Source of the DNA: a virus
Length of the DNA: 64,000 nt
Virus record (IMG/VR): IMGVR_UViG_3300028392_000060
Coordinates: 1-64,000 of that record
Strand: one strand, 5' to 3'
Of the stretch, positions 1-64,000 are shown one piece after another. Positions within the stretch are counted from its first letter, which is position 1; each line of letters opens with the position of its first letter. The notes under the pieces are model-generated. The model was not told the origin of the DNA, made no database searches, and saw only the letters and a program-made list of their open reading frames with translations. The position numbers and the translations under genes are program-made.

Positions 1-153
1 GATATGGACCAAGTTTTGGTTGATCTATATCAAAAAGGCTTAATAGATGTATCTTACGATGAAGATTTAAATGCTATGATGACTATTTCTAAAGAAGGCA
101 AAGATGTCTTATTAAAAATGGGATTTGATTTAAGTGATTCTGAAGATACTTAA
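1..153 (+). CDS. 3' end of a hypothetical protein (truncated by window edge)
   Basis: Frame 1 open from base 1 (DMDQVLVDLYQKGLIDVSYDEDLNAMM...) to TAA at 151-153. Confidence 0.7.
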   Translation, partial: DMDQVLVDLYQKGLIDVSYDEDLNAMMTISKEGKDVLLKMGFDLSDSEDT

Positions 154-179
154 CTATAATATAAGGTGGTGATTTAAAT

Positions 180-416
180 ATGGATAATAATCAACAAGGT
201 AAAGATGGTGGCGTACAGCAACCAGCTTCAGCAACACCAGTTGCAGAAGCAGCAGGCCCACAGGCAGGTTTAGCATCAGATGCTAAGACTGATCTTGGCG
301 TAAACAACGCTGGTACACTTAACGTCGGAAGCCCTTTCACGGGGCGTGATGTTTCAATGACCACTCCACAATATGCTGGAGGAAATATCACGACAACAGA
401 GGCAGGGTCAAAGTAA
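180..416 (+). CDS. hypothetical low-complexity protein
   Basis: ORF track; SD AAGGTGGT upstream; TATAAT at 155-160. Confidence 0.75.
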   Translation: MDNNQQGKDGGVQQPASATPVAEAAGPQAGLASDAKTDLGVNNAGTLNVGSPFTGRDVSMTTPQYAGGNITTTEAGSK

Positions 417-1037
417 ATGAATACAAAAGAGTTTTATGATGAAATGATTAATCTAATTAAATCAATTGGAACATCTTCTTCAGCAAACCAAGAGCGGGAT
501 GAAAGAACCGTAGAAAACTACGTCAGACAAACTGGTAATGTCAATACACCACCAGTCAATGTTGGCGATTACACGATTGGAGGTAACAACATGTCAAATA
601 ACACAACAGAACCAGATCCAACGGGCGATATTGCAGTGCAAAAGGATCTTCCTATTGCAAATCAACCAGCAACAACAGACCTAGTAAATCAAATGACACG
701 CCCAGAAAGCGATGTTTCAGTTTCAGATGCGCCTAATCAAACACCAGATGTTTCAACAGGTGGCGCTGGGATTTACAAGGCAGGGATGACTTGCCCAGAT
801 TGCAAGCAAGCAATTGAACACAAGTGTGCAGCAGATTCTTCAGAAAATGATGAGTCAAAGGTTGAAAAAGCTGATACATGTGCAGATTGCGGTAAATCAA
901 CAGCTGATTGCGAATGCACAAAAAAAGCTGTAGATGAAGCAGAGTCTAAAGAAGAAGCTGCTAAAGAAACTCCAGCAGATGAAAAAGCAGAAATGAAGAA
1001 GTCCCTATGGGGCGGAGCATTTGCGCCAATAAAGTAA
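417..1037 (+). CDS. acidic scaffold-like / putative head-internal protein with CxxC pairs
   Basis: C-terminus KKSLWGGAF resembles the protease/scaffold C-terminus KQSVWQGAF; internal SD GGAGGT with in-frame ATG at 591. Confidence 0.6.
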   Translation: MNTKEFYDEMINLIKSIGTSSSANQERDERTVENYVRQTGNVNTPPVNVGDYTIGGNNMSNNTTEPDPTGDIAVQKDLPIANQPATTDLVNQMTRPESDVSVSDAPNQTPDVSTGGAGIYKAGMTCPDCKQAIEHKCAADSSENDESKVEKADTCADCGKSTADCECTKKAVDEAESKEEAAKETPADEKAEMKKSLWGGAFAPIK

Positions 1038-1060
1038 ATTATATATACGTATATATATGT

Positions 1061-1086
1061 ACAAGGACGGTTTCCCCCGTCCTTGT
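1061..1086 (+). terminator. stem-loop, probable intrinsic terminator
   Basis: ACAAGGACGG/CCGTCCTTGT inverted repeat just after the 1037 stop. Confidence 0.55.
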
Positions 1087-1104
1087 CTATTTAGAAAGGA
1101 AGCC

Positions 1105-1473
1105 ATGAAAGTATTAGTTTTTGGAAGTAAAGATTGGGAAGATTATAACGATTTAATTCGTCAGATTACATTACTAATTGAAGATAATAAACATTATTAT
1201 CCAGATGATAAAGAGTTTGTATTTGTTCATACAGGGCTTAAAGGCGCTGAAAATATGGTTACCGAATATATTGGTAAAACAGAAAAGTTTTTACGTCAAA
1301 AAGGTTACAAAATCAAAGAAGAATTAATTAGAGATAAATCATCATATTCAGATGTAACTTTAATTGAATCTGAACCCAGTATTGCTTTGGTATTCGGGGA
1401 ATCTCCAAGAAATAGGCAATGTATAAAATTGATGGAAGCTATGGGAGTGCCCTATAGATTTTTTGCAAAATAA
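1105..1473 (+). CDS. SLOG/YspA-like (DUF2493-type) protein
   Basis: MKVLVFGSKDW...VHTGLKGAE pattern; start moved to 1105 behind SD AAGGA. Confidence 0.6.
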   Translation: MKVLVFGSKDWEDYNDLIRQITLLIEDNKHYYPDDKEFVFVHTGLKGAENMVTEYIGKTEKFLRQKGYKIKEELIRDKSSYSDVTLIESEPSIALVFGESPRNRQCIKLMEAMGVPYRFFAK

Positions 1474-1537
1474 GCTTGACATAGCATATATAAAACTGAT
1501 ACAATATATATAACAACCCTACTAACAAAGGAAAATA

Positions 1538-1840
1538 ATGACAAATATCTTACCGCTAGGCGGTTTGATTTTAGTAAAAAAGAACGAAATTAAAGATACA
1601 CAAACCCAATCAGGGTTAATTCTTACTGCATCTGCTCAAGAATCTGAGTTAAACCGAGGAACAATTGTAAAAGTTGGGCCAGGGGAGCGGGACCAAGAAG
1701 GAAAAGTACATGCAATTCCTTTAAATGAAGGAGATGTTGTAATTTATTCTGAAAATCATGGAACAGAAGTGACAGATGTTTCTGGCAATAAATATGAATT
1801 TATTAATTGGAGAAATTTATTTGGAGTAGAAAATGCCTAA
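1538..1840 (+). CDS. groES: co-chaperonin GroES
   Basis: ILPLGGLILVK, TQSGLIL mobile loop, GTIVKVGPG, EGDVVIY. Confidence 0.92.
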   Translation: MTNILPLGGLILVKKNEIKDTQTQSGLILTASAQESELNRGTIVKVGPGERDQEGKVHAIPLNEGDVVIYSENHGTEVTDVSGNKYEFINWRNLFGVENA

Positions 1841-2063
1841 GATATCTTTAGATTATGAATCAGCACATAAATTTGTAGAAAAGAATGCATCACAAGGATT
1901 TTTTTGGGATGGATGGACCATTGTAAAATGGTCTCCAAGTAATAACGGATATATGCAACCTAATGGTATGTTTAAAAATAATAAATGGGGATATTCAAAT
2001 CGCTATAATTTAACTTCCAAAGGTACTTGGGAGATTAGCGATAAATATGCCAACTATATTTAA
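1833..2063 (+). CDS. hypothetical protein
   Basis: ORF overlapping neighbours in an operon; Trp-rich FFWDGWTIV. Confidence 0.75.
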   Translation: MPKISLDYESAHKFVEKNASQGFFWDGWTIVKWSPSNNGYMQPNGMFKNNKWGYSNRYNLTSKGTWEISDKYANYI

Positions 2064-2361
2064 CAAATTAGGAATTGATGAACAAGACGTAAAATGGTAT
2101 CATCTTGCTGCTTGCAAAAATATGTCAATAAATTGGTTTTATGATGATTATGAAATTGATAAAGAGTTAGCAAAACAAGTTGATCAAATTTGTTTACATT
2201 GCCCAGTTATTAAACAATGTCATGCAGAAGGCATTGAAAATAAAGAAAAGGGTGTAAGAGGTGGGGTTTATATGGATCTTGGAAGACCAGATAAACAACA
2301 TAATTCCCATAAATTACCAGAAATATGGAAACAATTAAAGAAGCTTCATGGCAAAAATTAG
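2047..2361 (+). CDS. whiB: WhiB-family Fe-S transcription factor
   Basis: W..LAAC...ICLHCPVIKQC...GVRGG: four Cys plus the G(V/I)WGG-like turn. Confidence 0.88.
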   Translation: MPTIFNKLGIDEQDVKWYHLAACKNMSINWFYDDYEIDKELAKQVDQICLHCPVIKQCHAEGIENKEKGVRGGVYMDLGRPDKQHNSHKLPEIWKQLKKLHGKN

Positions 2362-2599
2362 ATATACAGTAGATATGGCCAAAAAAATACGGGGCATAAA
2401 ATGTCCCGTAAAAGGCTTAAAGATGGATGTTAGGGCTCGTCCTAATTATTTAGCTTTAACTGTATATGAAGAAAATGTTATGGAGTATAATGAATCACAA
2501 AGAATGCAGTTAATGGAATACTTACTTTTAGTAAGGGAATTAATTATTTCTTACGGTTCTCCATGTGAAATAGAGGGGATAAAATCTAATAATGTCTGA
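2348..2599 (+). CDS. hypothetical protein
   Basis: ORF track, overlapping-gene operon. Confidence 0.7.
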   Translation: MAKIRYTVDMAKKIRGIKCPVKGLKMDVRARPNYLALTVYEENVMEYNESQRMQLMEYLLLVRELIISYGSPCEIEGIKSNNV

Positions 2600-2822
2600 A
2601 GAAGAAACGGTTGAGTACGTATATATACCAGACGAAGGAATATACGGAACTGTAATAAGGTACGGCGCTTGGACATCTTTAATAGAATACTTTGAAGGTG
2701 GTATTGGTTATACAATAGAAATACCAAATGATGAGTATATAGTTATAGATGAAATAGGTGTAGGCTATATTTCAGAAGAAAAAGAAAATATTGGATATCC
2801 AGAAAAGGAAGATAATCTATAA
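2592..2822 (+). CDS. hypothetical acidic protein
   Basis: ORF track, operon context. Confidence 0.7.
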   Translation: MSEEETVEYVYIPDEGIYGTVIRYGAWTSLIEYFEGGIGYTIEIPNDEYIVIDEIGVGYISEEKENIGYPEKEDNL

Positions 2823-3052
2823 TGCTATGTTTTTCATGCAGTAAACAAAAAGATCAAATTCACCCTTGTCTTTCTAATATATTAGAGGGAGTAAACCTAT
2901 TTATGTGTCAATCTTGTATAGATGACAAATACGAACCTAGATGGGTTATAATTTTGGCGGGCAGACAAAAAGGTGCAGAATATGTAAGAGATTATATAAT
3001 TAAACATCGTTATTTTGGAAGACCAATATCAGCGGAGGAAATAGTTGCTTAA
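2822..3052 (+). CDS. hypothetical Zn-finger protein
   Basis: CFSC...CQSC; TAATG coupling. Confidence 0.7.
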   Translation: MLCFSCSKQKDQIHPCLSNILEGVNLFMCQSCIDDKYEPRWVIILAGRQKGAEYVRDYIIKHRYFGRPISAEEIVA

Positions 3053-3341
3053 AATTACAGATGATGTAAGAGAATTTCAATCTGAAAATGAATGTATAGT
3101 TTATTTTACAGCTAATTGGTGTAATCCATGTAAACAATTAAAACCACATTATGGCAAAGTATCTGTAATGGATCCTGAAACTAACTATTATATGATTGAT
3201 GTTGACAAGATAGACCCTGAAATGGTAGAATATTACAATATAAAGAGCATACCTCAAATTTTTGTCATGCAAAAAGGCAAAATCACCGATGTTGTTCAAT
3301 CAAGAACGACTGAATCTATTTTGGAGGAATTGGGTAAATGA
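3045..3341 (+). CDS. thioredoxin
   Basis: VYFTANWCNPCK active site, IKSIP cis-Pro motif. Confidence 0.92.
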   Translation: MLKITDDVREFQSENECIVYFTANWCNPCKQLKPHYGKVSVMDPETNYYMIDVDKIDPEMVEYYNIKSIPQIFVMQKGKITDVVQSRTTESILEELGK

Positions 3342-3892
3342 CCACTATAGTGGCGGTATGCAAAAATGGCAATGTAACTATGGGGGCAGACTCTCAAGTT
3401 ACAGATAATTCCAGACCAAATCGCCATTCCACAATGGAAAAAATTACAAAGAATAATGGTTGGTTAATTGCGGGAAGTGGGGATTCTCAACCTTGCGATA
3501 TATTGCAACATATATTTATTCCACCTGTACCAACAATTAAAGAAAGAGACAATCTTTATAAATTTATGATTACTAAATTTGTCCCAGCTATTCGTGAATG
3601 TTTAGATGAAAATGGTTGGAAAAAAGAACATGAAGATAAAGATGCAGGATTCAACATGTTATTTTCATTTGATGGTGAAGTTTTTGATATTGGTGATGAT
3701 TTTAGCGTATTGTTAAATAGTGATGGTATTTATGGTGTAGGTAATGGTTCTCAGTTTGCCATAGGGGCTCTATACGCTGGAGCTTCTGTAGAAAAATCTT
3801 TAGAAATTGCTTCTAATAATGATATTTATACATCAGGGCCATTTCAAATAGTAAAACAACAAAAGCAATCTAAATTGACAAAAAAAGAATAG
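3338..3892 (+). CDS. HslV/proteasome-beta-like Ntn peptidase
   Basis: N-terminal MTTIVAV (Thr nucleophile), ADSQ, EKI, IAGSG, GNGSQFAIGAL, DIYTSG. Confidence 0.85.
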   Translation: MTTIVAVCKNGNVTMGADSQVTDNSRPNRHSTMEKITKNNGWLIAGSGDSQPCDILQHIFIPPVPTIKERDNLYKFMITKFVPAIRECLDENGWKKEHEDKDAGFNMLFSFDGEVFDIGDDFSVLLNSDGIYGVGNGSQFAIGALYAGASVEKSLEIASNNDIYTSGPFQIVKQQKQSKLTKKE

Positions 3893-3966
3893 ATAAGATA
3901 TAATAAAGCATTGATCACATAAGTGATCATTATCCTGTACAGGGATACTAACTAGATAGGAAAAAA

Positions 3967-5058
3967 ATGAAGGTAACAAAGAAGATCGCACTTGCTTCTG
4001 CTGCAGCTCTAGCAATCGTAGGAATCTCTACTTCTGCTCATGCTGCACCATTGTCGGTAACAGTAGCGGGAAGCGCAAACACAACAGTAAACACATATGC
4101 TGGGTCACAAGCCGTAGCAGTTCCATCATCAAACGTAATTGATGCTGGTCATTCAGTCGCACTTGCTGCGACAGCAGATACAGGTACTGTAATATCATTT
4201 GTAGCATCAGGCTCAAAGCTTGTTGTTGCTCTTGATTCACCAGCAGCACCAAAAACAGTTGCTTCAGGAGTATCATCATACTCAGCAACATCACAAGGTA
4301 CAGCAATTACTGTATATGCTTATACAACAAGCACATCAGTTGGTTCTGTAACAATTACAAACGGTGCATATTCAACCGTAGTTTATATTCACGGAACAGC
4401 AGGCAGCATTTATAATGTTGCAATTTCAGTTCCAGGTTCTATTGCAACAGGTACAATTGGTACTGCAACAGTATCTTCAACTGACGTATTTGGCAATCCA
4501 GTAGAATCATCAGCACTTGCTGTAACTTTGATTGGCAATACATTTTCAGATCTTTCAACAACAAAGACCTTGACAACAGCAACTAAGTCTGCAGCAGATG
4601 CAGATACAACAGGTGCAACAGTATGGGGTTTTGCTTCGTACAAGCTTGCACCAGCAACTGGTTCTTCAATTACAGCAGTGGTTTCAACTTCCGCTTCAAT
4701 TACACCAGTAGCAGGACTTGCTAATCCAGTCACAACTGGCGCAGTTACAGTATCGGTATCAGATCTTAATGCAACTATTACATCTTTGTCTTCACAACTT
4801 GCAACCGCAAAGTCTGCTCTTGATGCAGAAAAAGCTGGTCGTTCTGCAGACAAGGTAGTAGCAGACAAGGCTCTTGCTGATGCAAAGGTTGCTGCAGACA
4901 AGGCTTTAGCAGACGCTAAGTCTCTTGCAGATATTGCACTTGAAACAGAAAAAGCAACACATGTTACTGATTCTGCAAATGCAAATGCAAAGTACAAGGC
5001 ACTTGTTGCCAAGTACAACGCAATGGCTAAGAAGTATCGCTTCTCAGCAATTAAGTAA
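3967..5058 (+). CDS. secreted Ala/Thr/Ser-rich surface protein with C-terminal coiled coil
   Basis: Sec signal MKVTKKIALASAAALAIVGISTSAHA; beta-rich body; DKALADAK repeats; own TTGACA-N18-TATAAT promoter and terminator. Confidence 0.7.
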   Translation: MKVTKKIALASAAALAIVGISTSAHAAPLSVTVAGSANTTVNTYAGSQAVAVPSSNVIDAGHSVALAATADTGTVISFVASGSKLVVALDSPAAPKTVASGVSSYSATSQGTAITVYAYTTSTSVGSVTITNGAYSTVVYIHGTAGSIYNVAISVPGSIATGTIGTATVSSTDVFGNPVESSALAVTLIGNTFSDLSTTKTLTTATKSAADADTTGATVWGFASYKLAPATGSSITAVVSTSASITPVAGLANPVTTGAVTVSVSDLNATITSLSSQLATAKSALDAEKAGRSADKVVADKALADAKVAADKALADAKSLADIALETEKATHVTDSANANAKYKALVAKYNAMAKKYRFSAIK

Positions 5059-5070
5059 TTAGTACAATTA

Positions 5071-5098
5071 AAAAGGGTAGACAAATGTCTACCCTTTT
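5071..5098 (+). terminator. intrinsic terminator overlapping the next promoter
   Basis: AAAAGGGTAGACA-AA-TGTCTACCCTTTT. Confidence 0.75.
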
Positions 5099-5116
5099 TG
5101 GTATAATGGAGGTATT

Positions 5117-5404
5117 ATGAATAACGAATTGTGGTCTTGGGGATTATCAATCATTGGTGTGATTGGTCTATTGATGGTTGGGCACAAAAACTGGCGGGGT
5201 TACCTAGTAGGTATCGTGACCGAATGTGCTTGGGTAGCATATAGCATACAAACAAAGCAATGGGGATTTATATTTGGATCAACAATTTATATTTCAGCAT
5301 ACCTATTTAATATAAATAAATGGCTAAACGACATTAAAAAAAGTAAGATTAAAAATATGTTTACAATAAACCTGCTTCACAATTATAATAGAAAGAGTAA
5401 ATAA
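5117..5404 (+). CDS. small membrane protein (PnuC-like fragment)
   Basis: Three hydrophobic segments; W..Y.I.T.QWGFI pattern; SD GGAGGT. Confidence 0.55.
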   Translation: MNNELWSWGLSIIGVIGLLMVGHKNWRGYLVGIVTECAWVAYSIQTKQWGFIFGSTIYISAYLFNINKWLNDIKKSKIKNMFTINLLHNYNRKSK

Positions 5405-5625
5405 TGTCTAATGTACCACTATCAATAAATCAACTTGAAACAATTGTTGAATTAATATCAAGAGATCTTTTAGAAAAATGGGCTATTGATGATCGTTTTA
5501 AAGAAGATGAAATGATCAAATCAACTCAAGATGCAATTGATGATACAGTTTTTGTAATTAATGCATTTATGGAACACTTTAATACATATATGATAATGGA
5601 ATCAGAAAAAAGAAAGCTTAATTAA
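5404..5625 (+). CDS. hypothetical protein
   Basis: ORF track; TAATG coupling. Confidence 0.7.
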   Translation: MSNVPLSINQLETIVELISRDLLEKWAIDDRFKEDEMIKSTQDAIDDTVFVINAFMEHFNTYMIMESEKRKLN

Positions 5626-5653
5626 ATACATATAATGATATAATTGTTTTATA

Positions 5654-6013
5654 ATGAAACACTATTTTCAGTTATTTAGCAAAAAAACAGAAGAAATGTC
5701 TGATTGGGTAGCAGATGTATCTTCACATCCATTATTTTTAATAATACACGCTATTTGGTGGGGCGTATGGATAGGCTTTAGAGTAGAGCCCTTCCCCTTT
5801 GGTTTATTGACGCTTATAGTGTCGTTAGAAGCCATTGTACTCTCTTCTTTGTTGCTTTCAGCGGGTAGTCGTGAGGGAGAATTAGAGAAAAAAATAGCTC
5901 GTAAAGATTTATCTATATCTAAAGAAACAAATTGGATGGTTGAAGAGATTCATGAAATTGTGCGGGATTTGCAGGAAGACGTTAGGCTCCTTAAAGATGA
6001 GGAGGAAGTATAA
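5654..6013 (+). CDS. DUF1003-like membrane protein
   Basis: EPFPFGLLTLIVSLEAIVLSSLLL signature followed by a coiled coil. Confidence 0.75.
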   Translation: MKHYFQLFSKKTEEMSDWVADVSSHPLFLIIHAIWWGVWIGFRVEPFPFGLLTLIVSLEAIVLSSLLLSAGSREGELEKKIARKDLSISKETNWMVEEIHEIVRDLQEDVRLLKDEEEV

Positions 6014-6137
6014 TGGAGTGTATTTTGTTATATTTTGGCATGCTCGTAATAGTATCATTATCATTTAAATGCCATATTAAACGCTGGCATAAAAACTAAT
6101 ATTGACATATTTACTTACTATTTGATAGGATAGTGCA

Positions 6138-6386
6138 ATGAGAGAAGATGTAGTAATTCATTTTGATGGCATTAACGGATCATGGTTATGGTCACTTGTT
6201 AAAGGAAAGTATCAAGCCAGGGGTACGGCAAGGACGTTAGAAGATGCAGAGGATAAAGCATTTGAAGTGGCAAATCAACTGCCAGATGTTAAATTCATTA
6301 ATACAATATACAACCCAGCAAAAGATATCAAACTTGCTGAAGGAAAGATTAAAGATTCATTTGTAGACTTGACAGATTCTAAATAA
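6138..6386 (+). CDS. hypothetical protein, probably leaderless
   Basis: TTGACA-N18-TAGGAT ends 6 nt before the ATG. Confidence 0.65.
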   Translation: MREDVVIHFDGINGSWLWSLVKGKYQARGTARTLEDAEDKAFEVANQLPDVKFINTIYNPAKDIKLAEGKIKDSFVDLTDSK

Positions 6387-6498
6387 AGCTGATAAAATAA
6401 GGTATGAACCAAAAAGAAGATCCTATGGATTGGGATGATATACGTAAACTTGAAGTATCCCGCCGTATTGAACTACTAACGAAAGCGATTGTTAATAG

Positions 6499-6717
6499 AT
6501 GCAAACAAGACGTAAAGAGCAAATATGGAAACAAAAAAGTACACCGCCAATAAGCAAAAATCCACGTGTTAAATTTATGACATATGATTTTTTTGGCGAT
6601 GAATGGTCAGGTAATTGCGGGGCATGTAATCTTGATTTGTATGCTCCAACTAAAGGCGAATATTTAATGCAATACTCAAAACACACACACTCTAAAAATT
6701 GTTTGGGAGGGTACTGA
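6499..6717 (+). CDS. hypothetical Zn-binding protein (start uncertain)
   Basis: CGAC...HTHSKNC. Confidence 0.55.
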   Translation: MQTRRKEQIWKQKSTPPISKNPRVKFMTYDFFGDEWSGNCGACNLDLYAPTKGEYLMQYSKHTHSKNCLGGY

Positions 6718-6817
6718 TGGCTAGAATAGTAATATGTTCTGATTGCAAGCGGGAAATTGAAGTAAGATCTGGCTTTGCACATCACACATTAAATAATCAT
6801 ATATCCAAGGAACATAA

Positions 6818-7150
6818 ATGATGTTGTATTCTTACATATTAATAGGGCTTGTAACATTTACATCTTTATTATGTATTGTTGCCCTTATTTTTTCTTATGC
6901 ATATGTAAAAATGCTTCCCCATTTTAGCCCTACTTTTGAAGAATATTGGGAAAAAGATAGAGAAGAAGAATGGCAATGGGCAAAAAAAACAGTTAATCGT
7001 CATTACAGATATATTGGATTTAGAATTTATACTGTAGTAAATACAGAAATGAATGAATGGCACAAAGAGCTTAGGTTTCAATGGCTTAAAAAAATAGATA
7101 AAAAACTAATTACATGGAAAATAAATAAGCCTGATTGGTGGATGAAATGA
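6818..7150 (+). CDS. hypothetical membrane-anchored protein
   Basis: N-terminal hydrophobic helix; SD AAGGA. Confidence 0.65.
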   Translation: MMLYSYILIGLVTFTSLLCIVALIFSYAYVKMLPHFSPTFEEYWEKDREEEWQWAKKTVNRHYRYIGFRIYTVVNTEMNEWHKELRFQWLKKIDKKLITWKINKPDWWMK

Positions 7151-7434
7151 GCGAAAAAAAGAAAGCAGATTTAAAATTAATTCAGGGCGGGAAAGATGAA
7201 GTATCTGATGAAGACTTCAGAATATTCATGCAGGCCCTACTTGGAGAATATAAAGGTTCACCTTATTTACAAGAGTAGACAAAAGGCGGGATAAAATGAT
7301 ATACTGTCTAATACCAGTATGCATAATACTATATTTTAAGTACAAAATACTTAAATATGATTATGATTATCTATTGGAAAGATATAGAGATATAAAAAAG
7401 AATGACGAACAACTAACAGAAAAGGAATAAAATA

Positions 7435-7836
7435 ATGGCAAATCCAGATATAACAATCAAGGGAAACCTTGCATCCGATCCAGAACTCCGCACACTACCT
7501 TCAACTAAGGTCGTAAAGATGCGAGTAATAACAAATGACTGGTTTAAGGATGAACATGGTGATTTCAAGAACAAGGATACTTCAGGCTGGACTATTGAAG
7601 CTTGGGGAGAACTTGCAGAACGGGCTAACAGCCTGCTTAAAAAGGGCGATAACGTAACTATTATGGGTACTATCAAAGAGCGTAGTTATGACGATAAGGA
7701 CGGTAACAAGCGGTATGTGGTAGAGGTTAAAGCCTCCAGCATTGCCCTAGATCTTACAGTCGTGTCAAATCGTATGTCTAAGAGCAACTCAGATGTCAAT
7801 AACAATTGGGATAGTTTGGCAGAAACCCCCTTCTAA
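7435..7836 (+). CDS. ssb: single-stranded DNA-binding protein
   Basis: ITIKGNLASDPELR, AWGELAE, LKKGDNVTIMG, SYDDKDG, C-terminal ETPF. Confidence 0.93.
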   Translation: MANPDITIKGNLASDPELRTLPSTKVVKMRVITNDWFKDEHGDFKNKDTSGWTIEAWGELAERANSLLKKGDNVTIMGTIKERSYDDKDGNKRYVVEVKASSIALDLTVVSNRMSKSNSDVNNNWDSLAETPF

Positions 7837-8057
7837 TGAAAAAGAATAATGCACAAGTATCTTTAATTGGTGGCAAACGGTATCTTAAAAACAAGAAGCG
7901 TAAGCTTGGTTTAAAGGCTAAAGAAGATGCACACATTGCTTGGCTTTGGCGCAAAATTCAAGGCGGGATGCAGATAGAGTTTGAGAGAAATAATAAACCA
8001 ACTATGTCTCGCAGAACACTTGCTAAATTGATTTCATTACAGGAAAATAACAGGTAA
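7836..8057 (+). CDS. hypothetical basic protein
   Basis: ORF track; TAATG coupling. Confidence 0.6.
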   Translation: MKKNNAQVSLIGGKRYLKNKKRKLGLKAKEDAHIAWLWRKIQGGMQIEFERNNKPTMSRRTLAKLISLQENNR

Positions 8058-8058
8058 T

Positions 8059-8250
8059 TTGATCAAAAAAATGAGCAAAAAAGTAGAAAGAAATAGTTAT
8101 ATGCACACTTATGAATATGAGTGTGCATGTGGCAATAATATGAAATCTGAAATACATTCACAAATTAAAGAACATCCAAATTGCTGGGTATGTAATAATA
8201 AAATGGATCTGACATTCTATTTAAGATCACCAGATACAAGAGCGGGATAA
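8059..8250 (+). CDS. small Zn-ribbon protein (FmdB-like; start may be downstream)
   Basis: MHTYEYECACG...CWVC. Confidence 0.55.
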   Translation: MIKKMSKKVERNSYMHTYEYECACGNNMKSEIHSQIKEHPNCWVCNNKMDLTFYLRSPDTRAG

Positions 8251-8268
8251 GAAAGAAGGGCAACTCAA

Positions 8269-8685
8269 ATGATTGAAACAATATTACTAAGTTTTATAAC
8301 CCTATTTGCTATAGGAACTATATACTACTATGAAAACAAGCTGCATAAATTACAGATAGATTATGATGCCCTAGATGCAGAGTTCAACTGGATATATGCA
8401 GCATATTCCAAAATCACTCAAAAATCAGATACAATTCAAGATGCTATGGATATGATAGATCAACTAGATCAGACAAATGAAACTTTAAAAGCTTATATAA
8501 ATAATCTCAAGGTTGAAAATACCGATCTTCGTAATACCATGTGGGATTATAAAAGAGCAGCAGAATTGGCAAAAGGCGGGAAATCAGAAGATATCCAATA
8601 CGAATCTAGTAAATCACACTATATATATGGACATACCCCATATACAACATCATATAAGGAAACTGAGACATTAACCGAATTATAG
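8269..8685 (+). CDS. membrane-anchored coiled-coil protein
   Basis: N-terminal TM helix, then heptad pattern. Confidence 0.65.
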   Translation: MIETILLSFITLFAIGTIYYYENKLHKLQIDYDALDAEFNWIYAAYSKITQKSDTIQDAMDMIDQLDQTNETLKAYINNLKVENTDLRNTMWDYKRAAELAKGGKSEDIQYESSKSHYIYGHTPYTTSYKETETLTEL

Positions 8686-8837
8686 CCAATATAGACCAGT
8701 GTAAACACAAATGGATCCTAGAGAATCAAAAGATCATATGTGAGTATTGCCAATCCCCCGCCAAATTATGATAGATGAAAATGACTGTAAGAAGCATCAC
8801 TGGGTCATATTATTTCAAAGAAAATTATGCGATATAT

Positions 8838-8873
8838 GTGGCAAAGAGTGGATCAAAGTGGAGTAAAGTGGAG
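8838..8873 (+). promoter_or_regulatory. four GTGG direct repeats at exact 10-bp period (MraZ-type array)
   Basis: GTGGCA-AAGA-GTGGAT-CAAA-GTGGAG-TAAA-GTGGAG. Confidence 0.5.
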
Positions 8874-8989
8874 AATATATTCAATAGATGATGAATAATA
8901 TCAGTTAATAATTATATATACATTGTTACTGGTTATAGAGCATATCATAATGCCCATCGTAATGTCAAATTTGCACACACATAAAATTA

Positions 8990-9092
8990 TGTGATAAAAA
9001 TCACACTTTTTTGTGCATATTTTAGACAATTTTGATACAAATGTACACAATATGTTCACATTTTGAGATTATTCTGTGTGATTTTGATCACA
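8990..9092. promoter_or_regulatory. two perfect CRP-family boxes
   Basis: TGTGA-N6-TCACA at 8990-9005 and 9077-9092. Confidence 0.7.
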
Positions 9093-9142
9093 TTTTAAAT
9101 ATATTTATTTTTAGATACATTTATAAGATCATATACACAAAC

Positions 9143-9271
9143 TTCCAGAGAATTTTATTATGCGTTCGTAATGTCTGGAAAAATATATAGCTCTTCGTAA
9201 TGTTTATTATATGTATATGGATTAAGATTAAAAAAGTTCCAGAGAAATTCCCGCCGAGTTCGTAATGTCTG
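9143..9271 (+). repeat. direct repeats TTCCAGAGAA-N12-TTCGTAATGTCTG
   Basis: Copies at 9143-9177 and 9237-9271; extra TCGTAATGT near 8958 and 9195. Confidence 0.7.
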
Positions 9272-9318
9272 ATTAATTAATTAGCACGACACGACATTTT
9301 ATATATTTAAATAAAGAA

Positions 9319-9348
9319 AAGCCCCGAGCAACATGAAACTCGGGGCTA
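9319..9348 (-). terminator. intrinsic terminator closing the leftward island
   Basis: AGCCCCGAG/CTCGGGGCT stem followed by a U-tract on the minus strand. Confidence 0.75.
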
Positions 9349-9368
9349 GGACTTAGTGTAGCGTCCCT

Positions 9369-9665
9369 TTATACTTGTAGGTACTCAACAGATCTCGGCA
9401 CCTGTCTACCTACATTCCCCGTCAGACCCAACTCCTCTAGGGAAAGATTTAAGTATTTACATATAGATTGTGTTTCTGCTAAGTGGAATGGAACTATTTT
9501 GGCTGTTGCCATTATGTTTATGTAGTTAACCATATACTGAAGCAATGATTCATTTACATAAGCACTCTCGTGAAGCATTTTGTAAGCCAAAGCAGCAGGC
9601 GATAGGTCAGCGTGGCCTAGGCCCTCAACTATCTGCTTGTGTAACTTCTCGCTACGCACTGTCAT
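9369..9665 (-). CDS. hypothetical early protein
   Basis: ORF track; coupled operon. Confidence 0.7.
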   Translation of the reverse strand: MTVRSEKLHKQIVEGLGHADLSPAALAYKMLHESAYVNESLLQYMVNYINIMATAKIVPFHLAETQSICKYLNLSLEELGLTGNVGRQVPRSVEYLQV

Positions 9666-9961
9666 TACTCTGTCTCCTCAACTGCTAAGATTAAATTTTC
9701 CTTAACTAGCCAGTCTACTACATCAGAGCCCTCTATGTCAAACCCGCCCCAAGGTGTTGCCCAGAATGTATTCCAGATTGTTTTTAGATCTGTGTTAGGG
9801 GCCAAGATTGAATCCCATTCGTCTAGTTCCAGGACCACATCACGTATGGTGTCCCATACAAACAGCCAACCCAGCGAGAAACCGACGGGGAGTGTCTGAA
9901 GATCATCTAGAATACTATTAAACTTATCATACAACTCATCACCTAGATTTTCATTAACCAT
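9665..9961 (-). CDS. hypothetical acidic early protein
   Basis: Likely start MVNENL at 9961 behind SD GAAGG (track extends to 10024). Confidence 0.65.
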   Translation of the reverse strand: MVNENLGDELYDKFNSILDDLQTLPVGFSLGWLFVWDTIRDVVLELDEWDSILAPNTDLKTIWNTFWATPWGGFDIEGSDVVDWLVKENLILAVEETE

Positions 9962-10184
9962 TTGCCTTCTCCAAATCTGATTGATAGAATATGATATCAT
10001 AGCACATATTGTAGATATTTTCAATAGCGTCTAGATAACCAATTGCCCATTGTTCATTTCCAAAATCCTTATGTTGCCATTCATACATAATGTTTTTCAG
10101 CTCCCCCTGCAGTACATCAATTAAAGGAACATTATGTTCTATGGCCTTTTTCATTTGTGGAGATAAATCATTGTAATTAAGCAT
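9954..10184 (-). CDS. hypothetical early protein
   Basis: ORF track; overlaps both neighbours. Confidence 0.7.
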   Translation of the reverse strand: MLNYNDLSPQMKKAIEHNVPLIDVLQGELKNIMYEWQHKDFGNEQWAIGYLDAIENIYNMCYDIIFYQSDLEKANG

Positions 10185-10908
10185 TTGTCATCTCCCTATG
10201 ATCTTCGCACTTGTCTATATCTGCACCATAGAAGCAATTGCGGCATACTTCATTTTCACAATCTTCACACCACATATCAGAAGGGTCTCCAATATATTTG
10301 TAATCACATTCATTGCATTGCCAGTTCCAAGATGTATCTGATATTACTTCACCTCTAAGGATTTCCATTTCCCCGCCCCAGCCTGTCTCCTCTTCATATG
10401 AAAGCGTAAAGAGTAGTTCAGGATACTGAGAAGATAGATTAGTTAATGCTTCATTAGGAACACCCCAAGCAGTATTAAAGTTATAATAAACTACTTTGTT
10501 ATCGCCATTGTCAACAGGACCTTCCATACGTGTATCAGGATATTGTTCTTCACTAGACACGGCAACGTCCCACTTAACACCCCAGTTGCGGAGATTCCAG
10601 TTGTACCAATCATTGCCGACCTCTTGTTCGGCGTGGACTTCTTTCCACATATCTTCGCCTTTGGCCTCAAGGTTAACTTTTGCCTTTGCGTGATTGTGAT
10701 ACGCCTCTAAGTCTGTTGGTTTAATTATATTCCAGAATGCGAAAAGCGGGGCGGGATAAAGAATATCTTTTGCAACACTTGTCTTAGTATTAATATCCCA
10801 AGCGTGGGGATGAAATACTTTAAATGGTTGATTCATTTGATTTACTAATTTAGTTACAGATTCAGGATTACCTTCTATAGTTAATCCATTAAATACCCAG
10901 TTTGGCAT
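10177..10908 (-). CDS. DUF1281/YubB ferredoxin-like domain protein with C-terminal Cys cluster
   Basis: MPNWVFN, WYNWNLRNWGVKWD, FNTAWGVP, YPELLFTLSYEE. Confidence 0.75.
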   Translation of the reverse strand: MPNWVFNGLTIEGNPESVTKLVNQMNQPFKVFHPHAWDINTKTSVAKDILYPAPLFAFWNIIKPTDLEAYHNHAKAKVNLEAKGEDMWKEVHAEQEVGNDWYNWNLRNWGVKWDVAVSSEEQYPDTRMEGPVDNGDNKVVYYNFNTAWGVPNEALTNLSSQYPELLFTLSYEEETGWGGEMEILRGEVISDTSWNWQCNECDYKYIGDPSDMWCEDCENEVCRNCFYGADIDKCEDHREMTNA

Positions 10909-11090
10909 TATTTATTCTCCTCATCAAAGGCTCCATAACTTGGAGTTATTCCGCTAAGCCACTCATAATAACTTAATTTTCCCCCTAATTCCCAGCATTG
11001 TAAACAGAAAGTGCCAAATTGTTGTGCTACAACATAAGCAGGAATTGGAGAAATTGTTTTACAATTAGTACAAGTTATTCTTTCAGTCAT
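10908..11090 (-). CDS. small Zn-finger protein
   Basis: CTNC...CLQC; SD AAAGGA; downstream of the promoter at 11118. Confidence 0.7.
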   Translation of the reverse strand: MTERITCTNCKTISPIPAYVVAQQFGTFCLQCWELGGKLSYYEWLSGITPSYGAFDEENK

Positions 11091-11117
11091 TATTGTCCTT
11101 TCGTTGGGTAGGGTCTT

Positions 11118-11139
11118 ATTGTAGCATAGGGTACTGACA
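11118..11139 (-). promoter_or_regulatory. PafBC/RecA-NDp-type promoter
   Basis: TGTCAG-TACCCTATGC-TA-CAA-T. Confidence 0.75.
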
Positions 11140-11144
11140 TTTGG

Positions 11145-11378
11145 CTAGTCCCGCACCTTGTCAGTAGCCTCATCGTAAAGCAACCAGTCTATATCTATAG
11201 AATAGACAATCGTAATTGATTTGTCTAAAAGCTGGAGAACCACATGGTCCCCCTCTGTGTATCCAATTAGTTTAGCATCTTGAATTTGTTCACGACTAAA
11301 AGATCTATCTTCGTAAACGGCGGGAATGTGATTAAAGTAATAAGTATCACTATGAATACTATCCATTATATCAAGCAT
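11145..11378 (-). CDS. hypothetical early protein
   Basis: Likely start MLDIMDS overlapping the upstream stop (track extends to 11453). Confidence 0.55.
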   Translation of the reverse strand: MLDIMDSIHSDTYYFNHIPAVYEDRSFSREQIQDAKLIGYTEGDHVVLQLLDKSITIVYSIDIDWLLYDEATDKVRD

Positions 11379-11592
11379 TAGAATACTCCAATTCATTTTG
11401 TGATAAAGTAAATACAGTAAAATTAACACCATTGTTATAACAGAAGTTAACACAATTTATCAGAGATTCTGATTCATATAGTGGATATCCACCTGTATCG
11501 TAATCATTATCTAAATCAGGATATACTTCAAACATATTTATACCCCCTGGTGATACTGAATAATCTATTTCATATATTCTAAAGGTTTCCAT
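11371..11592 (-). CDS. hypothetical acidic protein, leaderless
   Basis: TGC-TAAAAT ends 6 nt before the ATG. Confidence 0.7.
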   Translation of the reverse strand: METFRIYEIDYSVSPGGINMFEVYPDLDNDYDTGGYPLYESESLINCVNFCYNNGVNFTVFTLSQNELEYSNA

Positions 11593-11635
11593 AGGTAGAT
11601 TTTAGCATATCGTAATCGTAAAAGTCTAATCGTAA

Positions 11636-11700
11636 TCTCATATTTTGAGATATATTTCAGTGATATATATCACATATCGTAAAGTGTGATTTTAATCACA
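11636..11700. promoter_or_regulatory. operator stack: TCTCA-N5-TGAGA plus two CRP-type boxes
   Basis: 11636-11650; AGTGA-N6-TCACA 11659-11674; TGTGA-N6-TCACA 11685-11700. Confidence 0.65.
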
Positions 11701-11874
11701 CCCCCGCGCCCAGCTGTCCCACTTTGTCAAGTGGGACACGCAAGGTTTTACATATAACTTACTATAAATTCCATAGTCATATGCAAATTACAATCACAAT
11801 CATTTTTTGCAGAATCAAAGTGATCTTGATATTGCTCATAGATAAGTGTTACAAGTTCATCTATAGTGTATGGT

Positions 11875-12240
11875 TTATGTGTTGTGGTAATTGTGAACCT
11901 CTTCCATATATGAAATAAAACTTTCAAAACTGTGCCAATGTCCATTATCATTTACCATTTGAGTAGTGAAATCTATTTCTACTACTTCGTCCATATAAGG
12001 TGTGTCAGCATTTGCTACATAGATACCGAAGCCTGTTTCGCTATCCCGCCCATCTTTTGTTAGTTGGTCAATTACAATGCGGAGAGCATACGGAACATCT
12101 CCCATATCAGTACGCTTTTTTGCGGCGGTAAGTGCTAACGCTAAATCCTCACGCCAAGTTGTTTCGCCCCAATGTGAATATAGCACAATGTTAGGCATAT
12201 CTAACTCTGTTTTAAATACGAAATTAACTCTTGCTCCCAT
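11875..12240 (-). CDS. hypothetical early protein
   Basis: MGARVNF...LYSHWGE, a recurrent phage early-gene pattern; SD GGAGG. Confidence 0.75.
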   Translation of the reverse strand: MGARVNFVFKTELDMPNIVLYSHWGETTWREDLALALTAAKKRTDMGDVPYALRIVIDQLTKDGRDSETGFGIYVANADTPYMDEVVEIDFTTQMVNDNGHWHSFESFISYMEEVHNYHNT

Positions 12241-12314
12241 TAAAGTATTCCTCCTATCGCTATAAATACTCCAAGTAATACTGCTAAGATTAAAACTACT
12301 GCCGTTGAGTTCAT
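12240..12314 (-). CDS. 24-aa single-TM peptide MNSTAVVLILAVLLGVFIAIGGIL (not in track)
   Basis: Leaderless after TTGACT-N17-TAGGAT; TAATG-coupled to the next gene. Confidence 0.55.
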   Translation of the reverse strand: MNSTAVVLILAVLLGVFIAIGGIL

Positions 12315-12336
12315 TATCATATCCTATCAAATAAGT

Positions 12337-12363
12337 GGCGGGAAGTCAATTACCCTTCCCGCC
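12337..12363 (-). terminator. GC-rich stem-loop
   Basis: GGCGGGAAG/CTTCCCGCC, just past the 12372 stop. Confidence 0.6.
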
Positions 12364-12371
12364 CAAGTTAA

Positions 12372-12788
12372 TTAGAGATATTGAGCGATAGACTTCATAG
12401 TGGAAGCATTAACTGTTTCCTCATCTGTCATACGCAAGATGTTAAGAGCGTTTGTGATTTCCTCTTTGGAATTTTTGTATTCATAATTTGCCATTTGGTT
12501 AAACTCACGGGTTGGCTCAACAGGGAAGTTAGAGCCTTTTGTGCTGACATCAAAATCAACATTTAGAGTTTCACTCCAAGAACGATACCCTGTGCGAAGG
12601 TTAGTTGCGGTTGCGATATTAGCGAGAGCGAAGTCTTTTAGACTATCTTGCCAAGCCTTGTATGCTTCTTGGAACTTTGCTTCGTTGGCTTCTTGACCAG
12701 CGTAGTCTATCTCAATTTGGGCTAACTTAGCCTCTAGTGCCTTGATTACCTTTGGTGTTGCCACCTTTACTGTTATTGCTCTAGCCAT
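12372..12788 (-). CDS. hypothetical early protein
   Basis: SD AAAGGA; promoter at 12822. Confidence 0.8.
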   Translation of the reverse strand: MARAITVKVATPKVIKALEAKLAQIEIDYAGQEANEAKFQEAYKAWQDSLKDFALANIATATNLRTGYRSWSETLNVDFDVSTKGSNFPVEPTREFNQMANYEYKNSKEEITNALNILRMTDEETVNASTMKSIAQYL

Positions 12789-12821
12789 TTGGTTTCCTTT
12801 GTTAGTTGGGTTGGTAGGATT

Positions 12822-12843
12822 ATTATATCAGGGGGGTCTGACA
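12822..12843 (-). promoter_or_regulatory. PafBC/RecA-NDp-type promoter
   Basis: TGTCAG-ACCCCCCTGA-TA-TAA-T. Confidence 0.75.
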
Positions 12844-12918
12844 TAAACTTAAGTGCTAGTTCTTACTTACGACATTGGGCTAGAACTCTAGCAAACTGCC
12901 CCTGTTTCGTTGTCCCCT

Positions 12919-12940
12919 ATTATATCATAGGGGTCTGACA
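12919..12940 (-). promoter_or_regulatory. PafBC/RecA-NDp-type promoter
   Basis: TGTCAG-ACCCCTATGA-TA-TAA-T. Confidence 0.75.
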
Positions 12941-13168
12941 TTATGCTTCGTGCTTGGGCAAATCAACACGCACATTTTTCTGTATGTTAGAACTAATTAA
13001 CTTACCTTGAAAAGCGACCATCATTTTTGCCAATTTCATTTCATCACCAGATGATAGTTCAATCTGGTTATCATTTAAGACTACATATTCAACGCCATAT
13101 TGAATAGCCTTGCCCAATCCATAGCCCATTTGGGCTTTGGACGGGACTTCTAAAGTAATAACTGCCAT
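12941..13168 (-). CDS. hypothetical early protein
   Basis: ORF track; SD GAGGA. Confidence 0.7.
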   Translation of the reverse strand: MAVITLEVPSKAQMGYGLGKAIQYGVEYVVLNDNQIELSSGDEMKLAKMMVAFQGKLISSNIQKNVRVDLPKHEA

Positions 13169-13169
13169 A

Positions 13170-13793
13170 TTAGGATTCCTCTCTTACATCATAAATAGAA
13201 TAATCATTTACATCTACATCAGCACCATAAGTGGATACTGAAAGTTCATCATTTAACATAGTTTCTAAATCATAATTATCGGTTAAAGATACACGCATAA
13301 TTCCACTTACTTCTATTGTGGCAGAAAACTCTATTTCTTTACTTAGTTCAAGATTAAATAAATCTGCGATAGTTGTTAAAGTATCTTGGTCATTACTGTC
13401 ATCATAAGCGTCAATAATTATGTTATGAAGTGTAACTAACTTGTTGTTGAAATCAGCAACATCACTCTTAAGTTGACGGGCTTCACGAAGTTTCCACTCT
13501 AAATCATTAACTTTATCAGTTTGATAAGTTGTTTCGTTATTCTCAATTATCTTGTAGGTAACGAGTAGGTTTGGGTTATATTCTGTTGAAATATCCATTT
13601 GTTCCTCTTTCTTTGTAGTTGGGTCTATTGTAACATCTACCACCGACATCAGTATCATTTGTGTATCTGTCATACATTTTGGACACATATCACTTTGTGG
13701 AAGTCCATTAGATTTAATAGTCATTACAATATGGCTATCGCAATTTGGGCATACATAATCCCATTTAAACCAGGTTTCATTTTTATTTGTCAT
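13170..13793 (-). CDS. hypothetical protein, N-terminal Zn ribbon; internal start at 13598
   Basis: CPNC...CPKC; leaderless ATG after TAAAAT; internal promoter, SD GAGGA and in-frame MDISTEY. Confidence 0.7.
   Translation of the reverse strand: MTNKNETWFKWDYVCPNCDSHIVMTIKSNGLPQSDMCPKCMTDTQMILMSVVDVTIDPTTKKEEQMDISTEYNPNLLVTYKIIENNETTYQTDKVNDLEWKLREARQLKSDVADFNNKLVTLHNIIIDAYDDSNDQDTLTTIADLFNLELSKEIEFSATIEVSGIMRVSLTDNYDLETMLNDELSVSTYGADVDVNDYSIYDVREES
13627..13648 (-). promoter_or_regulatory. PafBC/RecA-NDp-type promoter inside coding sequence
   Basis: TGTCGG-TGGTAGATGT-TA-CAA-T. Confidence 0.7.
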
Positions 13794-13800
13794 AGCGAGT

Positions 13801-13900
13801 ATTTTAGCAGGTTACTCACGGGTAATCAAACGACACGCCGTAAAACTCAGGGTGATTTTTATCACACTCGTAACGACACGCCCGACCTCGGGGGGCGCGG
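13801..13900 (-). promoter_or_regulatory. upstream module: sigmaA promoter, TACT-N4-RGTA, GACAC, CRP box, GC-rich repeat
   Basis: TTGATT-N17-TAAAAT; CGACACGCCG 13831-13840; GGTGA-N6-TCACA 13851-13866; repeat 13875-13900. Confidence 0.7.
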
Positions 13901-13902
13901 CC

Positions 13903-13940
13903 CATGCATAATTATACATTGCAATGCATATTTATACATT
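13903..13940. promoter_or_regulatory. tandem ARG-box-like operator (ArgR)
   Basis: CATGCATAATTATACATT-gc-AATGCATATTTATACATT (18+2+18). Confidence 0.6.
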
Positions 13941-13949
13941 GAAGCTTTG

Positions 13950-14025
13950 CGATCCGTACGGGATTTGAACCCGTGGTCTCTACAGTGACAGTGTAGTGAA
14001 TTAAACCAAACTATTCTAACGGACC
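13950..14025 (-). tRNA. tRNA-Asp(GTC)
   Basis: Acceptor GGTCCGT/ACGGATC, anticodon arm CTACA-CTGTCAC-TGTAG, T arm ACGGG-TTCAAAT-CCCGT, discriminator G; CCA not encoded. Confidence 0.93.
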
Positions 14026-14031
14026 TTGCGG

Positions 14032-14059
14032 TGAGCAGTTTTTACACTTGCTCAGGTGT
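14032..14059 (-). ncRNA. H-type pseudoknot copy A
   Basis: ACAC-C-UGAGCA-A-GUGU-AAAAAC-UGCUCA. Confidence 0.6.
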
Positions 14060-14067
14060 TGCGAATT

Positions 14068-15096
14068 TTATTTCGCTAGTGCTAAGACTTGCTTAACAAT
14101 TTTATTTTTTTCAGCAGTTACAACAGGGTCAAAACCACTTGCGCCTGCCATTAGGCTATCGCCATCTTTTCGGGCTGTGCGATAATAATCTAGGCGTTCT
14201 GTGAGAGCATTTACAACACCCCACGCAGTACCCTTGATATTATTATTGGTAGGCGAATTGTGATAAAGTTCATCAAGCAATACAACCTTATTTTCCCATT
14301 TCTTGATTGAACCCTTTTTGTCCAATTCAGGCTTTGGGTACATCTTGTTAATGATTTCTGAAAACTTTTTATCAGTAACAGAAATTGCGAATAGTTCTTG
14401 CGCTTGCTTTTCAAATTCATCAGCATATGCGAAAGTTAATCCGAGAGCCTCTCGTGCTTGAGCAATTTTACCATCAACAGTTTGTGTATGACGGATTTTG
14501 AAACTCTGCTTTGCTTTTTTCATAGCAAAATTAAGAGTGTTTTGGCACATAACACGAACAGGGGTAATAGCAGATTGAACCGCTACTGAGCCATCGTGTG
14601 AAGTCCAAACAATTAGATAAAGTTTTGTTTCATCGTTCACACCTTTAGGGTCTAATACGATTGTGCGGGGAACGGACATTGTGCCAAACACAACATTGCC
14701 ACCCTTGAGAGAGCCTGCGCTTTCCCAAAATACATCTTGATTTCCATCGTGTAAGTTATCAGCAAACGAAAATAATTCCTCGTTTTGAACTTCTTTATAG
14801 CGTGAACCTACAACGGAGAGAACATCAGTTTGTCCCGCAGTATAAGGGTTATCACGAATTACAAGTTGATTATCCTTGAGAGAGTTCCAATTCTCAGGGA
14901 GATAATCAGCAACAGGAGCAAGGCGAACGTTCCAATTAGATAGTTTAGCACCATCTAACATTTGAGCAGTTGTTACTGCTTCATCTTGATTGAATACCTT
15001 ATTGGCAAAAGAGTGCCAAGCGGGTACTGTGCGGAGATTTACGGCAAGAGAAACTTCTCCGCCTTCAACCTCTGATTTATGAGCCAAGTTGGTCAT
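14068..15096 (-). CDS. DUF932-family (phage/plasmid-like) protein
   Basis: PAWH, VVGSRYKEVQN, ESAGSLKGG, TSHDGS, TPVRVMCQNTL, IRHT, GTAWGVVNALTE. Confidence 0.88.
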   Translation of the reverse strand: MTNLAHKSEVEGGEVSLAVNLRTVPAWHSFANKVFNQDEAVTTAQMLDGAKLSNWNVRLAPVADYLPENWNSLKDNQLVIRDNPYTAGQTDVLSVVGSRYKEVQNEELFSFADNLHDGNQDVFWESAGSLKGGNVVFGTMSVPRTIVLDPKGVNDETKLYLIVWTSHDGSVAVQSAITPVRVMCQNTLNFAMKKAKQSFKIRHTQTVDGKIAQAREALGLTFAYADEFEKQAQELFAISVTDKKFSEIINKMYPKPELDKKGSIKKWENKVVLLDELYHNSPTNNNIKGTAWGVVNALTERLDYYRTARKDGDSLMAGASGFDPVVTAEKNKIVKQVLALAK

Positions 15097-15125
15097 ATGA
15101 TTTCCTTTCTTTGTTTGTTAAATTG

Positions 15126-15147
15126 AGTATAACATATGGCACCGACA
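15126..15147 (-). promoter_or_regulatory. PafBC/RecA-NDp-type promoter
   Basis: TGTCGG-TGCCATATGT-TA-TAC-T. Confidence 0.78.
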
Positions 15148-15196
15148 TTTGTCCACTTTAAATAATCATTTTAAGACACATTCAACCAATTTTGCG

Positions 15197-15264
15197 TGTG
15201 AGAAATATCACAGAGATTTTTTCGGCGTGTCGTAAATGCGACACGCCCGACCTCGGGGGCGCGG
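15197..15264. promoter_or_regulatory. CRP box, inverted GACAC pair and GC-rich repeat
   Basis: TGTGA-N6-TCACA 15197-15212; GGCGTGTCG...CGACACGCC; repeat 15240-15264. Confidence 0.65.
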
Positions 15265-15557
15265 CCCAAAAATTTAATTTTGTCAAGTCAACACGCAGCT
15301 ATTTTTTAAATAAAAAAAATATTTTTAATATAACAATAATGGCCACCGTGTAAAATAATTGTGAAAACACGTTGACCATTAATTGCATTTTATCCCCTCG
15401 TTTAAATATATTTTATAAGATCTTTTGTTTTTCTACAATTTTTCTAGCCTTTGCAGATAACGGTTTACCTGGGCAGTTCATATGAAAATAAGTTATTAGC
15501 ATATCTTCTTCATTTGTTGTTGTGGCCCCGCATTTATGGCAGGACCACGATTCTTTT

Positions 15558-15881
15558 TTATTCTTCATCAGTGTACACGCATTCTGCACAGTCGCATTCC
15601 CATGAATGCGGTAGCCATGCGTCTAAGTGATGCGCTTCTGCAATTGCGGATGCGGGAGCACTTTCTTCTCCACGCCATGACACGCCTTCGGGAAGTTTAA
15701 TCAAGCGAGAATAATCTTCTTCATGATATGCATCAATTGCATCTAGGCAAGGTTGCACCATTGAAGAGGGGACGGGTGGGTAGTGATTACCCTTCAAGTG
15801 AATTTTTAATTGTGTGCGAATATCTATAGCCATATCCGCTAGATCATTTGCAAAAACACTTCCCATATTAGTTATCTCCAT
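15558..15881 (-). CDS. hypothetical early protein
   Basis: HLKGNHYPPVP...HHLDAWL; start may be MGSVFA. Confidence 0.75.
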   Translation of the reverse strand: MEITNMGSVFANDLADMAIDIRTQLKIHLKGNHYPPVPSSMVQPCLDAIDAYHEEDYSRLIKLPEGVSWRGEESAPASAIAEAHHLDAWLPHSWECDCAECVYTDEE

Positions 15882-16152
15882 TTTCTATTGAATCAAACAT
15901 ATTTTGAATTTCTAGGGCTTCATCCGCCATTTTATCAAAGTCCTCACCCATTAGCAAGTGCGACACTCTAGTAGCGACTACACTAGCAAGTAAAGTAGAA
16001 TAAGCAAACATCATTTCAGAAATACGATCTAATTTTTCTGAATTACCTTCAGCATAGTCCCAAGCAATTTCACGAGCAGCATTCATCACTTCAATATCAA
16101 TTACTGAATCAGCAGTCGCTTCTCTAATTTCAAAGAAAGTAGAAATACTCAT
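15868..16152 (-). CDS. hypothetical early protein
   Basis: ORF track; TAATG coupling. Confidence 0.7.
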   Translation of the reverse strand: MSISTFFEIREATADSVIDIEVMNAAREIAWDYAEGNSEKLDRISEMMFAYSTLLASVVATRVSHLLMGEDFDKMADEALEIQNMFDSIENGDN

Positions 16153-16358
16153 TATTCCACCACCTTTAATAATGCGTAAGAATTATTTTCGTTTAATTCA
16201 TCTAAGATATCTGTTAGTTTAGGAACGATTAACGCCTTAAGCATATCCTCAAGCATAGCCACTTGTTGTTCATATGGGAGAGATAGTAGACGGCGGGCAG
16301 TAGGATTATTTTCATCCAATTCTGTTTCAAACTTTAGCGTGTGAGGGATTTTTACCAT
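16152..16358 (-). CDS. hypothetical early protein
   Basis: SD AAAGGA; promoter at 16393. Confidence 0.7.
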   Translation of the reverse strand: MVKIPHTLKFETELDENNPTARRLLSLPYEQQVAMLEDMLKALIVPKLTDILDELNENNSYALLKVVE

Positions 16359-16392
16359 TTATTTATTGTCCTTTTCTTTGTTGGGAGTAGTT

Positions 16393-16414
16393 AGTATATC
16401 ACGAGCCACCGACA
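16393..16414 (-). promoter_or_regulatory. PafBC/RecA-NDp-type promoter
   Basis: TGTCGG-TGGCTCGTGA-TA-TAC-T. Confidence 0.78.
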
Positions 16415-16478
16415 TTAGTTCGGTGGAGAAAGTGTTATCTATGAAATTATTCCATAGTGTATCAAGTTGATTATTCAT

Positions 16479-16682
16479 TTATTCCCCTTCGTCATATTCT
16501 AGGGACATAGGGAAGGCATCTAGCCCCATAAATCCCATATCTTCTTGATCATAGCACTCAGGGCAGACATAGTCATCGCCATATATTTCATATTCATCTA
16601 CGGAGTAAAAAGTTTCTTTAGCCCCGCATATTTCATAGTATAGACACGCTACTACAAAAATTTCATCTTGTTGATTTATCAT
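16479..16682 (-). CDS. small acidic Zn-finger protein
   Basis: Start MINQQD behind SD GAAAGG; C...CG...CPEC. Confidence 0.7.
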   Translation of the reverse strand: MINQQDEIFVVACLYYEICGAKETFYSVDEYEIYGDDYVCPECYDQEDMGFMGLDAFPMSLEYDEGE

Positions 16683-16713
16683 AAGTTTACCTTTCTTGTT
16701 GTTGATATTGGCA

Positions 16714-16779
16714 AGTATAACATAGGGCACCGACACGATCAAACAACACGCCGCAAAACTCAGGGTGATTAAAATCACA
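16714..16779 (-). promoter_or_regulatory. dual promoter (PafBC-type plus TTGATC -35) with GACAC-like site and CRP box
   Basis: TGTCGG-TGCCCTATGT-TA-TAC-T 16714-16735; CAACACGCCG 16744-16753; GGTGA-N6-TCACA 16764-16779. Confidence 0.72.
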
Positions 16780-16972
16780 CTCGTAACACGGCGTGTCGGC
16801 TTGACAGCCGCGGCAAAAAATTTGCAGCTTTTGCAAACTACAAATTTATTTTTTTATTTATTCAAATTTATTTTTATATTTATTTTTTCTTGAATAAATT
16901 TTTTTATTTTTAATTGGTGTTGCCGCATTACTGCGACGCAATTCTTGAATGCGTTTTACTTTTTCCATAATT

Positions 16973-17176
16973 TTATTTACCCCCAATTTTACCACCACGA
17001 TACAAAATTTTTGTATGTAATTTCCCGCTTGGCTCTAATAAATTAACAGTTGCGTATTCATTAGCAAATCCCCAATCAACAAAACTGCGATAAGAATTTA
17101 CTGCGTCTAACGCATTATCTAACACCATTGACCAATGCGGTGCTTTGCCATCATAGGCACAAGTTATTTTGTACAT
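16973..17176 (-). CDS. hypothetical early protein
   Basis: ORF track; SD GGAG. Confidence 0.7.
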   Translation of the reverse strand: MYKITCAYDGKAPHWSMVLDNALDAVNSYRSFVDWGFANEYATVNLLEPSGKLHTKILYRGGKIGGK

Positions 17177-17268
17177 TAGTTATTTCTCCAAACATTTATT
17201 GCATAGGGCATAATTATTTGAGAAATAAACACGATAACATCTAACGCATTTGCTTAGTTTAGTTTTCA

Positions 17269-17457
17269 TTAGTTATTCTCCCAATTCTTGAATAGTTGGT
17301 GAAAATCTGCAATTTTTTCCGCAGAAATTTGAGTTGGATTACACTCACAATAATCAAAATCAAAATCTCCGTCTGGTGATGACCAACCTGTGAAACCTTG
17401 ACCATAGCACTCAGGGCAAGTTAAAATTTCGGTGATTACTTCTTTTACTTTAGACAT
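17269..17457 (-). CDS. small Zn-binding protein
   Basis: Likely start MSKVKE behind SD AAAGGA; CPECYGQG...CECNP. Confidence 0.7.
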   Translation of the reverse strand: MSKVKEVITEILTCPECYGQGFTGWSSPDGDFDFDYCECNPTQISAEKIADFHQLFKNWENN

Positions 17458-17499
17458 TAGTTGTCCTTTCTTGTTTGACATTTACACTTTGTTAATTGT

Positions 17500-17521
17500 A
17501 TTCTATCACCCACCACCGACA
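17500..17521 (-). promoter_or_regulatory. PafBC/RecA-NDp-type promoter
   Basis: TGTCGG-TGGTGGGTGA-TA-GAA-T. Confidence 0.78.
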
Positions 17522-17560
17522 AGGTGGCGAGTGTTGAACAGTTATCGCATAAGTAAATCA

Positions 17561-17782
17561 TTACTCATCTACTTTGATATAAACAGTTGCGAAAAAATCA
17601 GGCTTAGGGTAACCTTCGCCTGTGTAAGTTGGGCGAACTTTACAAGCGAACGCATAAACGCCTTCGCTTAAACCGCAAATATCTTTTCGCAATTTTGCGT
17701 ATTGGATAATTCCGTCTTGACCTGTTCGGGCATAAGAACGGCTACGATAGTATTTTCCCTCTAGGGCTTCTGAGATTAGCAT
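17561..17782 (-). CDS. hypothetical early protein
   Basis: SD GAAGG; promoter at 17813. Confidence 0.7.
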   Translation of the reverse strand: MLISEALEGKYYRSRSYARTGQDGIIQYAKLRKDICGLSEGVYAFACKVRPTYTGEGYPKPDFFATVYIKVDE

Positions 17783-17889
17783 TATTTGCTACCTTCTTTC
17801 TTTGTTGAGTTAATTATAACATTTACCACCGACACGGCAGACTGACGGCGGGTTTCAAGTACGTGTGCCTTGAATTCATCTAGGTTCAT
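17782..17889 (-). CDS. 35-aa hypothetical protein MNLDEFKAHV...
   Basis: SD GAAGG; the track extension to 18066 crosses the regulatory module. Confidence 0.55.
   Translation of the reverse strand: MNLDEFKAHVLETRRQSAVSVVNVIINSTKKEGSK
17813..17834 (-). promoter_or_regulatory. PafBC/RecA-NDp-type promoter inside coding sequence
   Basis: TGTCGG-TGGTAAATGT-TA-TAA-T. Confidence 0.75.
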
Positions 17890-17920
17890 TATTTGACCTT
17901 CTTTCTTTCTTGTTATGGCA

Positions 17921-18086
17921 AGTATACCAAAACCCACTGACATTATTCTACTTACTAGCCAGTAATTCCATATTTTGAGACGCTCAAGCGGTGTGATAAA
18001 TATCACACGACACGCCCGAAAGATGAATTTTAGATGAATTTTAATCCACACGTAATCCACAGACACGCCCGACCTCGGGGGCGCGG
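17921..18086 (-). promoter_or_regulatory. complete upstream module
   Basis: TGTCAG-N10-TATACT 17921-17942; TTACTAGCCAGTAA 17952-17965; TTCCA-N5-TGAGA 17966-17980; CRP box 17992-18007; GC repeat 18062-18086. Confidence 0.72.
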
Positions 18087-18258
18087 CAAAAAATTTGCAG
18101 CTTTTTAATTCTGCAAATCTTTTTTATTTTTATTTATTTTTATTTATTTTTTTTATTTAAAATTTTTAAAAATTTCTTCAACAATTTTTAACTGTTCATC
18201 GTTAAGATGTTCAATTTGAATTGCATCTGCAAATCCAAAAATATCTTTTTGATTTTCA

Positions 18259-18453
18259 TTAGTCATTGAAACATGCTTCCCAAAAACGATCCGCATCAAA
18301 ATTTGGATTATCGTTTTCAAAAATTGTTATGAAACGATTTACCAAACCATTTTCAAATTCATTTGTAAAAGATGGGCGGGTTTCCAAATTATTTTCTTTT
18401 AAATAATCATTAAGGATTTTAGCCGTAGCGATATAAGTTTTTCTAGTCATCAT
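18259..18453 (-). CDS. hypothetical early protein, paralog of 19482..19661
   Basis: MMTRKTYIATAKILN...DNPNFDADRFWEACF. Confidence 0.8.
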   Translation of the reverse strand: MMTRKTYIATAKILNDYLKENNLETRPSFTNEFENGLVNRFITIFENDNPNFDADRFWEACFND

Positions 18454-18546
18454 TTATTTATTCTCTTCAATCTCATCTAGTAGTTCCCAAAGAATTGGCT
18501 CTAACGCTTTTGCGCTTTCATCTAATTTTTCTTGTAGTGTTTTCAT

Positions 18547-18753
18547 TTATTTATAGTATTCCATTTCTGTTAGTAAGTGAGCATAACCATCTTTATTAGA
18601 CTTTAGCGATAATTCGCAAGGCTCGCATTTCCATTCATATTTTAATGTTCTACCTGTTCCCAATGTTGCAACAGCCCAATGGGTCATTTTACGAGAACAC
18701 ACAGGGCAGTAGCAAGAAATTTCTTGCCCTAGCCCACCAATTTTAATAGTCAT
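18547..18753 (-). CDS. small Zn-ribbon protein
   Basis: CPVC...CEPC. Confidence 0.7.
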   Translation of the reverse strand: MTIKIGGLGQEISCYCPVCSRKMTHWAVATLGTGRTLKYEWKCEPCELSLKSNKDGYAHLLTEMEYYK

Positions 18754-18947
18754 TATTTAACCACGCTTTCTTTAAATTCTTTTTGATTACAAGTTAAGGC
18801 AAGGATTTCACCCTTAGCATTTACGATACGAGCATTTACTATATCGTGTTCATCACTAACATTAGTGATTTCATTTATTAGGTAATTCTCATTTTTCCAA
18901 ATAAAGAGACACCCTACGAATAATTTATTTATAAGTGTTAAAGTCAT
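18753..18947 (-). CDS. hypothetical early protein
   Basis: Likely start MTLTLINK, TAATG-coupled. Confidence 0.6.
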   Translation of the reverse strand: MTLTLINKLFVGCLFIWKNENYLINEITNVSDEHDIVNARIVNAKGEILALTCNQKEFKESVVK

Positions 18948-19141
18948 TAGATACACACCACGCATTCACACTTAGGGGCATTAACAGATAATAAAATTTT
19001 TAACAACGCTTTACGCTGTCCAAAATTTAAGCCATAAGTGGATTTACACCCACCATTATTAAAATCGTGTATGATACGATTTTCTAATTCCGCACTAATA
19101 TTTAGTGCCTTACCTATATTTATTTTATTTAGTGTAGTCAT
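18947..19141 (-). CDS. hypothetical early protein
   Basis: SD AAAGGTGGT; promoter TTGATT-N17-TAAACT at 19177-19205. Confidence 0.7.
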   Translation of the reverse strand: MTTLNKINIGKALNISAELENRIIHDFNNGGCKSTYGLNFGQRKALLKILLSVNAPKCECVVCI

Positions 19142-19261
19142 CTTAGACCACCTTTCTTTATTGTTTAACTATCGTTAGTTTAGCAGACTTTCTGCCGAAA
19201 ATCAAGGCGACACGCCGTAGATTTCTAACTTTTTTTTCTATATTTAATTTTCTATAATGGA

Positions 19262-19419
19262 ATTGTAACATAAAAAATCGCTACTGTCTAGTATACTCGT
19301 GAGTAGTCTCAATATATGGAGCGTGGGCTTTGTGATAAAAATCACAAAGATTTTTTTAATCGTACGTAAATGCGACACGCCCGACCTCGGGGGCGCGGCG
19401 AAAAACGAACAGATGTTCG
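19262..19419 (-). promoter_or_regulatory. complete upstream module ending in a LexA box
   Basis: TAGACA-N17-TACAAT; TACTCGTGAGTA; TCTCA-N5-TGGAG; CRP box 19331-19346; GC repeat 19374-19398; CGAAC-AGAT-GTTCG 19406-19419. Confidence 0.7.
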
Positions 19420-19446
19420 CATTAAAAAAATAGCTGTAAAAAAAAT

Positions 19447-19475
19447 TAAGCAGTTTTAAAACTTACTTAGGTTTT
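19447..19475 (-). ncRNA. H-type pseudoknot copy C
   Basis: AAAAC-C-UAAGUA-A-GUUUU-AAAAC-UGCUUA. Confidence 0.55.
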
Positions 19476-19481
19476 TATTTT

Positions 19482-19661
19482 TTAAACGTTTAAATTTTTA
19501 AAACACTCTTCCCAAAATCTATCGCTATCAAATCTTTCGTTATCAGCGAAAAACATTTCGGAAAAATCATTTACTAAATCTTCAAACACTTCTAATTTCA
19601 TTTCGCCACCATAAGAATTTAAAATCTCTGCGGTTGCTACGTAGTCTTTTCTTGTCATCAT
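19482..19661 (-). CDS. 59-aa paralog of 18259..18453 (not in track)
   Basis: MMTRKDYVATAEILN...DNERFDSDRFWEECF; SD AAGGA. Confidence 0.8.
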   Translation of the reverse strand: MMTRKDYVATAEILNSYGGEMKLEVFEDLVNDFSEMFFADNERFDSDRFWEECFKNLNV

Positions 19662-19787
19662 TTTTGTTCTTTTCCTTTTCTTTAGTTAATAGATTAAGTG
19701 GGGCATAGGTTGATTACGGAGACTTACTCGCACTCTTGCCTTAAGACTCAGCGAAGCCCGACCCACTTAATTATATTTATTATAGCA

Positions 19788-19958
19788 TTACTTAGATGTT
19801 TTAACCATTGCTAAACGCTTTGAGCCATTTGCTAAAGTTAAACCAACACGAGTTACTTTGTTAGAAATTGGAGCGAAAGAATTTATTCGTCCAGTAATTC
19901 CAGTTGTTGATGTTGTGAATAAATCACCGATTTGGTAAGTGTATCCTTGTATTGTCAT
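19788..19958 (-). CDS. 56-aa protein, paralog of 20039..20203 (not in track)
   Basis: MTIQGYTYQIGDLFTT...TRV. Confidence 0.8.
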   Translation of the reverse strand: MTIQGYTYQIGDLFTTSTTGITGRINSFAPISNKVTRVGLTLANGSKRLAMVKTSK

Positions 19959-19990
19959 TTATTTTATATCCTTTTCTTTTGTTGGGTTGT

Positions 19991-20019
19991 TGAGCAGTTT
20001 TATATCTTGCTCAGGATAT
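19991..20019 (-). ncRNA. H-type pseudoknot copy B
   Basis: AUAUC-C-UGAGCA-A-GAUAU-AAAAC-UGCUCA. Confidence 0.6.
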
Positions 20020-20038
20020 TTAGGGTATTTCCCTAAAC

Positions 20039-20203
20039 TTATGCGAGTGAAACTGTTGTGTAACGCTCTGTTCCATCAACATCAAGCAGAACACGAGTTA
20101 GTGTTTTGCTAATTGGTTCAATAGCCTTGATAACGCCTGTTACCTTGCTTTTTTGTGTAGTGAATAAATCACCGATTTGGTAAGTCTTGTTATTTATAGT
20201 CAT
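20039..20203 (-). CDS. 54-aa protein, paralog of 19788..19958 (not in track)
   Basis: MTINNKTYQIGDLFTT...TRV; SD AAGGA. Confidence 0.8.
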   Translation of the reverse strand: MTINNKTYQIGDLFTTQKSKVTGVIKAIEPISKTLTRVLLDVDGTERYTTVSLA

Positions 20204-20235
20204 TTTTTTCCTTTTCTTTTGTTGTTGTTAGTGAT

Positions 20236-20257
20236 AGTCTACCATAGACTACCGACA
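20236..20257 (-). promoter_or_regulatory. PafBC/RecA-NDp-type promoter
   Basis: TGTCGG-TAGTCTATGG-TA-GAC-T. Confidence 0.75.
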
Positions 20258-20265
20258 TTTGCTTT

Positions 20266-20451
20266 CTATCTTTGATTTAATAAAGATTTACAACCTGCGA
20301 AGGGGCATCTTATATGTTGCGCCCTATGGATTTTATAAGTATATTTTCCGACATTAGAAAGGCGGGGGCTATGGTGAGTGCTACCATAAGCGGGGGCGGG
20401 AATTAGTAGTGCTATTAGAATTACTATAACTATTCTTTTAATCATTTCCAC
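20266..20451 (-). CDS. small secreted/membrane protein
   Basis: Signal-like MIKRIVIVILIALLIPAPAYG. Confidence 0.55.
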   Translation of the reverse strand: MEMIKRIVIVILIALLIPAPAYGSTHHSPRLSNVGKYTYKIHRAQHIRCPFAGCKSLLNQR

Positions 20452-20545
20452 CCCTTAACTTCTTTAGCCATATAGTAAAACATCATACCAAAGAAAGGCA
20501 AAGATATCAACATTATAGCCCGTAGGGCATAGGTGAGATATATCA

Positions 20546-20710
20546 CTAGAGTACCTCATCTATATCAAAATTATCTACGGCTAGAAAGACATCTGCCATT
20601 TCATCAGCGTCAGATTTAGCCTCTGCTAATTCATCTAACATAGTATCAAAGGTATCGGCAAGTGTTTCCCACTTGTCTGTCTTTCTATCAAACGAATATG
20701 AGTAAGTCAT
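20546..20710 (-). CDS. small acidic protein
   Basis: Likely start MTYSYSF, TAATG-coupled. Confidence 0.6.
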   Translation of the reverse strand: MTYSYSFDRKTDKWETLADTFDTMLDELAEAKSDADEMADVFLAVDNFDIDEVL

Positions 20711-20853
20711 TATTTGACCCCCGCACAATTCATATTGCCACTTCCGAGAGTAGCATAAGCAGAAAGTGGTCTACCATTTTGATAGATGATTTTTTCACTA
20801 CAACGAGAGCAGGTTGTAACCTGTTCGGTAGGTTGAGTAGGATTGTGTAACAT
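20710..20853 (-). CDS. small Cys-containing protein, first gene of the island
   Basis: Likely start MLHNPTQ behind SD GAGGT; promoter TTGACT-N17-TATAAT at 20915-20943. Confidence 0.55.
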   Translation of the reverse strand: MLHNPTQPTEQVTTCSRCSEKIIYQNGRPLSAYATLGSGNMNCAGVK

Positions 20854-21118
20854 ATTAGTTACCTCTATTCTTTTAATTAGATTGAGAACCTTTCTCAATT
20901 TCTTTAATACTGTAATTATAGCACACAAAATCGGAAAAGTCAAGCGACACGCCGTTAATTACACGCTTGTAATTAGTGATATACACCACAAAACGCCCTA
21001 TTTCTAGACATACTGGCGAGTAATGTCTAATATTCGGGCGCACTATTATTTTTTTATTTTTTTATTTAAAAAGTGTATCATGCATTTTAAAAATCCATTC
21101 ACATTTTGACCAAATGTG

Positions 21119-21132
21119 GTTTCACGTGAAAC
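21119..21132. promoter_or_regulatory. parS centromere-like site
   Basis: Perfect palindrome GTTTCACGTGAAAC, intergenic. Confidence 0.8.
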
Positions 21133-21192
21133 AATTTTGAGGGGAGTGGCATAATGTTTTCTATTAACTATCTTAGAAAAATATCGTGGCAT

Positions 21193-21981
21193 TTAAATCT
21201 TCAAATCCAAATCTGTAATGTAATAGGTTTCATAGAAGTTTTGAGAAATTCTACGATTTAATATATAGTAGAAAATCTGGCGGGATATAGAAAGCTCATC
21301 AAAATCAAAACTATCCAGATACTCTATAGCTATTTTAGCATCATTACTATCTATAGCATGTTTTCCATTAAGAGGACTGGCACTTATTTTATCAAAACAC
21401 TTATTTACTATGCTAAGATCACGCAATATTTTGTCGGGAGACCAAGAATCTTCCCCCCGATCCCTTAAAGCTGGATAAATATGACATGGAGAAATAGCAA
21501 AAGTACCTCTTGTCCAATGTACATTAGGATATTTTGTTCTAATTACAGATTCTTCTTCTTCAAAATATTCTATAAGGCGTAAAACCCTAGAATTTTCATT
21601 TTTTATAGCATTTTTCCATCTTGTATCAGCAATATGTTGTTTTCCATTACGATTTCGTGATTGTGAAAAGACAGGAAGGCGAGAAATTAAATCATTTGCT
21701 TTAATTTCTTTAGAATTATAAGACTTTCTCTCTATTTGATAATTAACTTCTTCTATAGAGGTTCTTTTTGGCCTAATTTTGCTTAATTCAGACAGTTCTG
21801 CATCTGTGCATGATAATAAATACTCATTTTGAGTATAATGAGCTTCTAAACCATATTGTAAGTGTTTAAAACCAGATGCGGGGATTATAAAAAAATATTT
21901 ATCAGTATAAATATGATAAGAATCTTCACTAGATACATGTAAATATTTAATATTGTGACATAAATCACTAATTGGTTTCAT
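21193..21981 (-). CDS. hypothetical protein
   Basis: Likely start MKPISDL at 21981 (track extends to 22053). Confidence 0.65.
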   Translation of the reverse strand: MKPISDLCHNIKYLHVSSEDSYHIYTDKYFFIIPASGFKHLQYGLEAHYTQNEYLLSCTDAELSELSKIRPKRTSIEEVNYQIERKSYNSKEIKANDLISRLPVFSQSRNRNGKQHIADTRWKNAIKNENSRVLRLIEYFEEEESVIRTKYPNVHWTRGTFAISPCHIYPALRDRGEDSWSPDKILRDLSIVNKCFDKISASPLNGKHAIDSNDAKIAIEYLDSFDFDELSISRQIFYYILNRRISQNFYETYYITDLDLKI

Positions 21982-22540
21982 TTTTCCTAATCCATAGTTG
22001 ATATCCTGAATGAATAATTTCAATTTTATCTTTATAGCATGCAAGAAAAGCATCTATAGCAATTTTTGGTTTTTGATACTCTGGGTATGGTGGAGGCCAT
22101 CCATAATCATCAAATGCAATAATTCCTCCATGCTTTAAATTTTCAAAAGAATTTATTGCATCTTTTAAAACTTGTGGAGCTAAATGGCTTCCATCTACAT
22201 ATATAAAATCATACATTGGGCGTGGGTATTTAAAAAACTCATCGCTAGTCATTTTATACTTGTTGATTGTATTATTAGCAATATAAAGATCTAATTTTTC
22301 ATTATAGATTTGCTCTACTTCATTAAAATTAAATCCCTCATGCTCCATAGATCCACTCCATGTATCTACATCATCAAGGCGGGAATCTGGATGAGTCAAT
22401 ACATTCTCACATAACCATAAAGAACAATCTCCAGTATATGCACCTACCTGTAAAACATGTATAGGAGTTCCAGATAATGGAACTAATTTTTCTTTAAATG
22501 TAGACATCATTCCAGCAAACCAATTAGGATATTGATTCAT
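21968..22540 (-). CDS. class I SAM-dependent methyltransferase (Methyltransf_24-like)
   Basis: LQVGAYTG, DVDTWSGS, YDFIYVDGSH, LKHGGIIAFDDY. Confidence 0.88.
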   Translation of the reverse strand: MNQYPNWFAGMMSTFKEKLVPLSGTPIHVLQVGAYTGDCSLWLCENVLTHPDSRLDDVDTWSGSMEHEGFNFNEVEQIYNEKLDLYIANNTINKYKMTSDEFFKYPRPMYDFIYVDGSHLAPQVLKDAINSFENLKHGGIIAFDDYGWPPPYPEYQKPKIAIDAFLACYKDKIEIIHSGYQLWIRKNETN

Positions 22541-22809
22541 TATTCTTTATCCATTTCAAATAGAGAGTCCTGCAGATCTTGATCTGCTGTTTCATCTTCA
22601 AATATAAAAGACGGGGCGGGAGCAAGAATCTGTCCAGATTCGTGTAAAGAGAACAATCCCTTAGCATCAGCACCTAATTTATCTGCAATAATAGATAACA
22701 TATCATAATTTCTCTGTTCTTGTATAAATATAGCTCCTAGCAATTCACGGGTATTGGACAAAATATCCAATATCTCCCTAGTTTCCAACTCTTCTCCTAG
22801 ATTTCCCAT
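22540..22809 (-). CDS. hypothetical protein
   Basis: ORF track; operon. Confidence 0.7.
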   Translation of the reverse strand: MGNLGEELETREILDILSNTRELLGAIFIQEQRNYDMLSIIADKLGADAKGLFSLHESGQILAPAPSFIFEDETADQDLQDSLFEMDKE

Positions 22810-23039
22810 ATATGTTCTCCTTTACTATTTAATATCTCTTTGGTTATATGATCCCATTTATTGGCTTCCATTCCCGCCGAATTATTTATAACTAAATCCC
22901 CATCTTCATTATTTATAGTATACAGCCATTTAAAAGGGTGATCTAATTCTACCCTACCGATCAATATTTTGTCTACATGTATCTCAATAGCAAGATTTTG
23001 ATCATCATTCTCATCATATGACTCTATATAGGCTTTCAT
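22797..23039 (-). CDS. hypothetical protein
   Basis: ORF track; operon. Confidence 0.7.
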   Translation of the reverse strand: MKAYIESYDENDDQNLAIEIHVDKILIGRVELDHPFKWLYTINNEDGDLVINNSAGMEANKWDHITKEILNSKGEHIWEI

Positions 23040-23055
23040 TTCTACTTTTTCGGCC

Positions 23056-23922
23056 TCAATTGCTTTCCCGCACGAATGTGATAGCTCGTGAATTATGAAT
23101 TAAAGATGTATGGCCAGTTTGTTGAGGAGTAAAATCTTCACCATGAAGATAAACTAAAGGTACATTCTGTTTTTCCAAAAATTCTATTAAATTGGGATTT
23201 CTTGTCATAGAGCCTAAAACTATAAGATCAAATTGATTTATATCTTCAGCATTTTTTAATCCGCTTATGGTATTGGCTTTAAGTACTTTAGAATAGCCAA
23301 ATCCCCGCCCATAAAGAGTTTTTGTGTCCATTTGATAGTTGTCATATAAATAAGGAGTTATAAAAGCCTCTACGCACTTTTGTCCAAATAATTGCTTAAA
23401 CCCTATTAAAGTCATTATACTTAGATAATCTTCAGTTTGAGGAAGTGATTGATCTATAAATAAAACATTTTTTGGAGTTACTTTTGCTGATTTCATAATA
23501 TATTTTGCCATTGCGCTACATGTAAGGTTATTTATAAAATTAGCAGATATTAATTGTCTTTCTTCTACCGACGGCGGCTCATTTGTTCGCTGAAAACGTT
23601 CGTATATATCCATATATAATTCTTTAAGATGATGAGTCATTGTGTATTTAGGTATTTGAACAGCATCTGCCATAAGTGGCATTGTTCCAGAAACCATAAT
23701 TTCCAAATGACGCATACAATCCCAACCTGCTTTTTTCATTGTTACGCCATAATAAGATTTTTGATATTCTGCTAAATATAAAGATTCATCGCTATACGAA
23801 TAAGAATTGCCAGGTACTATATCAGCTATTAATTTTTCCTTTATGTATAAATATGGAGTTTTTGGATAACTAAAAGATATTGGATAATATCCATTTTCTT
23901 TATAACAATCTTCAAATATCAT
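23056..23922 (-). CDS. putative GT-B glycosyltransferase
   Basis: PISFS...KKAGWDCMRHLEI and DYL...LYGRGFGY...HGED motifs. Confidence 0.55.
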   Translation of the reverse strand: MIFEDCYKENGYYPISFSYPKTPYLYIKEKLIADIVPGNSYSYSDESLYLAEYQKSYYGVTMKKAGWDCMRHLEIMVSGTMPLMADAVQIPKYTMTHHLKELYMDIYERFQRTNEPPSVEERQLISANFINNLTCSAMAKYIMKSAKVTPKNVLFIDQSLPQTEDYLSIMTLIGFKQLFGQKCVEAFITPYLYDNYQMDTKTLYGRGFGYSKVLKANTISGLKNAEDINQFDLIVLGSMTRNPNLIEFLEKQNVPLVYLHGEDFTPQQTGHTSLIHNSRAITFVRESN

Positions 23923-23926
23923 TTTT

Positions 23927-24403
23927 TTATATACTATTTACTAACGGATAATCTTCTGCCATCATTTTATTAAATTCTTCATTACCAATCCAAAATATAT
24001 TTCCTAATACCCGCCATGCAAAATTAGTTCCTTCAGATAAATGTTTTTCTATTGCCCAAGATAATACTTCTGAATCTAGTTTCCGTCCCGCCTCAATCAG
24101 CATCGTATATTCAATATCTTTAATTTTACGAGTAGTAAATATAGCGTTTGATTTTGAAGGTTTAAAACTATCAGGCATTGTTTTATCTGTTAAATAATCA
24201 CATTTAAATATTTGACATGGATTCATTGGTCTTGTATTATATTCCCCACAACCTTCTCCGACTTTAACAAAAGGACAAGGAACAATAGAACCATCATCTG
24301 CCATACCCATAAAATTACCCTTTATATCAGCCCTTAAATGCCCTTCACAGCACTTTGTACAACCTTCACAGGATCTTCCATCAACTATGGGTAAAAAGTT
24401 CAT
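23927..24403 (-). CDS. YkgJ-like Cys-cluster (Fe-S/Zn) protein
   Basis: CEGCTKCC...CPF...CGEYNTRP...CQIFKC. Confidence 0.7.
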   Translation of the reverse strand: MNFLPIVDGRSCEGCTKCCEGHLRADIKGNFMGMADDGSIVPCPFVKVGEGCGEYNTRPMNPCQIFKCDYLTDKTMPDSFKPSKSNAIFTTRKIKDIEYTMLIEAGRKLDSEVLSWAIEKHLSEGTNFAWRVLGNIFWIGNEEFNKMMAEDYPLVNSI

Positions 24404-24417
24404 TTCTTACTTTTGTC

Positions 24418-24909
24418 TCACTGATAAATTAATCTAAATGCTAAATCTTTAGGCGTAACAAGTGCATGTTTCTTTTCTGAAACTTTAACTCCCCCGACAG
24501 AATATGCCCATGCTACTAATTGTGAACAAATTACTGAATTTTCATTTTCTGCTCTTTTAATTAAATTAGGTAATACTTTAAGCCCAATAGATTTAACTCC
24601 TAATACAAATATTGACCATTTGCCATATCTATCACCTACAAAGCCTTTTGCTCTTTCTACAATTCTTTGTCTTTGTTCAAATGGAGTAATAAATTTTTCA
24701 TGTTGATTCCAAGCTATTTGATATCCATCATATTTAGAAAGATCAGAAATTGTTACTCCCTGCGGACGTGCCTCAATAATTTTTCCATCTCCTATATATA
24801 TACCTGCATGATTCCAATCTGAAAATGTTCCAATTCTAATTAACATTCCTACAAGTCCATGCGTCTTAACTACAAAGTAGTCCCCCGCAATTGGTGTATA
24901 TTTATTCAT
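24418..24909 (-). CDS. permuted papain-like (YiiX/YebB, NlpC/P60) amidase
   Basis: WNHAGIYIG precedes ICSQLVAWAY; VTPKDL. Confidence 0.8.
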   Translation of the reverse strand: MNKYTPIAGDYFVVKTHGLVGMLIRIGTFSDWNHAGIYIGDGKIIEARPQGVTISDLSKYDGYQIAWNQHEKFITPFEQRQRIVERAKGFVGDRYGKWSIFVLGVKSIGLKVLPNLIKRAENENSVICSQLVAWAYSVGGVKVSEKKHALVTPKDLAFRLIYQ

Positions 24910-25141
24910 TTTCTACTTCCTTAATTTTATTTAATATATTTTCATATAATTGTAGTCCAACAACTTGTTCATACCCACATGCTGTACAGTATAGCATAAT
25001 TTTATCATCTTGATCTTTATGATTAAGCCAATAAATTACATCTGTAAATCCATAATCTTCTTTATGTCCAGGGCAAGCGAGAGGTTTTACCCTACCCGCC
25101 TGCGCTAGATTATAATACTGAGAAAATATTTGAATTCTCAT
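24902..25141 (-). CDS. hypothetical Zn-binding protein
   Basis: CPGH...CTACGY. Confidence 0.7.
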   Translation of the reverse strand: MRIQIFSQYYNLAQAGRVKPLACPGHKEDYGFTDVIYWLNHKDQDDKIMLYCTACGYEQVVGLQLYENILNKIKEVENE

Positions 25142-25812
25142 CAGTATGCTATGTTTGCTTTTCTAAATACAGATGTGACATATTGGTATACCGTAGGATT
25201 TCCAGGAACTGGTTTGTTCCAAGATCCAATATCACCCGCTCTTGATGGATATAGATGTGCTGCAACTGCTTTTCTCCAGTCTTGATACTTTGCATAAGAA
25301 GCTTTTAATTCGCCAATCATGCGTTTATCTTGTACCCATTCTGGTGCATCACAGGCGCTTTTATAGCCCATATAGTTATTCCATGATACGTTCATATATT
25401 GAAATGCTCCACATGCACTACTGGAATAAGACTTGCGATAATATGCTCCAACTCCGCCAGTTTCTTGGCTCTTGATTGCATTCGCTAGTCTTGAAATTAT
25501 TACCCTGTTGTCTACTCTTTGTTTTAGATTTAGCTTTATGCTATATGAGGGCATTGTAAAAGTTGAACCATCTGTTAAATCGTTTACACGATAAACAACA
25601 TTCTTCTTTTTACTGATATCAATATTTATAGCGTTCTTAATATTAACTAAGTTTATATATTTATTGATATACAATATATCGCTGCTGTACGATATAGTTG
25701 GTGCTGTTAGCGCATGGGCTTGTTCAGAATCTAATCCAAACATCAATGTAAGAATACTTACACATATCATAGTCCATACTGTTCTTATCCTTGCTTTGTT
25801 CATATTATTCAT
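25141..25812 (-). CDS. membrane-anchored lysozyme-like/lytic transglycosylase
   Basis: N-terminal TM/signal; IKSQETGG (catalytic Glu), ACGAFQY, APEWVQD; SD GGAGGT. Confidence 0.75.
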   Translation of the reverse strand: MNNMNKARIRTVWTMICVSILTLMFGLDSEQAHALTAPTISYSSDILYINKYINLVNIKNAINIDISKKKNVVYRVNDLTDGSTFTMPSYSIKLNLKQRVDNRVIISRLANAIKSQETGGVGAYYRKSYSSSACGAFQYMNVSWNNYMGYKSACDAPEWVQDKRMIGELKASYAKYQDWRKAVAAHLYPSRAGDIGSWNKPVPGNPTVYQYVTSVFRKANIAY

Positions 25813-25920
25813 ATGTACCTCCTGGGGTAAAGAGTAGAGCTTAATCGTACCATGTATTAAAATTCATGTCAAGGTTTACGCTTGTTAGACATGTACAATA
25901 ATAGTATGATACAATCAGGA

Positions 25921-26046
25921 TAGGTTTGTGGGGGCTTTTCACTAGAACTCATAATGATGGAAATATTTTTCCAGATTTGTTTGGTGAAGCACTCTTTCTC
26001 TAATTTTTCAATTTTTGAAAATGAGGGGAGGGGGAGCTTTGCCTAG
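25921..26046 (+). ncRNA. candidate structured ncRNA
   Basis: Own promoter TAGACA-N18-TACAAT; nested stems rich in G-U pairs; no convincing ORF. Confidence 0.4.
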
Positions 26047-26145
26047 AATCTTTAAATCAGGAAATAATTATTTAAAATAAATTTAATATATATAATATGA
26101 TTATATTTCTAAAATGCTATACTTAGTTTTGTTGGAAGGTTTTAA

Positions 26146-27144
26146 TTGAAAATTTCATTTACTGGTGCTCCAGAATATATGGATCGTAATGTTGGTTACG
26201 GAGAAGCATCATGGCAAATATGGAAAGAATTTGAAAAACAAGGAATAGAATGCCTTATTGGTTCGCCAAAAGCTAAAATTGGAATTTCTTTTATTCAACC
26301 TCAAATGTATAGATTTGGTAAAGCTCAATATAAAATTGGATATAGTCCATGGGAATCAACTGAAATTCCAGATGTATGGAAACCAAATCTTATAAATGGT
26401 ATAGATGAATTATGGACAACTTCTCCATGGTGTGCAGATATTTTAAAAAATTTTACTTCAAAGCCAATTTTTGTTTATGAACACGGTATTAATGATAATT
26501 GGGTGCCTTTAAAAAGAAATATCAATCCTTCCCGCCCATTTAGATTTTTACATATAGGAGAGCCGTATTTTAGAAAAGATGCTCAAAGAGTAGTAGAAGC
26601 ATTTATTAATACTTTTGGAGACGATCCAAATTATGAATTAATTTTAAAATGTACAAGAATGAACACAACTAGAATTTCAGATCCTGTAACTGGAAAAATT
26701 CAAGGTTCTCCAGGAGCATTTTATAAAAATATTAAAACTATTGAAGGAATGCTTACAACAGAACAAATGAATGGTCTATATGATTTATGTGATGTTTTTG
26801 TTTACCCATCTTGGGGAGAAGGATTTGGTTTAAATCCACTTCAAGCAATGGCAAAAGGGATTCCAACAATTTGCACAAAAGATTGGGCTTCTTATTCAAG
26901 ATACATTACTATGCCTTTAAATTCAGAATTAGTTCCGTCTCCTTGGCCCAATTTACATCCTGGCAATATGTATAAATCTAATTTTGAACAGATTATGTTT
27001 TACATGAAAGACGTATCTGAAAACTACGATAAATACAGCGACTTATCTTACAAAAATGCATTTTTAATTCATAAAGATTATAATTGGAATAAAGTTACCA
27101 AACCAGCAATTCAAAGGTTAAAAAAAATACATGAAAATTTATAA
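26146..27144 (+). CDS. GT4-family glycosyltransferase
   Basis: YSPWEST, DELWTTS, RKD, CDVFVYPSWGEGFGLNPLQAMAKG. Confidence 0.9.
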   Translation: MKISFTGAPEYMDRNVGYGEASWQIWKEFEKQGIECLIGSPKAKIGISFIQPQMYRFGKAQYKIGYSPWESTEIPDVWKPNLINGIDELWTTSPWCADILKNFTSKPIFVYEHGINDNWVPLKRNINPSRPFRFLHIGEPYFRKDAQRVVEAFINTFGDDPNYELILKCTRMNTTRISDPVTGKIQGSPGAFYKNIKTIEGMLTTEQMNGLYDLCDVFVYPSWGEGFGLNPLQAMAKGIPTICTKDWASYSRYITMPLNSELVPSPWPNLHPGNMYKSNFEQIMFYMKDVSENYDKYSDLSYKNAFLIHKDYNWNKVTKPAIQRLKKIHENL

Positions 27145-27207
27145 AATTTTGATTTTAAAACAATCAGTATGATACACTTAAGATCTTAATCTAAAAAACC
27201 TAGGAGC

Positions 27208-29145
27208 ATGATGTCTAACACTATTAAAAACCCATATGAAAATTTTATTGCACTTTCTCGCTACGCCCGTTGGCTAGAAGAAGAAAATCGTCGTGAAACT
27301 TGGGGTGAAACAGTAGACCGATACTTTAAGTTTATGGTTATACAGTTACGTGAAAAACATGGGTATGTTCCTAATGATAAAATTCTTACAGAATTGCGTG
27401 ATGCAGTTTTTAATCGTAATGTAATGCCATCAATGCGTTCTGTAATGACAGCAGGAGTAGCGTTAGAAAGAGAAAATGTTTCTGGATATAACTGTGCATT
27501 TCTTCCAGTAGATAATGCTAGATCATTTGATGAAGCTATGTATATCTTAATGTGTGGAACTGGTGTTGGATTTTCTGTTGAGTATAAGTATATTAATAAA
27601 CTCCCGCCACTTCCTGAAACGCTTGAAAAATCTTCTACTACAGTTATTGTAGGAGATTCAAAAGAAGGTTGGGCAAAAGCATATCGTGAATTTTTAGGAT
27701 TACTTTGGGCAGGACAAATTCCACAAATTGATGTTAGTAAAGTTCGCCCTGCAGGTGCACGTCTTAAAACAATGGGCGGAAGATCATCTGGTCCACAACC
27801 ATTGGTTAATCTTTTTGATTTTACAGTACAAATATTTAAGGGAGCGCTTGGTCGCAGCCTTAAACCAATTGAATGTCATGACATTATGTGTAAAGTTGGA
27901 GAGGTTGTAGTTGTTGGCGGTGTTCGTCGTTCTGCAATGATATCTCTTTCAAATATAAACGATATTGAAATGGCAGCAGCAAAATCTGGAAATTGGTGGG
28001 AAAAAAATTCTCAAAGATCTTTGTCAAATAATTCAGTTGCATATTCTCGCAAACCAGAAATGGCTCAATTTATTGCAGAATGGAAATCTTTATATGATTC
28101 TAAATCAGGAGAAAGAGGGATTTATAATGTTGCCGCAGCACAATCTCAAGCCGCAAAATATGGAAGAAGAAGTGCTGATATACATTATGGAACTAACCCA
28201 TGTTCTGAAATTATTTTAAGACCATATCAATTTTGTAATCTTTCAGAAGTTGTTCTTCGTGAAAAAGATACAGTTGATGATGTTGCAAATAAAGTTCGTC
28301 TTGCATCTATTTTGGGTACATGGCAATCAACACTTACAGACTTTAAATACATTCGTAAAATTTGGAAAGACAATACAGAAGAAGAACGTTTACTTGGAGT
28401 TTCTTTAACTGGCCAATTTGGGCATAAGTTTTTTTCAGGACAAGAGGGAACAGAAAAACTTTCTTTAGTACTTGACAGACTTCGTATGCTTGCGGTTGAA
28501 ACAAATGTTGAAGAAGCAGAGAAAATTGGGATTCCATCTTCAGCAGCAGTAACTTGTGTTAAACCATCAGGCACAGTATCTCAATTGGTCGGGGTAAGTT
28601 CAGGAATGCACCCATGGCATTCAGATTATTATATTAGAACTGTAAGAGGTTCTAAAAATGATCCTATTTCACAATTTTTAAAAGACTCTGGAATTCCAAC
28701 AGAAGATGATGTAATGAAACCAAATGAAACATATGTATTTTCATTTCCAGTAAAATCTCCATCACATGCTATTACTAGAAATAAATTAACAGCATTACAA
28801 CAACTTGAAATTTGGCTAACATATCAAAGACATTGGTGTGAACACAAACCATCTATAACCGTATCTGTAAAAGAAGAAGAATGGATGGAAGTAGGCGCTT
28901 GGGTTTATAAGCATTTTGATGAAGTTTCTGGAATATCATTTTTACCATATTCTGAGCATACATATGTTCAAGCTCCTTATCAAGAAATTGAAAAAGAACA
29001 ATACTTGGCTCTTGAAGAAAAAATGCCTAAAAATATTGATTGGAATGCATTGTCTTTATACGAACTGGAAGATTCTACAACTGGGTCTCAAGCTCTAGCT
29101 TGCGTAAGCGGAGAATGTGAAATTGTAGATATTGGTCAAAATTGA
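27208..29145 (+). CDS. nrdJ: class II (adenosylcobalamin) ribonucleotide reductase
   Basis: SRYARW...RRETW, MPSMR, YNC, GGVRRSA, TNPCSEI, CNLSE, CVKPSGT, C-terminal CVSGEC; no small subunit adjacent. Confidence 0.93.
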   Translation: MMSNTIKNPYENFIALSRYARWLEEENRRETWGETVDRYFKFMVIQLREKHGYVPNDKILTELRDAVFNRNVMPSMRSVMTAGVALERENVSGYNCAFLPVDNARSFDEAMYILMCGTGVGFSVEYKYINKLPPLPETLEKSSTTVIVGDSKEGWAKAYREFLGLLWAGQIPQIDVSKVRPAGARLKTMGGRSSGPQPLVNLFDFTVQIFKGALGRSLKPIECHDIMCKVGEVVVVGGVRRSAMISLSNINDIEMAAAKSGNWWEKNSQRSLSNNSVAYSRKPEMAQFIAEWKSLYDSKSGERGIYNVAAAQSQAAKYGRRSADIHYGTNPCSEIILRPYQFCNLSEVVLREKDTVDDVANKVRLASILGTWQSTLTDFKYIRKIWKDNTEEERLLGVSLTGQFGHKFFSGQEGTEKLSLVLDRLRMLAVETNVEEAEKIGIPSSAAVTCVKPSGTVSQLVGVSSGMHPWHSDYYIRTVRGSKNDPISQFLKDSGIPTEDDVMKPNETYVFSFPVKSPSHAITRNKLTALQQLEIWLTYQRHWCEHKPSITVSVKEEEWMEVGAWVYKHFDEVSGISFLPYSEHTYVQAPYQEIEKEQYLALEEKMPKNIDWNALSLYELEDSTTGSQALACVSGECEIVDIGQN

Positions 29146-29173
29146 TATAATATAAAAGCACACCGATCCGCAT

Positions 29174-29204
29174 AATCCCGCCCACTTCCACGGGGCGGGA
29201 TTTT
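29174..29204 (+). terminator. intrinsic terminator
   Basis: AATCCCGCCC...GGGCGGGATT followed by a U-tract. Confidence 0.8.
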
Positions 29205-29267
29205 CTATGTTTTATAACCTTTAAATGGTAGAATGACTATATAAATCTTTACATATGAGGTGCATAA

Positions 29268-29612
29268 ATGGCAATTCAAGAAATTAATTATGATGTTATT
29301 CAAAATGATACATGGTCTGTTGATATAACCGTTAAAGATTCAACTGGAACATTGATAAATTTTAGTGGATATAACTTCTTAATGGAAGTAAGAGATAGAG
29401 AAGGCGGGAATGTTCTTTGTGCTTCTGCTAGTCTAGGTAATGGAATAACAGTTACTGGAACAGGCATAATTCATGTTGAATTAACCCCCGCTCAAACAAA
29501 TAAATTTAATTTACCAAAATCTAAATATCAAATCATATCCATAGACGGAAGTTCAAGACGCAGAACTCTTGTTCAAGGATGGTTTCAAGTTAGGGCTAAT
29601 ACAATAATATAA
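29268..29612 (+). CDS. virion structural protein (BppU N-terminal-like)
   Basis: Beta-rich; IHVELTPAQT, YQI...LVQG; heads the tail-fibre cluster. Confidence 0.55.
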   Translation: MAIQEINYDVIQNDTWSVDITVKDSTGTLINFSGYNFLMEVRDREGGNVLCASASLGNGITVTGTGIIHVELTPAQTNKFNLPKSKYQIISIDGSSRRRTLVQGWFQVRANTII

Positions 29613-30265
29613 TGACAGATAATATTTATGTTACTCAACAAAATAATGAAATAACTGTTACAGAATCTAATAATGAAGTAATAGTAGCAACCTCTGGGTA
29701 TCAAGGAGCAAAAGGCTCACAGATATTAACTGGAAATGGTGCTCCATCTTCAAGCCTAGGACTTCAAGGAGACTTTTATATTGATAAAAGTTCTTATTAT
29801 GTTTATGGTCCAAAAATATCAAATACACAATGGGATTATACTCCAGCTATAAGCTTGGCTGGAACAAATGGAAAATCATTTTTAACGGGTTCTGGTGCAC
29901 CAGCACAATCTCTTGGTAGCAACGGAGATAGCTATTTAAATACTTCAACTGGAGACCTTTATTTAAAATCTTCACCAATAGATTTTTCTCAAGGAACTTG
30001 GTCAATAACTACAAATATCATTAATCCCGCAAGAATTTCTTTTGTTTTTGAACAACAAAGTGCCTCAAAGGGCGGAAGGACGCCAGCAGATGGCGGGACT
30101 GGTAATGGAGGCTGGTATGTATACCATAACTTAGGCTATAAACCAGCCGTTACAATTTCAGATTATGGAAATAATAATGTAGAATGTGATATAGAGCATG
30201 TAAATGTTAATTTACTTATACTTACTTTTTCAACAAGCATATCTGGTTACGCATACTGCTCATAA
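29612..30265 (+). CDS. minor tail/fibre protein
   Basis: Two G.GAP...LG..GD.Y repeats; C-terminal HNLGYKPAV. Confidence 0.65.
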   Translation: MTDNIYVTQQNNEITVTESNNEVIVATSGYQGAKGSQILTGNGAPSSSLGLQGDFYIDKSSYYVYGPKISNTQWDYTPAISLAGTNGKSFLTGSGAPAQSLGSNGDSYLNTSTGDLYLKSSPIDFSQGTWSITTNIINPARISFVFEQQSASKGGRTPADGGTGNGGWYVYHNLGYKPAVTISDYGNNNVECDIEHVNVNLLILTFSTSISGYAYCS

Positions 30266-30290
30266 AAAAAATAAATAGGGGAACAAATAA

Positions 30291-33017
30291 ATGGCAAAAG
30301 TATTTTTAACAAATATAAATCTTAAAGGTAATCAGCTTTTAAATGCTGTACTTGCTCCAGGATCTCAACCAACTGGTTTAGCGGCTGGTCAAGTTTATTA
30401 TAATACTACATCAAATCTCCTATACACATACAATGGAAGCGCCTGGAACCCTGTTAATGGCGGTATAATTACTGGTGGTTCAACATTTTATGGTGTAACA
30501 ACACTTGCAGGAACTTCAAATCAAATTACTTTAACACCTTCTGGATCAACCCCATCTGGAACAGTTACTTTTTCTATCCCCTCTGCATTTACATTTCCAG
30601 GAACAGCGGCATTAACATCAGGTAACACATTAACATTAGGCGCATCAACAACAGCAGGAGCATCATTAAATATGCCTGCAGGTTCTGCACCAACTACACC
30701 AAATACTGGTGATGCATGGCTTACAGCTTCAGGATTAAATATTCGTTATGGTGGAACTCCAGCAAACCATACACTTGCAGATCTTGATACAACACAAACT
30801 TTAACTAATAAAACTTTAACATCTCCATCGCTAACAACACCAACTGTTGGATCAGCGGGAGCAAACTTTGCAGGATCAACTTCAGGTAACACAACACTTG
30901 CAGCATCCGCAATTGCTTCAGGAACACTTACACTTCCTGCAACAACTGATACTCTTGTAGGTGCAGCATTTACACAAACCCTTACAAACAAAACTTTAAC
31001 ATCCCCAACATTAACAACCCCAGCAATTGGTTCAGGTGGCCTTACACTTGCAGGCTCAACATCTGGAACTATCACAGTGGTTCCACAAACAGGTATCGTA
31101 TCTGGAACAATTACAGTTCCTTCGGTTGCATCAACTGACACTGTAGCACTTGTTGGACTTGCTCAAACACTTACAAATAAGACTTTAACTGCACCAACAA
31201 TTAATGGTGGTACTCACACAGCAGTTACTTCTCTTGGAATAAGAGACACATCTGCTGCATTTGATGTAACGCTTGCTGCATCTTCATCTGTAGCATTAAC
31301 TGCTGGAAGAACATTAACTCTTGATCTTCAAAATGCTGCAAGAACAGTATCACTTGCTGGAAATATTTCACTTGCTGGTAATTTAACTACAGCAGGTGCA
31401 TTTACAACTGCAGGTGCTTTTGGACTTACACTTACAGCAACAAATACTACAAATGCTACAATTCCAGCGGGAACTGTAACACTTGTTGATCTTGCTTCAT
31501 CTCAAGCATTAACAGGTAAGACTTATAACGGTCTTTCATTAACATCAAATGCAACTGGATTCTCAATTGCTGGCGGAACTACATCAAAGACTCTTACTGC
31601 TAATAACTCTCTAACATTAGCTGGTACAGATTCAACAACAATTACATTCCCATCAGCTAACCTATCATTCTCATTACCTACAGCTACAGCAACTACATTA
31701 AATATACCAGCTACTGGTACAGTATCTTTAGTTGATCTTTCAACATCTCAATCTCTTACTAATAAAACAATTAGTGGATTAACAGTATCTACAACAACTG
31801 GTACTTTGACAATTCCAAATGGTACAACTCTTGCGCTTTCAGGTGCAAATAACCTTACATTTACAACAACAGGTGCTACAAACGTAACATTGCCTACAAC
31901 TGGCACAATTGCTACACTTGCTGGTACTGAAACACTTACAAATAAAACTCTTACTACCGCAACACTTGGCTCAGCCCTTGCTGCAGGTGGATTTAAGATT
32001 ACAGGTCTTGCAGATCCAACATCTGCTCAAGATGCTGCAACTAAGGCTTACGTAGATGCATCAACTCAAGGACTTAACGTTCATGATGCTGTAAAGTATG
32101 CAACAACAACCAGTTTAACTGCAACATATGCTAATGGAACTTCAGATGCTAGCCAGGGACTTGGAGTAGGTGCAACACTTACTAACTCAGGAACTCAAGC
32201 AGCATTTGTTATTGATACAAAGACTGTAGTTGTTGGAGACAGAATTCTTGTTAAAAATCAAGCAACTGCTACTCAAAATGGTCTTTATACAGTTACAGTA
32301 GTTGGAACAGGATCAACTAACTGGATACTTACTCGTGCAACAGATGCAGATAACCATATAGCAGGACAACTTCTTGCTGGTGACTTTGTGTTTGTATCAG
32401 ATGGATCTGCAAATCTTTCAACTGGATATGTAATGTCATCACAAGGTACTGCAACAACTCCTGTAAATGGAATTAAAATTGGTACAGATAGTATTGCCTA
32501 TACACAGTTCTCTGGTACAGGTACATATTCTGCATCAAATGGCGTATTATTAACTGGTACTAACTTTACCTTTGCACCACTTACAAATGGTGGTTTGCAA
32601 ACAGCATCAGGTGGAGCATCTATCTTACTCCCAGCAAACTCAGGTTTGTCAACAACTTCTTCAGGTTTGGCAGTTGGAGTTGGAACTGGTCTTACAGTTT
32701 CAGGTTCAACAGTATCTTATTCAACTGGTACAACTACACAAACTGGATCGGGAATTACTGGAGGAGCATATACTTATGCAACACAAAAACAAGTTGCAAC
32801 AATTACGGGTAATGGAACACTAACAAGCTTTGCAGTAAACCATAACCTTAACTCTCAAGATATGACAGTTCAAGTTTATCAAACATCTGCAACTCCAGAT
32901 ACTCAATATTCTGAGGTTGAAGCTGATATTGTAAGAACTTCTACCTCTGTGGTTACAGTATCATTTGCTGCAGCCCCAGCATCTGGTGTTACTTATAACG
33001 TGGTAATGGTTGGATAA
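30291..33017 (+). CDS. long tail fibre protein
   Basis: QTLTNKTLT repeats, LADPTSAQDAATKAYVD, GDRILVKNQ...NGLY, C-terminal HNLN. Confidence 0.8.
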   Translation: MAKVFLTNINLKGNQLLNAVLAPGSQPTGLAAGQVYYNTTSNLLYTYNGSAWNPVNGGIITGGSTFYGVTTLAGTSNQITLTPSGSTPSGTVTFSIPSAFTFPGTAALTSGNTLTLGASTTAGASLNMPAGSAPTTPNTGDAWLTASGLNIRYGGTPANHTLADLDTTQTLTNKTLTSPSLTTPTVGSAGANFAGSTSGNTTLAASAIASGTLTLPATTDTLVGAAFTQTLTNKTLTSPTLTTPAIGSGGLTLAGSTSGTITVVPQTGIVSGTITVPSVASTDTVALVGLAQTLTNKTLTAPTINGGTHTAVTSLGIRDTSAAFDVTLAASSSVALTAGRTLTLDLQNAARTVSLAGNISLAGNLTTAGAFTTAGAFGLTLTATNTTNATIPAGTVTLVDLASSQALTGKTYNGLSLTSNATGFSIAGGTTSKTLTANNSLTLAGTDSTTITFPSANLSFSLPTATATTLNIPATGTVSLVDLSTSQSLTNKTISGLTVSTTTGTLTIPNGTTLALSGANNLTFTTTGATNVTLPTTGTIATLAGTETLTNKTLTTATLGSALAAGGFKITGLADPTSAQDAATKAYVDASTQGLNVHDAVKYATTTSLTATYANGTSDASQGLGVGATLTNSGTQAAFVIDTKTVVVGDRILVKNQATATQNGLYTVTVVGTGSTNWILTRATDADNHIAGQLLAGDFVFVSDGSANLSTGYVMSSQGTATTPVNGIKIGTDSIAYTQFSGTGTYSASNGVLLTGTNFTFAPLTNGGLQTASGGASILLPANSGLSTTSSGLAVGVGTGLTVSGSTVSYSTGTTTQTGSGITGGAYTYATQKQVATITGNGTLTSFAVNHNLNSQDMTVQVYQTSATPDTQYSEVEADIVRTSTSVVTVSFAAAPASGVTYNVVMVG

Positions 33018-33081
33018 TATTTAAAGTAGTACAATTGGGGGTGGGACTAAACATCCTGCCCCTTTTTAATATAGGAGAAAA

Positions 33082-33543
33082 ATGACAAAGCAGTTTAAAG
33101 TATCCATACAGGTACCGTCTATTTCAATTATTGATGGTACTTCAAGTCAATATCTTATGGCTGATGGATCCACAACCACAACCACTTCAAGTTATACTGC
33201 CCCAGATATTATTCCGTTAGATAATTTACAATATGAATTTGATGGAGTTGGATCAAGATTCTATCCAAAAAATGCAGGAATAGTTCAAACTATTACTAAC
33301 CCTTTTAAGCTTTTATTGACCTTAAATGGTATAATACAAAGTGTAAGCTTTCAGGAAGTTGTTTGGGGAACTCCATTCAGTTATGATGGCTTTACAATAG
33401 ATTCAGATGGCTACATTGCATTTTCTGAAGCACCACCAGCAGGTTCTACATTTCACGCAAGAGTAATGGCGGGACCTACAACACAAAGCAGTACAAATAC
33501 TTATCCATTCAAAGCAATGGACATTTTACTAGGAGCATATTAA
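33082..33543 (+). CDS. virion structural protein
   Basis: FDG....F, LNGIIQ, IAFSEAPPAGS beta-sandwich pattern. Confidence 0.6.
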   Translation: MTKQFKVSIQVPSISIIDGTSSQYLMADGSTTTTTSSYTAPDIIPLDNLQYEFDGVGSRFYPKNAGIVQTITNPFKLLLTLNGIIQSVSFQEVVWGTPFSYDGFTIDSDGYIAFSEAPPAGSTFHARVMAGPTTQSSTNTYPFKAMDILLGAY

Positions 33544-33544
33544 T

Positions 33545-36500
33545 ATGGCAAGAAAGATTATATTAGAAACAGGTTATACGTTTAGTCCATCTTTAAAGAC
33601 GGTGGTAATTCCAAGAATTGTTGATCAAGAACGTTTAGTACTTATAACTAATACCACTAAAAATAAAGTCATTTATAATTTTTCTGATGCATCGCTCCTT
33701 GCAACAACATATACAACATATGGAGAAAATTATCTAACAGCGGGTATTATTTCAGCCACAGCTTCTGGTTCTGCAATAACATTTACCGCAAACAACTCTT
33801 TTACAGTTGGACAAAATGTAACAATTACTGGTGTAACACCAGCATCATTTAATATTTCAGGAACTATTACAGCAACAACTTCAACTACATTTACTGTTTC
33901 ATCAACAGTTGTTGGAACATATGTTTCAGGTGGTCAAGCAGCAATTTCTGAAAATACTGTTTTAGTTTTTAACTATAATACATCTGCAATGGCAGCAACA
34001 GATAAGTTGCAAATTACAATTGATGAATATGCAGAAAAATTTGAGCCATCACAAGAATTAACAGACCCAGTTGGAAAACTAAGAACTTCTTCTGCACAAG
34101 CTCTTATTGATACTGACTTTGAATATGGCCCACAAACTTCTAAATGGGAAAATTTAGGTTTAATTAATCAAAAGCCTTTTTCTTATGCATTTAACTTTAA
34201 CGCTCTTTTAATTTCAGATATTCAATCAGGCGCAGCTGGAACCAAAACAATTACGGTAACGCTTACCACATCTACAGCAACAGCTTCAAATGCAATTGGT
34301 AACGGAACAACAGCTGTTTACACAACATCTTCTGCACACGGATTTTCAGTGGGACAACTTGTTACAGTCGGCTCTGGTTTTACTGGAGGTTCTTATGCAA
34401 CAACTTCAGGATTTCCAAGTCCAATTCTAGCAATTCCATCACCAACATCGTTTATTATTGCAAATGCAACTGCAGCAAATACGCCAACTACGGCAGGAAC
34501 TGCAACAGTAACGGCGGGAGTAGCTCCAGCAATTGGTTCTCCAATTTCAATTATTGATACTCTTACACCAACAGCAACTGGAAACTATACAGTTGAAACT
34601 CGTGCAAATGAAACAACATTTACATATACAGCAAAAGGCTCAACACCTACAGGTTGGGCATCACAAACAATTTTTGATACAAATAAAACACTTATAGCTC
34701 TAGGCAACCTTTATTCTGGATCAGCAATTACAGCTTCTTCAATTACAAACTCTTCAAACTTAGTAACAGTTACAACTAATTATCCTCACGGATTGCATAT
34801 TGGAAATGAAATTTCACTTATTGGGTCAACAGCAACAACAAATGCACCTAATGGCAACTGGACGGTAGCTGGCGTAACATCTCCAACAGTATTTACATTT
34901 TATGCAACAAGCGTACCAACAGGAACAATAGCAGTCAGCCAAACAGCAACAACAGCATCAGGATCTTCATCTTCTAATATTATTACAGTTGCTTCAGCAA
35001 CAAATATTGTTGTTGGAATGATTGTTGCAGCAGCAGGTATTTCAACAGGAACAATTGTTACGGGTGTACAAGGAACTGTTATAACATTATCACAAAACTT
35101 AACAGCTGCATTGTCTACAACATCAACAACATTTTATACATCAATTTATGTTCGTTCTCAAGCACAGGTAAAGCATCGTGCATTTGATGGTGGAGTTTTG
35201 TTTTCAAGTAATGGAACTTCAAATAACGCATCACAAGTTCGTCAAACACGTCGTTACTTTAGATATCAATCAGGTAAAGGCATTCAAATTTCTTCAGGAA
35301 CAATTCTTAAGCCAACTTATGGAATTGACTCTTTAACTTATTCAAGCCCATATGTTTCAGTTCAAACAAAAGAAGCACACGGATTGCAACCAGGTTATCA
35401 AGTTACAATTTATGGCGCAAATGAAAATGGATATAATGGAGCATTTGCGGTAGCTTCAGTTACTGGTGTTACTACATTTACATACATTCCATTGACAGCA
35501 CCAGCTACAGCAATTGCATCAGGATCTTATTATGCATCAGTTTCAGGTTGGAATGGTGCTTCAAATAGACTAGGAATGTTTGATCAGCAAAATGGTGTAT
35601 TTTTTGAGTTTGATGGCACTACTTTAAATGCGGTACGTCGTTCATCTATTTATCAAACAGCAGGTAAAGTTTCTATAACTCAAGGACAGAATACTGTATC
35701 ACAAACAAGCACAAATTATCCAACATCATTTAATAAGCAGTTAGTTCCAGGAGACTATATTGTTCTTCGTGGACAATCTTATAAGATTACAGATATTGCT
35801 TCTGATACATCTCTTACAATTCAACCAGCATATCGTGGAGCATCAGCTACAAACGTAATTGTGTCTAAAACAATTGATACCAAGATTCCACAATCACAAT
35901 GGAATATTGACAAGTGCGATGGAACTGGTCCTTCAGGATACAATATTGATCTTACAAAGATGCAAATGTTTTATATTGATTACTCTTGGTATGGAGCGGG
36001 TGCAGTAAGATGGGGATTTAGAGGTCCAAAGGGACAGATTATTTACGTACATAAGCAAGCAAATAATAATCAAAATGCTACAGCATACATGCGTTCTGGT
36101 AACTTGGCGGGTCGTTATGAATCTACAACTCTTCCATCAACCACACAAACAACAGCAACTTTTGCAACAACTGATACAACAATCAGCGTTGCAGGCACAG
36201 GCGGACTTTATGTTCCATCTTCAATCACACAAACACTAACAGGTGGATCATCTGGAACAAATACAGTAACAGTAGGCTCTACAGCGGGCATAACAGTTGG
36301 AATGTTTGCTTCAGGAACAGGAATTGCTGCTGGAGCACTAGTTACAGCAATTAATACATCAACATCAACAATTACACTTTCAATTAATAACACAGGAACA
36401 GTTTCGGGAACTGGAACATTCCAAACATATCCAGGAACTGCAGTTGTTAGAAATGGATCAAACTGGGAGTATATTAACTACACAGGAATAACATCCAATA

Positions 36501-37717
36501 CTCTAACTGGTATTACTCGTGGACAAGCAGGAGCAACAGCAGTTGCAACTACACTTGCAGTTGGATCTAATATAGCAACTGTAACTTCTACAGCAGGATT
36601 ACAAGTGGGCATGAGAGCAATCAGCCCAGCACTTCCAGATGGAACAAAGATTGAGTATATTGCAGGAACAACGACATTGGTTTTGTCAGCATCTCCAACA
36701 ACTGCTAATCCAACTATTTGGTTCCCAGCTATGGGCACCACGTCTGGAACACCAGGCTCTACTTCGGGCACAACAGTAACAACAGGAGCAAATGCATTTG
36801 CATATTCAGCAACTGCACCAACAGTTGTAGAACAAGCATTTCCAACATTTGGACCTTCAATATCACACTGGGGAACATCTGTTATTATGGATGGTCGTTT
36901 TGATGATGATAAATCACTTCTCTTTACTTATGGTCAAACAGCAGCCACAACTTTGGGTGGAACTACTCCAGCAACATATGTTTATGCATCAGGTGGAGCA
37001 TCAGGTCAAGCAACTGTAGTTGTAACAGTAACTGCAGGAACTGTTATTCCAATAGGCTCTCTAATTTCAGGAACAGGTGTTTCAACAGGAACTATTATTA
37101 CAAACGTAGTTCAAACAACCACAACTACATATACGCTAACTCTATCTGCAAACTTAACAACACAAGCTGCAAATAATTATGTAGTTTCAGGTGCAACATC
37201 TAAAGCATTGCTATCAATCCGCATTGCACCTTCTGTAGATAATGGTTTTGCAGCAGCATTTGGTGCTCGTGAACTTCTTAATAAGATGCAATTACAAACA
37301 AAGGCACTAGATATTTCATTGCTTGGTTCTACAAATGGTAACGTGCTTGTACAGGCTTATCTAAATGGATCAGTATATAATCAAATTGCAACAACAAATA
37401 CAGCATGGACAAATGCTGTAAGAAACTCTGTAAATACTCCAAACTCTTCTCTTGCTCAGATTGCTGATTATTCAGGATCATCTTATTTGATTCAGGGCGG
37501 TGAAGTTACAGGTGGATTCTTTGCTAACTCAACAGGAACAATTGACTTCTCTCAGGTTCGTGATTTAGGAAATGCAGTTCTTGGTGGAGGTTCTGGATAC
37601 TCAAATACACAGGTTTACCCAGATGGTCCAGATACACTTACTATTGTTGTAACAAATGTAGGTACAACTCCTCAGTCAGTTCTAGGTCGTATTTCTTGGA
37701 CTGAAGCACAAGCTTAA
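33545..37717 (+). CDS. large Ser/Thr-rich virion structural protein
   Basis: DPVGKLRTS, HG(F/L)..G repeats, QTRRYFRYQSGKG, IDYSWYGAG, ISWTEAQA. Confidence 0.75.
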   Translation: MARKIILETGYTFSPSLKTVVIPRIVDQERLVLITNTTKNKVIYNFSDASLLATTYTTYGENYLTAGIISATASGSAITFTANNSFTVGQNVTITGVTPASFNISGTITATTSTTFTVSSTVVGTYVSGGQAAISENTVLVFNYNTSAMAATDKLQITIDEYAEKFEPSQELTDPVGKLRTSSAQALIDTDFEYGPQTSKWENLGLINQKPFSYAFNFNALLISDIQSGAAGTKTITVTLTTSTATASNAIGNGTTAVYTTSSAHGFSVGQLVTVGSGFTGGSYATTSGFPSPILAIPSPTSFIIANATAANTPTTAGTATVTAGVAPAIGSPISIIDTLTPTATGNYTVETRANETTFTYTAKGSTPTGWASQTIFDTNKTLIALGNLYSGSAITASSITNSSNLVTVTTNYPHGLHIGNEISLIGSTATTNAPNGNWTVAGVTSPTVFTFYATSVPTGTIAVSQTATTASGSSSSNIITVASATNIVVGMIVAAAGISTGTIVTGVQGTVITLSQNLTAALSTTSTTFYTSIYVRSQAQVKHRAFDGGVLFSSNGTSNNASQVRQTRRYFRYQSGKGIQISSGTILKPTYGIDSLTYSSPYVSVQTKEAHGLQPGYQVTIYGANENGYNGAFAVASVTGVTTFTYIPLTAPATAIASGSYYASVSGWNGASNRLGMFDQQNGVFFEFDGTTLNAVRRSSIYQTAGKVSITQGQNTVSQTSTNYPTSFNKQLVPGDYIVLRGQSYKITDIASDTSLTIQPAYRGASATNVIVSKTIDTKIPQSQWNIDKCDGTGPSGYNIDLTKMQMFYIDYSWYGAGAVRWGFRGPKGQIIYVHKQANNNQNATAYMRSGNLAGRYESTTLPSTTQTTATFATTDTTISVAGTGGLYVPSSITQTLTGGSSGTNTVTVGSTAGITVGMFASGTGIAAGALVTAINTSTSTITLSINNTGTVSGTGTFQTYPGTAVVRNGSNWEYINYTGITSNTLTGITRGQAGATAVATTLAVGSNIATVTSTAGLQVGMRAISPALPDGTKIEYIAGTTTLVLSASPTTANPTIWFPAMGTTSGTPGSTSGTTVTTGANAFAYSATAPTVVEQAFPTFGPSISHWGTSVIMDGRFDDDKSLLFTYGQTAATTLGGTTPATYVYASGGASGQATVVVTVTAGTVIPIGSLISGTGVSTGTIITNVVQTTTTTYTLTLSANLTTQAANNYVVSGATSKALLSIRIAPSVDNGFAAAFGARELLNKMQLQTKALDISLLGSTNGNVLVQAYLNGSVYNQIATTNTAWTNAVRNSVNTPNSSLAQIADYSGSSYLIQGGEVTGGFFANSTGTIDFSQVRDLGNAVLGGGSGYSNTQVYPDGPDTLTIVVTNVGTTPQSVLGRISWTEAQA

Positions 37718-37734
37718 TAAAGGGGGAATAGTAA

Positions 37735-38349
37735 ATGGCTTTAAACAAGCTACAACATCAATATACTGAACCCTTTAAAGTATCTGCATTAAATGTTGAC
37801 AGTAATTTAAACGTTGGCGGAATTGTAAATGCTTCTAATTTTACAATAAATGGTAAACCATTAAGTGTTGATCTATCTGGAGTAATTAATAATAGTCTTA
37901 CAACCACTACTGGAGATTTAATTTATGCTTCTTCAGCTAATACCCCCGCTCGTTTAGGAATTGGTTCTACAAATCAAGTTCTTACAGTAGTAGGTGGCGT
38001 ACCAGCATGGGCCGCAGCAACTGGAGGCGGGGCAACAACCACTACATTTACTTTATCTTCAAATACAATTACAACTGTAGAAACTGTAGCATTATCTACA
38101 TTTACCACAATTGAATATACATTATCAATTAAACAAGGAACAAAAATAAGAAGTTCTAAGATATATGTACAAACTGATGGATCAAGCAATGTTGATTATG
38201 TAGAATATGCAGTAATGTCAACTGGAGGAACAATGACGGGAATTTCAATAGTTTCCGCCCTATCTAGCACAAATATGATTTTACAAGCAACAATAACAGA
38301 TGCTGCTTCAACAAATGCTACAATTAAATATCAAAAAGTGACAATATAA
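37735..38349 (+). CDS. minor tail protein
   Basis: TTTGDLIYAS...ARLGIG...QVLTV..G.PAW fibre motif. Confidence 0.65.
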   Translation: MALNKLQHQYTEPFKVSALNVDSNLNVGGIVNASNFTINGKPLSVDLSGVINNSLTTTTGDLIYASSANTPARLGIGSTNQVLTVVGGVPAWAAATGGGATTTTFTLSSNTITTVETVALSTFTTIEYTLSIKQGTKIRSSKIYVQTDGSSNVDYVEYAVMSTGGTMTGISIVSALSSTNMILQATITDAASTNATIKYQKVTI

Positions 38350-38350
38350 A

Positions 38351-40573
38351 ATGGCAATTCAACCATTTGAAATTACAGGCAATTTAACAGTAGATGGAAA
38401 TTATAAAAACCCTGTTGTAACTAATCCATTATTTGTTGCAGTATCAAACTCAACAACAGCCGTATCATCAACAGATAGCATAACCTGGACGTTACGTACT
38501 ATGCCATCATCTGCAAATTGGAGTTCAATAACCTATGGCAATGGAGTATTTGTTGCAATAGCAGGATCTCCATCAACCTCAGCAGCCTCATCAATTGATG
38601 GAATAACATGGTCTTTAAGAACTATGCCGTCATCTGCAAATTGGATAGCAGTAACTTATGGCAATGGAGTATTTGCTGCAGTAACATTTAGTTCATCATC
38701 AGCAGCCTCATCAACTGATGGCATTACTTGGTCTTTAAGAACTTTGCCAGTAGCTGCAGGTTGGCAATCAGTAACTTATGGCAATGGAGTATTTTTTGTA
38801 GTAGTATATGCCTCTACAACAGCAGCTTCATCAACTGATGGTATAACTTGGGCCTTACGTACTTTGCCATCATCTGCAGCATGGTATTCAGTAACTTACG
38901 GCAATGGAGTATTTGCTGCAGTAGCAAATAGCTCAAACTCAGCCGCCTCATCAACCAATGGCGTAACTTGGACATTACGCACTTTGCCAGTATCTGCAAC
39001 CTGGTATTCAGTAACTTATGGCAACGGAGTATTTGCTGCAGTAACAAACAGCTCAACAGCAGCAGCTTCATCAACTGATGGCATAACTTGGTCCTTACGT
39101 ACTTTGCCATCATCTCCAGCATGGTATTCAGTAACTTACGGCAATGGAGTATTTGCTGCAGTAGCAAATAGCTCAACAGCAGCAGCTTCATCAACCAATG
39201 GTATTACTTGGGCCTTACGTACTTTGCCATCAACTGCAACTTGGCAATCAGTAACCTATGGCATTTCAACTCAAATTAATTTAGTTCCTGCATCTACTTT
39301 AATCCCAAATAATCAAAATGTAACTTCTAACATTCAAACACAATTAAATGCATTAGCACCTTTAAATAACCCAACATTAACATCTGCAAGTTTAATATCA
39401 AGTAATTTACAAAGTAATGTATTTGCTGCAGTAGCACAATCCTCAACCTCAGCAGCTTCATCAACCGATGGTATAACATGGACTCTAAGAACTATGCCAT
39501 CATCTACAACTTGGATAGCAGTAACTTATGGCAATGGAGTATTTGCTGCAGTAGCATATAGCTCAACAGCAGCAGCTTCATCAACCGATGGTATTACTTG
39601 GGCCTTACGCACTTTGCCAGCATCTGCAATTTGGGTTTCAATATCTTATGGCAATGGAGTATTTGCTGCAGTAGCACAAAGCTCAACCTCAGCCGCCTCA
39701 TCAACCAATGGCGTAACTTGGACATTACGCACTTTGCCATCATCTGCAACTTGGCAATCATTAGCTTATGGCAATGGAGTATTTGTTGCAGTAGCACTTA
39801 GCACAACAGCAGCAGCTTCATCAACCGATGGTATTACTTGGGCCTTACGTACTCTGCCATCATCTACAGGTGCAGTAACTTATGGCAATGGAGTATTTGC
39901 TGCAGTATCAAATGGCACATCATCAGCAGCCTCATCAACTGATGGTATAACCTGGACGTTACGTACTATGCCATCAGCTACAGCATGGTTTTCAGTAACT
40001 TACGGCAACGGAGTATTTGCTGCAGTAGCAAATAGCTCAACAACAGCAGCCTCATCAACCAATGGCATAACATGGACTCTAAGAACTTTGCCAGTATCTG
40101 CAAATTGGTATTCAGTAACTTATGGCAATGGAGTATTTGCTGCAGTTGTACAAGGTTCAACTTCGGCAGCCTCATCAACTGATGGAATAACATGGTCTTT
40201 AAGAACTATGCCAGTATCTGTATTTTGGCAATCAGTAACTTCAGCACCAACCCAATTTTCAATAAATTCACAATCAATTCAAGGGCAATATGTAGGCCCA
40301 ATTACAACTCCAACATATACTGTAGGGCCATATGATAAATATATAACTATTAATACAACAGCAACGCATACTATAACCCTTCCCGCCCCAGGTTTATATC
40401 CAAATAGAGAAATAACAATAAAACAAATTGCTGCGTTTACTGTTGTTTCCGCATCTTCTAACGTAATTCCGCTTACATCAAATACGGCGGGAACTGCAAT
40501 ACTTTCTGGATTAGGTAAATTTGCAACATTAATATCTGACGGTTATAACTGGATAATAAGGGAATCTAATTAA
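38351..40573 (+). CDS. Asp-box (BNR) double 7-blade beta-propeller fibre protein 1
   Basis: 14 repeats of about 40 aa, SSTDGITW.LRT.P...W..VTYGNGVF. Confidence 0.75.
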   Translation: MAIQPFEITGNLTVDGNYKNPVVTNPLFVAVSNSTTAVSSTDSITWTLRTMPSSANWSSITYGNGVFVAIAGSPSTSAASSIDGITWSLRTMPSSANWIAVTYGNGVFAAVTFSSSSAASSTDGITWSLRTLPVAAGWQSVTYGNGVFFVVVYASTTAASSTDGITWALRTLPSSAAWYSVTYGNGVFAAVANSSNSAASSTNGVTWTLRTLPVSATWYSVTYGNGVFAAVTNSSTAAASSTDGITWSLRTLPSSPAWYSVTYGNGVFAAVANSSTAAASSTNGITWALRTLPSTATWQSVTYGISTQINLVPASTLIPNNQNVTSNIQTQLNALAPLNNPTLTSASLISSNLQSNVFAAVAQSSTSAASSTDGITWTLRTMPSSTTWIAVTYGNGVFAAVAYSSTAAASSTDGITWALRTLPASAIWVSISYGNGVFAAVAQSSTSAASSTNGVTWTLRTLPSSATWQSLAYGNGVFVAVALSTTAAASSTDGITWALRTLPSSTGAVTYGNGVFAAVSNGTSSAASSTDGITWTLRTMPSATAWFSVTYGNGVFAAVANSSTTAASSTNGITWTLRTLPVSANWYSVTYGNGVFAAVVQGSTSAASSTDGITWSLRTMPVSVFWQSVTSAPTQFSINSQSIQGQYVGPITTPTYTVGPYDKYITINTTATHTITLPAPGLYPNREITIKQIAAFTVVSASSNVIPLTSNTAGTAILSGLGKFATLISDGYNWIIRESN

Positions 40574-42798
40574 TGGCTAATTTATCATTTGAAATTACAG
40601 GAGATATACAAGCAGATGCAAATTATAGATATCCTAGTCTACCCACTCCATTATTTGTTTCAGTAGCAAACGGCTCAACATCAGCAGCCTCATCAACCGA
40701 CGGCATAACATGGTCTTTGCAAACTTTGCCATCATCTGCATTTTGGGAATCATTAGCTTATGGCAATGGAGTATTTGTTTCAGCAGCAAATAACTCAACC
40801 ACAGCAGCCTCATCAACTGATGGCATTACATGGTCTTTAAGAACTTTGCCAGTATCTGCAAACTGGTTTTCATCAGCTTATGGCAATGGAGTATTTGCTG
40901 CAATAGCATATGGCACAACAGCAGCCGCCTCATCAACTAATGGTATTACATGGACTTTACGTACTATGCCATCATCTGCATTTTGGGAATCATTATCTTA
41001 TGGCAATGGAGTATTTGTTGCAGCAGCAAACAGCACAACCACAGCAGCCTCATCAACTGATGGCATTACTTGGTCTTTAAGAACTTTGCCAGTATCTGCA
41101 AATTGGCTTACAACAACTTATGGTAATGGAGTATTTATTGCAGCAGCAAACAGCTCAACATCAGCAGCCTCATCAACCGATGGTATTACATGGTCCTTAC
41201 GTACTTTGCCAACATTGGCATATTGGTATTCAATAACTTATGGCAATGGAGTATTTGTTGCAGCAGCAAACAGCACAACCACAGCAGCCTCATCAACTGA
41301 TGGCATTACTTGGTCTTTAAGAACTTTGCCAGTAGCTGCAGCTTGGTCTTCAACAGCTTATGGCAATGGATTATTTATTGCAGTAGCACAAAGCTCAACA
41401 TCAGCTTCATCAACCAATGGTATTACTTGGAATCTACGCACTTTGCCATCAGATACAGGTTGGTATTCAGTAACTTATGGCACTCAACCTCCATTAATTG
41501 TCCCCGCATCTACTTTAATCCCAAATAATCAAAATGTTACATCAAATATTCAAACACAAATAAATCAATTAGCACCTTTAAATAACTCAACATTAACATC
41601 TGCAAGTTTAATATCAAGTAATTTACAAAGTAATGTATTTGCTGCAGTAGCATATAGCTCAACATCAGCAGCAACATCAACTGATGGTATAACTTGGACT
41701 TTACGTACTTTGCCATCATCTGCAAACTGGCAAGCAATAACTTATGGCAATGGAGTATTTGCTGCAGTAGCAACAACATCATCAACTACAGCAACCTCAT
41801 CAACTGATGGTATAACTTGGACTTTAAGAACTTTGTCATCATCTGCATATTGGCAATCATTAGCTTATGGCAATGGAGTATTTGTTGCAATATCAAACTC
41901 AACAACAGCCGTATCATCAACAGATGGCATAACTTGGACTACAAGAACTTTTCCATCATCTGCAAACTGGCAAGCAATAACTTATGGCAATGGAGTATTT
42001 GCTGCAGTAGCAAATGGCATAACAACAGCAGCCTCATCAACTGATGGTATTACTTGGTCTTTAAGAACTTTGCCAGTAGCTGGAAACTGGTATTTAATAA
42101 CTTACGGCAATGGAGTATTTGCTGCAGTAGTAAGTAGCTCAACCACAGCAGCCTCATCAACTGATGGAATAACATGGGCTTTAAGAACTTTACCAGTATC
42201 TACACTTTGGTATTCAATAACTTATGGCAATGGAGTATTTGCTGCAGTAGCAGGTAGCACAACCACAGCAGCCTCATCAACCGATGGCATAACATGGTCT
42301 TTAAGAACTATGCCAGCATCTGCAACTTGGGGTTCAATAACTTACGGTAATGGAGTATTTGTTGCAGCAGGATATAACTCAACCACAGCAGCCTCATCAA
42401 CCAATGGAATAACTTGGTCTTTAAGAACTTTGCCATCATCTGCAGCATGGCAATCAGTAACTTCAGCACCAACCCAATCTTCAATAAATTCACAATCAAT
42501 TCAAGGGCAAACAATTCAATATGTATCAACCAATACATATGTTGTAGGATTATATGATAAAAGTATAACATTTAATGGAACCGCAACATGTACAGTAACT
42601 TTACCAATTGCAGGACAATATCCAGGAAGAGAAATACATTTAAAAACAATTGCTGCATTTACTGTGATTTCTGCTTCTTCTAACGTATTCCCGCTCGCAA
42701 CAAATACGGCGGGAACTGCAATATTATCAGCAACAGCAGGAAAATATGCTAAATTAGTATCAGATGGATATTTCTGGGTTATAATGGAGGCTAACTAA
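40573..42798 (+). CDS. Asp-box double beta-propeller fibre protein 2
   Basis: 14 repeats; same linker and C-terminal domain as paralog 1. Confidence 0.75.
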   Translation: MANLSFEITGDIQADANYRYPSLPTPLFVSVANGSTSAASSTDGITWSLQTLPSSAFWESLAYGNGVFVSAANNSTTAASSTDGITWSLRTLPVSANWFSSAYGNGVFAAIAYGTTAAASSTNGITWTLRTMPSSAFWESLSYGNGVFVAAANSTTTAASSTDGITWSLRTLPVSANWLTTTYGNGVFIAAANSSTSAASSTDGITWSLRTLPTLAYWYSITYGNGVFVAAANSTTTAASSTDGITWSLRTLPVAAAWSSTAYGNGLFIAVAQSSTSASSTNGITWNLRTLPSDTGWYSVTYGTQPPLIVPASTLIPNNQNVTSNIQTQINQLAPLNNSTLTSASLISSNLQSNVFAAVAYSSTSAATSTDGITWTLRTLPSSANWQAITYGNGVFAAVATTSSTTATSSTDGITWTLRTLSSSAYWQSLAYGNGVFVAISNSTTAVSSTDGITWTTRTFPSSANWQAITYGNGVFAAVANGITTAASSTDGITWSLRTLPVAGNWYLITYGNGVFAAVVSSSTTAASSTDGITWALRTLPVSTLWYSITYGNGVFAAVAGSTTTAASSTDGITWSLRTMPASATWGSITYGNGVFVAAGYNSTTAASSTNGITWSLRTLPSSAAWQSVTSAPTQSSINSQSIQGQTIQYVSTNTYVVGLYDKSITFNGTATCTVTLPIAGQYPGREIHLKTIAAFTVISASSNVFPLATNTAGTAILSATAGKYAKLVSDGYFWVIMEAN

Positions 42799-42799
42799 T

Positions 42800-45028
42800 A
42801 TGGCTAATTTACCTTTTGAAATTACATCAGATATAGCAGTAGATGGAAGTTATATTGATCCTACAGGAACTGTTTTAGTTCCCGCATCTACATTAATTAC
42901 AAATAATCAAAATGTAACTTCAAATATTCAAACACAAATAAATGGATTAGCAACTTTAAATAATACAACATTAACATCCGCAAATTTAATATCAAGTAAT
43001 TTACAAAGTAATGTATTTGTTGCAGTAGCACAAAGCTCAACAACAGCAGCCTCATCAACCGATGGTATTACATGGACGCTACGTACTTTGCCAGTATTTG
43101 CAAGTTGGTATTCAGTAACCTACGGCAATGGAGTATTTGCTGCAACAACAATTACCTCAACCTCAGCAGCTTCATCAACTGATGGCATAACTTGGTCCTT
43201 AAGAACTTTGCCAGTATCTGCAGCTTGGTATTCAGTAACCTATGGCAATGGATTATTTGCTGCAATATCAGGTAACTCATCAGCAGCTTCATCAACTGAT
43301 GGCATAACTTGGTCCTTAAGAACTTTGCCAGCAGCTTTAGGTTGGAATTCAGTAACTTATGGCAATGGAGTATTTGCTGTAGTTGTAATAGATTCAATTT
43401 CGGCAGCCTCATCAACTGATGGCATAACATGGACGCTACGCACTTTGCCAGCATCTGCAATTTGGACTTCAATAACTTATGGCAACGGAGTATTTGCTGC
43501 AGTAGCACAAAGCTCAACATCAGCAGCTTCATCAACTGATGGCATAACATGGACGCTACGCACTTTGCCATCATCTGCAAGTTGGTTTTCAGTAATTTAT
43601 GGCAATGGAGTATTTGCTGCAGTAGCATATAGCTCAACCTCAGCAGCCTCATCAACTGATGGCATAACATGGACGCTACGCACTTTGCCAGCATTTGCAA
43701 CTTGGCAATCAGTATCTTATAGTAATGGAGTATTTGTTGCAATAGCACAAAGCTCAACAACAGCAGCCTCATCAACCGATGGCATTACATGGTCTTTAAG
43801 AACTTTGCCAGCAAATGCATTTTGGAATTCAGTAACTTCAGCACCAATTCAATCTTCAATAAATTCTCAATCAATTCAAGGGCAAGTTATTAATTCAATT
43901 ACAACTCCATCTTATACCGTAGGACCTTATGATAAATATATTATTTATAATAGTTCAAACCTTAGTTCTACTGGAATATTTGCTGCAGTATCACAAGTCT
44001 CATCAACAACAGCAGCTTCATCAACTGATGGCATAACATGGACTTTAAGAACTTTGCCAACAGCTGCAGGTTGGTATGCAATATCTGCAGGAAATGGAGT
44101 ATTTATTGCATTAGGATCTAGTACAACCACAGCAGCCTCATCCTTCAACGGCACAACTTGGACTTTAAGAACTTTGCCAGTATCTACAAACTGGAAAAAT
44201 TCAATTTATGGTAATGGATTATTTGTTGCGCCATCATTTGGTAACTCAACAACAGCAGTTTCATCAACTGATGGTATAACTTGGTCACTACGCACTATGC
44301 CAGCAGCACTAAACTGGTCTTCAATAACTTATGGTAATGGAGTATTTGCTGCAGTATCAAGCAACAACATCACAACAGCAGCCTCATCAACCGATGGCAT
44401 AACATGGACTTTAACAACTTTACCAGTATCTGGCCTCTGGAGCTTAGCAACTTATGGTAATGGATTATTTGTTGCAGTAGCACAAAGCTCAACAACAGCA
44501 GCCTCATCAACTGATGGCATAACTTGGGCCTTACGTACTCTGCCAACAAATGCAATTTGGACATCAGCAGCTTATGGCAATGGAGTATTTGTTGTAGGAG
44601 GTGGAGCAAGTGGAACAACATCAACAGATGGAGTTACTTGGACTTTAAGAACTTTGGGTTTTATTTCACAGTCATTATCTTATGCCAATGGAATATTTGT
44701 TGGAATAGAATATAACTCAACAACAGCAGCCTCATCAACCAATGGCATAACATGGACTTTAAGAACTTTGCCAACATTGGCATATTGGACTGGAGTATCT
44801 TACGGCAACGGAATACTTGATGCAACAATAACTCTTCCAAATGCTGGTATATACCCAGGTCGGGAAATTACAATAAAATCTTTAGGCAATGGCAGTATAA
44901 ATTCAAATTCTTCTAACGTAATTCCGCTTACATCAAATACGGCGGGAACTGCAATACTTTCTGGTGCAGGTAAGTTTGCCAGATTAGTTAGTGATGGATA
45001 CAATTGGGTAATTGTCAGATCAAATTAA
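42800..45028 (+). CDS. Asp-box double beta-propeller fibre protein 3 (rearranged)
   Basis: 14 repeats; second propeller interrupts the C-terminal domain. Confidence 0.75.
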   Translation: MANLPFEITSDIAVDGSYIDPTGTVLVPASTLITNNQNVTSNIQTQINGLATLNNTTLTSANLISSNLQSNVFVAVAQSSTTAASSTDGITWTLRTLPVFASWYSVTYGNGVFAATTITSTSAASSTDGITWSLRTLPVSAAWYSVTYGNGLFAAISGNSSAASSTDGITWSLRTLPAALGWNSVTYGNGVFAVVVIDSISAASSTDGITWTLRTLPASAIWTSITYGNGVFAAVAQSSTSAASSTDGITWTLRTLPSSASWFSVIYGNGVFAAVAYSSTSAASSTDGITWTLRTLPAFATWQSVSYSNGVFVAIAQSSTTAASSTDGITWSLRTLPANAFWNSVTSAPIQSSINSQSIQGQVINSITTPSYTVGPYDKYIIYNSSNLSSTGIFAAVSQVSSTTAASSTDGITWTLRTLPTAAGWYAISAGNGVFIALGSSTTTAASSFNGTTWTLRTLPVSTNWKNSIYGNGLFVAPSFGNSTTAVSSTDGITWSLRTMPAALNWSSITYGNGVFAAVSSNNITTAASSTDGITWTLTTLPVSGLWSLATYGNGLFVAVAQSSTTAASSTDGITWALRTLPTNAIWTSAAYGNGVFVVGGGASGTTSTDGVTWTLRTLGFISQSLSYANGIFVGIEYNSTTAASSTNGITWTLRTLPTLAYWTGVSYGNGILDATITLPNAGIYPGREITIKSLGNGSINSNSSNVIPLTSNTAGTAILSGAGKFARLVSDGYNWVIVRSN

Positions 45029-45064
45029 ATATGCTACAATATACTAAACAACAAGGAGAAATAA

Positions 45065-45358
45065 ATGTCAGCAAGATATGAAATAGAAGAAGGAACAAAT
45101 GCAGTAATGGTATTTTATGGGGAGTCCCCGCAACCTTCTCTTTATCAACCAAATTGGCCAGGAGGGGATCCTTGGGCAGATATTGCAGAAGCAGAAACAT
45201 GGGCAAAACTTTATATTGCATCAGTTACAGATGAGTCTGCTCCATACGCACCAAATCATCCAGGGGAAGAAGGCGCACCAAAGCCAACTCCAGAAGAAAT
45301 TGCTGCAATGCAAGCCGAAATTGAAGCTCGTAAAAATCCTGCCCTTCCAAATGCTTAA
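45065..45358 (+). CDS. hypothetical protein (possible fibre chaperone)
   Basis: SD AAGGAG; QPNWPGGDPW...EAETWA. Confidence 0.65.
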   Translation: MSARYEIEEGTNAVMVFYGESPQPSLYQPNWPGGDPWADIAEAETWAKLYIASVTDESAPYAPNHPGEEGAPKPTPEEIAAMQAEIEARKNPALPNA

Positions 45359-45385
45359 ATAGTTTTAATTAAACAAAGGATTTAA

Positions 45386-46051
45386 ATGGAACACTATGAC
45401 GTGTTGATTGCAACACCTGGATCCGTGTTAGAAGCACAATATGTAAAAAGTTTAGTTTTAACATTAGCCGAATGTGATAAACGTGGCATTTCTTATAAAT
45501 GGCTTAATGCTTATTCTTCTTTAGTGCATCATGCACGGGAATTAACTGCATCGGGCGGTACTGGATTAGAATTAAATCCAGATCATAAAGGTCCTGTAGG
45601 AGATTCTGTAACATATAAAAAGATATTCTGGATAGATTCAGATATTGCATGGACACCAGAACAATTTTTTAAAATTTATGATTCTGAATATGATGTAATT
45701 GCAGGATGTTATTTGTTAGCAGATGGAATTACAACTACAATACATCCATGGGGTAATAATAATGGAATTCCCGTCAATGAAATTTTACAAATGAAAGAAC
45801 CTTTAAAAGTACAAAGTATAGGGTTTGGATTTGTTGCAATGAAATCAGGAGTATTTGAAAAATTACCAAGACCCTGGTTTAAACATTTTGATCAAGCAGT
45901 AATGACATCTATGGGAAATCAAATTGTAGATTCTATAGGTGAAGACATATCTTGGTGTATTAAAGCATATCAGGCAGGAATAAATATTTATTTTGATCCC
46001 GCCGTTCTAGTCAATCATATGAAGAAAATGGAAATTAAATGGCCGAAGTAA
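45386..46051 (+). CDS. GT-A (GT2-like) glycosyltransferase
   Basis: LIATP, FWIDSD (DxD), GFGFVAMK, GEDISWC, VNHMK. Confidence 0.82.
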   Translation: MEHYDVLIATPGSVLEAQYVKSLVLTLAECDKRGISYKWLNAYSSLVHHARELTASGGTGLELNPDHKGPVGDSVTYKKIFWIDSDIAWTPEQFFKIYDSEYDVIAGCYLLADGITTTIHPWGNNNGIPVNEILQMKEPLKVQSIGFGFVAMKSGVFEKLPRPWFKHFDQAVMTSMGNQIVDSIGEDISWCIKAYQAGINIYFDPAVLVNHMKKMEIKWPK

Positions 46052-46752
46052 AAAAGAAAAGTATTTATATAGCAACACCAATGTATAACTCTACATGTAG
46101 TGGGTATTATGCAAGAAGTCTAACAGATTTAGTAATCACATTATTACAAAATGGACATGAAGTACATTTTCAAGATGTATACAATTCCAGTTTAATAACA
46201 GAAGCTAGAAATTTTCTTACAGAAGATTTCCTTAGAAAAGGCTATGATTATATGTTATTTATAGATGCAGATCAAGGTTTTAATCCTATGGGTGTATTAA
46301 AAATGATTGAAGAAGATGAAGATGTTATTGCTGGTGTAGTCCCGCTTAAAATTATAAATTGGGATGGTGTACTACAAGCATCAAGGCAAGGTAAAATAGA
46401 TTTACAAAATTATACAACTGCACATAATGTTGTTCCTTTAAATGATTTACAAGCAGACAGAAACAAAAAAATTGAAGTAAAATCAGCGGGGACAGGATTA
46501 CTTCTTATAAGTCGTAAAGTATTTGAAATTTTAAAACCCCTAGTAAAAACATATAAATTTTCAGGTACACCTTGTTTAAATCTTAATCAAGGAGATTCTA
46601 TTTCTAATTTTTGGGATTTGTACATTGATGATGATGGAAATAAATTTGGAGAAGATGTTAATTTTTGTAAACTTTGGCGGGGAACTGGCGGAAAAGTTTA
46701 TACAACATTTTGGCCACAAGCTACACACATAGGAAATCACGTATATCGTTAA
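46039..46752 (+). CDS. GT-A (GT2-like) glycosyltransferase
   Basis: IATPMY, LFIDAD (DxD), GTGLLLI, GEDVNFC, HIG. Confidence 0.82.
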   Translation: MAEVKKKSIYIATPMYNSTCSGYYARSLTDLVITLLQNGHEVHFQDVYNSSLITEARNFLTEDFLRKGYDYMLFIDADQGFNPMGVLKMIEEDEDVIAGVVPLKIINWDGVLQASRQGKIDLQNYTTAHNVVPLNDLQADRNKKIEVKSAGTGLLLISRKVFEILKPLVKTYKFSGTPCLNLNQGDSISNFWDLYIDDDGNKFGEDVNFCKLWRGTGGKVYTTFWPQATHIGNHVYR

Positions 46753-46860
46753 TGAATTTAGTTCAAAGATCTGTTGAAAAAGGTGGAAAATTAGCCTATA
46801 TATCAGTAAAAATGGCATTGAATTGTTCACTTTTTAAGAATTAGATGGTATTATTGGCAT

Positions 46861-47199
46861 ATGAGCAAAATGAAAGTAACACCTATTGATGAGGTAAATT
46901 GGGGTCTATACGCCTGGATGATGCCAGATGAAACACTTGTTATGGATGAAGAAGGTGGATATTTAAGTATTCCTTCTATGAAAGGCGATATCCGTCAAAT
47001 AAAAAAACTTAAAGATGCAGCAAAGCACTACGGCTTAGAGGATGGTCATCCAGTATTTTTTGCGGGGCATAGACCAGTAGACAATGAAGAACTTGAAACG
47101 CAAAAACAAAGAATGGAATTGGGTCTTGTACCAGATGTTATGGACACTCCAGCAATGCTTGAATATTATAAAGAAATGAAAGAGATGAAAATTGGCTAA
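46861..47199 (+). CDS. conserved hypothetical protein preceding portal, leaderless
   Basis: TGG-TATTAT ends 6 nt before the ATG. Confidence 0.75.
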   Translation: MSKMKVTPIDEVNWGLYAWMMPDETLVMDEEGGYLSIPSMKGDIRQIKKLKDAAKHYGLEDGHPVFFAGHRPVDNEELETQKQRMELGLVPDVMDTPAMLEYYKEMKEMKIG

Positions 47200-48772
47200 T
47201 TTAACTATAGATGACAGTATTGACGATGATGAGAGTGGAATTACAGTTAAGTTAGATGCTCCATCTCATACAGTAGAGCATGATTTTAATGATCCATTTA
47301 ATGCTCCGTGGGAAGATATTAGAAAAGCAGAAGGTTTAAGTCCTAATTTTCGCAGACAAGCATCAAGACTTGAAAAGTCATTTGTGGGGCAGGGTGATGC
47401 AAAATCTAAAAAGCTTGATCCACTTGATTTAACAGGTTATTCTTTATTCCAAATTGTTCAACCACCATACAATGTTCTTTACTTAGCACAATTATATGAT
47501 GTGTCTCCATATCATCATTCTGCTGTTAATGCTAAAGCAGCAAATGTCGTGGGTTTAGGATATAAATTTGAAAATACATGGAGCACAACTTCTAAAATTG
47601 AAGAAGTTATGGATACTCCAAAAAAACTTGATAAGCTACGTTCAAAAATTGAGGGGTTAAAAGAACAGTTAAGAAACTATTTAGAATCACTTAATTCAGA
47701 TGATTCATTTACAGAAACAATGAAAAAGATTTTTATTGATTTAGAATCAACTGGTAATGCATACATGGAAGTTGGTCGGATGACAAATGGAAAGATTGGT
47801 TATATTGGCCATGTTCCTACAACCACTATGCGTATCCGCCGTCATCGTGATGGTTTTGTACAAGTTGTTTATAACCGCTATACATTTTTTAGAAACTTTG
47901 GAGATACTGAAACTCCAGATCAAATAGGTACAGATCCACAACCAAATGAAATAATTCATTTTAAAGTATTTACTCCTTCAAATACATATTATGGAGTGCC
48001 AGATGTTCTTTCTGCAAAAAATGCAGTTGCAGGAGATGAATTTGCACAGCGTTTTAACTTAGATTATTTTGAAAATAAAGCTGTTCCACGTTATATTATT
48101 ACAGTAAAGGGAGCAAAACTTACTGCTGATTCAGAGCGTAAATTGCTTGAATTTTTTCAAACAGGATTAAAGGGAAGAAATCATAGAACTCTTTATATTC
48201 CATTGCCTTCAGATGGAGAACAAGGTCGTGTTGAGTTTAATATGGAACCAATTGAAGCTGGTATTCAAGACTCATCATTTAGAAATTATGCTGTAGAAAA
48301 TAGAGATCGTATTCTTCTTTCTCATCGGGTTCCAGTATCAAAGCTGGGAATGCCAGCAAATGTATCATTGGCAAATGCTAAAGATGCAGATAAAACATTT
48401 AAAGAACAAGTTTGTCGTCCACGTCAAGAAGAACTTGAGTTTAAAATTAATTTGATTATTAGAGAATTTACAGATGCATTTGTTTTAAGATTTAATGAAC
48501 TTGCACTTACAGATGAAGAAACTCAATCACGAATTGATGATCGTTATCTTAAAGATCAAGTTATTACTCCTAACGAAGTTCGTCAACGTCGTGGAATGGC
48601 TCCCCTTGAAGGCGGAGATGCGGTTCTTGTTCTTAATCCAAAACAACTACAAGATGCAGCCTCTGATGCAAGTGGAAATAAAACTCGTGATCAAAATAGA
48701 ACTTTAAATGCTCCAGATAAGATGGGAACTGCCCGTAATGCTAAGGGCGAAGGACGGCAAGAAGGAAATTAA
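47192..48772 (+). CDS. portal protein
   Basis: PPYN, TGNAYMEV, EIIHFK, YYGVP, YFENKAVP, HRVP, TPNEVR..RG..P..GGD. Confidence 0.92.
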   Translation: MANLTIDDSIDDDESGITVKLDAPSHTVEHDFNDPFNAPWEDIRKAEGLSPNFRRQASRLEKSFVGQGDAKSKKLDPLDLTGYSLFQIVQPPYNVLYLAQLYDVSPYHHSAVNAKAANVVGLGYKFENTWSTTSKIEEVMDTPKKLDKLRSKIEGLKEQLRNYLESLNSDDSFTETMKKIFIDLESTGNAYMEVGRMTNGKIGYIGHVPTTTMRIRRHRDGFVQVVYNRYTFFRNFGDTETPDQIGTDPQPNEIIHFKVFTPSNTYYGVPDVLSAKNAVAGDEFAQRFNLDYFENKAVPRYIITVKGAKLTADSERKLLEFFQTGLKGRNHRTLYIPLPSDGEQGRVEFNMEPIEAGIQDSSFRNYAVENRDRILLSHRVPVSKLGMPANVSLANAKDADKTFKEQVCRPRQEELEFKINLIIREFTDAFVLRFNELALTDEETQSRIDDRYLKDQVITPNEVRQRRGMAPLEGGDAVLVLNPKQLQDAASDASGNKTRDQNRTLNAPDKMGTARNAKGEGRQEGN

Positions 48773-48774
48773 AA

Positions 48775-49641
48775 ATGGCAACAGGACTAGATGTTTTAAA
48801 TGTTGCCAGAACACAAATAGGCTTTGTTGAAGGCCCAAATAATGAAAGTCCTTATGGAACATGGTTTGGAATCCCAAATCAACCTTATTGCGCTATGGGA
48901 ATTAGTTGGTGTTTTGCACAAGTTGGTTTATCACATTTAGTTGCGGGACAAACAATAAAGGGATTTGCTTCTTGTCAAGTTGGGTTAAGTTGGTTTCAAC
49001 GTCAAGGTAAAGTTGTAAACAAATTTCAAGGACAACCAGGAGATATTGTATTTTTTTCATTTTCAAATAACGGTCAGGCAGACCACGTAGAACTTCTTGA
49101 AGCGGCTTCTCCAAATGGAATAACAACTATTGGATTTAATACAAGCCCAGATCATGTAGATGGAAGCCAAAGCAATGGCGGTGGCTGTTATAGAAGACAT
49201 AGGCCGTATTTAAATGTTATTGCAATAGTAAGACCAGCCTATCCAGTATTGCTTAAACCAACAATTGCAGTTTCTAAAACTAAAAAAGCAACTGCAGGTG
49301 TTGCAACAACTGGAGCTTTAGTTGCGGGAGCAACAGGAGCAGTAACAACTGGACCTACATCTAGTTCACCTACTCCCACCCCCAGCCCTACTGTATGGGC
49401 CGCACCACCGTTTCCAATAGATAAAACTTCTTTTATAATTGGTGCAAAAAGTGATGCAGTATTGGCAGTAGAAATGGCTTTAGCAAAATCGGGTTTATTG
49501 CCTACAGAATATGTTGATGCTTTAATGGATGCACACACTGTATCTGCTTTAAAGAAATATGAAATTAAAAACCCTAAACTTGGCATCAAAGATGGGTCTG
49601 TAAATCAAAAAGTTTATGATGCATTAAAGGCAACAATATGA
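48775..49641 (+). CDS. endolysin (CHAP domain plus peptidoglycan-binding domain)
   Basis: QPYCAMGISW, PGDIVFF, DHVEL; Pro/Thr linker; C-terminal PGBD-like helices. Confidence 0.8.
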   Translation: MATGLDVLNVARTQIGFVEGPNNESPYGTWFGIPNQPYCAMGISWCFAQVGLSHLVAGQTIKGFASCQVGLSWFQRQGKVVNKFQGQPGDIVFFSFSNNGQADHVELLEAASPNGITTIGFNTSPDHVDGSQSNGGGCYRRHRPYLNVIAIVRPAYPVLLKPTIAVSKTKKATAGVATTGALVAGATGAVTTGPTSSSPTPTPSPTVWAAPPFPIDKTSFIIGAKSDAVLAVEMALAKSGLLPTEYVDALMDAHTVSALKKYEIKNPKLGIKDGSVNQKVYDALKATI

Positions 49642-49988
49642 AGTTAAAACATCATTTTAAGTTTAATATATCAGATGCAAAACAGCTTGGAATCGCTCTT
49701 ATAAGCTCGTATGGAATGTGGGCAGCTACTGGGTTTCAAAAAAGCATTACAGGCTTAATGTATCCAATAATGGGGTTTGTTACTGGAGGTTTGGCTTCCC
49801 ACCATAGCACCTCTAGTCCAAATATTTTGCCAGAAAATCATATTGAAACCCCTTATGTAAACAATATAAATGATGGAAATAAAGGGTCTCCAATGACAAA
49901 TACAGAAATAAAAACATATGCTCCCGAAGTTGCGGATGTAAAAAAAGTCATTAAAATAAACAGCAATATTATAAAAAATATTAGTTAA
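49638..49988 (+). CDS. holin-like membrane protein
   Basis: Two short hydrophobic segments directly after the lysin. Confidence 0.45.
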   Translation: MKLKHHFKFNISDAKQLGIALISSYGMWAATGFQKSITGLMYPIMGFVTGGLASHHSTSSPNILPENHIETPYVNNINDGNKGSPMTNTEIKTYAPEVADVKKVIKINSNIIKNIS

Positions 49989-50030
49989 AATTATGAGTTA
50001 GTTATAAATCCTGCTATTATTTATTTACAT

Positions 50031-51467
50031 ATGGATATTCAAAAAACTTATTGGTCAAACAGCGAATCATCTATGGCTCTGGCTTTTCCTATTTCTAAGG
50101 TTAATAAGGAAAAGAGAACAGTCTCAGGTTTTGCATCCCTGGACAATTTAGATCGTCATGGAGATATTGTAACATCAGAAGCAAACAAAAAAGCTTTTGA
50201 AAGATTTAGAGGAAATATTCGTGAAATGCACGGACCAGTGGCAGTTGGTAAAATGCTTAATTTTAAAGAAGACAATTTTTTTGATCCAGAAACAAATAAA
50301 AAATATAATGGTATTTATGTAACTGCTTATATTTCAAAGGGCGCCCAAGATGCTTGGGAAAAAGTTCTTGATGGAACATATTCAGGATTTTCAATTGGTG
50401 GAAATATTGTTGATGCTAAAATGGAAAAATCTGATGATGGTTCAAATAAAGATCGCAGAGTAATTCATGATTATGATTTACATGAACTATCGCTAGTAGA
50501 TTCTCCAGCAAATCAACTTGCAAACTTTTTTTCTATTGAAAAAAATACAGATGGAAGTACTTTTGTAAAAGGTATGATTGCAGACGTTACATTAGAAAAT
50601 GTTTTTTGGTGTAAGCAAGATGAAATTGCTTCAACATCAAATGCAACAACAAAAGACTGCGTTGTATGCGATGCACAAATGATTAATATTGGTTGGGTAG
50701 AACAAGCAGATATTGAAAAGTTTGAAGCAATTGAAAAAGTAATTGATTCTTATTTTAAGAAAGATGATGCGCCAACATCAGCACATGAAGCAACAGAGAC
50801 AGCGTCTCCAGGTTTGGCGGGGAATGTAATTGATAGCAATGCTACAATTAATCTTTATCCCGATCAAAATAAAACAAAACAAAAAGTTACGTTTGATAAC
50901 GGACTTAAAAAGAGTGATGATATTTCACTCACAGAAGGAGGTAACAAAATGGCAGAAGATACAAATGCAGCAATTGAGAAGTCAATTGATGTAGAGACTC
51001 CAGCCGAAGAAGTTTCAATTGTTTCCGAAACTCCAGATGCTACACTTGAAAAAGCTGTAGAAATTTCAGAGGTTGAAGATACACTTGATTTAACAAAGAT
51101 GGTCACTGACCTCAAGACCTTCTTTGGTGAGTCTATTACAAAATCTAATGAGAACTATGCTACACACGCAGCAACAGTTCAAGATATGTACAACATTGTT
51201 AACGAAACTAGAGCTGAAATGGCTCGTTTGTCAAAGGGATATGAGGATATCTCAAAGTCAAATGAAGAAATCGTTGCAAAGTATGAAGCATTAAATAAGT
51301 CAGTAACTGATATGTTCGGAAAAATTGAGTATGTTGATCATGCTTTAAAGAACTTTGAAGCAGCTACTGCAGTACAGAAGTCCGTTGGGGTACAAGCTCC
51401 AATGGGTCAAACAAAACCAAAACAAAGTGTATGGCAAGGTGCTTTCCTCAGTGCTTCAAACATATAA
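50031..51467 (+). CDS. prohead protease fused to scaffold; internal scaffold start at 50949
   Basis: VSGFAS...DRHGD, REMH, GFSIGG, ELSLVDSPAN; internal SD GGAGGT plus in-frame ATG. Confidence 0.88.
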   Translation: MDIQKTYWSNSESSMALAFPISKVNKEKRTVSGFASLDNLDRHGDIVTSEANKKAFERFRGNIREMHGPVAVGKMLNFKEDNFFDPETNKKYNGIYVTAYISKGAQDAWEKVLDGTYSGFSIGGNIVDAKMEKSDDGSNKDRRVIHDYDLHELSLVDSPANQLANFFSIEKNTDGSTFVKGMIADVTLENVFWCKQDEIASTSNATTKDCVVCDAQMINIGWVEQADIEKFEAIEKVIDSYFKKDDAPTSAHEATETASPGLAGNVIDSNATINLYPDQNKTKQKVTFDNGLKKSDDISLTEGGNKMAEDTNAAIEKSIDVETPAEEVSIVSETPDATLEKAVEISEVEDTLDLTKMVTDLKTFFGESITKSNENYATHAATVQDMYNIVNETRAEMARLSKGYEDISKSNEEIVAKYEALNKSVTDMFGKIEYVDHALKNFEAATAVQKSVGVQAPMGQTKPKQSVWQGAFLSASNI

Positions 51468-51501
51468 AAAAATATAAAAAAACAAGGTGGTGAAATAATA
51501 A

Positions 51502-52650
51502 ATGAGTAATGAACTTCTACAAAAAGTCATTGATACAACAAATCTTGGTTCTTCAGCTGTTAACGCTTCTGGCGATTCATCTAACCTCTCTGGTAATGGT
51601 TTACTATATCCAGATCAGGCTAATCGTTTCCTAGATTACATGTGGGATGCTACGATTCTTGCTAAGGCAGCTCGTACAATCCGTATGCGTTCAAACACAA
51701 CCGAAATTGATCGTGTTGCAGTTGGACAACGTATCATGACAGTTGCACAGGAAGATAATCCACGTAATTTCGTGGCAAGTGGAGATAGCTATACAAATGC
51801 TAATTCTACAACTTTCTCTGCACAAAATGCAACATTCAACAAGGTTTCGCTTACTACTCGTAAGCTACGTCTTGACTGGGAACTTTCAGCAGAATCTCTA
51901 GAAGATAACGTTGAGGGTCCAGATCTTGAAGATCACATTGCACGTCTTATGGCTACCCAAGCTGGTAACGATATTGAGGATACCCTTATTAACGGTACTG
52001 GTTCTGGTAGTGGTTTGATGTCAGCATTTGCAGGCTTCCGTTCACTAGCATTAAGCAACGCACACGTTGTTGATGCTGCTGGATATGGACTTGACAAAAC
52101 AATTTTCAACCAAGCAATTAAGACTTTGCCTCGTAAGTACAAGCAACGTCGTAACCAACTACGTTTCTTCACAGGATCTAACTTGGTACAGGACTACTTG
52201 TTCAACTTGACAGCCAACGCTGGTAACGGAAACCCATTTGATATCGCTTCAGGTATCATTCGTGGTGATGTTGCTGCTAACGATGGTGGTCCAGGCACAG
52301 TAACTCCGTTTGCCTTTGGCATTCCAGTTATCAACGTTCCTTTGATTGATGAGACTCGTGCGGGAGATTATTCTTCTCCTTCAGGATCACACGGTGATGT
52401 CCACTTGACATTCCCACAAAACTTCATTATTGGTATCAAGCGTGATGTAACAGTCTATCGTTTGTTCCAGCCAAAGAAGGACACAATTGAATACACTCTA
52501 TTCATTCGTGTCGGTTGCGTAATGGAAAACTACGATGCACACGTTATCGTTAAAAACGTTAAGGTTGCAGGTTCAGTATCTAGCATTACATTTGGAACTC
52601 CATATAATGGTTCAAATGTAACTGGTGGAACTAACGGAAATACATACTAA
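51502..52650 (+). CDS. major capsid protein (HK97 fold)
   Basis: GLLYPDQANRF, LEDNVEG, NDIEDTLING; position after protease; strong codon bias. Confidence 0.92.
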   Translation: MSNELLQKVIDTTNLGSSAVNASGDSSNLSGNGLLYPDQANRFLDYMWDATILAKAARTIRMRSNTTEIDRVAVGQRIMTVAQEDNPRNFVASGDSYTNANSTTFSAQNATFNKVSLTTRKLRLDWELSAESLEDNVEGPDLEDHIARLMATQAGNDIEDTLINGTGSGSGLMSAFAGFRSLALSNAHVVDAAGYGLDKTIFNQAIKTLPRKYKQRRNQLRFFTGSNLVQDYLFNLTANAGNGNPFDIASGIIRGDVAANDGGPGTVTPFAFGIPVINVPLIDETRAGDYSSPSGSHGDVHLTFPQNFIIGIKRDVTVYRLFQPKKDTIEYTLFIRVGCVMENYDAHVIVKNVKVAGSVSSITFGTPYNGSNVTGGTNGNTY

Positions 52651-52668
52651 TTTTTAATTAGTTGCAAG

Positions 52669-52698
52669 CGTAAGGGAGATAGAAATATCTCCCTTACG
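52669..52698 (+). terminator. intrinsic terminator after capsid gene
   Basis: CGTAAGGGAGATA/TATCTCCCTTACG stem then ATTTT. Confidence 0.8.
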
Positions 52699-52737
52699 TA
52701 TTTTCTGATATAATAAACAATGACGAGAGGAAGTCAA

Positions 52738-53136
52738 ATGTCATTTACAGATCTAAAAATTACAGAATTAAGAAAAGTTGCAGATTCTTTTGCTATTGAT
52801 GCTAAAGAATTAAAAACAAAACAAGAAATTATTGCAATTCTTGAAGAAGAAGGAATTAGCTATCAAATGTATGCTAAGTTTAATAAAGCTGAAAAAGAAG
52901 AAATTAAAGTTCCTGAAAATGAAAAGAAAAAGAGAGAGCAAAAAATTATGAAAACAGCAAATCAGATTTTAGTAAGAATGGTTAGAGATAATCATTCATA
53001 TCAAACAGGTGGATATGAATTTACACAAGAACATCCATTTGTTGCCATGTCAGAAACAGATGCTCAAAGAATTTTTGATACTCAAGAGGGATTTCGCATA
53101 GCGACCCCTAGAGAAGCTCAAGAATACTACGCATAA
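52738..53136 (+). CDS. hypothetical protein with Rho-N/HeH-like N-terminus
   Basis: LKITELRKVA...TKQEII; SD GAGGA before 52738. Confidence 0.6.
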   Translation: MSFTDLKITELRKVADSFAIDAKELKTKQEIIAILEEEGISYQMYAKFNKAEKEEIKVPENEKKKREQKIMKTANQILVRMVRDNHSYQTGGYEFTQEHPFVAMSETDAQRIFDTQEGFRIATPREAQEYYA

Positions 53137-53159
53137 AAAATAAATAGGGGGTGTTGTAA

Positions 53160-54116
53160 TTGCAAACAATCAACACAAATAGTCAAGTAAAGATTTATCT
53201 GCGAGTATACAAAGATGGAGTTCTATCTCAAGTAGATTCTGCAACAAATCCTACTTTATCAATTTTTAATGCTGATAGCGATACAAATGCAATTACAAAT
53301 TTTTCATCTTTAAATTCTATTAATGAAGCCCCTTCAGGAGTATATTCTTATCTTTTAACCCCCGCTATAACTAATATAAACAGAATCTTAGAAGTAAGAT
53401 GGTCTTATATCATTGGCGGGGTTACAACAACTCAAACAGATTATTATCAAGTTGAAACTCCATATGCTACAATTTCAGAAGTTGTTGATTTTCTTCAATT
53501 TGGGTCAGATCCAGCAAGTTTAAATTATGTTGACTCAAACAGTATAATCAATGCAGAAAAAGTCGCCAGAACCATCGTAGAGGGCTATACAGGTATAAAA
53601 TTTTATACATACTATGGAAGTCAAGAAGCTCATGCAATTGGCGCTAATACAATTCAATTAACAGAAAAAATGTTAACAGTTGATAAAATGTATGAAAATC
53701 AAATTCTTGTATATGATGGAACGCAAAACCCTGTATACGATACATTTGGTTACAATACGGAAATCAGTCCTAGCGGATATCAATTAAGAATTTGGTACCC
53801 CGCCTTCCCTACTGGCTGGAATAATGAAATGGATCCTACTATTTATGAAGCGGGACGTTTTAGGGATAATTATCTTTATAAATTTGTAGGGCAAATTGGT
53901 TATAAGTATGTTCCAGAAGATATTAAATTGGCGACTATGCTTTTAATCAATGATGTTCTTTCAAATGATTACAATTGGAGGAATAAATATTTGTCAAAAG
54001 TTAACCTAAGCGAAATTTCATTTGAAATGGCTAAAGGTGCTTTTAATGGTACAGGAAATATTACAGTTGATAATATTCTTGATCAATATCGTAAAACAAA
54101 TATTGTTATCATTTAA
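53160..54116 (+). CDS. head-tail adaptor
   Basis: PYATISEV, ARTIVEGYTG, GYKYVPEDIKLA, VDNILDQYR. Confidence 0.75.
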   Translation: MQTINTNSQVKIYLRVYKDGVLSQVDSATNPTLSIFNADSDTNAITNFSSLNSINEAPSGVYSYLLTPAITNINRILEVRWSYIIGGVTTTQTDYYQVETPYATISEVVDFLQFGSDPASLNYVDSNSIINAEKVARTIVEGYTGIKFYTYYGSQEAHAIGANTIQLTEKMLTVDKMYENQILVYDGTQNPVYDTFGYNTEISPSGYQLRIWYPAFPTGWNNEMDPTIYEAGRFRDNYLYKFVGQIGYKYVPEDIKLATMLLINDVLSNDYNWRNKYLSKVNLSEISFEMAKGAFNGTGNITVDNILDQYRKTNIVII

Positions 54117-54574
54117 TGTTTAATAAAAATTATTCAAATTCATTTGTAGGGTCAGTTTTGAATATGTCTGCTGATATATATACACAACAAAATACACAAG
54201 ATCCAGATACGGGGGCTATAAAGCGTTCCTGGGTATATTCAAAAACTATACAATGTAAAATTTCTCCTGTTAAAATAAAAGGCGCCTCAACTAGAACCGA
54301 TAATAAAAGTTTTGGGAATACATCTGATTTAAATTATAATGAAAAAATACAACTAAAAATGTATTGTTTTGAATTATTAAGTAAGCGTTCACGCATTGAA
54401 AATATTCGTACAAGCAATAATGCTCCAATTTTTATTGAAATTGATAAAATAAATAATCCAGATACTAAGTTTGAAGTTACAGGCTCCCATGCTGTTATGG
54501 ACCCATTTGGAAAAATTGCTTATTACGAAACATCTCTTTTAAGAACCGAGTTACAAGATGACTCTCAAGCTTGA
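54116..54574 (+). CDS. head closure/stopper protein
   Basis: Size, synteny, QDPDTGAIKRSW. Confidence 0.6.
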   Translation: MFNKNYSNSFVGSVLNMSADIYTQQNTQDPDTGAIKRSWVYSKTIQCKISPVKIKGASTRTDNKSFGNTSDLNYNEKIQLKMYCFELLSKRSRIENIRTSNNAPIFIEIDKINNPDTKFEVTGSHAVMDPFGKIAYYETSLLRTELQDDSQA

Positions 54575-55277
54575 AATTGACACAAAACAATTAGTTAATG
54601 AACTTAGCGGTTTAGTTGTTGGGCTAGAAGAACTTACAAAGCCAACAGTATTATCTGAAATATCTAAAGCAGTATTTTCAATTACTGGAGAAAGATTTAT
54701 GTTGGCTGCCGATAATTATGCAAGATTAAATCCTAAAAAAATGCATCATGTTTATGAATGGGGCGGTATTGGTAGACCTACATCAAGACTTTTTGTTTTA
54801 GAAAGAAGTCAAATTATTTATGGAAATCTTATAATTTCTGCAAATTTTTTGCCATCTAGGATACCAGTTCCAATTAACCCTGAGTTGTTACAACCTGGCA
54901 GAACTGGGAAAATTGTATCTAGAAAAAATATATTTAGAAATAAAGCAGAAATTATGGAAAGAGGAACTCCTGTTTCTTTTTCTGCAAAAAGAGTATTAGC
55001 TTTTATGGGAAATGATGGAATAGCTTTTATATCACCAGGAACACAAGTTAACATTTTACATCCAGGTGGCATAAATACAACAAATTCATTTACAAAATAT
55101 TTAGTTGAATGGTATACTAAAAAGGGTAATGTTATAATGGAATCTTCTGGATTTTATGAAAAATTATCTAATAACGTAGCTTTAGCATTAAGTTCTAATA
55201 AACCTAATATTTCTACAGTACGTGCAGCAGTTACAAAAATTGTAAATCAAATTGATTTGGGAGTAATTATAAAATGA
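54558..55277 (+). CDS. neck/tail completion protein
   Basis: Synteny; HHVYEWG. Confidence 0.55.
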   Translation: MTLKLEIDTKQLVNELSGLVVGLEELTKPTVLSEISKAVFSITGERFMLAADNYARLNPKKMHHVYEWGGIGRPTSRLFVLERSQIIYGNLIISANFLPSRIPVPINPELLQPGRTGKIVSRKNIFRNKAEIMERGTPVSFSAKRVLAFMGNDGIAFISPGTQVNILHPGGINTTNSFTKYLVEWYTKKGNVIMESSGFYEKLSNNVALALSSNKPNISTVRAAVTKIVNQIDLGVIIK

Positions 55278-55801
55278 CAACAGATTATTCAAGAGTTGCG
55301 GTATTTGATGTAAGAAATGCTATGTGGGCATCTCTTCAAAGTGCGGGAATTTTAAATAGCAATGACTATATTGCAGAAGGCTTTACAACACCATTAATTC
55401 CAATTATTCCATCTCAACAAGTTCCAGAATTTAATAATTTATTACCAGGTAAAACATATATGACATACGATATAGTCCAAAAAAATTATGGCAGTCAATG
55501 GTGGATTTCAGAAGAAACCATGGTTATGCAAATAATTTCAAGAAGTAATTCTCAAATTCTTACAATAATTAATTTTCTTACAGACCTAGTTAGAAGATAT
55601 GAGCTTTCAGCAATTGATGTAAATTCTGCAGCTAGTTCTTCAGCAAGTCCATTTAAATTTCTTTATTTTAGGCTAGAATCAGCAAATCCCGTTCAACCTT
55701 TTATAGATGAAGGTGGATTTATGAGCGGGGACTTCGCATTTGTTTATACATATACCCGTCAAGTAGATGAAGGAATATCAAATACTGGTAAATATATCTA
55801 A
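55274..55801 (+). CDS. tail terminator
   Basis: Synteny directly upstream of the major tail gene. Confidence 0.55.
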   Translation: MTTDYSRVAVFDVRNAMWASLQSAGILNSNDYIAEGFTTPLIPIIPSQQVPEFNNLLPGKTYMTYDIVQKNYGSQWWISEETMVMQIISRSNSQILTIINFLTDLVRRYELSAIDVNSAASSSASPFKFLYFRLESANPVQPFIDEGGFMSGDFAFVYTYTRQVDEGISNTGKYI

Positions 55802-55900
55802 ATTTGACTTATTAGGTTTTAATGATATGATTTTACATGAGGAAGCAAGTTGTCATCTTCTTTTGTTTTAATAAAATAAATAAGGTGGTGAAATAAATAA

Positions 55901-56719
55901 ATGGCTACAAATACTAAAAACGTAATCGTTGGTGCCGCAGCACTCTTTACTAGCGTTGGAAACAGCTCTAATAATTCAGGTCGTCCATCAACAAACCAAG
56001 CAGCTCTTTCAGCTTTAATGCCAGCAAATACATCTGCTCGCACAGCACTTCTTAATTCAAACACAGGTGCTGGAATAGGATACCGTGAAGTTGGTTACAC
56101 AACTACTGGTATTGAAATTTCATACGAACCATCATATGGTGAAGTAATGGTTGATCAACTTCTTGATGCAGCTCGTATTTTTAAGCAAACTCTTAAGGTA
56201 ATGCTAAAAACAGAACTAACAGAAGCAACTCTTGAAAACATGCAGTTTTCATGGGGTCAAATGGATAGCGTATATGTTGCTAATGCTAATAACTCAGTTG
56301 TTAACGTTCCAACATTGCTTAATAATGATTCTGCTGTTAACAGCACACCAGATACTCCAGCAGCAACATTAAATATTGCAGCAGGTGCTTTAGGTGATGC
56401 TCCAGTAGAGCGTGTATTAATTGCAGTTGGACAAGCTCCAGCACAAATTGGTACATCAGCAGCATTTAATGATCCAGCAGCTACAGGTTCAACACCAGTA
56501 GTTTCAGTTGGAACAGGTGCAAATACTACTGTTGCTCGCAATAAAGAGCGTGTATATGTTGCACGTCGTGTTGTTTCAATTGATACAACAATGCATTCTT
56601 TGAAGCGTGATTCAGCAACTGTGTTCCCAGTGAACTTCCGTTGTTTGCCTGATTCAGATGGATCTTATGCAGGTTCAGAATACGGTGTCGTTATTGACCG
56701 CGTATACGGAACATTCTAA
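55901..56719 (+). CDS. major tail tube protein
   Basis: NVIVGAA, VGYTTTG, VDQLLD, TELTEATLEN, FPVNFRCLPD. Confidence 0.85.
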   Translation: MATNTKNVIVGAAALFTSVGNSSNNSGRPSTNQAALSALMPANTSARTALLNSNTGAGIGYREVGYTTTGIEISYEPSYGEVMVDQLLDAARIFKQTLKVMLKTELTEATLENMQFSWGQMDSVYVANANNSVVNVPTLLNNDSAVNSTPDTPAATLNIAAGALGDAPVERVLIAVGQAPAQIGTSAAFNDPAATGSTPVVSVGTGANTTVARNKERVYVARRVVSIDTTMHSLKRDSATVFPVNFRCLPDSDGSYAGSEYGVVIDRVYGTF

Positions 56720-56736
56720 AAAAACTTAATATATAT

Positions 56737-56769
56737 TTCAGACCCCTGCCGAAAGGCGGGGGTTCTGAG
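56737..56769 (+). terminator. intrinsic terminator
   Basis: CCCCTGCC-GAAA-GGCGGGGG GNRA hairpin. Confidence 0.7.
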
Positions 56770-56824
56770 TTTGTTTATACTAATATTCTTGGTATAATTT
56801 AATTAATAACAAAGGAGCAATAAA

Positions 56825-57160
56825 TTGGCAACAACCGTATATGATGTAGTAGAAATTGAATTAAGTGATGGATCAACACTTACACTAAAGCCATTGCCTA
56901 TAAAGCAATTAAGAAAATTTATGGATATTGTAAATTCCATGTCAGTTGATGAAGGTAAAAGTGAATTAGATGCCATGGATCTTTTTGTAGATGCAGCAAT
57001 AATTTGCTTGCAAGGACTTGGAAGACCAGACCTTTCAGATAAAGATAAATTTGAAGATGTAATAGAAGTTCCTACTATGATGAAAATTCTTGAAGTTGCT
57101 GGTGGTTTAAAGTTGACTGACCCAAACCTTCTGGGAGCGGCTCTAGTTGGGACGAACTAG
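56825..57160 (+). CDS. tail assembly chaperone (gpG-like)
   Basis: Between major tail and tape measure genes; SD AAGGAG, TTG start. Confidence 0.8.
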   Translation: MATTVYDVVEIELSDGSTLTLKPLPIKQLRKFMDIVNSMSVDEGKSELDAMDLFVDAAIICLQGLGRPDLSDKDKFEDVIEVPTMMKILEVAGGLKLTDPNLLGAALVGTN

Positions 57161-57432
57161 ACCTAAGCTCCTTGGAGTCTGAAGTTTTTCTTGCAGGTCA
57201 TTGGAAGAATTTTGATGAGCTGGAAGAAAGTCTTTCTATCAATGAACTTAATGCTTTAGTAAAAGCTTTAAGAGAAAAAGAAGAAAGAAGTATGAAGTTT
57301 CATGCAGCAATTAATGGCGTTGATCTTGAAGAAAAAGAGCCAGAAGATGTTGCGGTACTTAAGAGTTCAAGTATAGCATCAAAAGAAGGTTTCGGTGTTG
57401 GCGAAGGACTCGGCTTTATGTCACAAGAATAA
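57121..57432 (+). CDS. -1 frameshift extension of the tail chaperone (gpGT-like)
   Basis: Slippery C CCA AAC at 57121-57127 in the correct phase; -1 frame reads PSGSGSSWDELDLSSLESEVFL... to 57432. Confidence 0.8.
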   Translation, partial: PKPSGSGSSWDELDLSSLESEVFLAGHWKNFDELEESLSINELNALVKALREKEERSMKFHAAINGVDLEEKEPEDVAVLKSSSIASKEGFGVGEGLGFMSQE

Positions 57433-57447
57433 TGGAGTAGATAATTA

Positions 57448-60400
57448 ATGGCAAAAATAGAATTAAATATAGTTGCCCTTGGTGATTTTTCCGCAGTCAA
57501 TGCACAAATAAAAGCTCTTCAAGTACAAGTTGATTCACTTAATAAAGGCGTCGCTGGTGTTGGATTAGGATCAACACTAACTAAAGATTTAGCTAACGCA
57601 CAAGCAGCATTTAAATCAACAATGCTATCAACTGGACAGTTTACAATGCAAACTGTTAAAATGGCTTCTGAAACAGAAAAATTTGGAAGAGCGCTTACTT
57701 CAGGTAAATTAAAACTTTCAGAGTATTTTAATATAATAACTGGAAAAGCAGGTCAAGCAACAGCATCAATGAATGCTCTTGCTGAATCACAAATAAGATT
57801 ACAAAATTCTGTTGTTGTTAGAAACAAAAATGGATTTTTAGATGTTTATACACCAACTGCATTTAATAAAGTTGCACAGGCTGAAGAACTTGTAGCAATG
57901 AAAGCTATGGTAATGCAAAAGGCTATTGATGGTGGATCAATGGCACTTATTAATTTTGGTAAAAATACGCAATGGGCAGGACGACAGCTTACTGTTGGTT
58001 TAACAATGCCTATGGTTTTGTTTGGTGCAGCAGCAGTTAAATCTTTTAAAGAAACAAATATTGAATTAACAAGATTACAAAGACTTTATGGAGAAGGTTT
58101 AACACCACCATCTCAAACACAAATTAATCAAATTTCAAGTCAAGTCTTAAAACTTGGAACGACCATAGCACAAACAATGGGAATAGCTCAAACCGAAACA
58201 GTTAAAGCAGCAGCAAATTTTGCAGCTATGGGTCGGGAAGGACAAAATCTTATTGATACAACGGCACAAACAATGCGTCTATCAAAATTAGGAGCAGTAA
58301 GTACAGCAGATGCAACAAATACTGTTGTTGCTTTACAAAATGTTTATAAGGTAAGTACAAATGATTTAGCAACTGCAGTTAACTTTTTATCAGATATACA
58401 GAAGCAAACAACAATGACTTTAAATGATATGACACAAGCTATTCCACGTGTTGGTCCAATTATGCAACAACTCGGAGGAACATATAAAGATACTGCAGTT
58501 ATGCTTGTTGCAATGCGTGAATCAGGTATTCCTGCTGCACAAGCTGCTAACGCAATAAAATCTGCAATGGCATCTATAATTGCTCCAACTTCAGCAGCTA
58601 CTAGAGAATTTGCTAAATTTGGAATTAATTTAGATTCTATAAAAAATGCTGGTGGACCAGTACAAATGATAGAACAATTACAAGCAGGACTTTCAAAATT
58701 ATCTCCACTTGTTAGAGAACAACTTATTGAAAAATTATTTGGTAAATTTCAATTTGCTCGTGTATCAGCACTTATTGAAAACTTTGGTAAAGCGGGAAGT
58801 CAAACAGTAAATGCTCTTAAAATTGCAGGAGCAACATCAAATCAATTAGCAGTACTTGCAAATCAAGAAATGAAACAAGCAACAGAATCTACAACAGCTA
58901 AATGGCAAAGATCGTTAGAAGGATTTAAAGCAACATTATATCCAATTGGACAAAAATTTCTTGAAATGGGAACAATAATTTTAAATGTTGCAAATAAAAT
59001 TGGACATGCATTTAGTAGCTTACCATCACCATTAAAAGGATTTTTTGGATTTTTAGCAATAGGAGCAGCATTAGCGGGACCTCTTATTATGTTAACTGGA
59101 TTATTATCAAATTTTGCGGGGTATTTGTTAAAAGCTGGAGGATTTATATTAAAACTAGCTAATGGTGGAATGTCACTAAAAGAATTACTTACTCCCGAAA
59201 TTATTGCATCTCAAAAAGCAGCAGAACTATTTTCAAATCAAATAGTTAATGATGTAGATGCTGTTGATCTATTAAATCAAGCAATTGAAAGACTTACAAT
59301 ATCATTATCTGAAATGTCTGGTGCTATGGTTACGGGTACAGGTGATGTAGCTACTAAAGTTGCAGCAGCAAATGCTTTAAATATAAAACCTGGAAAAGAA
59401 ATGTATGGAGCTATGTCTGGAGCAGAATACCGATATCTATCTTCAATGGGACTTGCAGGAACAAATACTCTTTATAAATCAGGAACTTCAATAGGGCAAA
59501 AACCAAAATTTTTAAATGTTCCTGAAAATGAAGCTATCTATGCTAAACCAACTACAGGAATTTTTGCTAAAACTGATACGGGAGTAAGCAATACAGCATT
59601 AACTGGAGCTGGAGTAGAGCCAAGAGCATATTTAGCAGCAGCAGCAGGAGCAACAGGAGCAGATGTTTTAAGTAAAGAGTATGCAACAAAATATAAAACT
59701 AGCACAAGTTTATTTTTAGATGCATTAACAAAACAAACAGTAACCTTAGAAAATGGAACAAAAGTACAATTATTAAATGATGAAAAAGCAAATATGCTTA
59801 AAGCACAACTTAATAAAGAGCTTGAAACACAAGTACTTGGTTTGGAAAAAATTAATGACATAAATAATCCTTTGGCAGCAGTTGAAAAACAAATTCTTGC
59901 AAAACTAGAAGAAGAAGGAATGTTAATAGGATTAAGTATAGAACAAACTAGAGAATTAATTAATCAAATAAGATTTGGAATGAGTAATGTTCACGATATT
60001 AACGCAGCAGGGGGAGCTGGTGCTTGGCTTGGAGGAGGAAATACTGGACTTTCTAGGTTTAAATTAGATTTTACAGGTTTAAAAAGTCAAAATATAGAAT
60101 TTTGGCATGCATTTAATGCTGAAGCAAAAGCAGCCTGGGAAGCAGTTCTTGTTGATATGCGTGGTGCGGGTGCACAGATTATAGAATATCAAGGTGAATT
60201 AGGAAAAGATGCAGCACTAAAATTTACAGAATCTGAAATTGAAATGTTAAGAAAATTAAATCCAGAACTATTATCACAATCTGTAATATTAGAAGAAGAA
60301 GTTGGAAAAGCAAGAGCTGATATGGCTGCTGCATCAGGAAAACTAGTTGCTAAAATATTTTCAGAATCTGAAATTGCAACATTAAAACAGGTATATCCAA

Positions 60401-63400
60401 GTATATTGACGGCTACAGTATTAAATGAAGAAGAAATTGCAAATGCTAAAATAGCTATACAAGAATCTACGTTAGCAAAAGAAAAAATAATTGCTGAAGA
60501 AGAAATTGCAGTACGTAGTGGGATGCTTGGTCGTTTGGGTGGTCGTTTAGGTGTAGGCACTGGAAAACCAAGCGGCATGGGCGCTATGGGCATTGCAATG
60601 GCTGGCATGATGATTGGTATGCCAATGTCTAGTAGTAAAAATCAAGCAGTAAGTACGGCGGGATCAGGAATTATGATGGGTGCTAATGCCGCAATGATAG
60701 CTTCATTTTTGCCTATAGCACCAGAATTAATAATTCCAATAGCGTTAGCTGTTGGAGGACTTACTGTAGCTTATAAAGCTCTTTCTAAAGTTATGGCTGA
60801 TCAAAAAGCACATAATGATGCCATAGAAGCATCATTTAAATCATCATCAAGTGTTATATCAGCATACGGCGGAACAATGATTACTGCAAAACAAGCAGTA
60901 TATAACTTTATTGATGCTAACAAAGAATCAAAAGATGTATTAAGTAAAACAGCACAAGATGTTGCTGAAATTAAAAAATTAGGAACATCTGATCCATTAA
61001 AACAAGTTGGAGAATTATTAAAAGGCGGGACTACGGCAAGTGGAGTTATAGGAACATTAAATCAATTTGCTGCAGCACAAGTAGCAAATGGTATGGATCC
61101 AAAAGCTGTATCTCAAATGGTTACAGATTTATTAACATATTCTGGACAAACAAAATATCTTAATCAAGCATTAAAAGAAATTACAAATAATACAAAAGAC
61201 ATGTCTACTGCTACTGCAACAATGATTAATAAATTAAAAAATAATGGAGATGCAAATCTTATTACTGCAACAACTTATAAAGATTTGTCTAAAGCACAAA
61301 AAGCATTTGCTGATGGATTGCTTACAACAACAAATATAATATCTGATCAAGCCACTCCATTTCAAGTTGCAGCAGATAAAATTAAAGCTTTGCGAGATAC
61401 TTCAGATAATAGTATAGGTTCTGTAAACGCCCTAGCTTTAGCATTAAAAAATGCGGGGGCATCTGCAGAAACTCTTACTGCAATGGCTAATTTAGCTAAA
61501 ATAGGTGTTACTAATTTAGGTGAAATTTCAACAATATTAATGCTTAATGCCGCAGGAATTAAAGTTAATACAACAGATGCTACAAAAACTACTAAAGATG
61601 TTACAAATGGTATTGTAGAATATGTTAAACAAAAACAAAAAGCATTAATAGCAGCTGATAAAGATGCTTTAAAAATTGAAGAAAATAAAGTTGTTGCAGC
61701 TAAAAAAGCTGCAGAAACTGCTGCAAAAACTGCTACAACTAAACAATTAAAAAATGAACAAGCGGCTTTAGGAATAGAAGGCGCAAAACAATATGAAACA
61801 GATCAAAAACAAGTAAAAGTATTAGAAGCACAATTAGCAACATTAAAATTACAAACTTCAGAATTACAAAAACAACAACAATATCAACTAAATCAACAAG
61901 ATTTAGAAAATCAAGCAAAACAAGCAGAAATGTCAGGAAATTATTTACAAGCAGCAATGCTTAATCAACAAAAAGCTTATAATACTTCACAATATAATCA
62001 AAATAATTCACAAGATGAATTACAAAAAGAATTAGATAATTTAAAACAAAGTCTTGCAGATCGTGCATTATTAATTCAAAATGAAACAGATAGTACATCT
62101 TCATCTACTGTTGATACATCAGGTGTGATTCTAGCTAAGCAAAAACTTAAGGATGATAAATTAATTGGAACACAATTAGCTTCTGAAATGACTACGTTAT
62201 TGGCTGACTCTGGTTTAACTGGATTTAAAGCAATGGTTGATGGTAAAGGTAATTATATAATTACAACTACAGGTAACGTAAATGTAAATGGAACATCAGA
62301 AAGAACATTGGGAAGTGCTTCTAATCCAATTTCGCTTTCAGGAAATATAGCCAACGATGAAAAAGTAGGTCGCAGTCCTTCTTCTGATTTGACACAATGG
62401 AATAGTCCATTAGGTAACACTAGATCAGTAGTTCATCAATATGCAAATGATAATAAAATAACTAAAAATCAATATTTTTCAATAGATCAGTATAATGTGC
62501 ATTATGTTTTTTATGAAGATGCAGATGGAAATATAACAATGATTTCTGCTGATGGAGCCTATAATGGGCCAAATACAATACTTAGATTACCAAAAAATGC
62601 TAATGTTACAAAGGCCAAAGCTGTAAAAAAAGCAACAGGTGGACATATATCTGGACCAGGAACGGGGACTTCAGATTCAATTCCCGCATATCTTTCAAAT
62701 GGCGAATATGTAATTAAAGCAGATGCTGTATCTCATTATGGACCAAGTTTTTTTGATTCTGTAAATGCAAAGAAATTTGCAAATGGTGGAGAAGTAACTA
62801 AAAATGGATGGCTTCAAAAATGGGCTAAGAGTTTAACTGGAATGCCTGCTGCAGAAATGTTTGGCACAGCATCAATATTAAGAAAGTTTGCGGGTCTTGG
62901 CAAACCTGGAGATAATCTAGCCACAGCTTTATTCCCGCTTAATTTTATGGGTATGGGCGGAGGAAAAAGTTTATTCCTTGGTATGCCTCGTGGCGTGAAA
63001 GATTTAGAAGAAGCACTTAAAGCTGAAAAAATAATGCAAGATATACACGCTTCTATTCAAGCAAGCAATTTTAAAAGCCTACCAATTACAAAACTAGGCG
63101 AACAGTTAGAGGCAACAGTTGGAAAAAGTTTTCCAGTAAGCGGTATTGGTGGGTTGTATAAAGGCGCTAATGGAACAAAAGAATTTGTCAAGCCAGTAAC
63201 AGATGCGTTATCTGGTCTATCTGAAATTAGATCTAATCAGATTGCAAGAGATGTACAAGGCTTAGATACACCAATTCAAGAATTAATAAAAATCATGGAC
63301 CCTTCAGATCCTAAAGGAAAGAGAACACTGTTAGCATTAAGATCTGCTTTTAACCCAGAATTTGCAAATCCAACTGGGAAGTTTACAAAAGATCAGTATT

Positions 63401-64000
63401 TTAGACAGTTAGTTTCTTCTTTATTAAGAGGAGATAAAGACTTACAAATAGCAAATTTATCAGGCAATAACCTTGTTGATGCTGGAACTTCAGGGGTATT
63501 TAACCTAGCTTCTGGAATAAGAACGTTATCTAAATCAATGCCGTCAATGCAAGAGCAAGCTACTATAAATTTATTAGGTGTTAAAGGTGGAGCAAAAAGA
63601 TTCTTTGCTGAATCTACAGCATCAATTGCAAAATCAATGACTCCAAAAGAATATCATGATGCAATTGTGGCAGAAATTAAAAGAGAAATTCCTTTATTAG
63701 AAAAAACAATAGCTTCATTTAAACTTACAGATCCAGATGAAATTGAAGCATATGCTAATATGTTGGAAAGATTAAAGGCGGGAGCAAAACCAGGAGTAGA
63801 TTGGTCATCATTCCAAACAATGGCAGCAAGCGTAGTTCCAGCTCCACCAAAAACACCAACAGCAGCAGCACTTGCTAAAAAAGCTGAAGAACTAACATTA
63901 AAGAAAAGACAATCTGGACATGCCGTAGGTTTTTCTGATATTATGTTTAAAGATCAACTTGGCGGGTATGCAAATGGTGGAGCAGTAAATTCAATGTCAA
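57448..64000 (+). CDS. tape measure protein (>2180 aa, runs off the window; absent from track)
   Basis: ATG at 57448 frame 1; NFGKNTQWAGRQLTVG, TMP core, hydrophobic segments, ATGGHISGPGTGTSDSIPAYLSNGEYV. Confidence 0.92.
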   Translation, partial: MAKIELNIVALGDFSAVNAQIKALQVQVDSLNKGVAGVGLGSTLTKDLANAQAAFKSTMLSTGQFTMQTVKMASETEKFGRALTSGKLKLSEYFNIITGKAGQATASMNALAESQIRLQNSVVVRNKNGFLDVYTPTAFNKVAQAEELVAMKAMVMQKAIDGGSMALINFGKNTQWAGRQLTVGLTMPMVLFGAAAVKSFKETNIELTRLQRLYGEGLTPPSQTQINQISSQVLKLGTTIAQTMGIAQTETVKAAANFAAMGREGQNLIDTTAQTMRLSKLGAVSTADATNTVVALQNVYKVSTNDLATAVNFLSDIQKQTTMTLNDMTQAIPRVGPIMQQLGGTYKDTAVMLVAMRESGIPAAQAANAIKSAMASIIAPTSAATREFAKFGINLDSIKNAGGPVQMIEQLQAGLSKLSPLVREQLIEKLFGKFQFARVSALIENFGKAGSQTVNALKIAGATSNQLAVLANQEMKQATESTTAKWQRSLEGFKATLYPIGQKFLEMGTIILNVANKIGHAFSSLPSPLKGFFGFLAIGAALAGPLIMLTGLLSNFAGYLLKAGGFILKLANGGMSLKELLTPEIIASQKAAELFSNQIVNDVDAVDLLNQAIERLTISLSEMSGAMVTGTGDVATKVAAANALNIKPGKEMYGAMSGAEYRYLSSMGLAGTNTLYKSGTSIGQKPKFLNVPENEAIYAKPTTGIFAKTDTGVSNTALTGAGVEPRAYLAAAAGATGADVLSKEYATKYKTSTSLFLDALTKQTVTLENGTKVQLLNDEKANMLKAQLNKELETQVLGLEKINDINNPLAAVEKQILAKLEEEGMLIGLSIEQTRELINQIRFGMSNVHDINAAGGAGAWLGGGNTGLSRFKLDFTGLKSQNIEFWHAFNAEAKAAWEAVLVDMRGAGAQIIEYQGELGKDAALKFTESEIEMLRKLNPELLSQSVILEEEVGKARADMAAASGKLVAKIFSESEIATLKQVYPSILTATVLNEEEIANAKIAIQESTLAKEKIIAEEEIAVRSGMLGRLGGRLGVGTGKPSGMGAMGIAMAGMMIGMPMSSSKNQAVSTAGSGIMMGANAAMIASFLPIAPELIIPIALAVGGLTVAYKALSKVMADQKAHNDAIEASFKSSSSVISAYGGTMITAKQAVYNFIDANKESKDVLSKTAQDVAEIKKLGTSDPLKQVGELLKGGTTASGVIGTLNQFAAAQVANGMDPKAVSQMVTDLLTYSGQTKYLNQALKEITNNTKDMSTATATMINKLKNNGDANLITATTYKDLSKAQKAFADGLLTTTNIISDQATPFQVAADKIKALRDTSDNSIGSVNALALALKNAGASAETLTAMANLAKIGVTNLGEISTILMLNAAGIKVNTTDATKTTKDVTNGIVEYVKQKQKALIAADKDALKIEENKVVAAKKAAETAAKTATTKQLKNEQAALGIEGAKQYETDQKQVKVLEAQLATLKLQTSELQKQQQYQLNQQDLENQAKQAEMSGNYLQAAMLNQQKAYNTSQYNQNNSQDELQKELDNLKQSLADRALLIQNETDSTSSSTVDTSGVILAKQKLKDDKLIGTQLASEMTTLLADSGLTGFKAMVDGKGNYIITTTGNVNVNGTSERTLGSASNPISLSGNIANDEKVGRSPSSDLTQWNSPLGNTRSVVHQYANDNKITKNQYFSIDQYNVHYVFYEDADGNITMISADGAYNGPNTILRLPKNANVTKAKAVKKATGGHISGPGTGTSDSIPAYLSNGEYVIKADAVSHYGPSFFDSVNAKKFANGGEVTKNGWLQKWAKSLTGMPAAEMFGTASILRKFAGLGKPGDNLATALFPLNFMGMGGGKSLFLGMPRGVKDLEEALKAEKIMQDIHASIQASNFKSLPITKLGEQLEATVGKSFPVSGIGGLYKGANGTKEFVKPVTDALSGLSEIRSNQIARDVQGLDTPIQELIKIMDPSDPKGKRTLLALRSAFNPEFANPTGKFTKDQYFRQLVSSLLRGDKDLQIANLSGNNLVDAGTSGVFNLASGIRTLSKSMPSMQEQATINLLGVKGGAKRFFAESTASIAKSMTPKEYHDAIVAEIKREIPLLEKTIASFKLTDPDEIEAYANMLERLKAGAKPGVDWSSFQTMAASVVPAPPKTPTAAALAKKAEELTLKKRQSGHAVGFSDIMFKDQLGGYANGGAVNSMS

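Follow-up and report, generated by a model that had tools for sequence, protein, structure and literature searches.

The window, a stretch of 64,000 nucleotides, belongs to a contig of 73,470 bases (35% GC) from a whiB-encoding phage distantly related to the Stanwilliamsviridae, a family of Streptomyces phages. Between 8.8 and 21.1 kb lies an island, a minus-strand block of small orphan genes with seven upstream cassettes in near-constant order, one per gap (Table 1). For 29 of the 30 ORFs in the block there was no PHROG match and few had a Pfam match; ORF 17269-17481 gave a weak match to a Q-like antiterminator (E = 6e-4). The phage WhiB, encoded outside the island, is 47-49% identical to annotated WhiB proteins of Streptomyces phages, and WhiB genes are present in all five near-complete relatives. 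Since the phage encodes WhiB, the host is taken to be actinobacterial, in agreement with the earlier note on this DNA. No integrase was seen in the phage, and none of the five near-complete relatives has a tyrosine integrase. In our reading, the genes of the block serve early infection or host takeover and probably adjoin a genome end. In the best explanation, the phage has a genome of roughly 110 kb and infects a freshwater actinobacterium. In a complete 112-kb relative, every box and palindrome described below falls within 30.4-37.6 kb, in a single oppositely transcribed block.

Table 1. Features of the island and the phage whiB gene (positions in the window).
Feature	Position	Strand	Details
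whiB-like gene	2047..2361	+	104 aa, four-Cys cluster motif; Pfam Whib E = 1.1e-10, above cut-off
Four GTGG boxes, 6-nt spacers (MraZ-type layout)	8838..8871		0 in 100 shuffles; convergent junction
Junction promoter	8939..8968	-	TTGACA-18-TATGCT with TG extension, towards GTGG array; promoter scan (8968-8939)
Two exact CRP-consensus palindromes, junction region	8990-9005, 9077-9092		motif count
Three bipartite repeats TTCCAGAGAA ... TTCGTAATG	9143..9273		conserved in L006
Intrinsic terminator, end of minus-strand block	9320..9347	-	10-pair stem, 7 G-C pairs, T tail
Cassette 11.6 kb	11599..11745	-	promoter 11628-11599; TCTCA-N5-TGAGA 11636-11650; CRP-like 11659-11674 (1 mismatch), 11685-11700 (exact); GC-rich run; without 9-bp box
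Hairpin, cassette 11.6 kb	11712-11745		-19.4 kcal/mol, z = -5.0
Cassette 13.8 kb	13801..13941	-	promoter 13829-13801; boxes 13831-13839, 13874-13882; CRP-like 13851-13866; GC-rich flank; slot with two contiguous 20-bp ARG-like boxes 13902-13941, adjoining tRNA-Asp 13949-14025
DUF932 gene, within island	14068..15096	-	anchor for collecting relatives
Cassette 15.2 kb	15126..15265	-	promoter 15155-15126; exact CRP site 15197-15212; inverted box pair 15224-15232 and 15239-15247; GC-rich 15249-15265
Cassette 16.75 kb	16714..16850	-	promoter 16742-16714; degenerate box adjoining -35; CRP-like 16764-16779; inverted box 16790-16798
U-tailed terminator hairpin, cassette 16.75 kb	16815-16850		z = -3.65
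Cassette 17.95 kb	17921..18125	-	-10 near 17926-17921 (by eye); TACT-N4-AGTA 17953-17964; exact CRP site 17992-18007; box 18008-18016; GC-rich 18071-18087
U-tailed terminator hairpin, cassette 17.95 kb	18088-18125		z = -3.68
Cassette 19.3 kb	19177..19419	-	P2 19205-19177 (by eye), box 19208-19216; P1 19290-19262, overlapped by two TACT-N4-AGTA palindromes 19282-19305 (over -35 element); exact CRP site 19331-19346; box 19373-19381; GC-rich 19383-19399; SOS box 19406-19419
Cassette 20.95 kb	20915..21133	-	promoter TTGACT-17-TATAAT 20943-20915; box 20945-20953; degenerate palindrome 20975-20990; TACT-N4-AGTA 21011-21022; parS-like site 21118-21133

The elements that the earlier note had named were all recovered at or close to the places given, both by reading of the sequence and as repeat families. 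Its proposal of one upstream order (promoter, TACT, TCTCA, CRP-like site, TTACGA plus box, GC-rich flank, variable slot) holds across the seven gaps if drop-outs are allowed; the 20.95-kb gap is the exception, its TACT palindrome being on the upstream side of the degenerate CRP-like site. The variable slot is filled by the two ARG-like boxes at 13.8 kb, the U-tailed hairpins at 16.75 and 17.95 kb, the SOS box at 19.3 kb and the parS-like site at 20.95 kb. A generic scan found 66 promoter-like sites against 51.1 in shuffles (sd 6.7), a modest excess, and its -35/-10 pairs coincided with the by-eye reading at seven promoters.

The enrichment of the cassette motifs is genuine and far beyond chance expectation. 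Motif counts in the contig were compared with 100 dinucleotide shuffles. The box GGCGTGTCG occurs 9 times in the whole contig against 0.04 expected, always between 13,831 and 20,953, and the palindrome TGTGAT-N4-ATCACA, with at most one mismatch, 9 times against 0.32 (shuffle maximum 2), always between 8,990 and 19,346; exact TGTGA-N6-TCACA was counted 6 times against 0.11. The GC-rich 17-mer (up to two mismatches) was counted 3 times against 0, and neither the SOS box nor the GTGG array occurred in the shuffles. The excess is weaker in the window for TCTCA-N5-TGAGA, with one exact copy (11,636), and for TACT-N4-RGTA, with 13 strand-counted matches against 4.1, four of these sites being true TACT-N4-AGTA palindromes. 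Both are conserved elements for which we could name no candidate host regulator.

Conservation was surveyed in 80 related loci of 9-17 kb each, collected via DUF932 (51-93% DUF932 identity, near-duplicates included); some counts are given for 81 loci. The CRP-like palindrome is present in 80/80 of them, with 2-13 strict palindromes per locus, and the box in 79/80, with up to 9 per locus. A census of every 5-mer palindrome with spacers of 2-8 in the 81 loci, set against 5 shuffles, placed TGTGA-N6-TCACA first (355 matches where 0.9 were expected, spread over 274 distinct contexts in 79 loci). This is the CAP consensus, and the logo reads TGTGA-(T/G)-n-(T/A)(A/T)-n-(A/C)-TCACA. The CRP-like and WhiA-type sites alone are core to the phage family; SOS boxes (7/81 loci) and parS-like sites (10/81) are sporadic, and roughly half of the loci have ARG-like and MraZ-type sites. 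In the 14.3 kb examined of Streptomyces phage Angela, whose cultured family has an orthologous WhiB, there was one box and no palindrome.

On the opposite strand the box reads exactly CGACACGCC(G), the extended WhiA/WhiB2 motif of mycobacteria, and the family box consensus reads CGACACGCCGT as reverse complement. Mycobacterial ChIP-seq of WhiA and WhiB2 together with in-vitro pull-down sequencing (IDAP-seq) gave the motif GACACGCC, an earlier mycobacterial data set gave CGACACGCCGn, and a one-hybrid screen in M. smegmatis gave cGACACGc. The match to WhiA extends over 9-10 bp, compared with the 5 bp first noticed. The wider claim that the sites match published consensus sequences was borne out for CRP, WhiA, LexA, ParB and MraZ, and for ArgR as a two-box layout.

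Among 289 distinct box contexts, 152 have TTGA within 4 nt downstream, and in 131 of these promoter contexts the gap between box and -35 is exactly 2 nt, giving the composite consensus ACGGCGTGTCG-nc-TTGAcA-17-TGnTAnAnT. In 65 of the 152 a palindrome (up to two mismatches) lies within 45 nt upstream, and in 57 of these 65 its gap is 10/11 or 20/21 nt, so that it is in helical phase. This bears on the earlier suggestion of titration by amplified phage DNA, taken here to mean that the DNA soaks up CRP, WhiA, LexA, ParB, MraZ and ArgR and thereby upsets host regulation, control of phage genes being secondary. Such titration would fit the many sites of consensus or near-consensus strength per genome and the distal boxes and junction palindromes that lie away from recognisable promoters. 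However, the fixed spacing and helical phase point to action at the promoter, the sites keep to a single gene block instead of being scattered over the genome, and the single, sporadic SOS and parS sites would be insufficient. We see no observation that speaks for titration in preference to ordinary promoter control and regard a decoy as very improbable.

Judging from sequence, we consider it somewhat probable that the cassettes are sigma-A promoters under the control of host regulators, the main ones being CRP and WhiA, the latter acting with a Wbl protein; this suggests that the virus couples its start-up to host cell state. In the direction of transcription, a cassette begins with the terminator of the preceding unit, followed by an accessory slot and a genome-specific GC-rich flank ending in the GGCGTGTCG box. 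The CRP-consensus palindrome follows 6-7 nt after this distal box, then come the optional TCTCA-N5-TGAGA and TACT-N4-AGTA elements, and finally another box, separated by 2 nt from the -35 of the sigma-A-type promoter TTGAcA-17-TGnTAnAnT. Host RNA polymerase with sigma-A would initiate here, with host WhiA on the box (CGACACGCC being the template-strand reading) and a Wbl protein, either a host WhiB2-type protein or the phage WhiB, linking WhiA to sigma region 4. The phage WhiB is thus a candidate partner for the box promoters. CRP-cAMP, bound one or two helical turns upstream with its centre near -64.5 or -74.5, would act as a class-I-like co-regulator. In some cassettes and relatives the accessory slot brings in a further site (SOS box, parS core or ARG boxes), a MraZ-type array closes the block, and start-up would then be gated by regulators of cell cycle, nutrition and DNA damage. 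We infer the identity of the binders, activation as against repression, and timing, and assume that the host has CRP, WhiA and the other regulators.

The nearest models for the proposed promoters are the WhiA/WhiB sigma-A promoters, such as S. venezuelae sepX and the mycobacterial WhiA/WhiB2 regulon, which share the asymmetric GACAC motif upstream of the -35 and an available Wbl protein, here the phage whiB product. At such promoters WhiA binds its motif, upstream of the -35, through its C-terminal domain, and WhiB forms the bridge to sigma-A region 4. At sepX, the single solved WhiA/WhiB promoter, WhiB touches the roughly 7 nt that adjoin the -35 on its upstream side, and the WhiA motif is found farther out, on the non-template strand, whereas the phage box is on the template strand at a distance of only 2-3 nt from the -35; WhiA motifs do differ between targets in strand and spacing. 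The phage promoters differ further in their additional distal box copies adjoining a CRP-like site and in the phage setting, and WhiA binding to them is predicted. Class-I CRP (CAP/GlxR) promoters resemble the cassettes in the perfect palindrome, in which T/G and A/C flank an A/T centre on the inside and which keeps helical phase upstream of the -35, where it takes one of two positions that differ by 10 bp. The phage centres near -64.5/-74.5 presumably differ from the classical class-I position, from which we take -64.5 to be about 3 bp away, and the site expected for the alpha C-terminal domain is taken up by a GC-rich box.

A serious alternative, possible though we think it doubtful, is that the cassettes are ordinary phage temporal-control units in which box and palindromes are operators for orphan small phage proteins, early promoters being switched on or off and the likeness to host consensus arising by convergence or mimicry. 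Regulators could hide among the block ORFs, most of which lack PHROG and Pfam assignments, and the Q-like match hints at one. The TACC-N4-AGTA palindrome inside the promoter spacer of the 13.8-kb cassette (13813-13824) and the pair over the -35 of the 19.3-kb P1 are placed like repressor operators. A search of 596 Gb of prokaryote genomes for the box/-35/extended -10 composite returned only six contigs, all low-GC and homologous to the studied phage family, and no host promoter of such design. The GC-rich flanks, with an identity of 0.65 within a genome against 0.44 between genomes, fit co-evolution with a phage factor; yet both core motifs stay constant down to 51% protein identity while this flank drifts, which argues against a phage regulator. 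It also weighs against phage operators that the top palindrome of an unbiased census is exactly the CRP consensus, that the box equals a 9-10 bp WhiA/WhiB2 motif and that exact SOS and parS cores are present too, since several independent matches to host regulators are improbable by chance. Moreover, profile searches (E <= 1) for HTH_Crp_2, HTH_WhiA, ParB_N, MraZ, LexA_DNA_bind and Arg_repressor found none of these domains in the five near-complete relatives, a loose first look that remote homologues may escape. Any binders of those six families would therefore be host proteins.

The accessory and junction sites are exact or well formed and limited to some cassettes and relatives. The SOS box CGAAC-N4-GTTCG (one copy at 19,406-19,419, none in shuffles) conforms to the published form tCGAAC-N4-GNNCGa, and the exact box recurs in the identical slot in L032, L033 and L036. 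In a footprint of 20 orthologous regions of the 19.3-kb cassette, promoters, palindromes and box were conserved and the SOS box was absent from most. The parS-like site at 21,118-21,133 agrees with the published parS site at 15/16 positions, including the exact 14-mer of the core GTTTCACGTGAAAC; its context is conserved in L011, L031 and L035, and exact cores occur in 6 distinct contexts of two kinds among the 81 loci. Actinomycete ArgR operators consist of two contiguous 20-bp ARG boxes, and the ARG core GCATA-N2-TATGC had 41 matches in 38 loci against 2.3 expected in the palindrome census. The GTGG array marks the end of the minus-strand block and is present in its exact three-box form in 40/80 related loci.

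Part of the island may instead be non-transcriptional: its junction elements (GTGG array, parS core, TTCGTAATG/TTCCAGAGAA repeats and junction palindromes) and GC-rich flanks would then serve to replicate or package the genome, to form the boundary of a terminal repeat or to let cassettes recombine. The DUF932 gene occurs at two places per record in cultured relatives and is taken to lie within a long terminal repeat, repeats of the form TTTACGA...TTCCAGGGA, resembling those at 9143-9273, are present in the leftmost 0.9 kb of Angela, the array is an iteron-like run of 10-bp period at the convergent junction, and the GC-rich flanks are homogenised within genomes. We nevertheless judge this improbable, since the array and parS core agree exactly with host-regulator layouts and the flank hairpin is no more stable than in shuffles (z = 0.22 and -1.39).

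The host-takeover or pre-early regions of SPO1 and T5 similarly consist of many short units, each with a strong host-type promoter, small orphan genes and a terminator. They lie in terminal repeats, and the studied block probably adjoins a genome end. Those regions are not known to contain arrays of host-regulator consensus sites. Phages of Alphaproteobacteria have conserved sites for the host cell-cycle master regulator CtrA, read as timing the lytic programme to host state (Front Microbiol 2022, PMC9437464); there one regulator, sometimes phage-encoded, is concerned, whereas here several types share a fixed cassette and the only phage homologue is WhiB. The temperate phage GIL01 likewise has host SOS boxes in its control region, in the main lysogenic promoter (PMC4551915), while here the SOS box is accessory and upstream of the cassette in a family whose near-complete members lack a tyrosine integrase. 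That the combination is undescribed in a phage, as the earlier note had supposed, is consistent with the open-access literature. At the convergent junction, the junction promoter is conserved in L006, and a parS core directly follows it in L014, L022, L032 and L036.

The cassette elements named in the earlier note were all seen in the minus-strand gaps, in nearly the order it gave, and repeat finding recovered them without prior knowledge of the motifs. That note had staked its interpretation on the motifs exceeding composition-matched shuffles and being conserved in relatives, and both expectations were borne out for the commonest motifs. In all 73,470 bases of the contig, compared with 100 dinucleotide shuffles, the main motifs were far above expectation: the palindrome TGTGAT-N4-ATCACA was observed nine times with up to one mismatch (0.32 expected), exact TGTGA-N6-TCACA, which is the CAP consensus, six times (0.11 expected) and the 9-bp box GGCGTGTCG nine times (0.04 expected). 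The GC-rich 17-mer (up to two mismatches) was found three times, CGAAC-N4-GTTCG once and GTGG-N6-GTGG-N6-GTGG twice, as overlapping matches covering four boxes, each with an expectation of zero. All of these matches are confined to 8.8-21.2 kb of the contig. TCTCA-N5-TGAGA, with one exact copy in the window, is convincing only at the family level. The best minus-strand matches of a generic promoter scan coincide with the promoters read by eye, and two of the variable slots contain U-tailed hairpins with z near -3.7. The coordinates of the features are collected in the table.

Positions of genes, sites and repeats in the window
Position	Strand	Feature	Remarks
2047-2361		whiB-like gene	Pfam Whib, E = 1.1e-10, above cut-off
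8838-8871		GTGG array	four MraZ-type boxes; no gene after the array
8968-8939		junction promoter	its -10 lies about 70-130 nt upstream of the GTGG array
9143-9273		three bipartite repeats, TTCCAGAGAA ... TTCGTAATG	convergent junction
12840-12945, 16395-16420, 17495-17525, 17921-17945, 20235-20260		second promoter class	often within the end of the preceding ORF
13902-13941		ARG-like boxes	two contiguous 20-bp boxes, TGTAT...ATGCA cores
13949-14025		tRNA-Asp	within the block; adjoins the ARG-like boxes on their upstream side
14068-15096	minus	DUF932 gene	
17269-17481		ORF, 70 aa, Cys-rich	weak PHROG match to a Q-like antiterminator, E = 6e-4
18020-18050		short direct repeats, ATTAAAATTCATCT / AAAATTCATCT	between box and GC-rich element, 17.95-kb cassette
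18947-19141		gene downstream of the footprinted region	
19290-19262		promoter nearest to the SOS box	
19406-19419		SOS box	exact CGAAC-N4-GTTCG
21118-21133		parS-like site	exact 14-mer core GTTTCACGTGAAAC
21193-22053		ORF beside the parS-like site	no Pfam or PHROG match, no ParB_N domain
38351-45028	plus	three tandem ORFs	740-742 aa each; paralogue-like by size and position
57448-63999		open frame of >2,184 aa	runs past the window end

An exact 25-mer of the GC-rich repeat led to five related contigs with 70-78% DNA identity, one of which is syntenic over the whole island and has the same elements at orthologous gaps. A larger set of 80 loci, found by the DUF932 protein (51-93% identity, some near-duplicates), contains the strict palindrome without exception, in 2-13 copies each, and the box in 79; 40 of these loci have the three-box GTGG array and only three have the GC-rich 17-mer. 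When every 5-mer palindrome with a spacer of 2-8 was counted in the window and its relatives (81 loci, 5 shuffles), TGTGA-N6-TCACA stood far above every other, with 355 matches in 274 distinct contexts and 79 loci (0.9 expected). The others were TCTCA-N5-TGAGA (67 matches, 40 contexts, 50 loci, 1.5 expected), GCATA-N2-TATGC (41, 30, 38 and 2.3) and TTACT-N4-AGTAA (30, 24, 29 and 1.3). In a complete 112-kb relative the boxes and palindromes are all confined to 30.4-37.6 kb and the GTGG array is located at 40.6 kb; the motif region is the sole block transcribed against the remaining genome. Furthermore, when the 20 orthologous regions preceding one block gene were compared in a footprint, conservation extended to the two promoters, the proximal box, the TACT palindromes and the CRP-like site; the SOS box was not conserved there.

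The simplest account of these cassettes, and one to which we lean slightly, is that they represent an early-block promoter class recruiting the host regulators WhiA and CRP together with a Wbl protein. Host WhiA would bind at the box, a Wbl protein of either the phage or the host would link WhiA to region 4 of sigma-A, and CRP would sit one or two helical turns upstream, with optional LexA, ArgR, ParB and MraZ inputs in some cassettes and lineages. We consider it very improbable that the sites instead serve to titrate host regulators, the other use suggested in the earlier note.

The strongest single result, at the level of sequence, is the 9-10 bp identity of the box to the WhiA/WhiB2 motif. 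The box is the reverse complement of CGACACGCC, and the reverse complement of the family box consensus, CGACACGCCGT, matches the mycobacterial motif over 9-10 bp. Streptomyces WhiA binds GACAC, and the mycobacterial data give an extended WhiA motif, GACACGCC, obtained by ChIP-seq and IDAP-seq (in-vitro pull-down sequencing) for WhiA and by ChIP-seq for WhiB2, as well as CGACACGCCGn from an earlier data set and cGACACGc from a one-hybrid screen in M. smegmatis. The family holds 289 distinct coding-strand contexts of the box, 152 of which have TTGA within 4 nt, the gap being exactly 2 nt in 131. The resulting promoter consensus, ACGGCGTGTCG-nc-TTGAcA followed by a 17-nt spacer and TGnTAnAnT, is that of a sigma-A promoter whose -10 is extended and whose box spans about -46 to -38. 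In 39 of the other 137 contexts the box is followed by the palindrome after 6-7 nt; these are distal boxes, preceded by a GC-rich flank. In the solved sepX complex, the C-terminal domain of WhiA reads the motif upstream of the -35, and WhiB links WhiA to sigma-A region 4 and contacts approximately 7 nt directly upstream of the -35. The promoter-proximal phage box, in contrast, mostly lies only 2 nt from the -35, and this geometry counts against the host-regulator reading. The authors of that work note that the strand and spacing of the motif differ among targets.

A CRP-like palindrome with up to two mismatches is located within 45 nt upstream in 65 of the 152 promoter-proximal box contexts. 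The gap between palindrome and box is 10/11 nt in 37 and 20/21 nt in 20 of these (57/65 in all), and this puts the palindrome centres at about -64.5 or -74.5, positions separated by one helical turn. Neither matches the classical class-I CRP position, a further point against the involvement of host regulators. In the family logo of the palindrome, the inner flanks are T/G and A/C and the centre is A/T.

It is less likely, in our estimation, that the frequent motifs are instead bound by orphan phage regulators, an explanation that has several observations on its side. The TACT palindromes overlap promoter elements, two of the palindromes have no host candidate, and the composite promoter is distributed in phages only: a search for box-N2-TTGA-N16-TGnTAnnnT in 596 Gb of prokaryote genomes returned only six contigs, all of this phage family, and host promoters of the composite design were rejected on this result. 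Host sites could be weaker variants of the phage composite. The six contigs (L100-L105) come from genome bins labelled Methylococcus, Beijerinckiaceae, Bacteroidia, Bacteroidetes, Luteolibacter and Saccharibacteria; at 35-39% GC and with homology to the phage family in every case, they are probably mis-binned phage DNA. With regard to binders encoded by the phages themselves, HTH_Crp_2, HTH_WhiA, ParB_N, MraZ, LexA_DNA_bind and Arg_repressor domains were found in none of five near-complete relatives at E <= 1, in searches that begin with a loose first look and may miss remote homologues. Since the relatives show none of these domains, proteins of the six families would need to be those of the host. 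A Wbl gene is present in the contig and WhiB is encoded by all five relatives, each without a WhiA helix-turn-helix, such that the predicted WhiA would be the host's. The whiB gene lies outside the block, which speaks against the host-regulator reading. A phage sigma factor was rejected, the Sigma70_r2 domain not being found in the contig. Of 40 block ORFs, seven had any Pfam match at E <= 0.01 and four passed the curated cut-off (DUF1281_C, DUF932, a methyltransferase and NlpC/P60), while one of the 30 compared with PHROGs was matched, weakly, to a Q-like antiterminator. This small Cys-rich protein is the only block ORF hinting at transcription. Nearly every block protein is an orphan, and phage DNA-binding proteins of unrecognized type may be among them.

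The accessory sites vary more between lineages. The S. venezuelae LexA consensus is tCGAAC-N4-GNNCGa, and the SOS box of the window reproduces its palindrome exactly. It was found in seven of the 81 loci, with the T...A flanks in L018, L032, L033 and L036, and in the last three, as in the window, it occupies an identical slot, immediately upstream of the GC-rich flank. The window copy lies approximately 115 nt upstream of the -35 of the nearest promoter and is not a promoter-adjoining, conserved site. The parS-like site contains the exact core of the M. smegmatis parS. Across the family the exact core occurs in six distinct contexts of two kinds, one resembling the 21.1-kb site and the other directly after the junction promoter beside the GTGG array, and parS-like sites with up to two mismatches are present in 10 of 81 loci, one a poor match. 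A phage ParB encoded by the adjacent ORF was considered and rejected on its domain content; ParB_N was detected neither in the contig nor in the five near-complete relatives, and we assume that any ParB acting at the site would be the host's. MraZ operators usually comprise three GTG(G/T) boxes six nucleotides apart, a layout that the GTGG array has. Actinomycete ARG operators consist of two contiguous 20-bp imperfect palindromes with TGCAT...ATGC(A) cores, and the ARG-like boxes have this arrangement, as judged by layout and example boxes. The form of the core in the family is GCATA-N2-TATGC, counted 41 times in the palindrome survey against 2.3 expected. The tRNA-Asp next to them has a counterpart in the same place in relatives (7540-7615 in the related contig L006).

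The 19 nt upstream of the distal boxes are 66% GC, with an identity of 0.65 within a genome vs 0.44 between genomes. Since these flanks are more alike within than between genomes, the GC-rich repeat is a genome-specific flank on a conserved box. An N4-like hairpin promoter or RNA structure was rejected for this element, its stability being no greater than that of shuffles and its sequence varying between genomes. An Rfam search found only the tRNA and no RNA family for the element, and an inverted match to the box was barely above the control (4.27 vs 3.65). The direct repeats of the 17.95-kb cassette have a similar run in the related contig L011. A second set of promoters has no upstream cassette; its members share ATGTC(G/A)GTG in the spacer (about -29 to -22), followed by an extended -10. 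Some copies read GTGTCG, containing the WhiA core, and the spacer motif is common in relatives too, for example in L006 and L038.

We regard it as improbable that the junction elements and the GC-rich flanks serve non-transcriptional roles. At the junction there are hints of a physical genome end, or of a packaging or replication site, near 8.7-9.3 kb. Streptomyces phage Angela (L007) has repeats like the bipartite ones there, of the form TTTACGA...TTCCAGGGA, in its leftmost 0.9 kb (13393-14301). The DUF932 gene matches two places in each record of the cultured relatives, which we take to mean that it sits in their long terminal repeat. This apparent duplication, together with the end-like repeats near the junction, only hints that the window block lies inside an SPO1/T5-like long direct terminal repeat.

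The window makes up the first 64 kb of an IMG/VR virus contig of 73,470 bases, which is 66% complete by CheckV and has a GC content of approximately 35%. On the minus strand, 9.4-25.8 kb holds about 40 mostly small ORFs and one tRNA-Asp; genes outside it, among them those for ribonucleotide reductase, portal and prohead protease, are all plus-strand. The nearest cultured phages by protein similarity are Streptomyces phages of the family Stanwilliamsviridae (roughly 130 kb), with approximately 53% identity for the portal and 50% for the DUF932 protein, and megablast found no near-identical cultured phage. The annotated WhiB proteins of 127 Streptomyces and nine Rhodococcus phages share 47-49% identity with the contig WhiB, for which the closest solved structures are WhiB4, WhiB1 and WhiB3, all with weak E-values. 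Wbl proteins are restricted to Actinobacteria and their phages and whiB serves as an actinophage marker; since the contig encodes WhiB, the host is an actinobacterium. A Firmicute host, for which the 35% GC, strong AAAGGA ribosome sites and TTGACA/TATAAT promoters might speak, was ruled out by the WhiB gene and the actinophage relatives. A temperate lifestyle was also rejected, as a tyrosine integrase was absent from all five near-complete relatives (108-120 kb) in a search restricted to that integrase class. Across 16 studies, 24 sequencing runs contain part or all of 11201-21200; they carry the labels freshwater, lake water, aquatic or simply metagenome, and four of them may be the source. 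Three of the runs are RNA, with shares of 0.16-0.31 of this region.

WhiB-like genes are among the commonest regulators of actinobacterial phages. To our knowledge, phage whiB genes, widespread as they are, have no target known so far. If host WhiA and a Wbl protein do act at the box, phage whiB genes would gain a concrete job, in a whiB-encoding family in which an exact copy of the extended WhiA/WhiB2 motif adjoins the -35 in 152 different promoter contexts. Tentatively, we propose that the whole freshwater actinophage family may drive its early genes from dedicated WhiA-motif promoters activated by host WhiA with phage WhiB or host WhiB2, with CRP and, in some lineages, LexA, ArgR, ParB and MraZ as added inputs. 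The start-up region would then read several inputs from the host at once, namely its cell-cycle, nutritional and DNA-damage state, and the cassettes would be an example from nature of how a lytic phage can bring multiple host master regulators together in a single promoter design. These phages infect abundant freshwater bacteria, and the timing of infection there bears on lake carbon turnover. Should the binders be phage proteins, the cassettes would nonetheless set out the regulatory code of a phage family that is uncultivated, and they provide a promoter signature for finding its members, six contigs of which are now filed in bacterial genome bins.

Host CtrA sites in alphaproteobacterial phages and host LexA at phage GIL01 have already been described. 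In open-access and bioRxiv text, neither WhiA-motif promoters nor stacked CRP, LexA, parS, MraZ or ARG sites were found described for a phage. A survey of phage WhiB and Lsr2 genes (PMC8612146), searched by term, contains none of 'promoter', 'binding motif' and 'target genes', and its listing makes no mention of WhiA.

The 14.3 kb examined of Angela, a member of the cultured family that has an orthologous WhiB, contains no strict palindrome and one box, and this too weighs against the host-regulator reading. The same leftmost 14.3 kb has stereotyped gaps of its own, composed of a hairpin GGGCCCTTCGGGGCC, a GC-rich CGGGCCCGGACA, CGGACAT repeats and a TAGACT -10, and therefore the cassette layout may be ancestral while the site content differs.

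What the first reader, a model, noticed from the sequence alone, without database searches (positions are those of the whole stretch)
11118..20257. Phage early island driven by 11 PafBC/RecA-NDp DNA-damage-response promoters
Seen: TGTCRG-N10-TA-N3-T occurs exactly, always on the minus (coding) strand, at 11118, 12822, 12919, 13627, 15126, 16393, 16714, 17500, 17813, 17921 and 20236. Nearly all lie 30-45 nt upstream of an SD and start codon, and most lack a TTGACA-type -35. I noticed none in the structural region. Established: this is the mycobacterial RecA-NDp motif, where the ssDNA-activated WYL regulator PafBC reprograms sigmaA to read a -26 element, independent of LexA. Inference: the phage wires its host-takeover genes into the host ssDNA/DNA-damage sensor, so injected or nuclease-attacked DNA could switch on its own early programme. 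A phage-encoded WYL mimic outside the window is the alternative.
Basis: partly seen in the sequence, partly recalled or inferred. Interest (0 to 1): 0.92.

Follow-up and report, generated by a model that had tools for sequence, protein, structure and literature searches.

The report
Phage promoters copying host PafBC boxes
An uncultured phage of actinobacteria starts a block of small genes from eleven promoters built exactly like the host promoters that the DNA-damage activator PafBC switches on, so it probably borrows that host switch, though nothing has been tested at the bench.

Summary
TGTCRG-N10-TAN3T occurs 11 times, all on the minus strand between 11118 and 20257; 1.14 are expected by chance. 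There are no further copies in the 73-kb record. Ten of the 11 sit 27-42 nt upstream of an SD-preceded ATG.

The motif and its spacing equal the published PafBC consensus, whose 5' part lies at -28 to -23 (PMC8635444).

The phage is not mycobacterial. It has about 35% GC and is uncultured. Its closest cultured relatives are Streptomyces phages of the Stanwilliamsviridae. It encodes WhiB, so an actinobacterial host is likely.

Eighty IMG/VR relatives carry 983 copies on the gene strand against 6 on the other, with spacing fixed at 10. The same pattern lies upstream of recA in 22 of 27 published sampled actinobacterial genomes. Small-genome actinobacteria carry pafB-pafC.

I found no WYL, PafC-type HTH or sigma region 2 in this record or in 13 relatives that are at least 93% complete.

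Use of host PafBC is the best reading (about 0.6) but is untested. All 11 sites also carry a TGn extended -10, so they may work without an activator.

This scan has noted the same thing in at least 84 other genomes. My literature searches listed no paper reporting it.

The parts
20236..20257 (-). PafBC-type promoter (TGTCGG, 10 nt, TAGACT; TGn extended -10). ATG of a 54-aa ORF (20039-20203) lies 32 nt downstream.
17921..17942 (-). PafBC-type promoter (TGTCAG...TATACT). ATG of a 35-aa ORF (17782-17889) lies 31 nt downstream.
17813..17834 (-). PafBC-type promoter (TGTCGG...TATAAT). ATG of a 73-aa ORF (17561-17782) lies 30 nt downstream.
17500..17521 (-). PafBC-type promoter (TGTCGG...TAGAAT). 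SD-preceded ATG of a 62-aa ORF (17269-17457) lies 42 nt downstream.
16714..16735 (-). PafBC-type promoter (TGTCGG...TATACT). ATG of a 67-aa ORF (16479-16682) lies 31 nt downstream.
16393..16414 (-). PafBC-type promoter. It heads a run of ORFs: 16152-16358, 15868-16152 and 15558-15866.
15126..15147 (-). PafBC-type promoter of the DUF932 gene (14068-15096). It also has TGGACA 18 nt upstream of the -10. The box is kept at this position in most of the 67 distinct upstream sequences from relatives.
13627..13648 (-). PafBC-type promoter. ATG of a 142-aa ORF (13170-13598; weak DUF5718 match below cut-off) lies 28 nt downstream.
12919..12940 (-). PafBC-type promoter, the upstream member of a tandem pair. 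No ORF and no stable RNA fold lie before the next promoter.
12822..12843 (-). PafBC-type promoter, the downstream member of the tandem pair. ATG of a 138-aa ORF (12372-12788) lies 33 nt downstream.
11118..11139 (-). PafBC-type promoter. It heads ORFs 10908-11090, 10177-10908 (Api92-like C-terminal domain), 9954-10184, 9665-9961 and 9369-9665.
9369..20257 (-). Island of about 35 small minus-strand ORFs with wide intergenic gaps. Almost none matches a known family. It also holds tRNA-Asp (13949-14025).
20915..20943 (-). Canonical promoter candidate (TTGACT, 17 nt, TATAAT, with TGn) on the same strand. It is one of a second promoter class, along with 25844-25872 and 19262-19290.
2047..2361 (+). 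WhiB-like protein (104 aa). It marks an actinobacterial host and is the only recognisable transcription factor among 70 non-structural ORFs.

Best explanation
The eleven sites are real promoters read by the host housekeeping RNA polymerase (SigA type). In them the usual -35 hexamer is replaced by the '-26 element' TGTCRG, placed exactly 10 nt upstream of a TAnnnT -10. This is the architecture of actinobacterial DNA-damage promoters such as recA. At those promoters the ssDNA-activated WYL heterodimer PafBC inserts between the DNA and sigma region 4, a mechanism called 'sigma adaptation'.

The phage encodes no recognisable PafBC, WYL protein or sigma factor. The most likely reader is therefore the host's own PafBC, which is made constitutively. 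Single-stranded DNA produced during infection would then turn the island on or boost it. Possible sources are processed genome ends, replication intermediates and nuclease attack.

Shown here:
- the motif, its strand, its spacing and its conservation;
- its identity with host recA promoters;
- pafBC in sampled actinobacteria with small genomes;
- no phage copy found.

Inferred:
- that PafBC binds these sites;
- that ssDNA is the trigger;
- that the genes are early or counter-defence genes.
For: 1. Exactness and enrichment. There are 11 sites against 1.14 expected, all on the coding strand.

2. The consensus and position match PMC8635444: tGTCgg(N10)tA(N3)T, with the 5' part at -23 to -28 and no -35 (passages).

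3. Conservation in relatives. In 80 of 80 IMG/VR relatives (1.35 Mb) there are 983 copies on the gene strand and 6 on the other.
- Spacing of 10 nt gives 983 copies, against 12 at 9 nt and 3 at 11 nt.
- At this geometry TGTCAG plus TGTCGG account for 719 of 3129 TGnTAnnnT sites. The next most common hexamer has 26.
- In 5 complete relatives the copies cluster in one block of about 7-11 kb, all on one strand there.
- The box is kept upstream of the orthologous DUF932 gene while its flanks vary.

4. Host side.
- The exact pattern lies within 400 nt upstream of the RecA domain in 22 of 27 published genomes sampled from the class of an actinobacterial MAG. The backwards control pattern scores 0 of 27.
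- Positions 7-9, which the search pattern does not constrain, show the same preferred triplets in hosts and phage: TGG, TGC and ACC.
- All 5 small-genome actinobacteria examined have adjacent pairs of WYL genes.
- In a 1.5-Mb genome (recA locus 48% GC) the pair reads WYL+WCX then HTH_PafC+WYL, followed by tatC. Recalled, not tested here: this is the pafB-pafC-tatA-tatC gene order of mycobacteria.
- In that genome the pattern also precedes genes for a RadA-like protein, a LysM protein, a DUF6504 protein and a Panacea-domain protein.

5. Actinobacterial host. WhiB is present. The relatives are Streptomyces and Rhodococcus phages.

6. No phage reader found.
- No WYL in this record or in 5 complete relatives.
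- No HTH_PafC above cut-off and no Sigma70_r2 in this record plus 13 relatives that are at least 93% complete.
- WhiB was the only recognisable transcription-factor family in the output of these scans. They covered 70 window ORFs and 133 ORFs of complete relative G002. In four of the five calls only the first 25 families were listed.

7. A second, canonical -35/-10 promoter class sits on the same strand. This suggests two modes of regulation.
Against: - The host is unknown, so pafBC in the true host is not shown.
- All 11 sites have a TGn extended -10, as do 554 of 749 distinct sites in relatives. None of the 22 host recA sites has it. Extended -10 promoters can work without a -35 (own knowledge). 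Some + strand gaps in this phage show TGnTAnaAT with no clear upstream element. The sites may therefore fire without any activator.
- There are no transcript data.
- Pfam and PHROGs cannot exclude a phage activator with a new fold. Most island ORFs have no family.
- The nearest cultured relatives lack the motif. Jay2Jay has 2 hits against 5 for the control. Comrade has 0 and Mandalore 3 against 4 for the control. So the motif is a trait of this clade, not of the family.
Confidence: 0.6

Rival explanations
1. A phage-encoded activator of unrecognised fold, made from the canonical promoters, reads the TGTCRG box and recruits host RNA polymerase. This would work like T4 MotA/AsiA at middle promoters. 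The likeness to the PafBC box would then be convergence or mimicry.
For: - Two promoter classes lie on one strand, as in early/middle phage programmes.
- Most ORFs of the island and of the upstream operon 21046-25812 have no family.
- PMC8635444 itself likens PafBC to T4 AsiA/MotA (passage).
Against: - No WYL, HTH_PafC above cut-off or sigma region 2 was found in this record or in the near-complete relatives searched: 5 for WYL, 13 for the other two.
- WhiB was the only recognisable transcription-factor family in the scans. It is shared with Streptomyces phages, and the two I checked, Comrade and Jay2Jay (a Jay2Jay WhiB was not confirmed here), lack the motif.
- The box, its spacing and its position 7-9 preferences match host recA promoters too closely for an unrelated reader.
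Confidence: 0.15
2. The sites are constitutive extended -10 SigA promoters that need no activator. The TGTCRG box then does something else. It could be a sink that soaks up host PafBC and blunts the host DNA-damage and defence response. Or it could only modulate promoter strength.
For: - TGn is present at 11 of 11 sites and at 0 of 22 host recA sites.
- Some other gaps in this phage show a TGn -10 with no clear upstream element.
- A 1.5-Mb actinobacterial genome has only 11 exact copies of the pattern, against 15 for the control. One phage genome therefore carries as many as a whole host, and replication would multiply them.
- PafBC is cited as affecting phage resistance (Rafique et al. 2025, seen only as a citation in PMC12848934).
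Against: - The box is always at one fixed distance and orientation from a -10. That fits a promoter element better than a free-standing decoy.
- Canonical promoters in the same phage keep a -35 as well as TGn. This hints that TGn alone is not enough for full strength.
- The sink idea and PafBC-dependent activation are not mutually exclusive.
Confidence: 0.18
3. The box is the operator of a phage repressor or of another host regulator (for example stoperator-like or WhiA-type sites) that happens to overlap the promoters.
For: - One-directional short sites scattered through intergenic DNA recall the stoperators of cluster A mycobacteriophages (own knowledge, not tested).
Against: - The base before the box is A in 72% and G in 5% of 826 distinct sites. 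So it does not form the GTGTC/GACAC word attributed to WhiA.
- No repressor-like HTH protein was found.
- The strict 10-nt spacing to the -10 and the identity with recA promoters are explained better by PafBC.
Confidence: 0.05

Closest known systems
PafBC-dependent (RecA-NDp) promoters of Mycobacterium, Streptomyces and other Actinobacteria, read by 'sigma adaptation' (PMC8635444, PMC11804915)
   Same: - The hexamer TGTCRG is the same, as is the 10-nt gap to TAnnnT and the lack of a -35.
- The preferred bases after the hexamer (TGG, TGC, ACC) are the same.
- The pattern was found upstream of recA in 22 of 27 published sampled actinobacterial genomes.
   Different: - These sites are on a lytic-type phage genome, 11 in 9 kb, upstream of small genes with no known family rather than repair genes.
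- All carry a TGn extended -10, which the host recA sites lack.
- The DNA is AT-rich.
- Dependence on PafBC is untested.
T4 middle promoters (MotA box at -30 plus -10; AsiA/MotA 'sigma appropriation')
   Same: A phage promoter class in which an element closer than -35 replaces the -35 hexamer, so that the host primary sigma factor is redirected. It sits beside ordinary early promoters.
   Different: - T4 encodes its own activator and co-activator. Here none was found, and the box is that of a host activator.
- The box sequence differs (the MotA box is recalled, not tested here).
Terminal-repeat small-gene block of Streptomyces phages of the Stanwilliamsviridae (e.g. Jay2Jay, genes 3-25)
   Same: - Same genome layout: a run of small leftward genes, each with its own upstream gap, next to the glycosyltransferase, ribonucleotide reductase, portal, protease and capsid genes.
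- Shared DUF932, WhiB and capsid proteins at 44-54% identity.
   Different: Jay2Jay, Comrade and Mandalore show no enrichment of the PafBC pattern. By eye, the Jay2Jay gaps look like -35/-10 promoters with a TAGACT-type -10.

Membership tests
PafBC-dependent (RecA-NDp) promoter | tGTCgg hexamer at -28 to -23 | tested here: met
   11 of 11 sites. The consensus comes from PMC8635444.
PafBC-dependent (RecA-NDp) promoter | Exactly 10 nt between the hexamer and a SigA-type TAnnnT -10 | tested here: met
   11 of 11 here. In relatives, 983 copies at 10 nt against 12 at 9 nt and 3 at 11 nt.
PafBC-dependent (RecA-NDp) promoter | No -35 consensus | tested here: met
   The logo of 826 distinct sites has 0.05-0.39 bits at the six -35 positions. 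Only 1 of the 11 sites has a -35-like hexamer.
PafBC-dependent (RecA-NDp) promoter | The host encodes PafB and PafC | tested here: inconclusive
   The host is unknown. All 5 sampled small-genome actinobacteria have adjacent WYL gene pairs. One pair was typed as WYL+WCX and HTH_PafC+WYL next to tatC.
PafBC-dependent (RecA-NDp) promoter | Transcription depends on PafBC and is induced by ssDNA or DNA damage | not testable with these tools
   Needs reporter assays or in vitro transcription.
PafBC-dependent (RecA-NDp) promoter | Transcription starts a few nt after the -10 | not tested
Extended -10 SigA promoter | TG one base upstream of the -10 hexamer | tested here: met
   11 of 11 here, 554 of 749 distinct sites in relatives, and 0 of 22 host recA sites.
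T4-type middle promoter (sigma appropriation) | Phage-encoded activator and co-activator | tested here: inconclusive
   No WYL, HTH_PafC or sigma region 2 was found, and WhiB was the only transcription-factor family seen. The MotA and AsiA families were not searched by name, and a new fold cannot be excluded.
Stanwilliamsviridae-like actinophage | Shared core proteins and gene order with Streptomyces phages of clusters BE and BK (cluster names recalled) | tested here: met
   Capsid 53-55%, DUF932 about 50% and WhiB 44-49% identity. The gene order is the same as in Jay2Jay and Comrade. Formal family placement was not computed.

The most novel reading that the evidence does not exclude
A whole clade of abundant uncultured actinophages has swapped the -35 element of its early-gene promoters for the recognition box of the host's ssDNA-sensing activator PafBC. 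Infection-generated ssDNA, or a host nuclease attack, would then trigger the phage's own takeover or counter-defence genes. The 10-20 boxes per genome, multiplied by replication, would also drain PafBC from the host DNA-damage and defence regulon. This would be the first natural case of a virus exploiting sigma adaptation.
Probability: 0.4. Interest if true: 0.85.

Novelty: new variant of a known kind. Interest (0 to 1): 0.7.

Why it matters
In the papers I saw (passages of PMC8635444 and PMC11804915), PafBC and sigma adaptation are described only for host DNA-damage genes. If a phage drives a whole gene block through it, the host's ssDNA alarm is also an entry point for viruses, which adds a new type of phage transcription programme.

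It would also offer compact, strong, naturally varied PafBC-type promoters. This record has 11 and its relatives have hundreds. They could be used to dissect the -26 element and the contribution of an extended -10.

The idea can be tested directly with existing M. smegmatis reagents, even though the phage and its host are uncultured.

My searches listed no paper describing PafBC-type promoters on a phage. Paper supplements were not available.

Tried and rejected
- Mycobacterial host: rejected. The window is about 35% GC and the nearest cultured relatives infect Streptomyces.
- Megablast of the island against the phage collection found no match.
Streptomyces phages share the protein, and the two checked, Comrade and Jay2Jay (a Jay2Jay WhiB was not confirmed here), lack the motif.
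- WhiA-type GACAC reading of the box: rejected. The base before the box is A, not G.
- Small RNA between the tandem promoters at 12919 and 12822: there is no stable fold (z = 0.19) and no Rfam match other than the tRNA.
- Host identification through the ribonucleotide reductase: the hits are phage contigs binned into MAGs labelled with many phyla, so they say nothing about the host. One contig, in a MAG labelled Aquiluna, served only as a way into actinobacterial genomes. That MAG shows no genome-wide enrichment (9 hits against 14 for the control) and no exact site within 400 nt of its recA.
- RNA evidence: three metatranscriptome runs hold 18-31% of the island's sampled words.
- Ten cultured actinophages were scanned for the motif: Jay2Jay, Comrade, Mandalore, CaiB, Franzy, Phantasmagoria, Adawi, Audrey, MementoMori and Izel. 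They gave 0-3 hits each, no more than the controls.

Full report
**Observation.** One hundred dinucleotide-preserving shuffles gave a mean of 1.14 and at most 4. The whole 73,470-nt virus record, which CheckV estimates to be 66% complete, has the same 11 copies and no others. The backwards control pattern gives a single hit. Allowing one mismatch adds only 14 sites, and the total of 25 is below the 28 expected. The motif is therefore sharply defined.

Ten of the 11 sites are followed 27-42 nt later by an ATG preceded by an AAAGGA-type ribosome-binding site. The site at 12919 is instead followed 75 nt later by the site at 12822. All 11 sites also have TG one base before the -10 hexamer, an extended -10.

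**What the DNA is.** The window is about 35% GC, so it is not mycobacterial DNA.
- The plus strand from about 26 kb carries a glycosyltransferase and a class II ribonucleotide reductase, then the portal, protease and capsid genes.
- The capsid protein is 53-55% identical to those of Streptomyces phages of about 130 kb.
- The DUF932 protein of the island is about 50% identical to gene 2-5 products in the terminal repeat of Streptomyces phages such as Jay2Jay.
- A WhiB-like protein at 2047-2361 scores above the Pfam cut-off. It is 44-49% identical to the annotated WhiB of 127 Streptomyces and 9 Rhodococcus phage records.
- WhiB is described as exclusive to Actinobacteriota and as a marker of actinophages (PMC10202952, whole text read).
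- The gene order matches Jay2Jay and Comrade of the family Stanwilliamsviridae.

The phage is thus an uncultured relative of that family, and its host is very probably an actinobacterium. The host itself is unknown.

**Conservation.** A search with the DUF932 protein found 155 related IMG/VR stretches, and 80 loci were kept.
- All 80 carry the pattern, with 2 to 19 copies each.
- In 1.35 Mb there are 983 copies on the gene strand and 6 on the other.
- The logo of 826 distinct sites reads AA-TGTCAG-T-S-S, then TG, then TAtAAT. It has no information where a -35 would lie.
- Spacing is fixed: 983 copies at 10 nt, 12 at 9 nt and 3 at 11 nt. At this geometry TGTCAG and TGTCGG make up 719 of the 3129 TGnTAnnnT sites, and the next hexamer has 26.
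- In five relatives that CheckV rates 100% complete (108-120 kb), the copies cluster in one block of about 7-11 kb, where all lie on one strand.
- Upstream of the orthologous DUF932 gene, the box, the TGn -10, the SD and the ATG are conserved while the spacer and flanks vary.

These are promoters under selection.

**Identity with the host motif.** PMC8635444 (passages) gives the in vivo PafBC consensus as tGTCgg(N10)tA(N3)T. The 5' part lies at -23 to -28, and there is no -35. The PafB HTH domain reads the GTC triplet, and PafBC sits between the DNA and SigA domain 4. PMC11804915 (abstract and passages) shows that ssDNA binding to the WYL domains activates PafBC.

I checked the host side directly. 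From an actinobacterial MAG reached, I sampled 60 further genomes of its class, 61 searched in all. I then examined the 30 recA loci that were returned.
- The exact pattern lies within 400 nt upstream of the RecA domain in 25 of 30. Leaving out three unpublished genomes, it lies there in 22 of 27, and the backwards control scores 0 of 27.
- Positions 7-9, which the search pattern leaves free, prefer TGG, AGG, TGC, CGG and ACC in hosts. They prefer TGG, TGC and ACC in this record, and TGG, ACC, TGC and TCC in its relatives.
- All five small-genome actinobacteria examined (1.4-1.9 Mb) have adjacent pairs of WYL genes.
- In a 1.5-Mb genome (recA locus 48% GC) the pair is WYL+WCX followed by HTH_PafC+WYL and then tatC. 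From memory, this is the mycobacterial pafB-pafC-tatA-tatC order.
- That genome has only 11 exact copies of the pattern. They include those before recA and before genes for a RadA-like protein, a LysM protein, a DUF6504 protein and a Panacea-domain protein.

The motif therefore works as a DNA-damage promoter across the class, including in small genomes of lower GC. One phage island carries as many copies as a whole host genome of that size.

**Is there a phage-encoded reader?**
- The WYL domain is not found in this record or in 5 complete relatives.
- HTH_PafC is not found above cut-off in this record plus 13 relatives that are at least 93% complete. There is one hit, at 12.5 bits, below the cut-off.
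- Sigma70 region 2 is not found in the same 14 records.
- Pfam and PHROGs scans of 70 non-structural ORFs of the window show WhiB as the only transcription factor among the families listed (the first 25 of 28 and of 34 families were shown).
- In complete relative G002, 133 ORFs outside the structural module gave the same answer. All 24 families of one half were shown, and 25 of 33 for the other half. One 1095-aa ORF and the 1-50 kb structural part were not scanned.
- WhiB is shared with Streptomyces phages, and the two checked, Comrade and Jay2Jay (a Jay2Jay WhiB was not confirmed here), lack the motif. It is therefore an unlikely reader.

A factor with a new fold cannot be excluded.

**Context in the island.** The same strand also carries candidate promoters with a canonical -35: TTGACT-17-TATAAT at 20943-20915, TTGACA-17-TACGAT at 25872-25844, and TAGACA-17-TACAAT at 19290-19262. 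All three have TGn. The phage therefore seems to use two promoter classes that differ only in the upstream element. This fits two modes of control.

Against this, some plus-strand gaps show a TGn -10 with no clear upstream element, so an extended -10 alone may be enough in this host. The island ORFs have almost no known families. That they are early or takeover genes rests only on their size, their layout and the analogy with terminal-repeat gene blocks.

**Mechanism.** The best-supported reading (about 0.6) is that host RNAP-SigA reads these promoters through host PafBC, so that ssDNA arising during infection switches the island on or boosts it. The rivals are:
- a phage activator of unknown fold (0.15);
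- constitutive extended -10 promoters whose box modulates strength or titrates PafBC (0.18);
- an unrelated operator (0.05).

The sink idea can coexist with activation.

**Novelty.** Five literature searches listed no paper that reports PafBC-type promoters on a phage. I read only listings and the passages cited above, and supplements were closed. One paper cites a 2025 study on PafBC and mycobacteriophage resistance, which I could not read.

Ten cultured actinophages that I scanned show no enrichment. The trait is so far specific to this uncultured clade.

Within this scan the same finding has been made before. One search returned 99 notes in at least 84 genomes, with follow-up verdicts like mine, and one search showed look-alike stretches. 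I class it as a new variant of a known kind: a known host promoter type, used in arrays by a phage.

**Limits.**
- The host is unknown.
- There are no transcript, binding or reporter data.

Noticed in passing
window 19142-19481, 15097-15412, 13599-14067, 11536-11874, 8686-9368 (minus-strand gaps): CRP/GlxR-like palindromes (TGTGA-N6-TCACA) recur in the intergenic gaps of the island. Earlier notes of this scan report the same in relatives.
   Followed up: no
window 18067-18152, 19142-19481, 15097-15412, 13599-14067: A GC-rich element of about 27 nt is repeated in AT-rich gaps. It contains the CGACACGCC word that earlier notes call WhiA-like.
   Followed up: no
window 20915-20943, 25844-25872, 19262-19290 (minus strand): Candidate canonical promoters with a TTGAC-type -35, a 17-nt spacer and a TGn -10 lie on the same strand as the PafBC-type sites.
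   Followed up: partly
window 12822-12940: Two PafBC-type promoters sit in tandem, 75 nt apart. There is no ORF, no stable fold (z = 0.19) and no Rfam match between them.
   Followed up: yes
window 13949-14025 (minus strand): tRNA-Asp (GTC anticodon) lies inside the island, just downstream of the DUF932 gene.
   Followed up: no
window 1538-3892 and 7435-7836 (plus strand): A group of host-like helper genes: GroES (1538-1840), WhiB (2047-2361), thioredoxin (3045-3341), an HslV/proteasome-like peptidase (3338-3892) and SSB (7435-7836).
   Followed up: partly
loci L091-L116: Contigs encoding close relatives of this phage's ribonucleotide reductase (55-89% identity) are binned into public MAGs labelled cyanobacterium, Bacteroidia, Saccharibacteria, archaea and others. 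These are probably phage contigs that were mis-binned.
   Followed up: no
window 15126-15155; relatives: The DUF932 promoter also has TGGACA 18 nt upstream of its -10. GGACA is kept next to the box in relatives, so this promoter may be read in two ways.
   Followed up: partly
window 45013-45040 (plus strand): TGTCAG lies 16 nt upstream of TGcTACAAT in the gap before a late-region gene, which is the wrong spacing for the PafBC type.
   Followed up: no
window 57448 to beyond the window end (record 57448-65103): A very long ORF of about 2550 aa follows the tail genes. It is presumably the tape measure protein.
   Followed up: no
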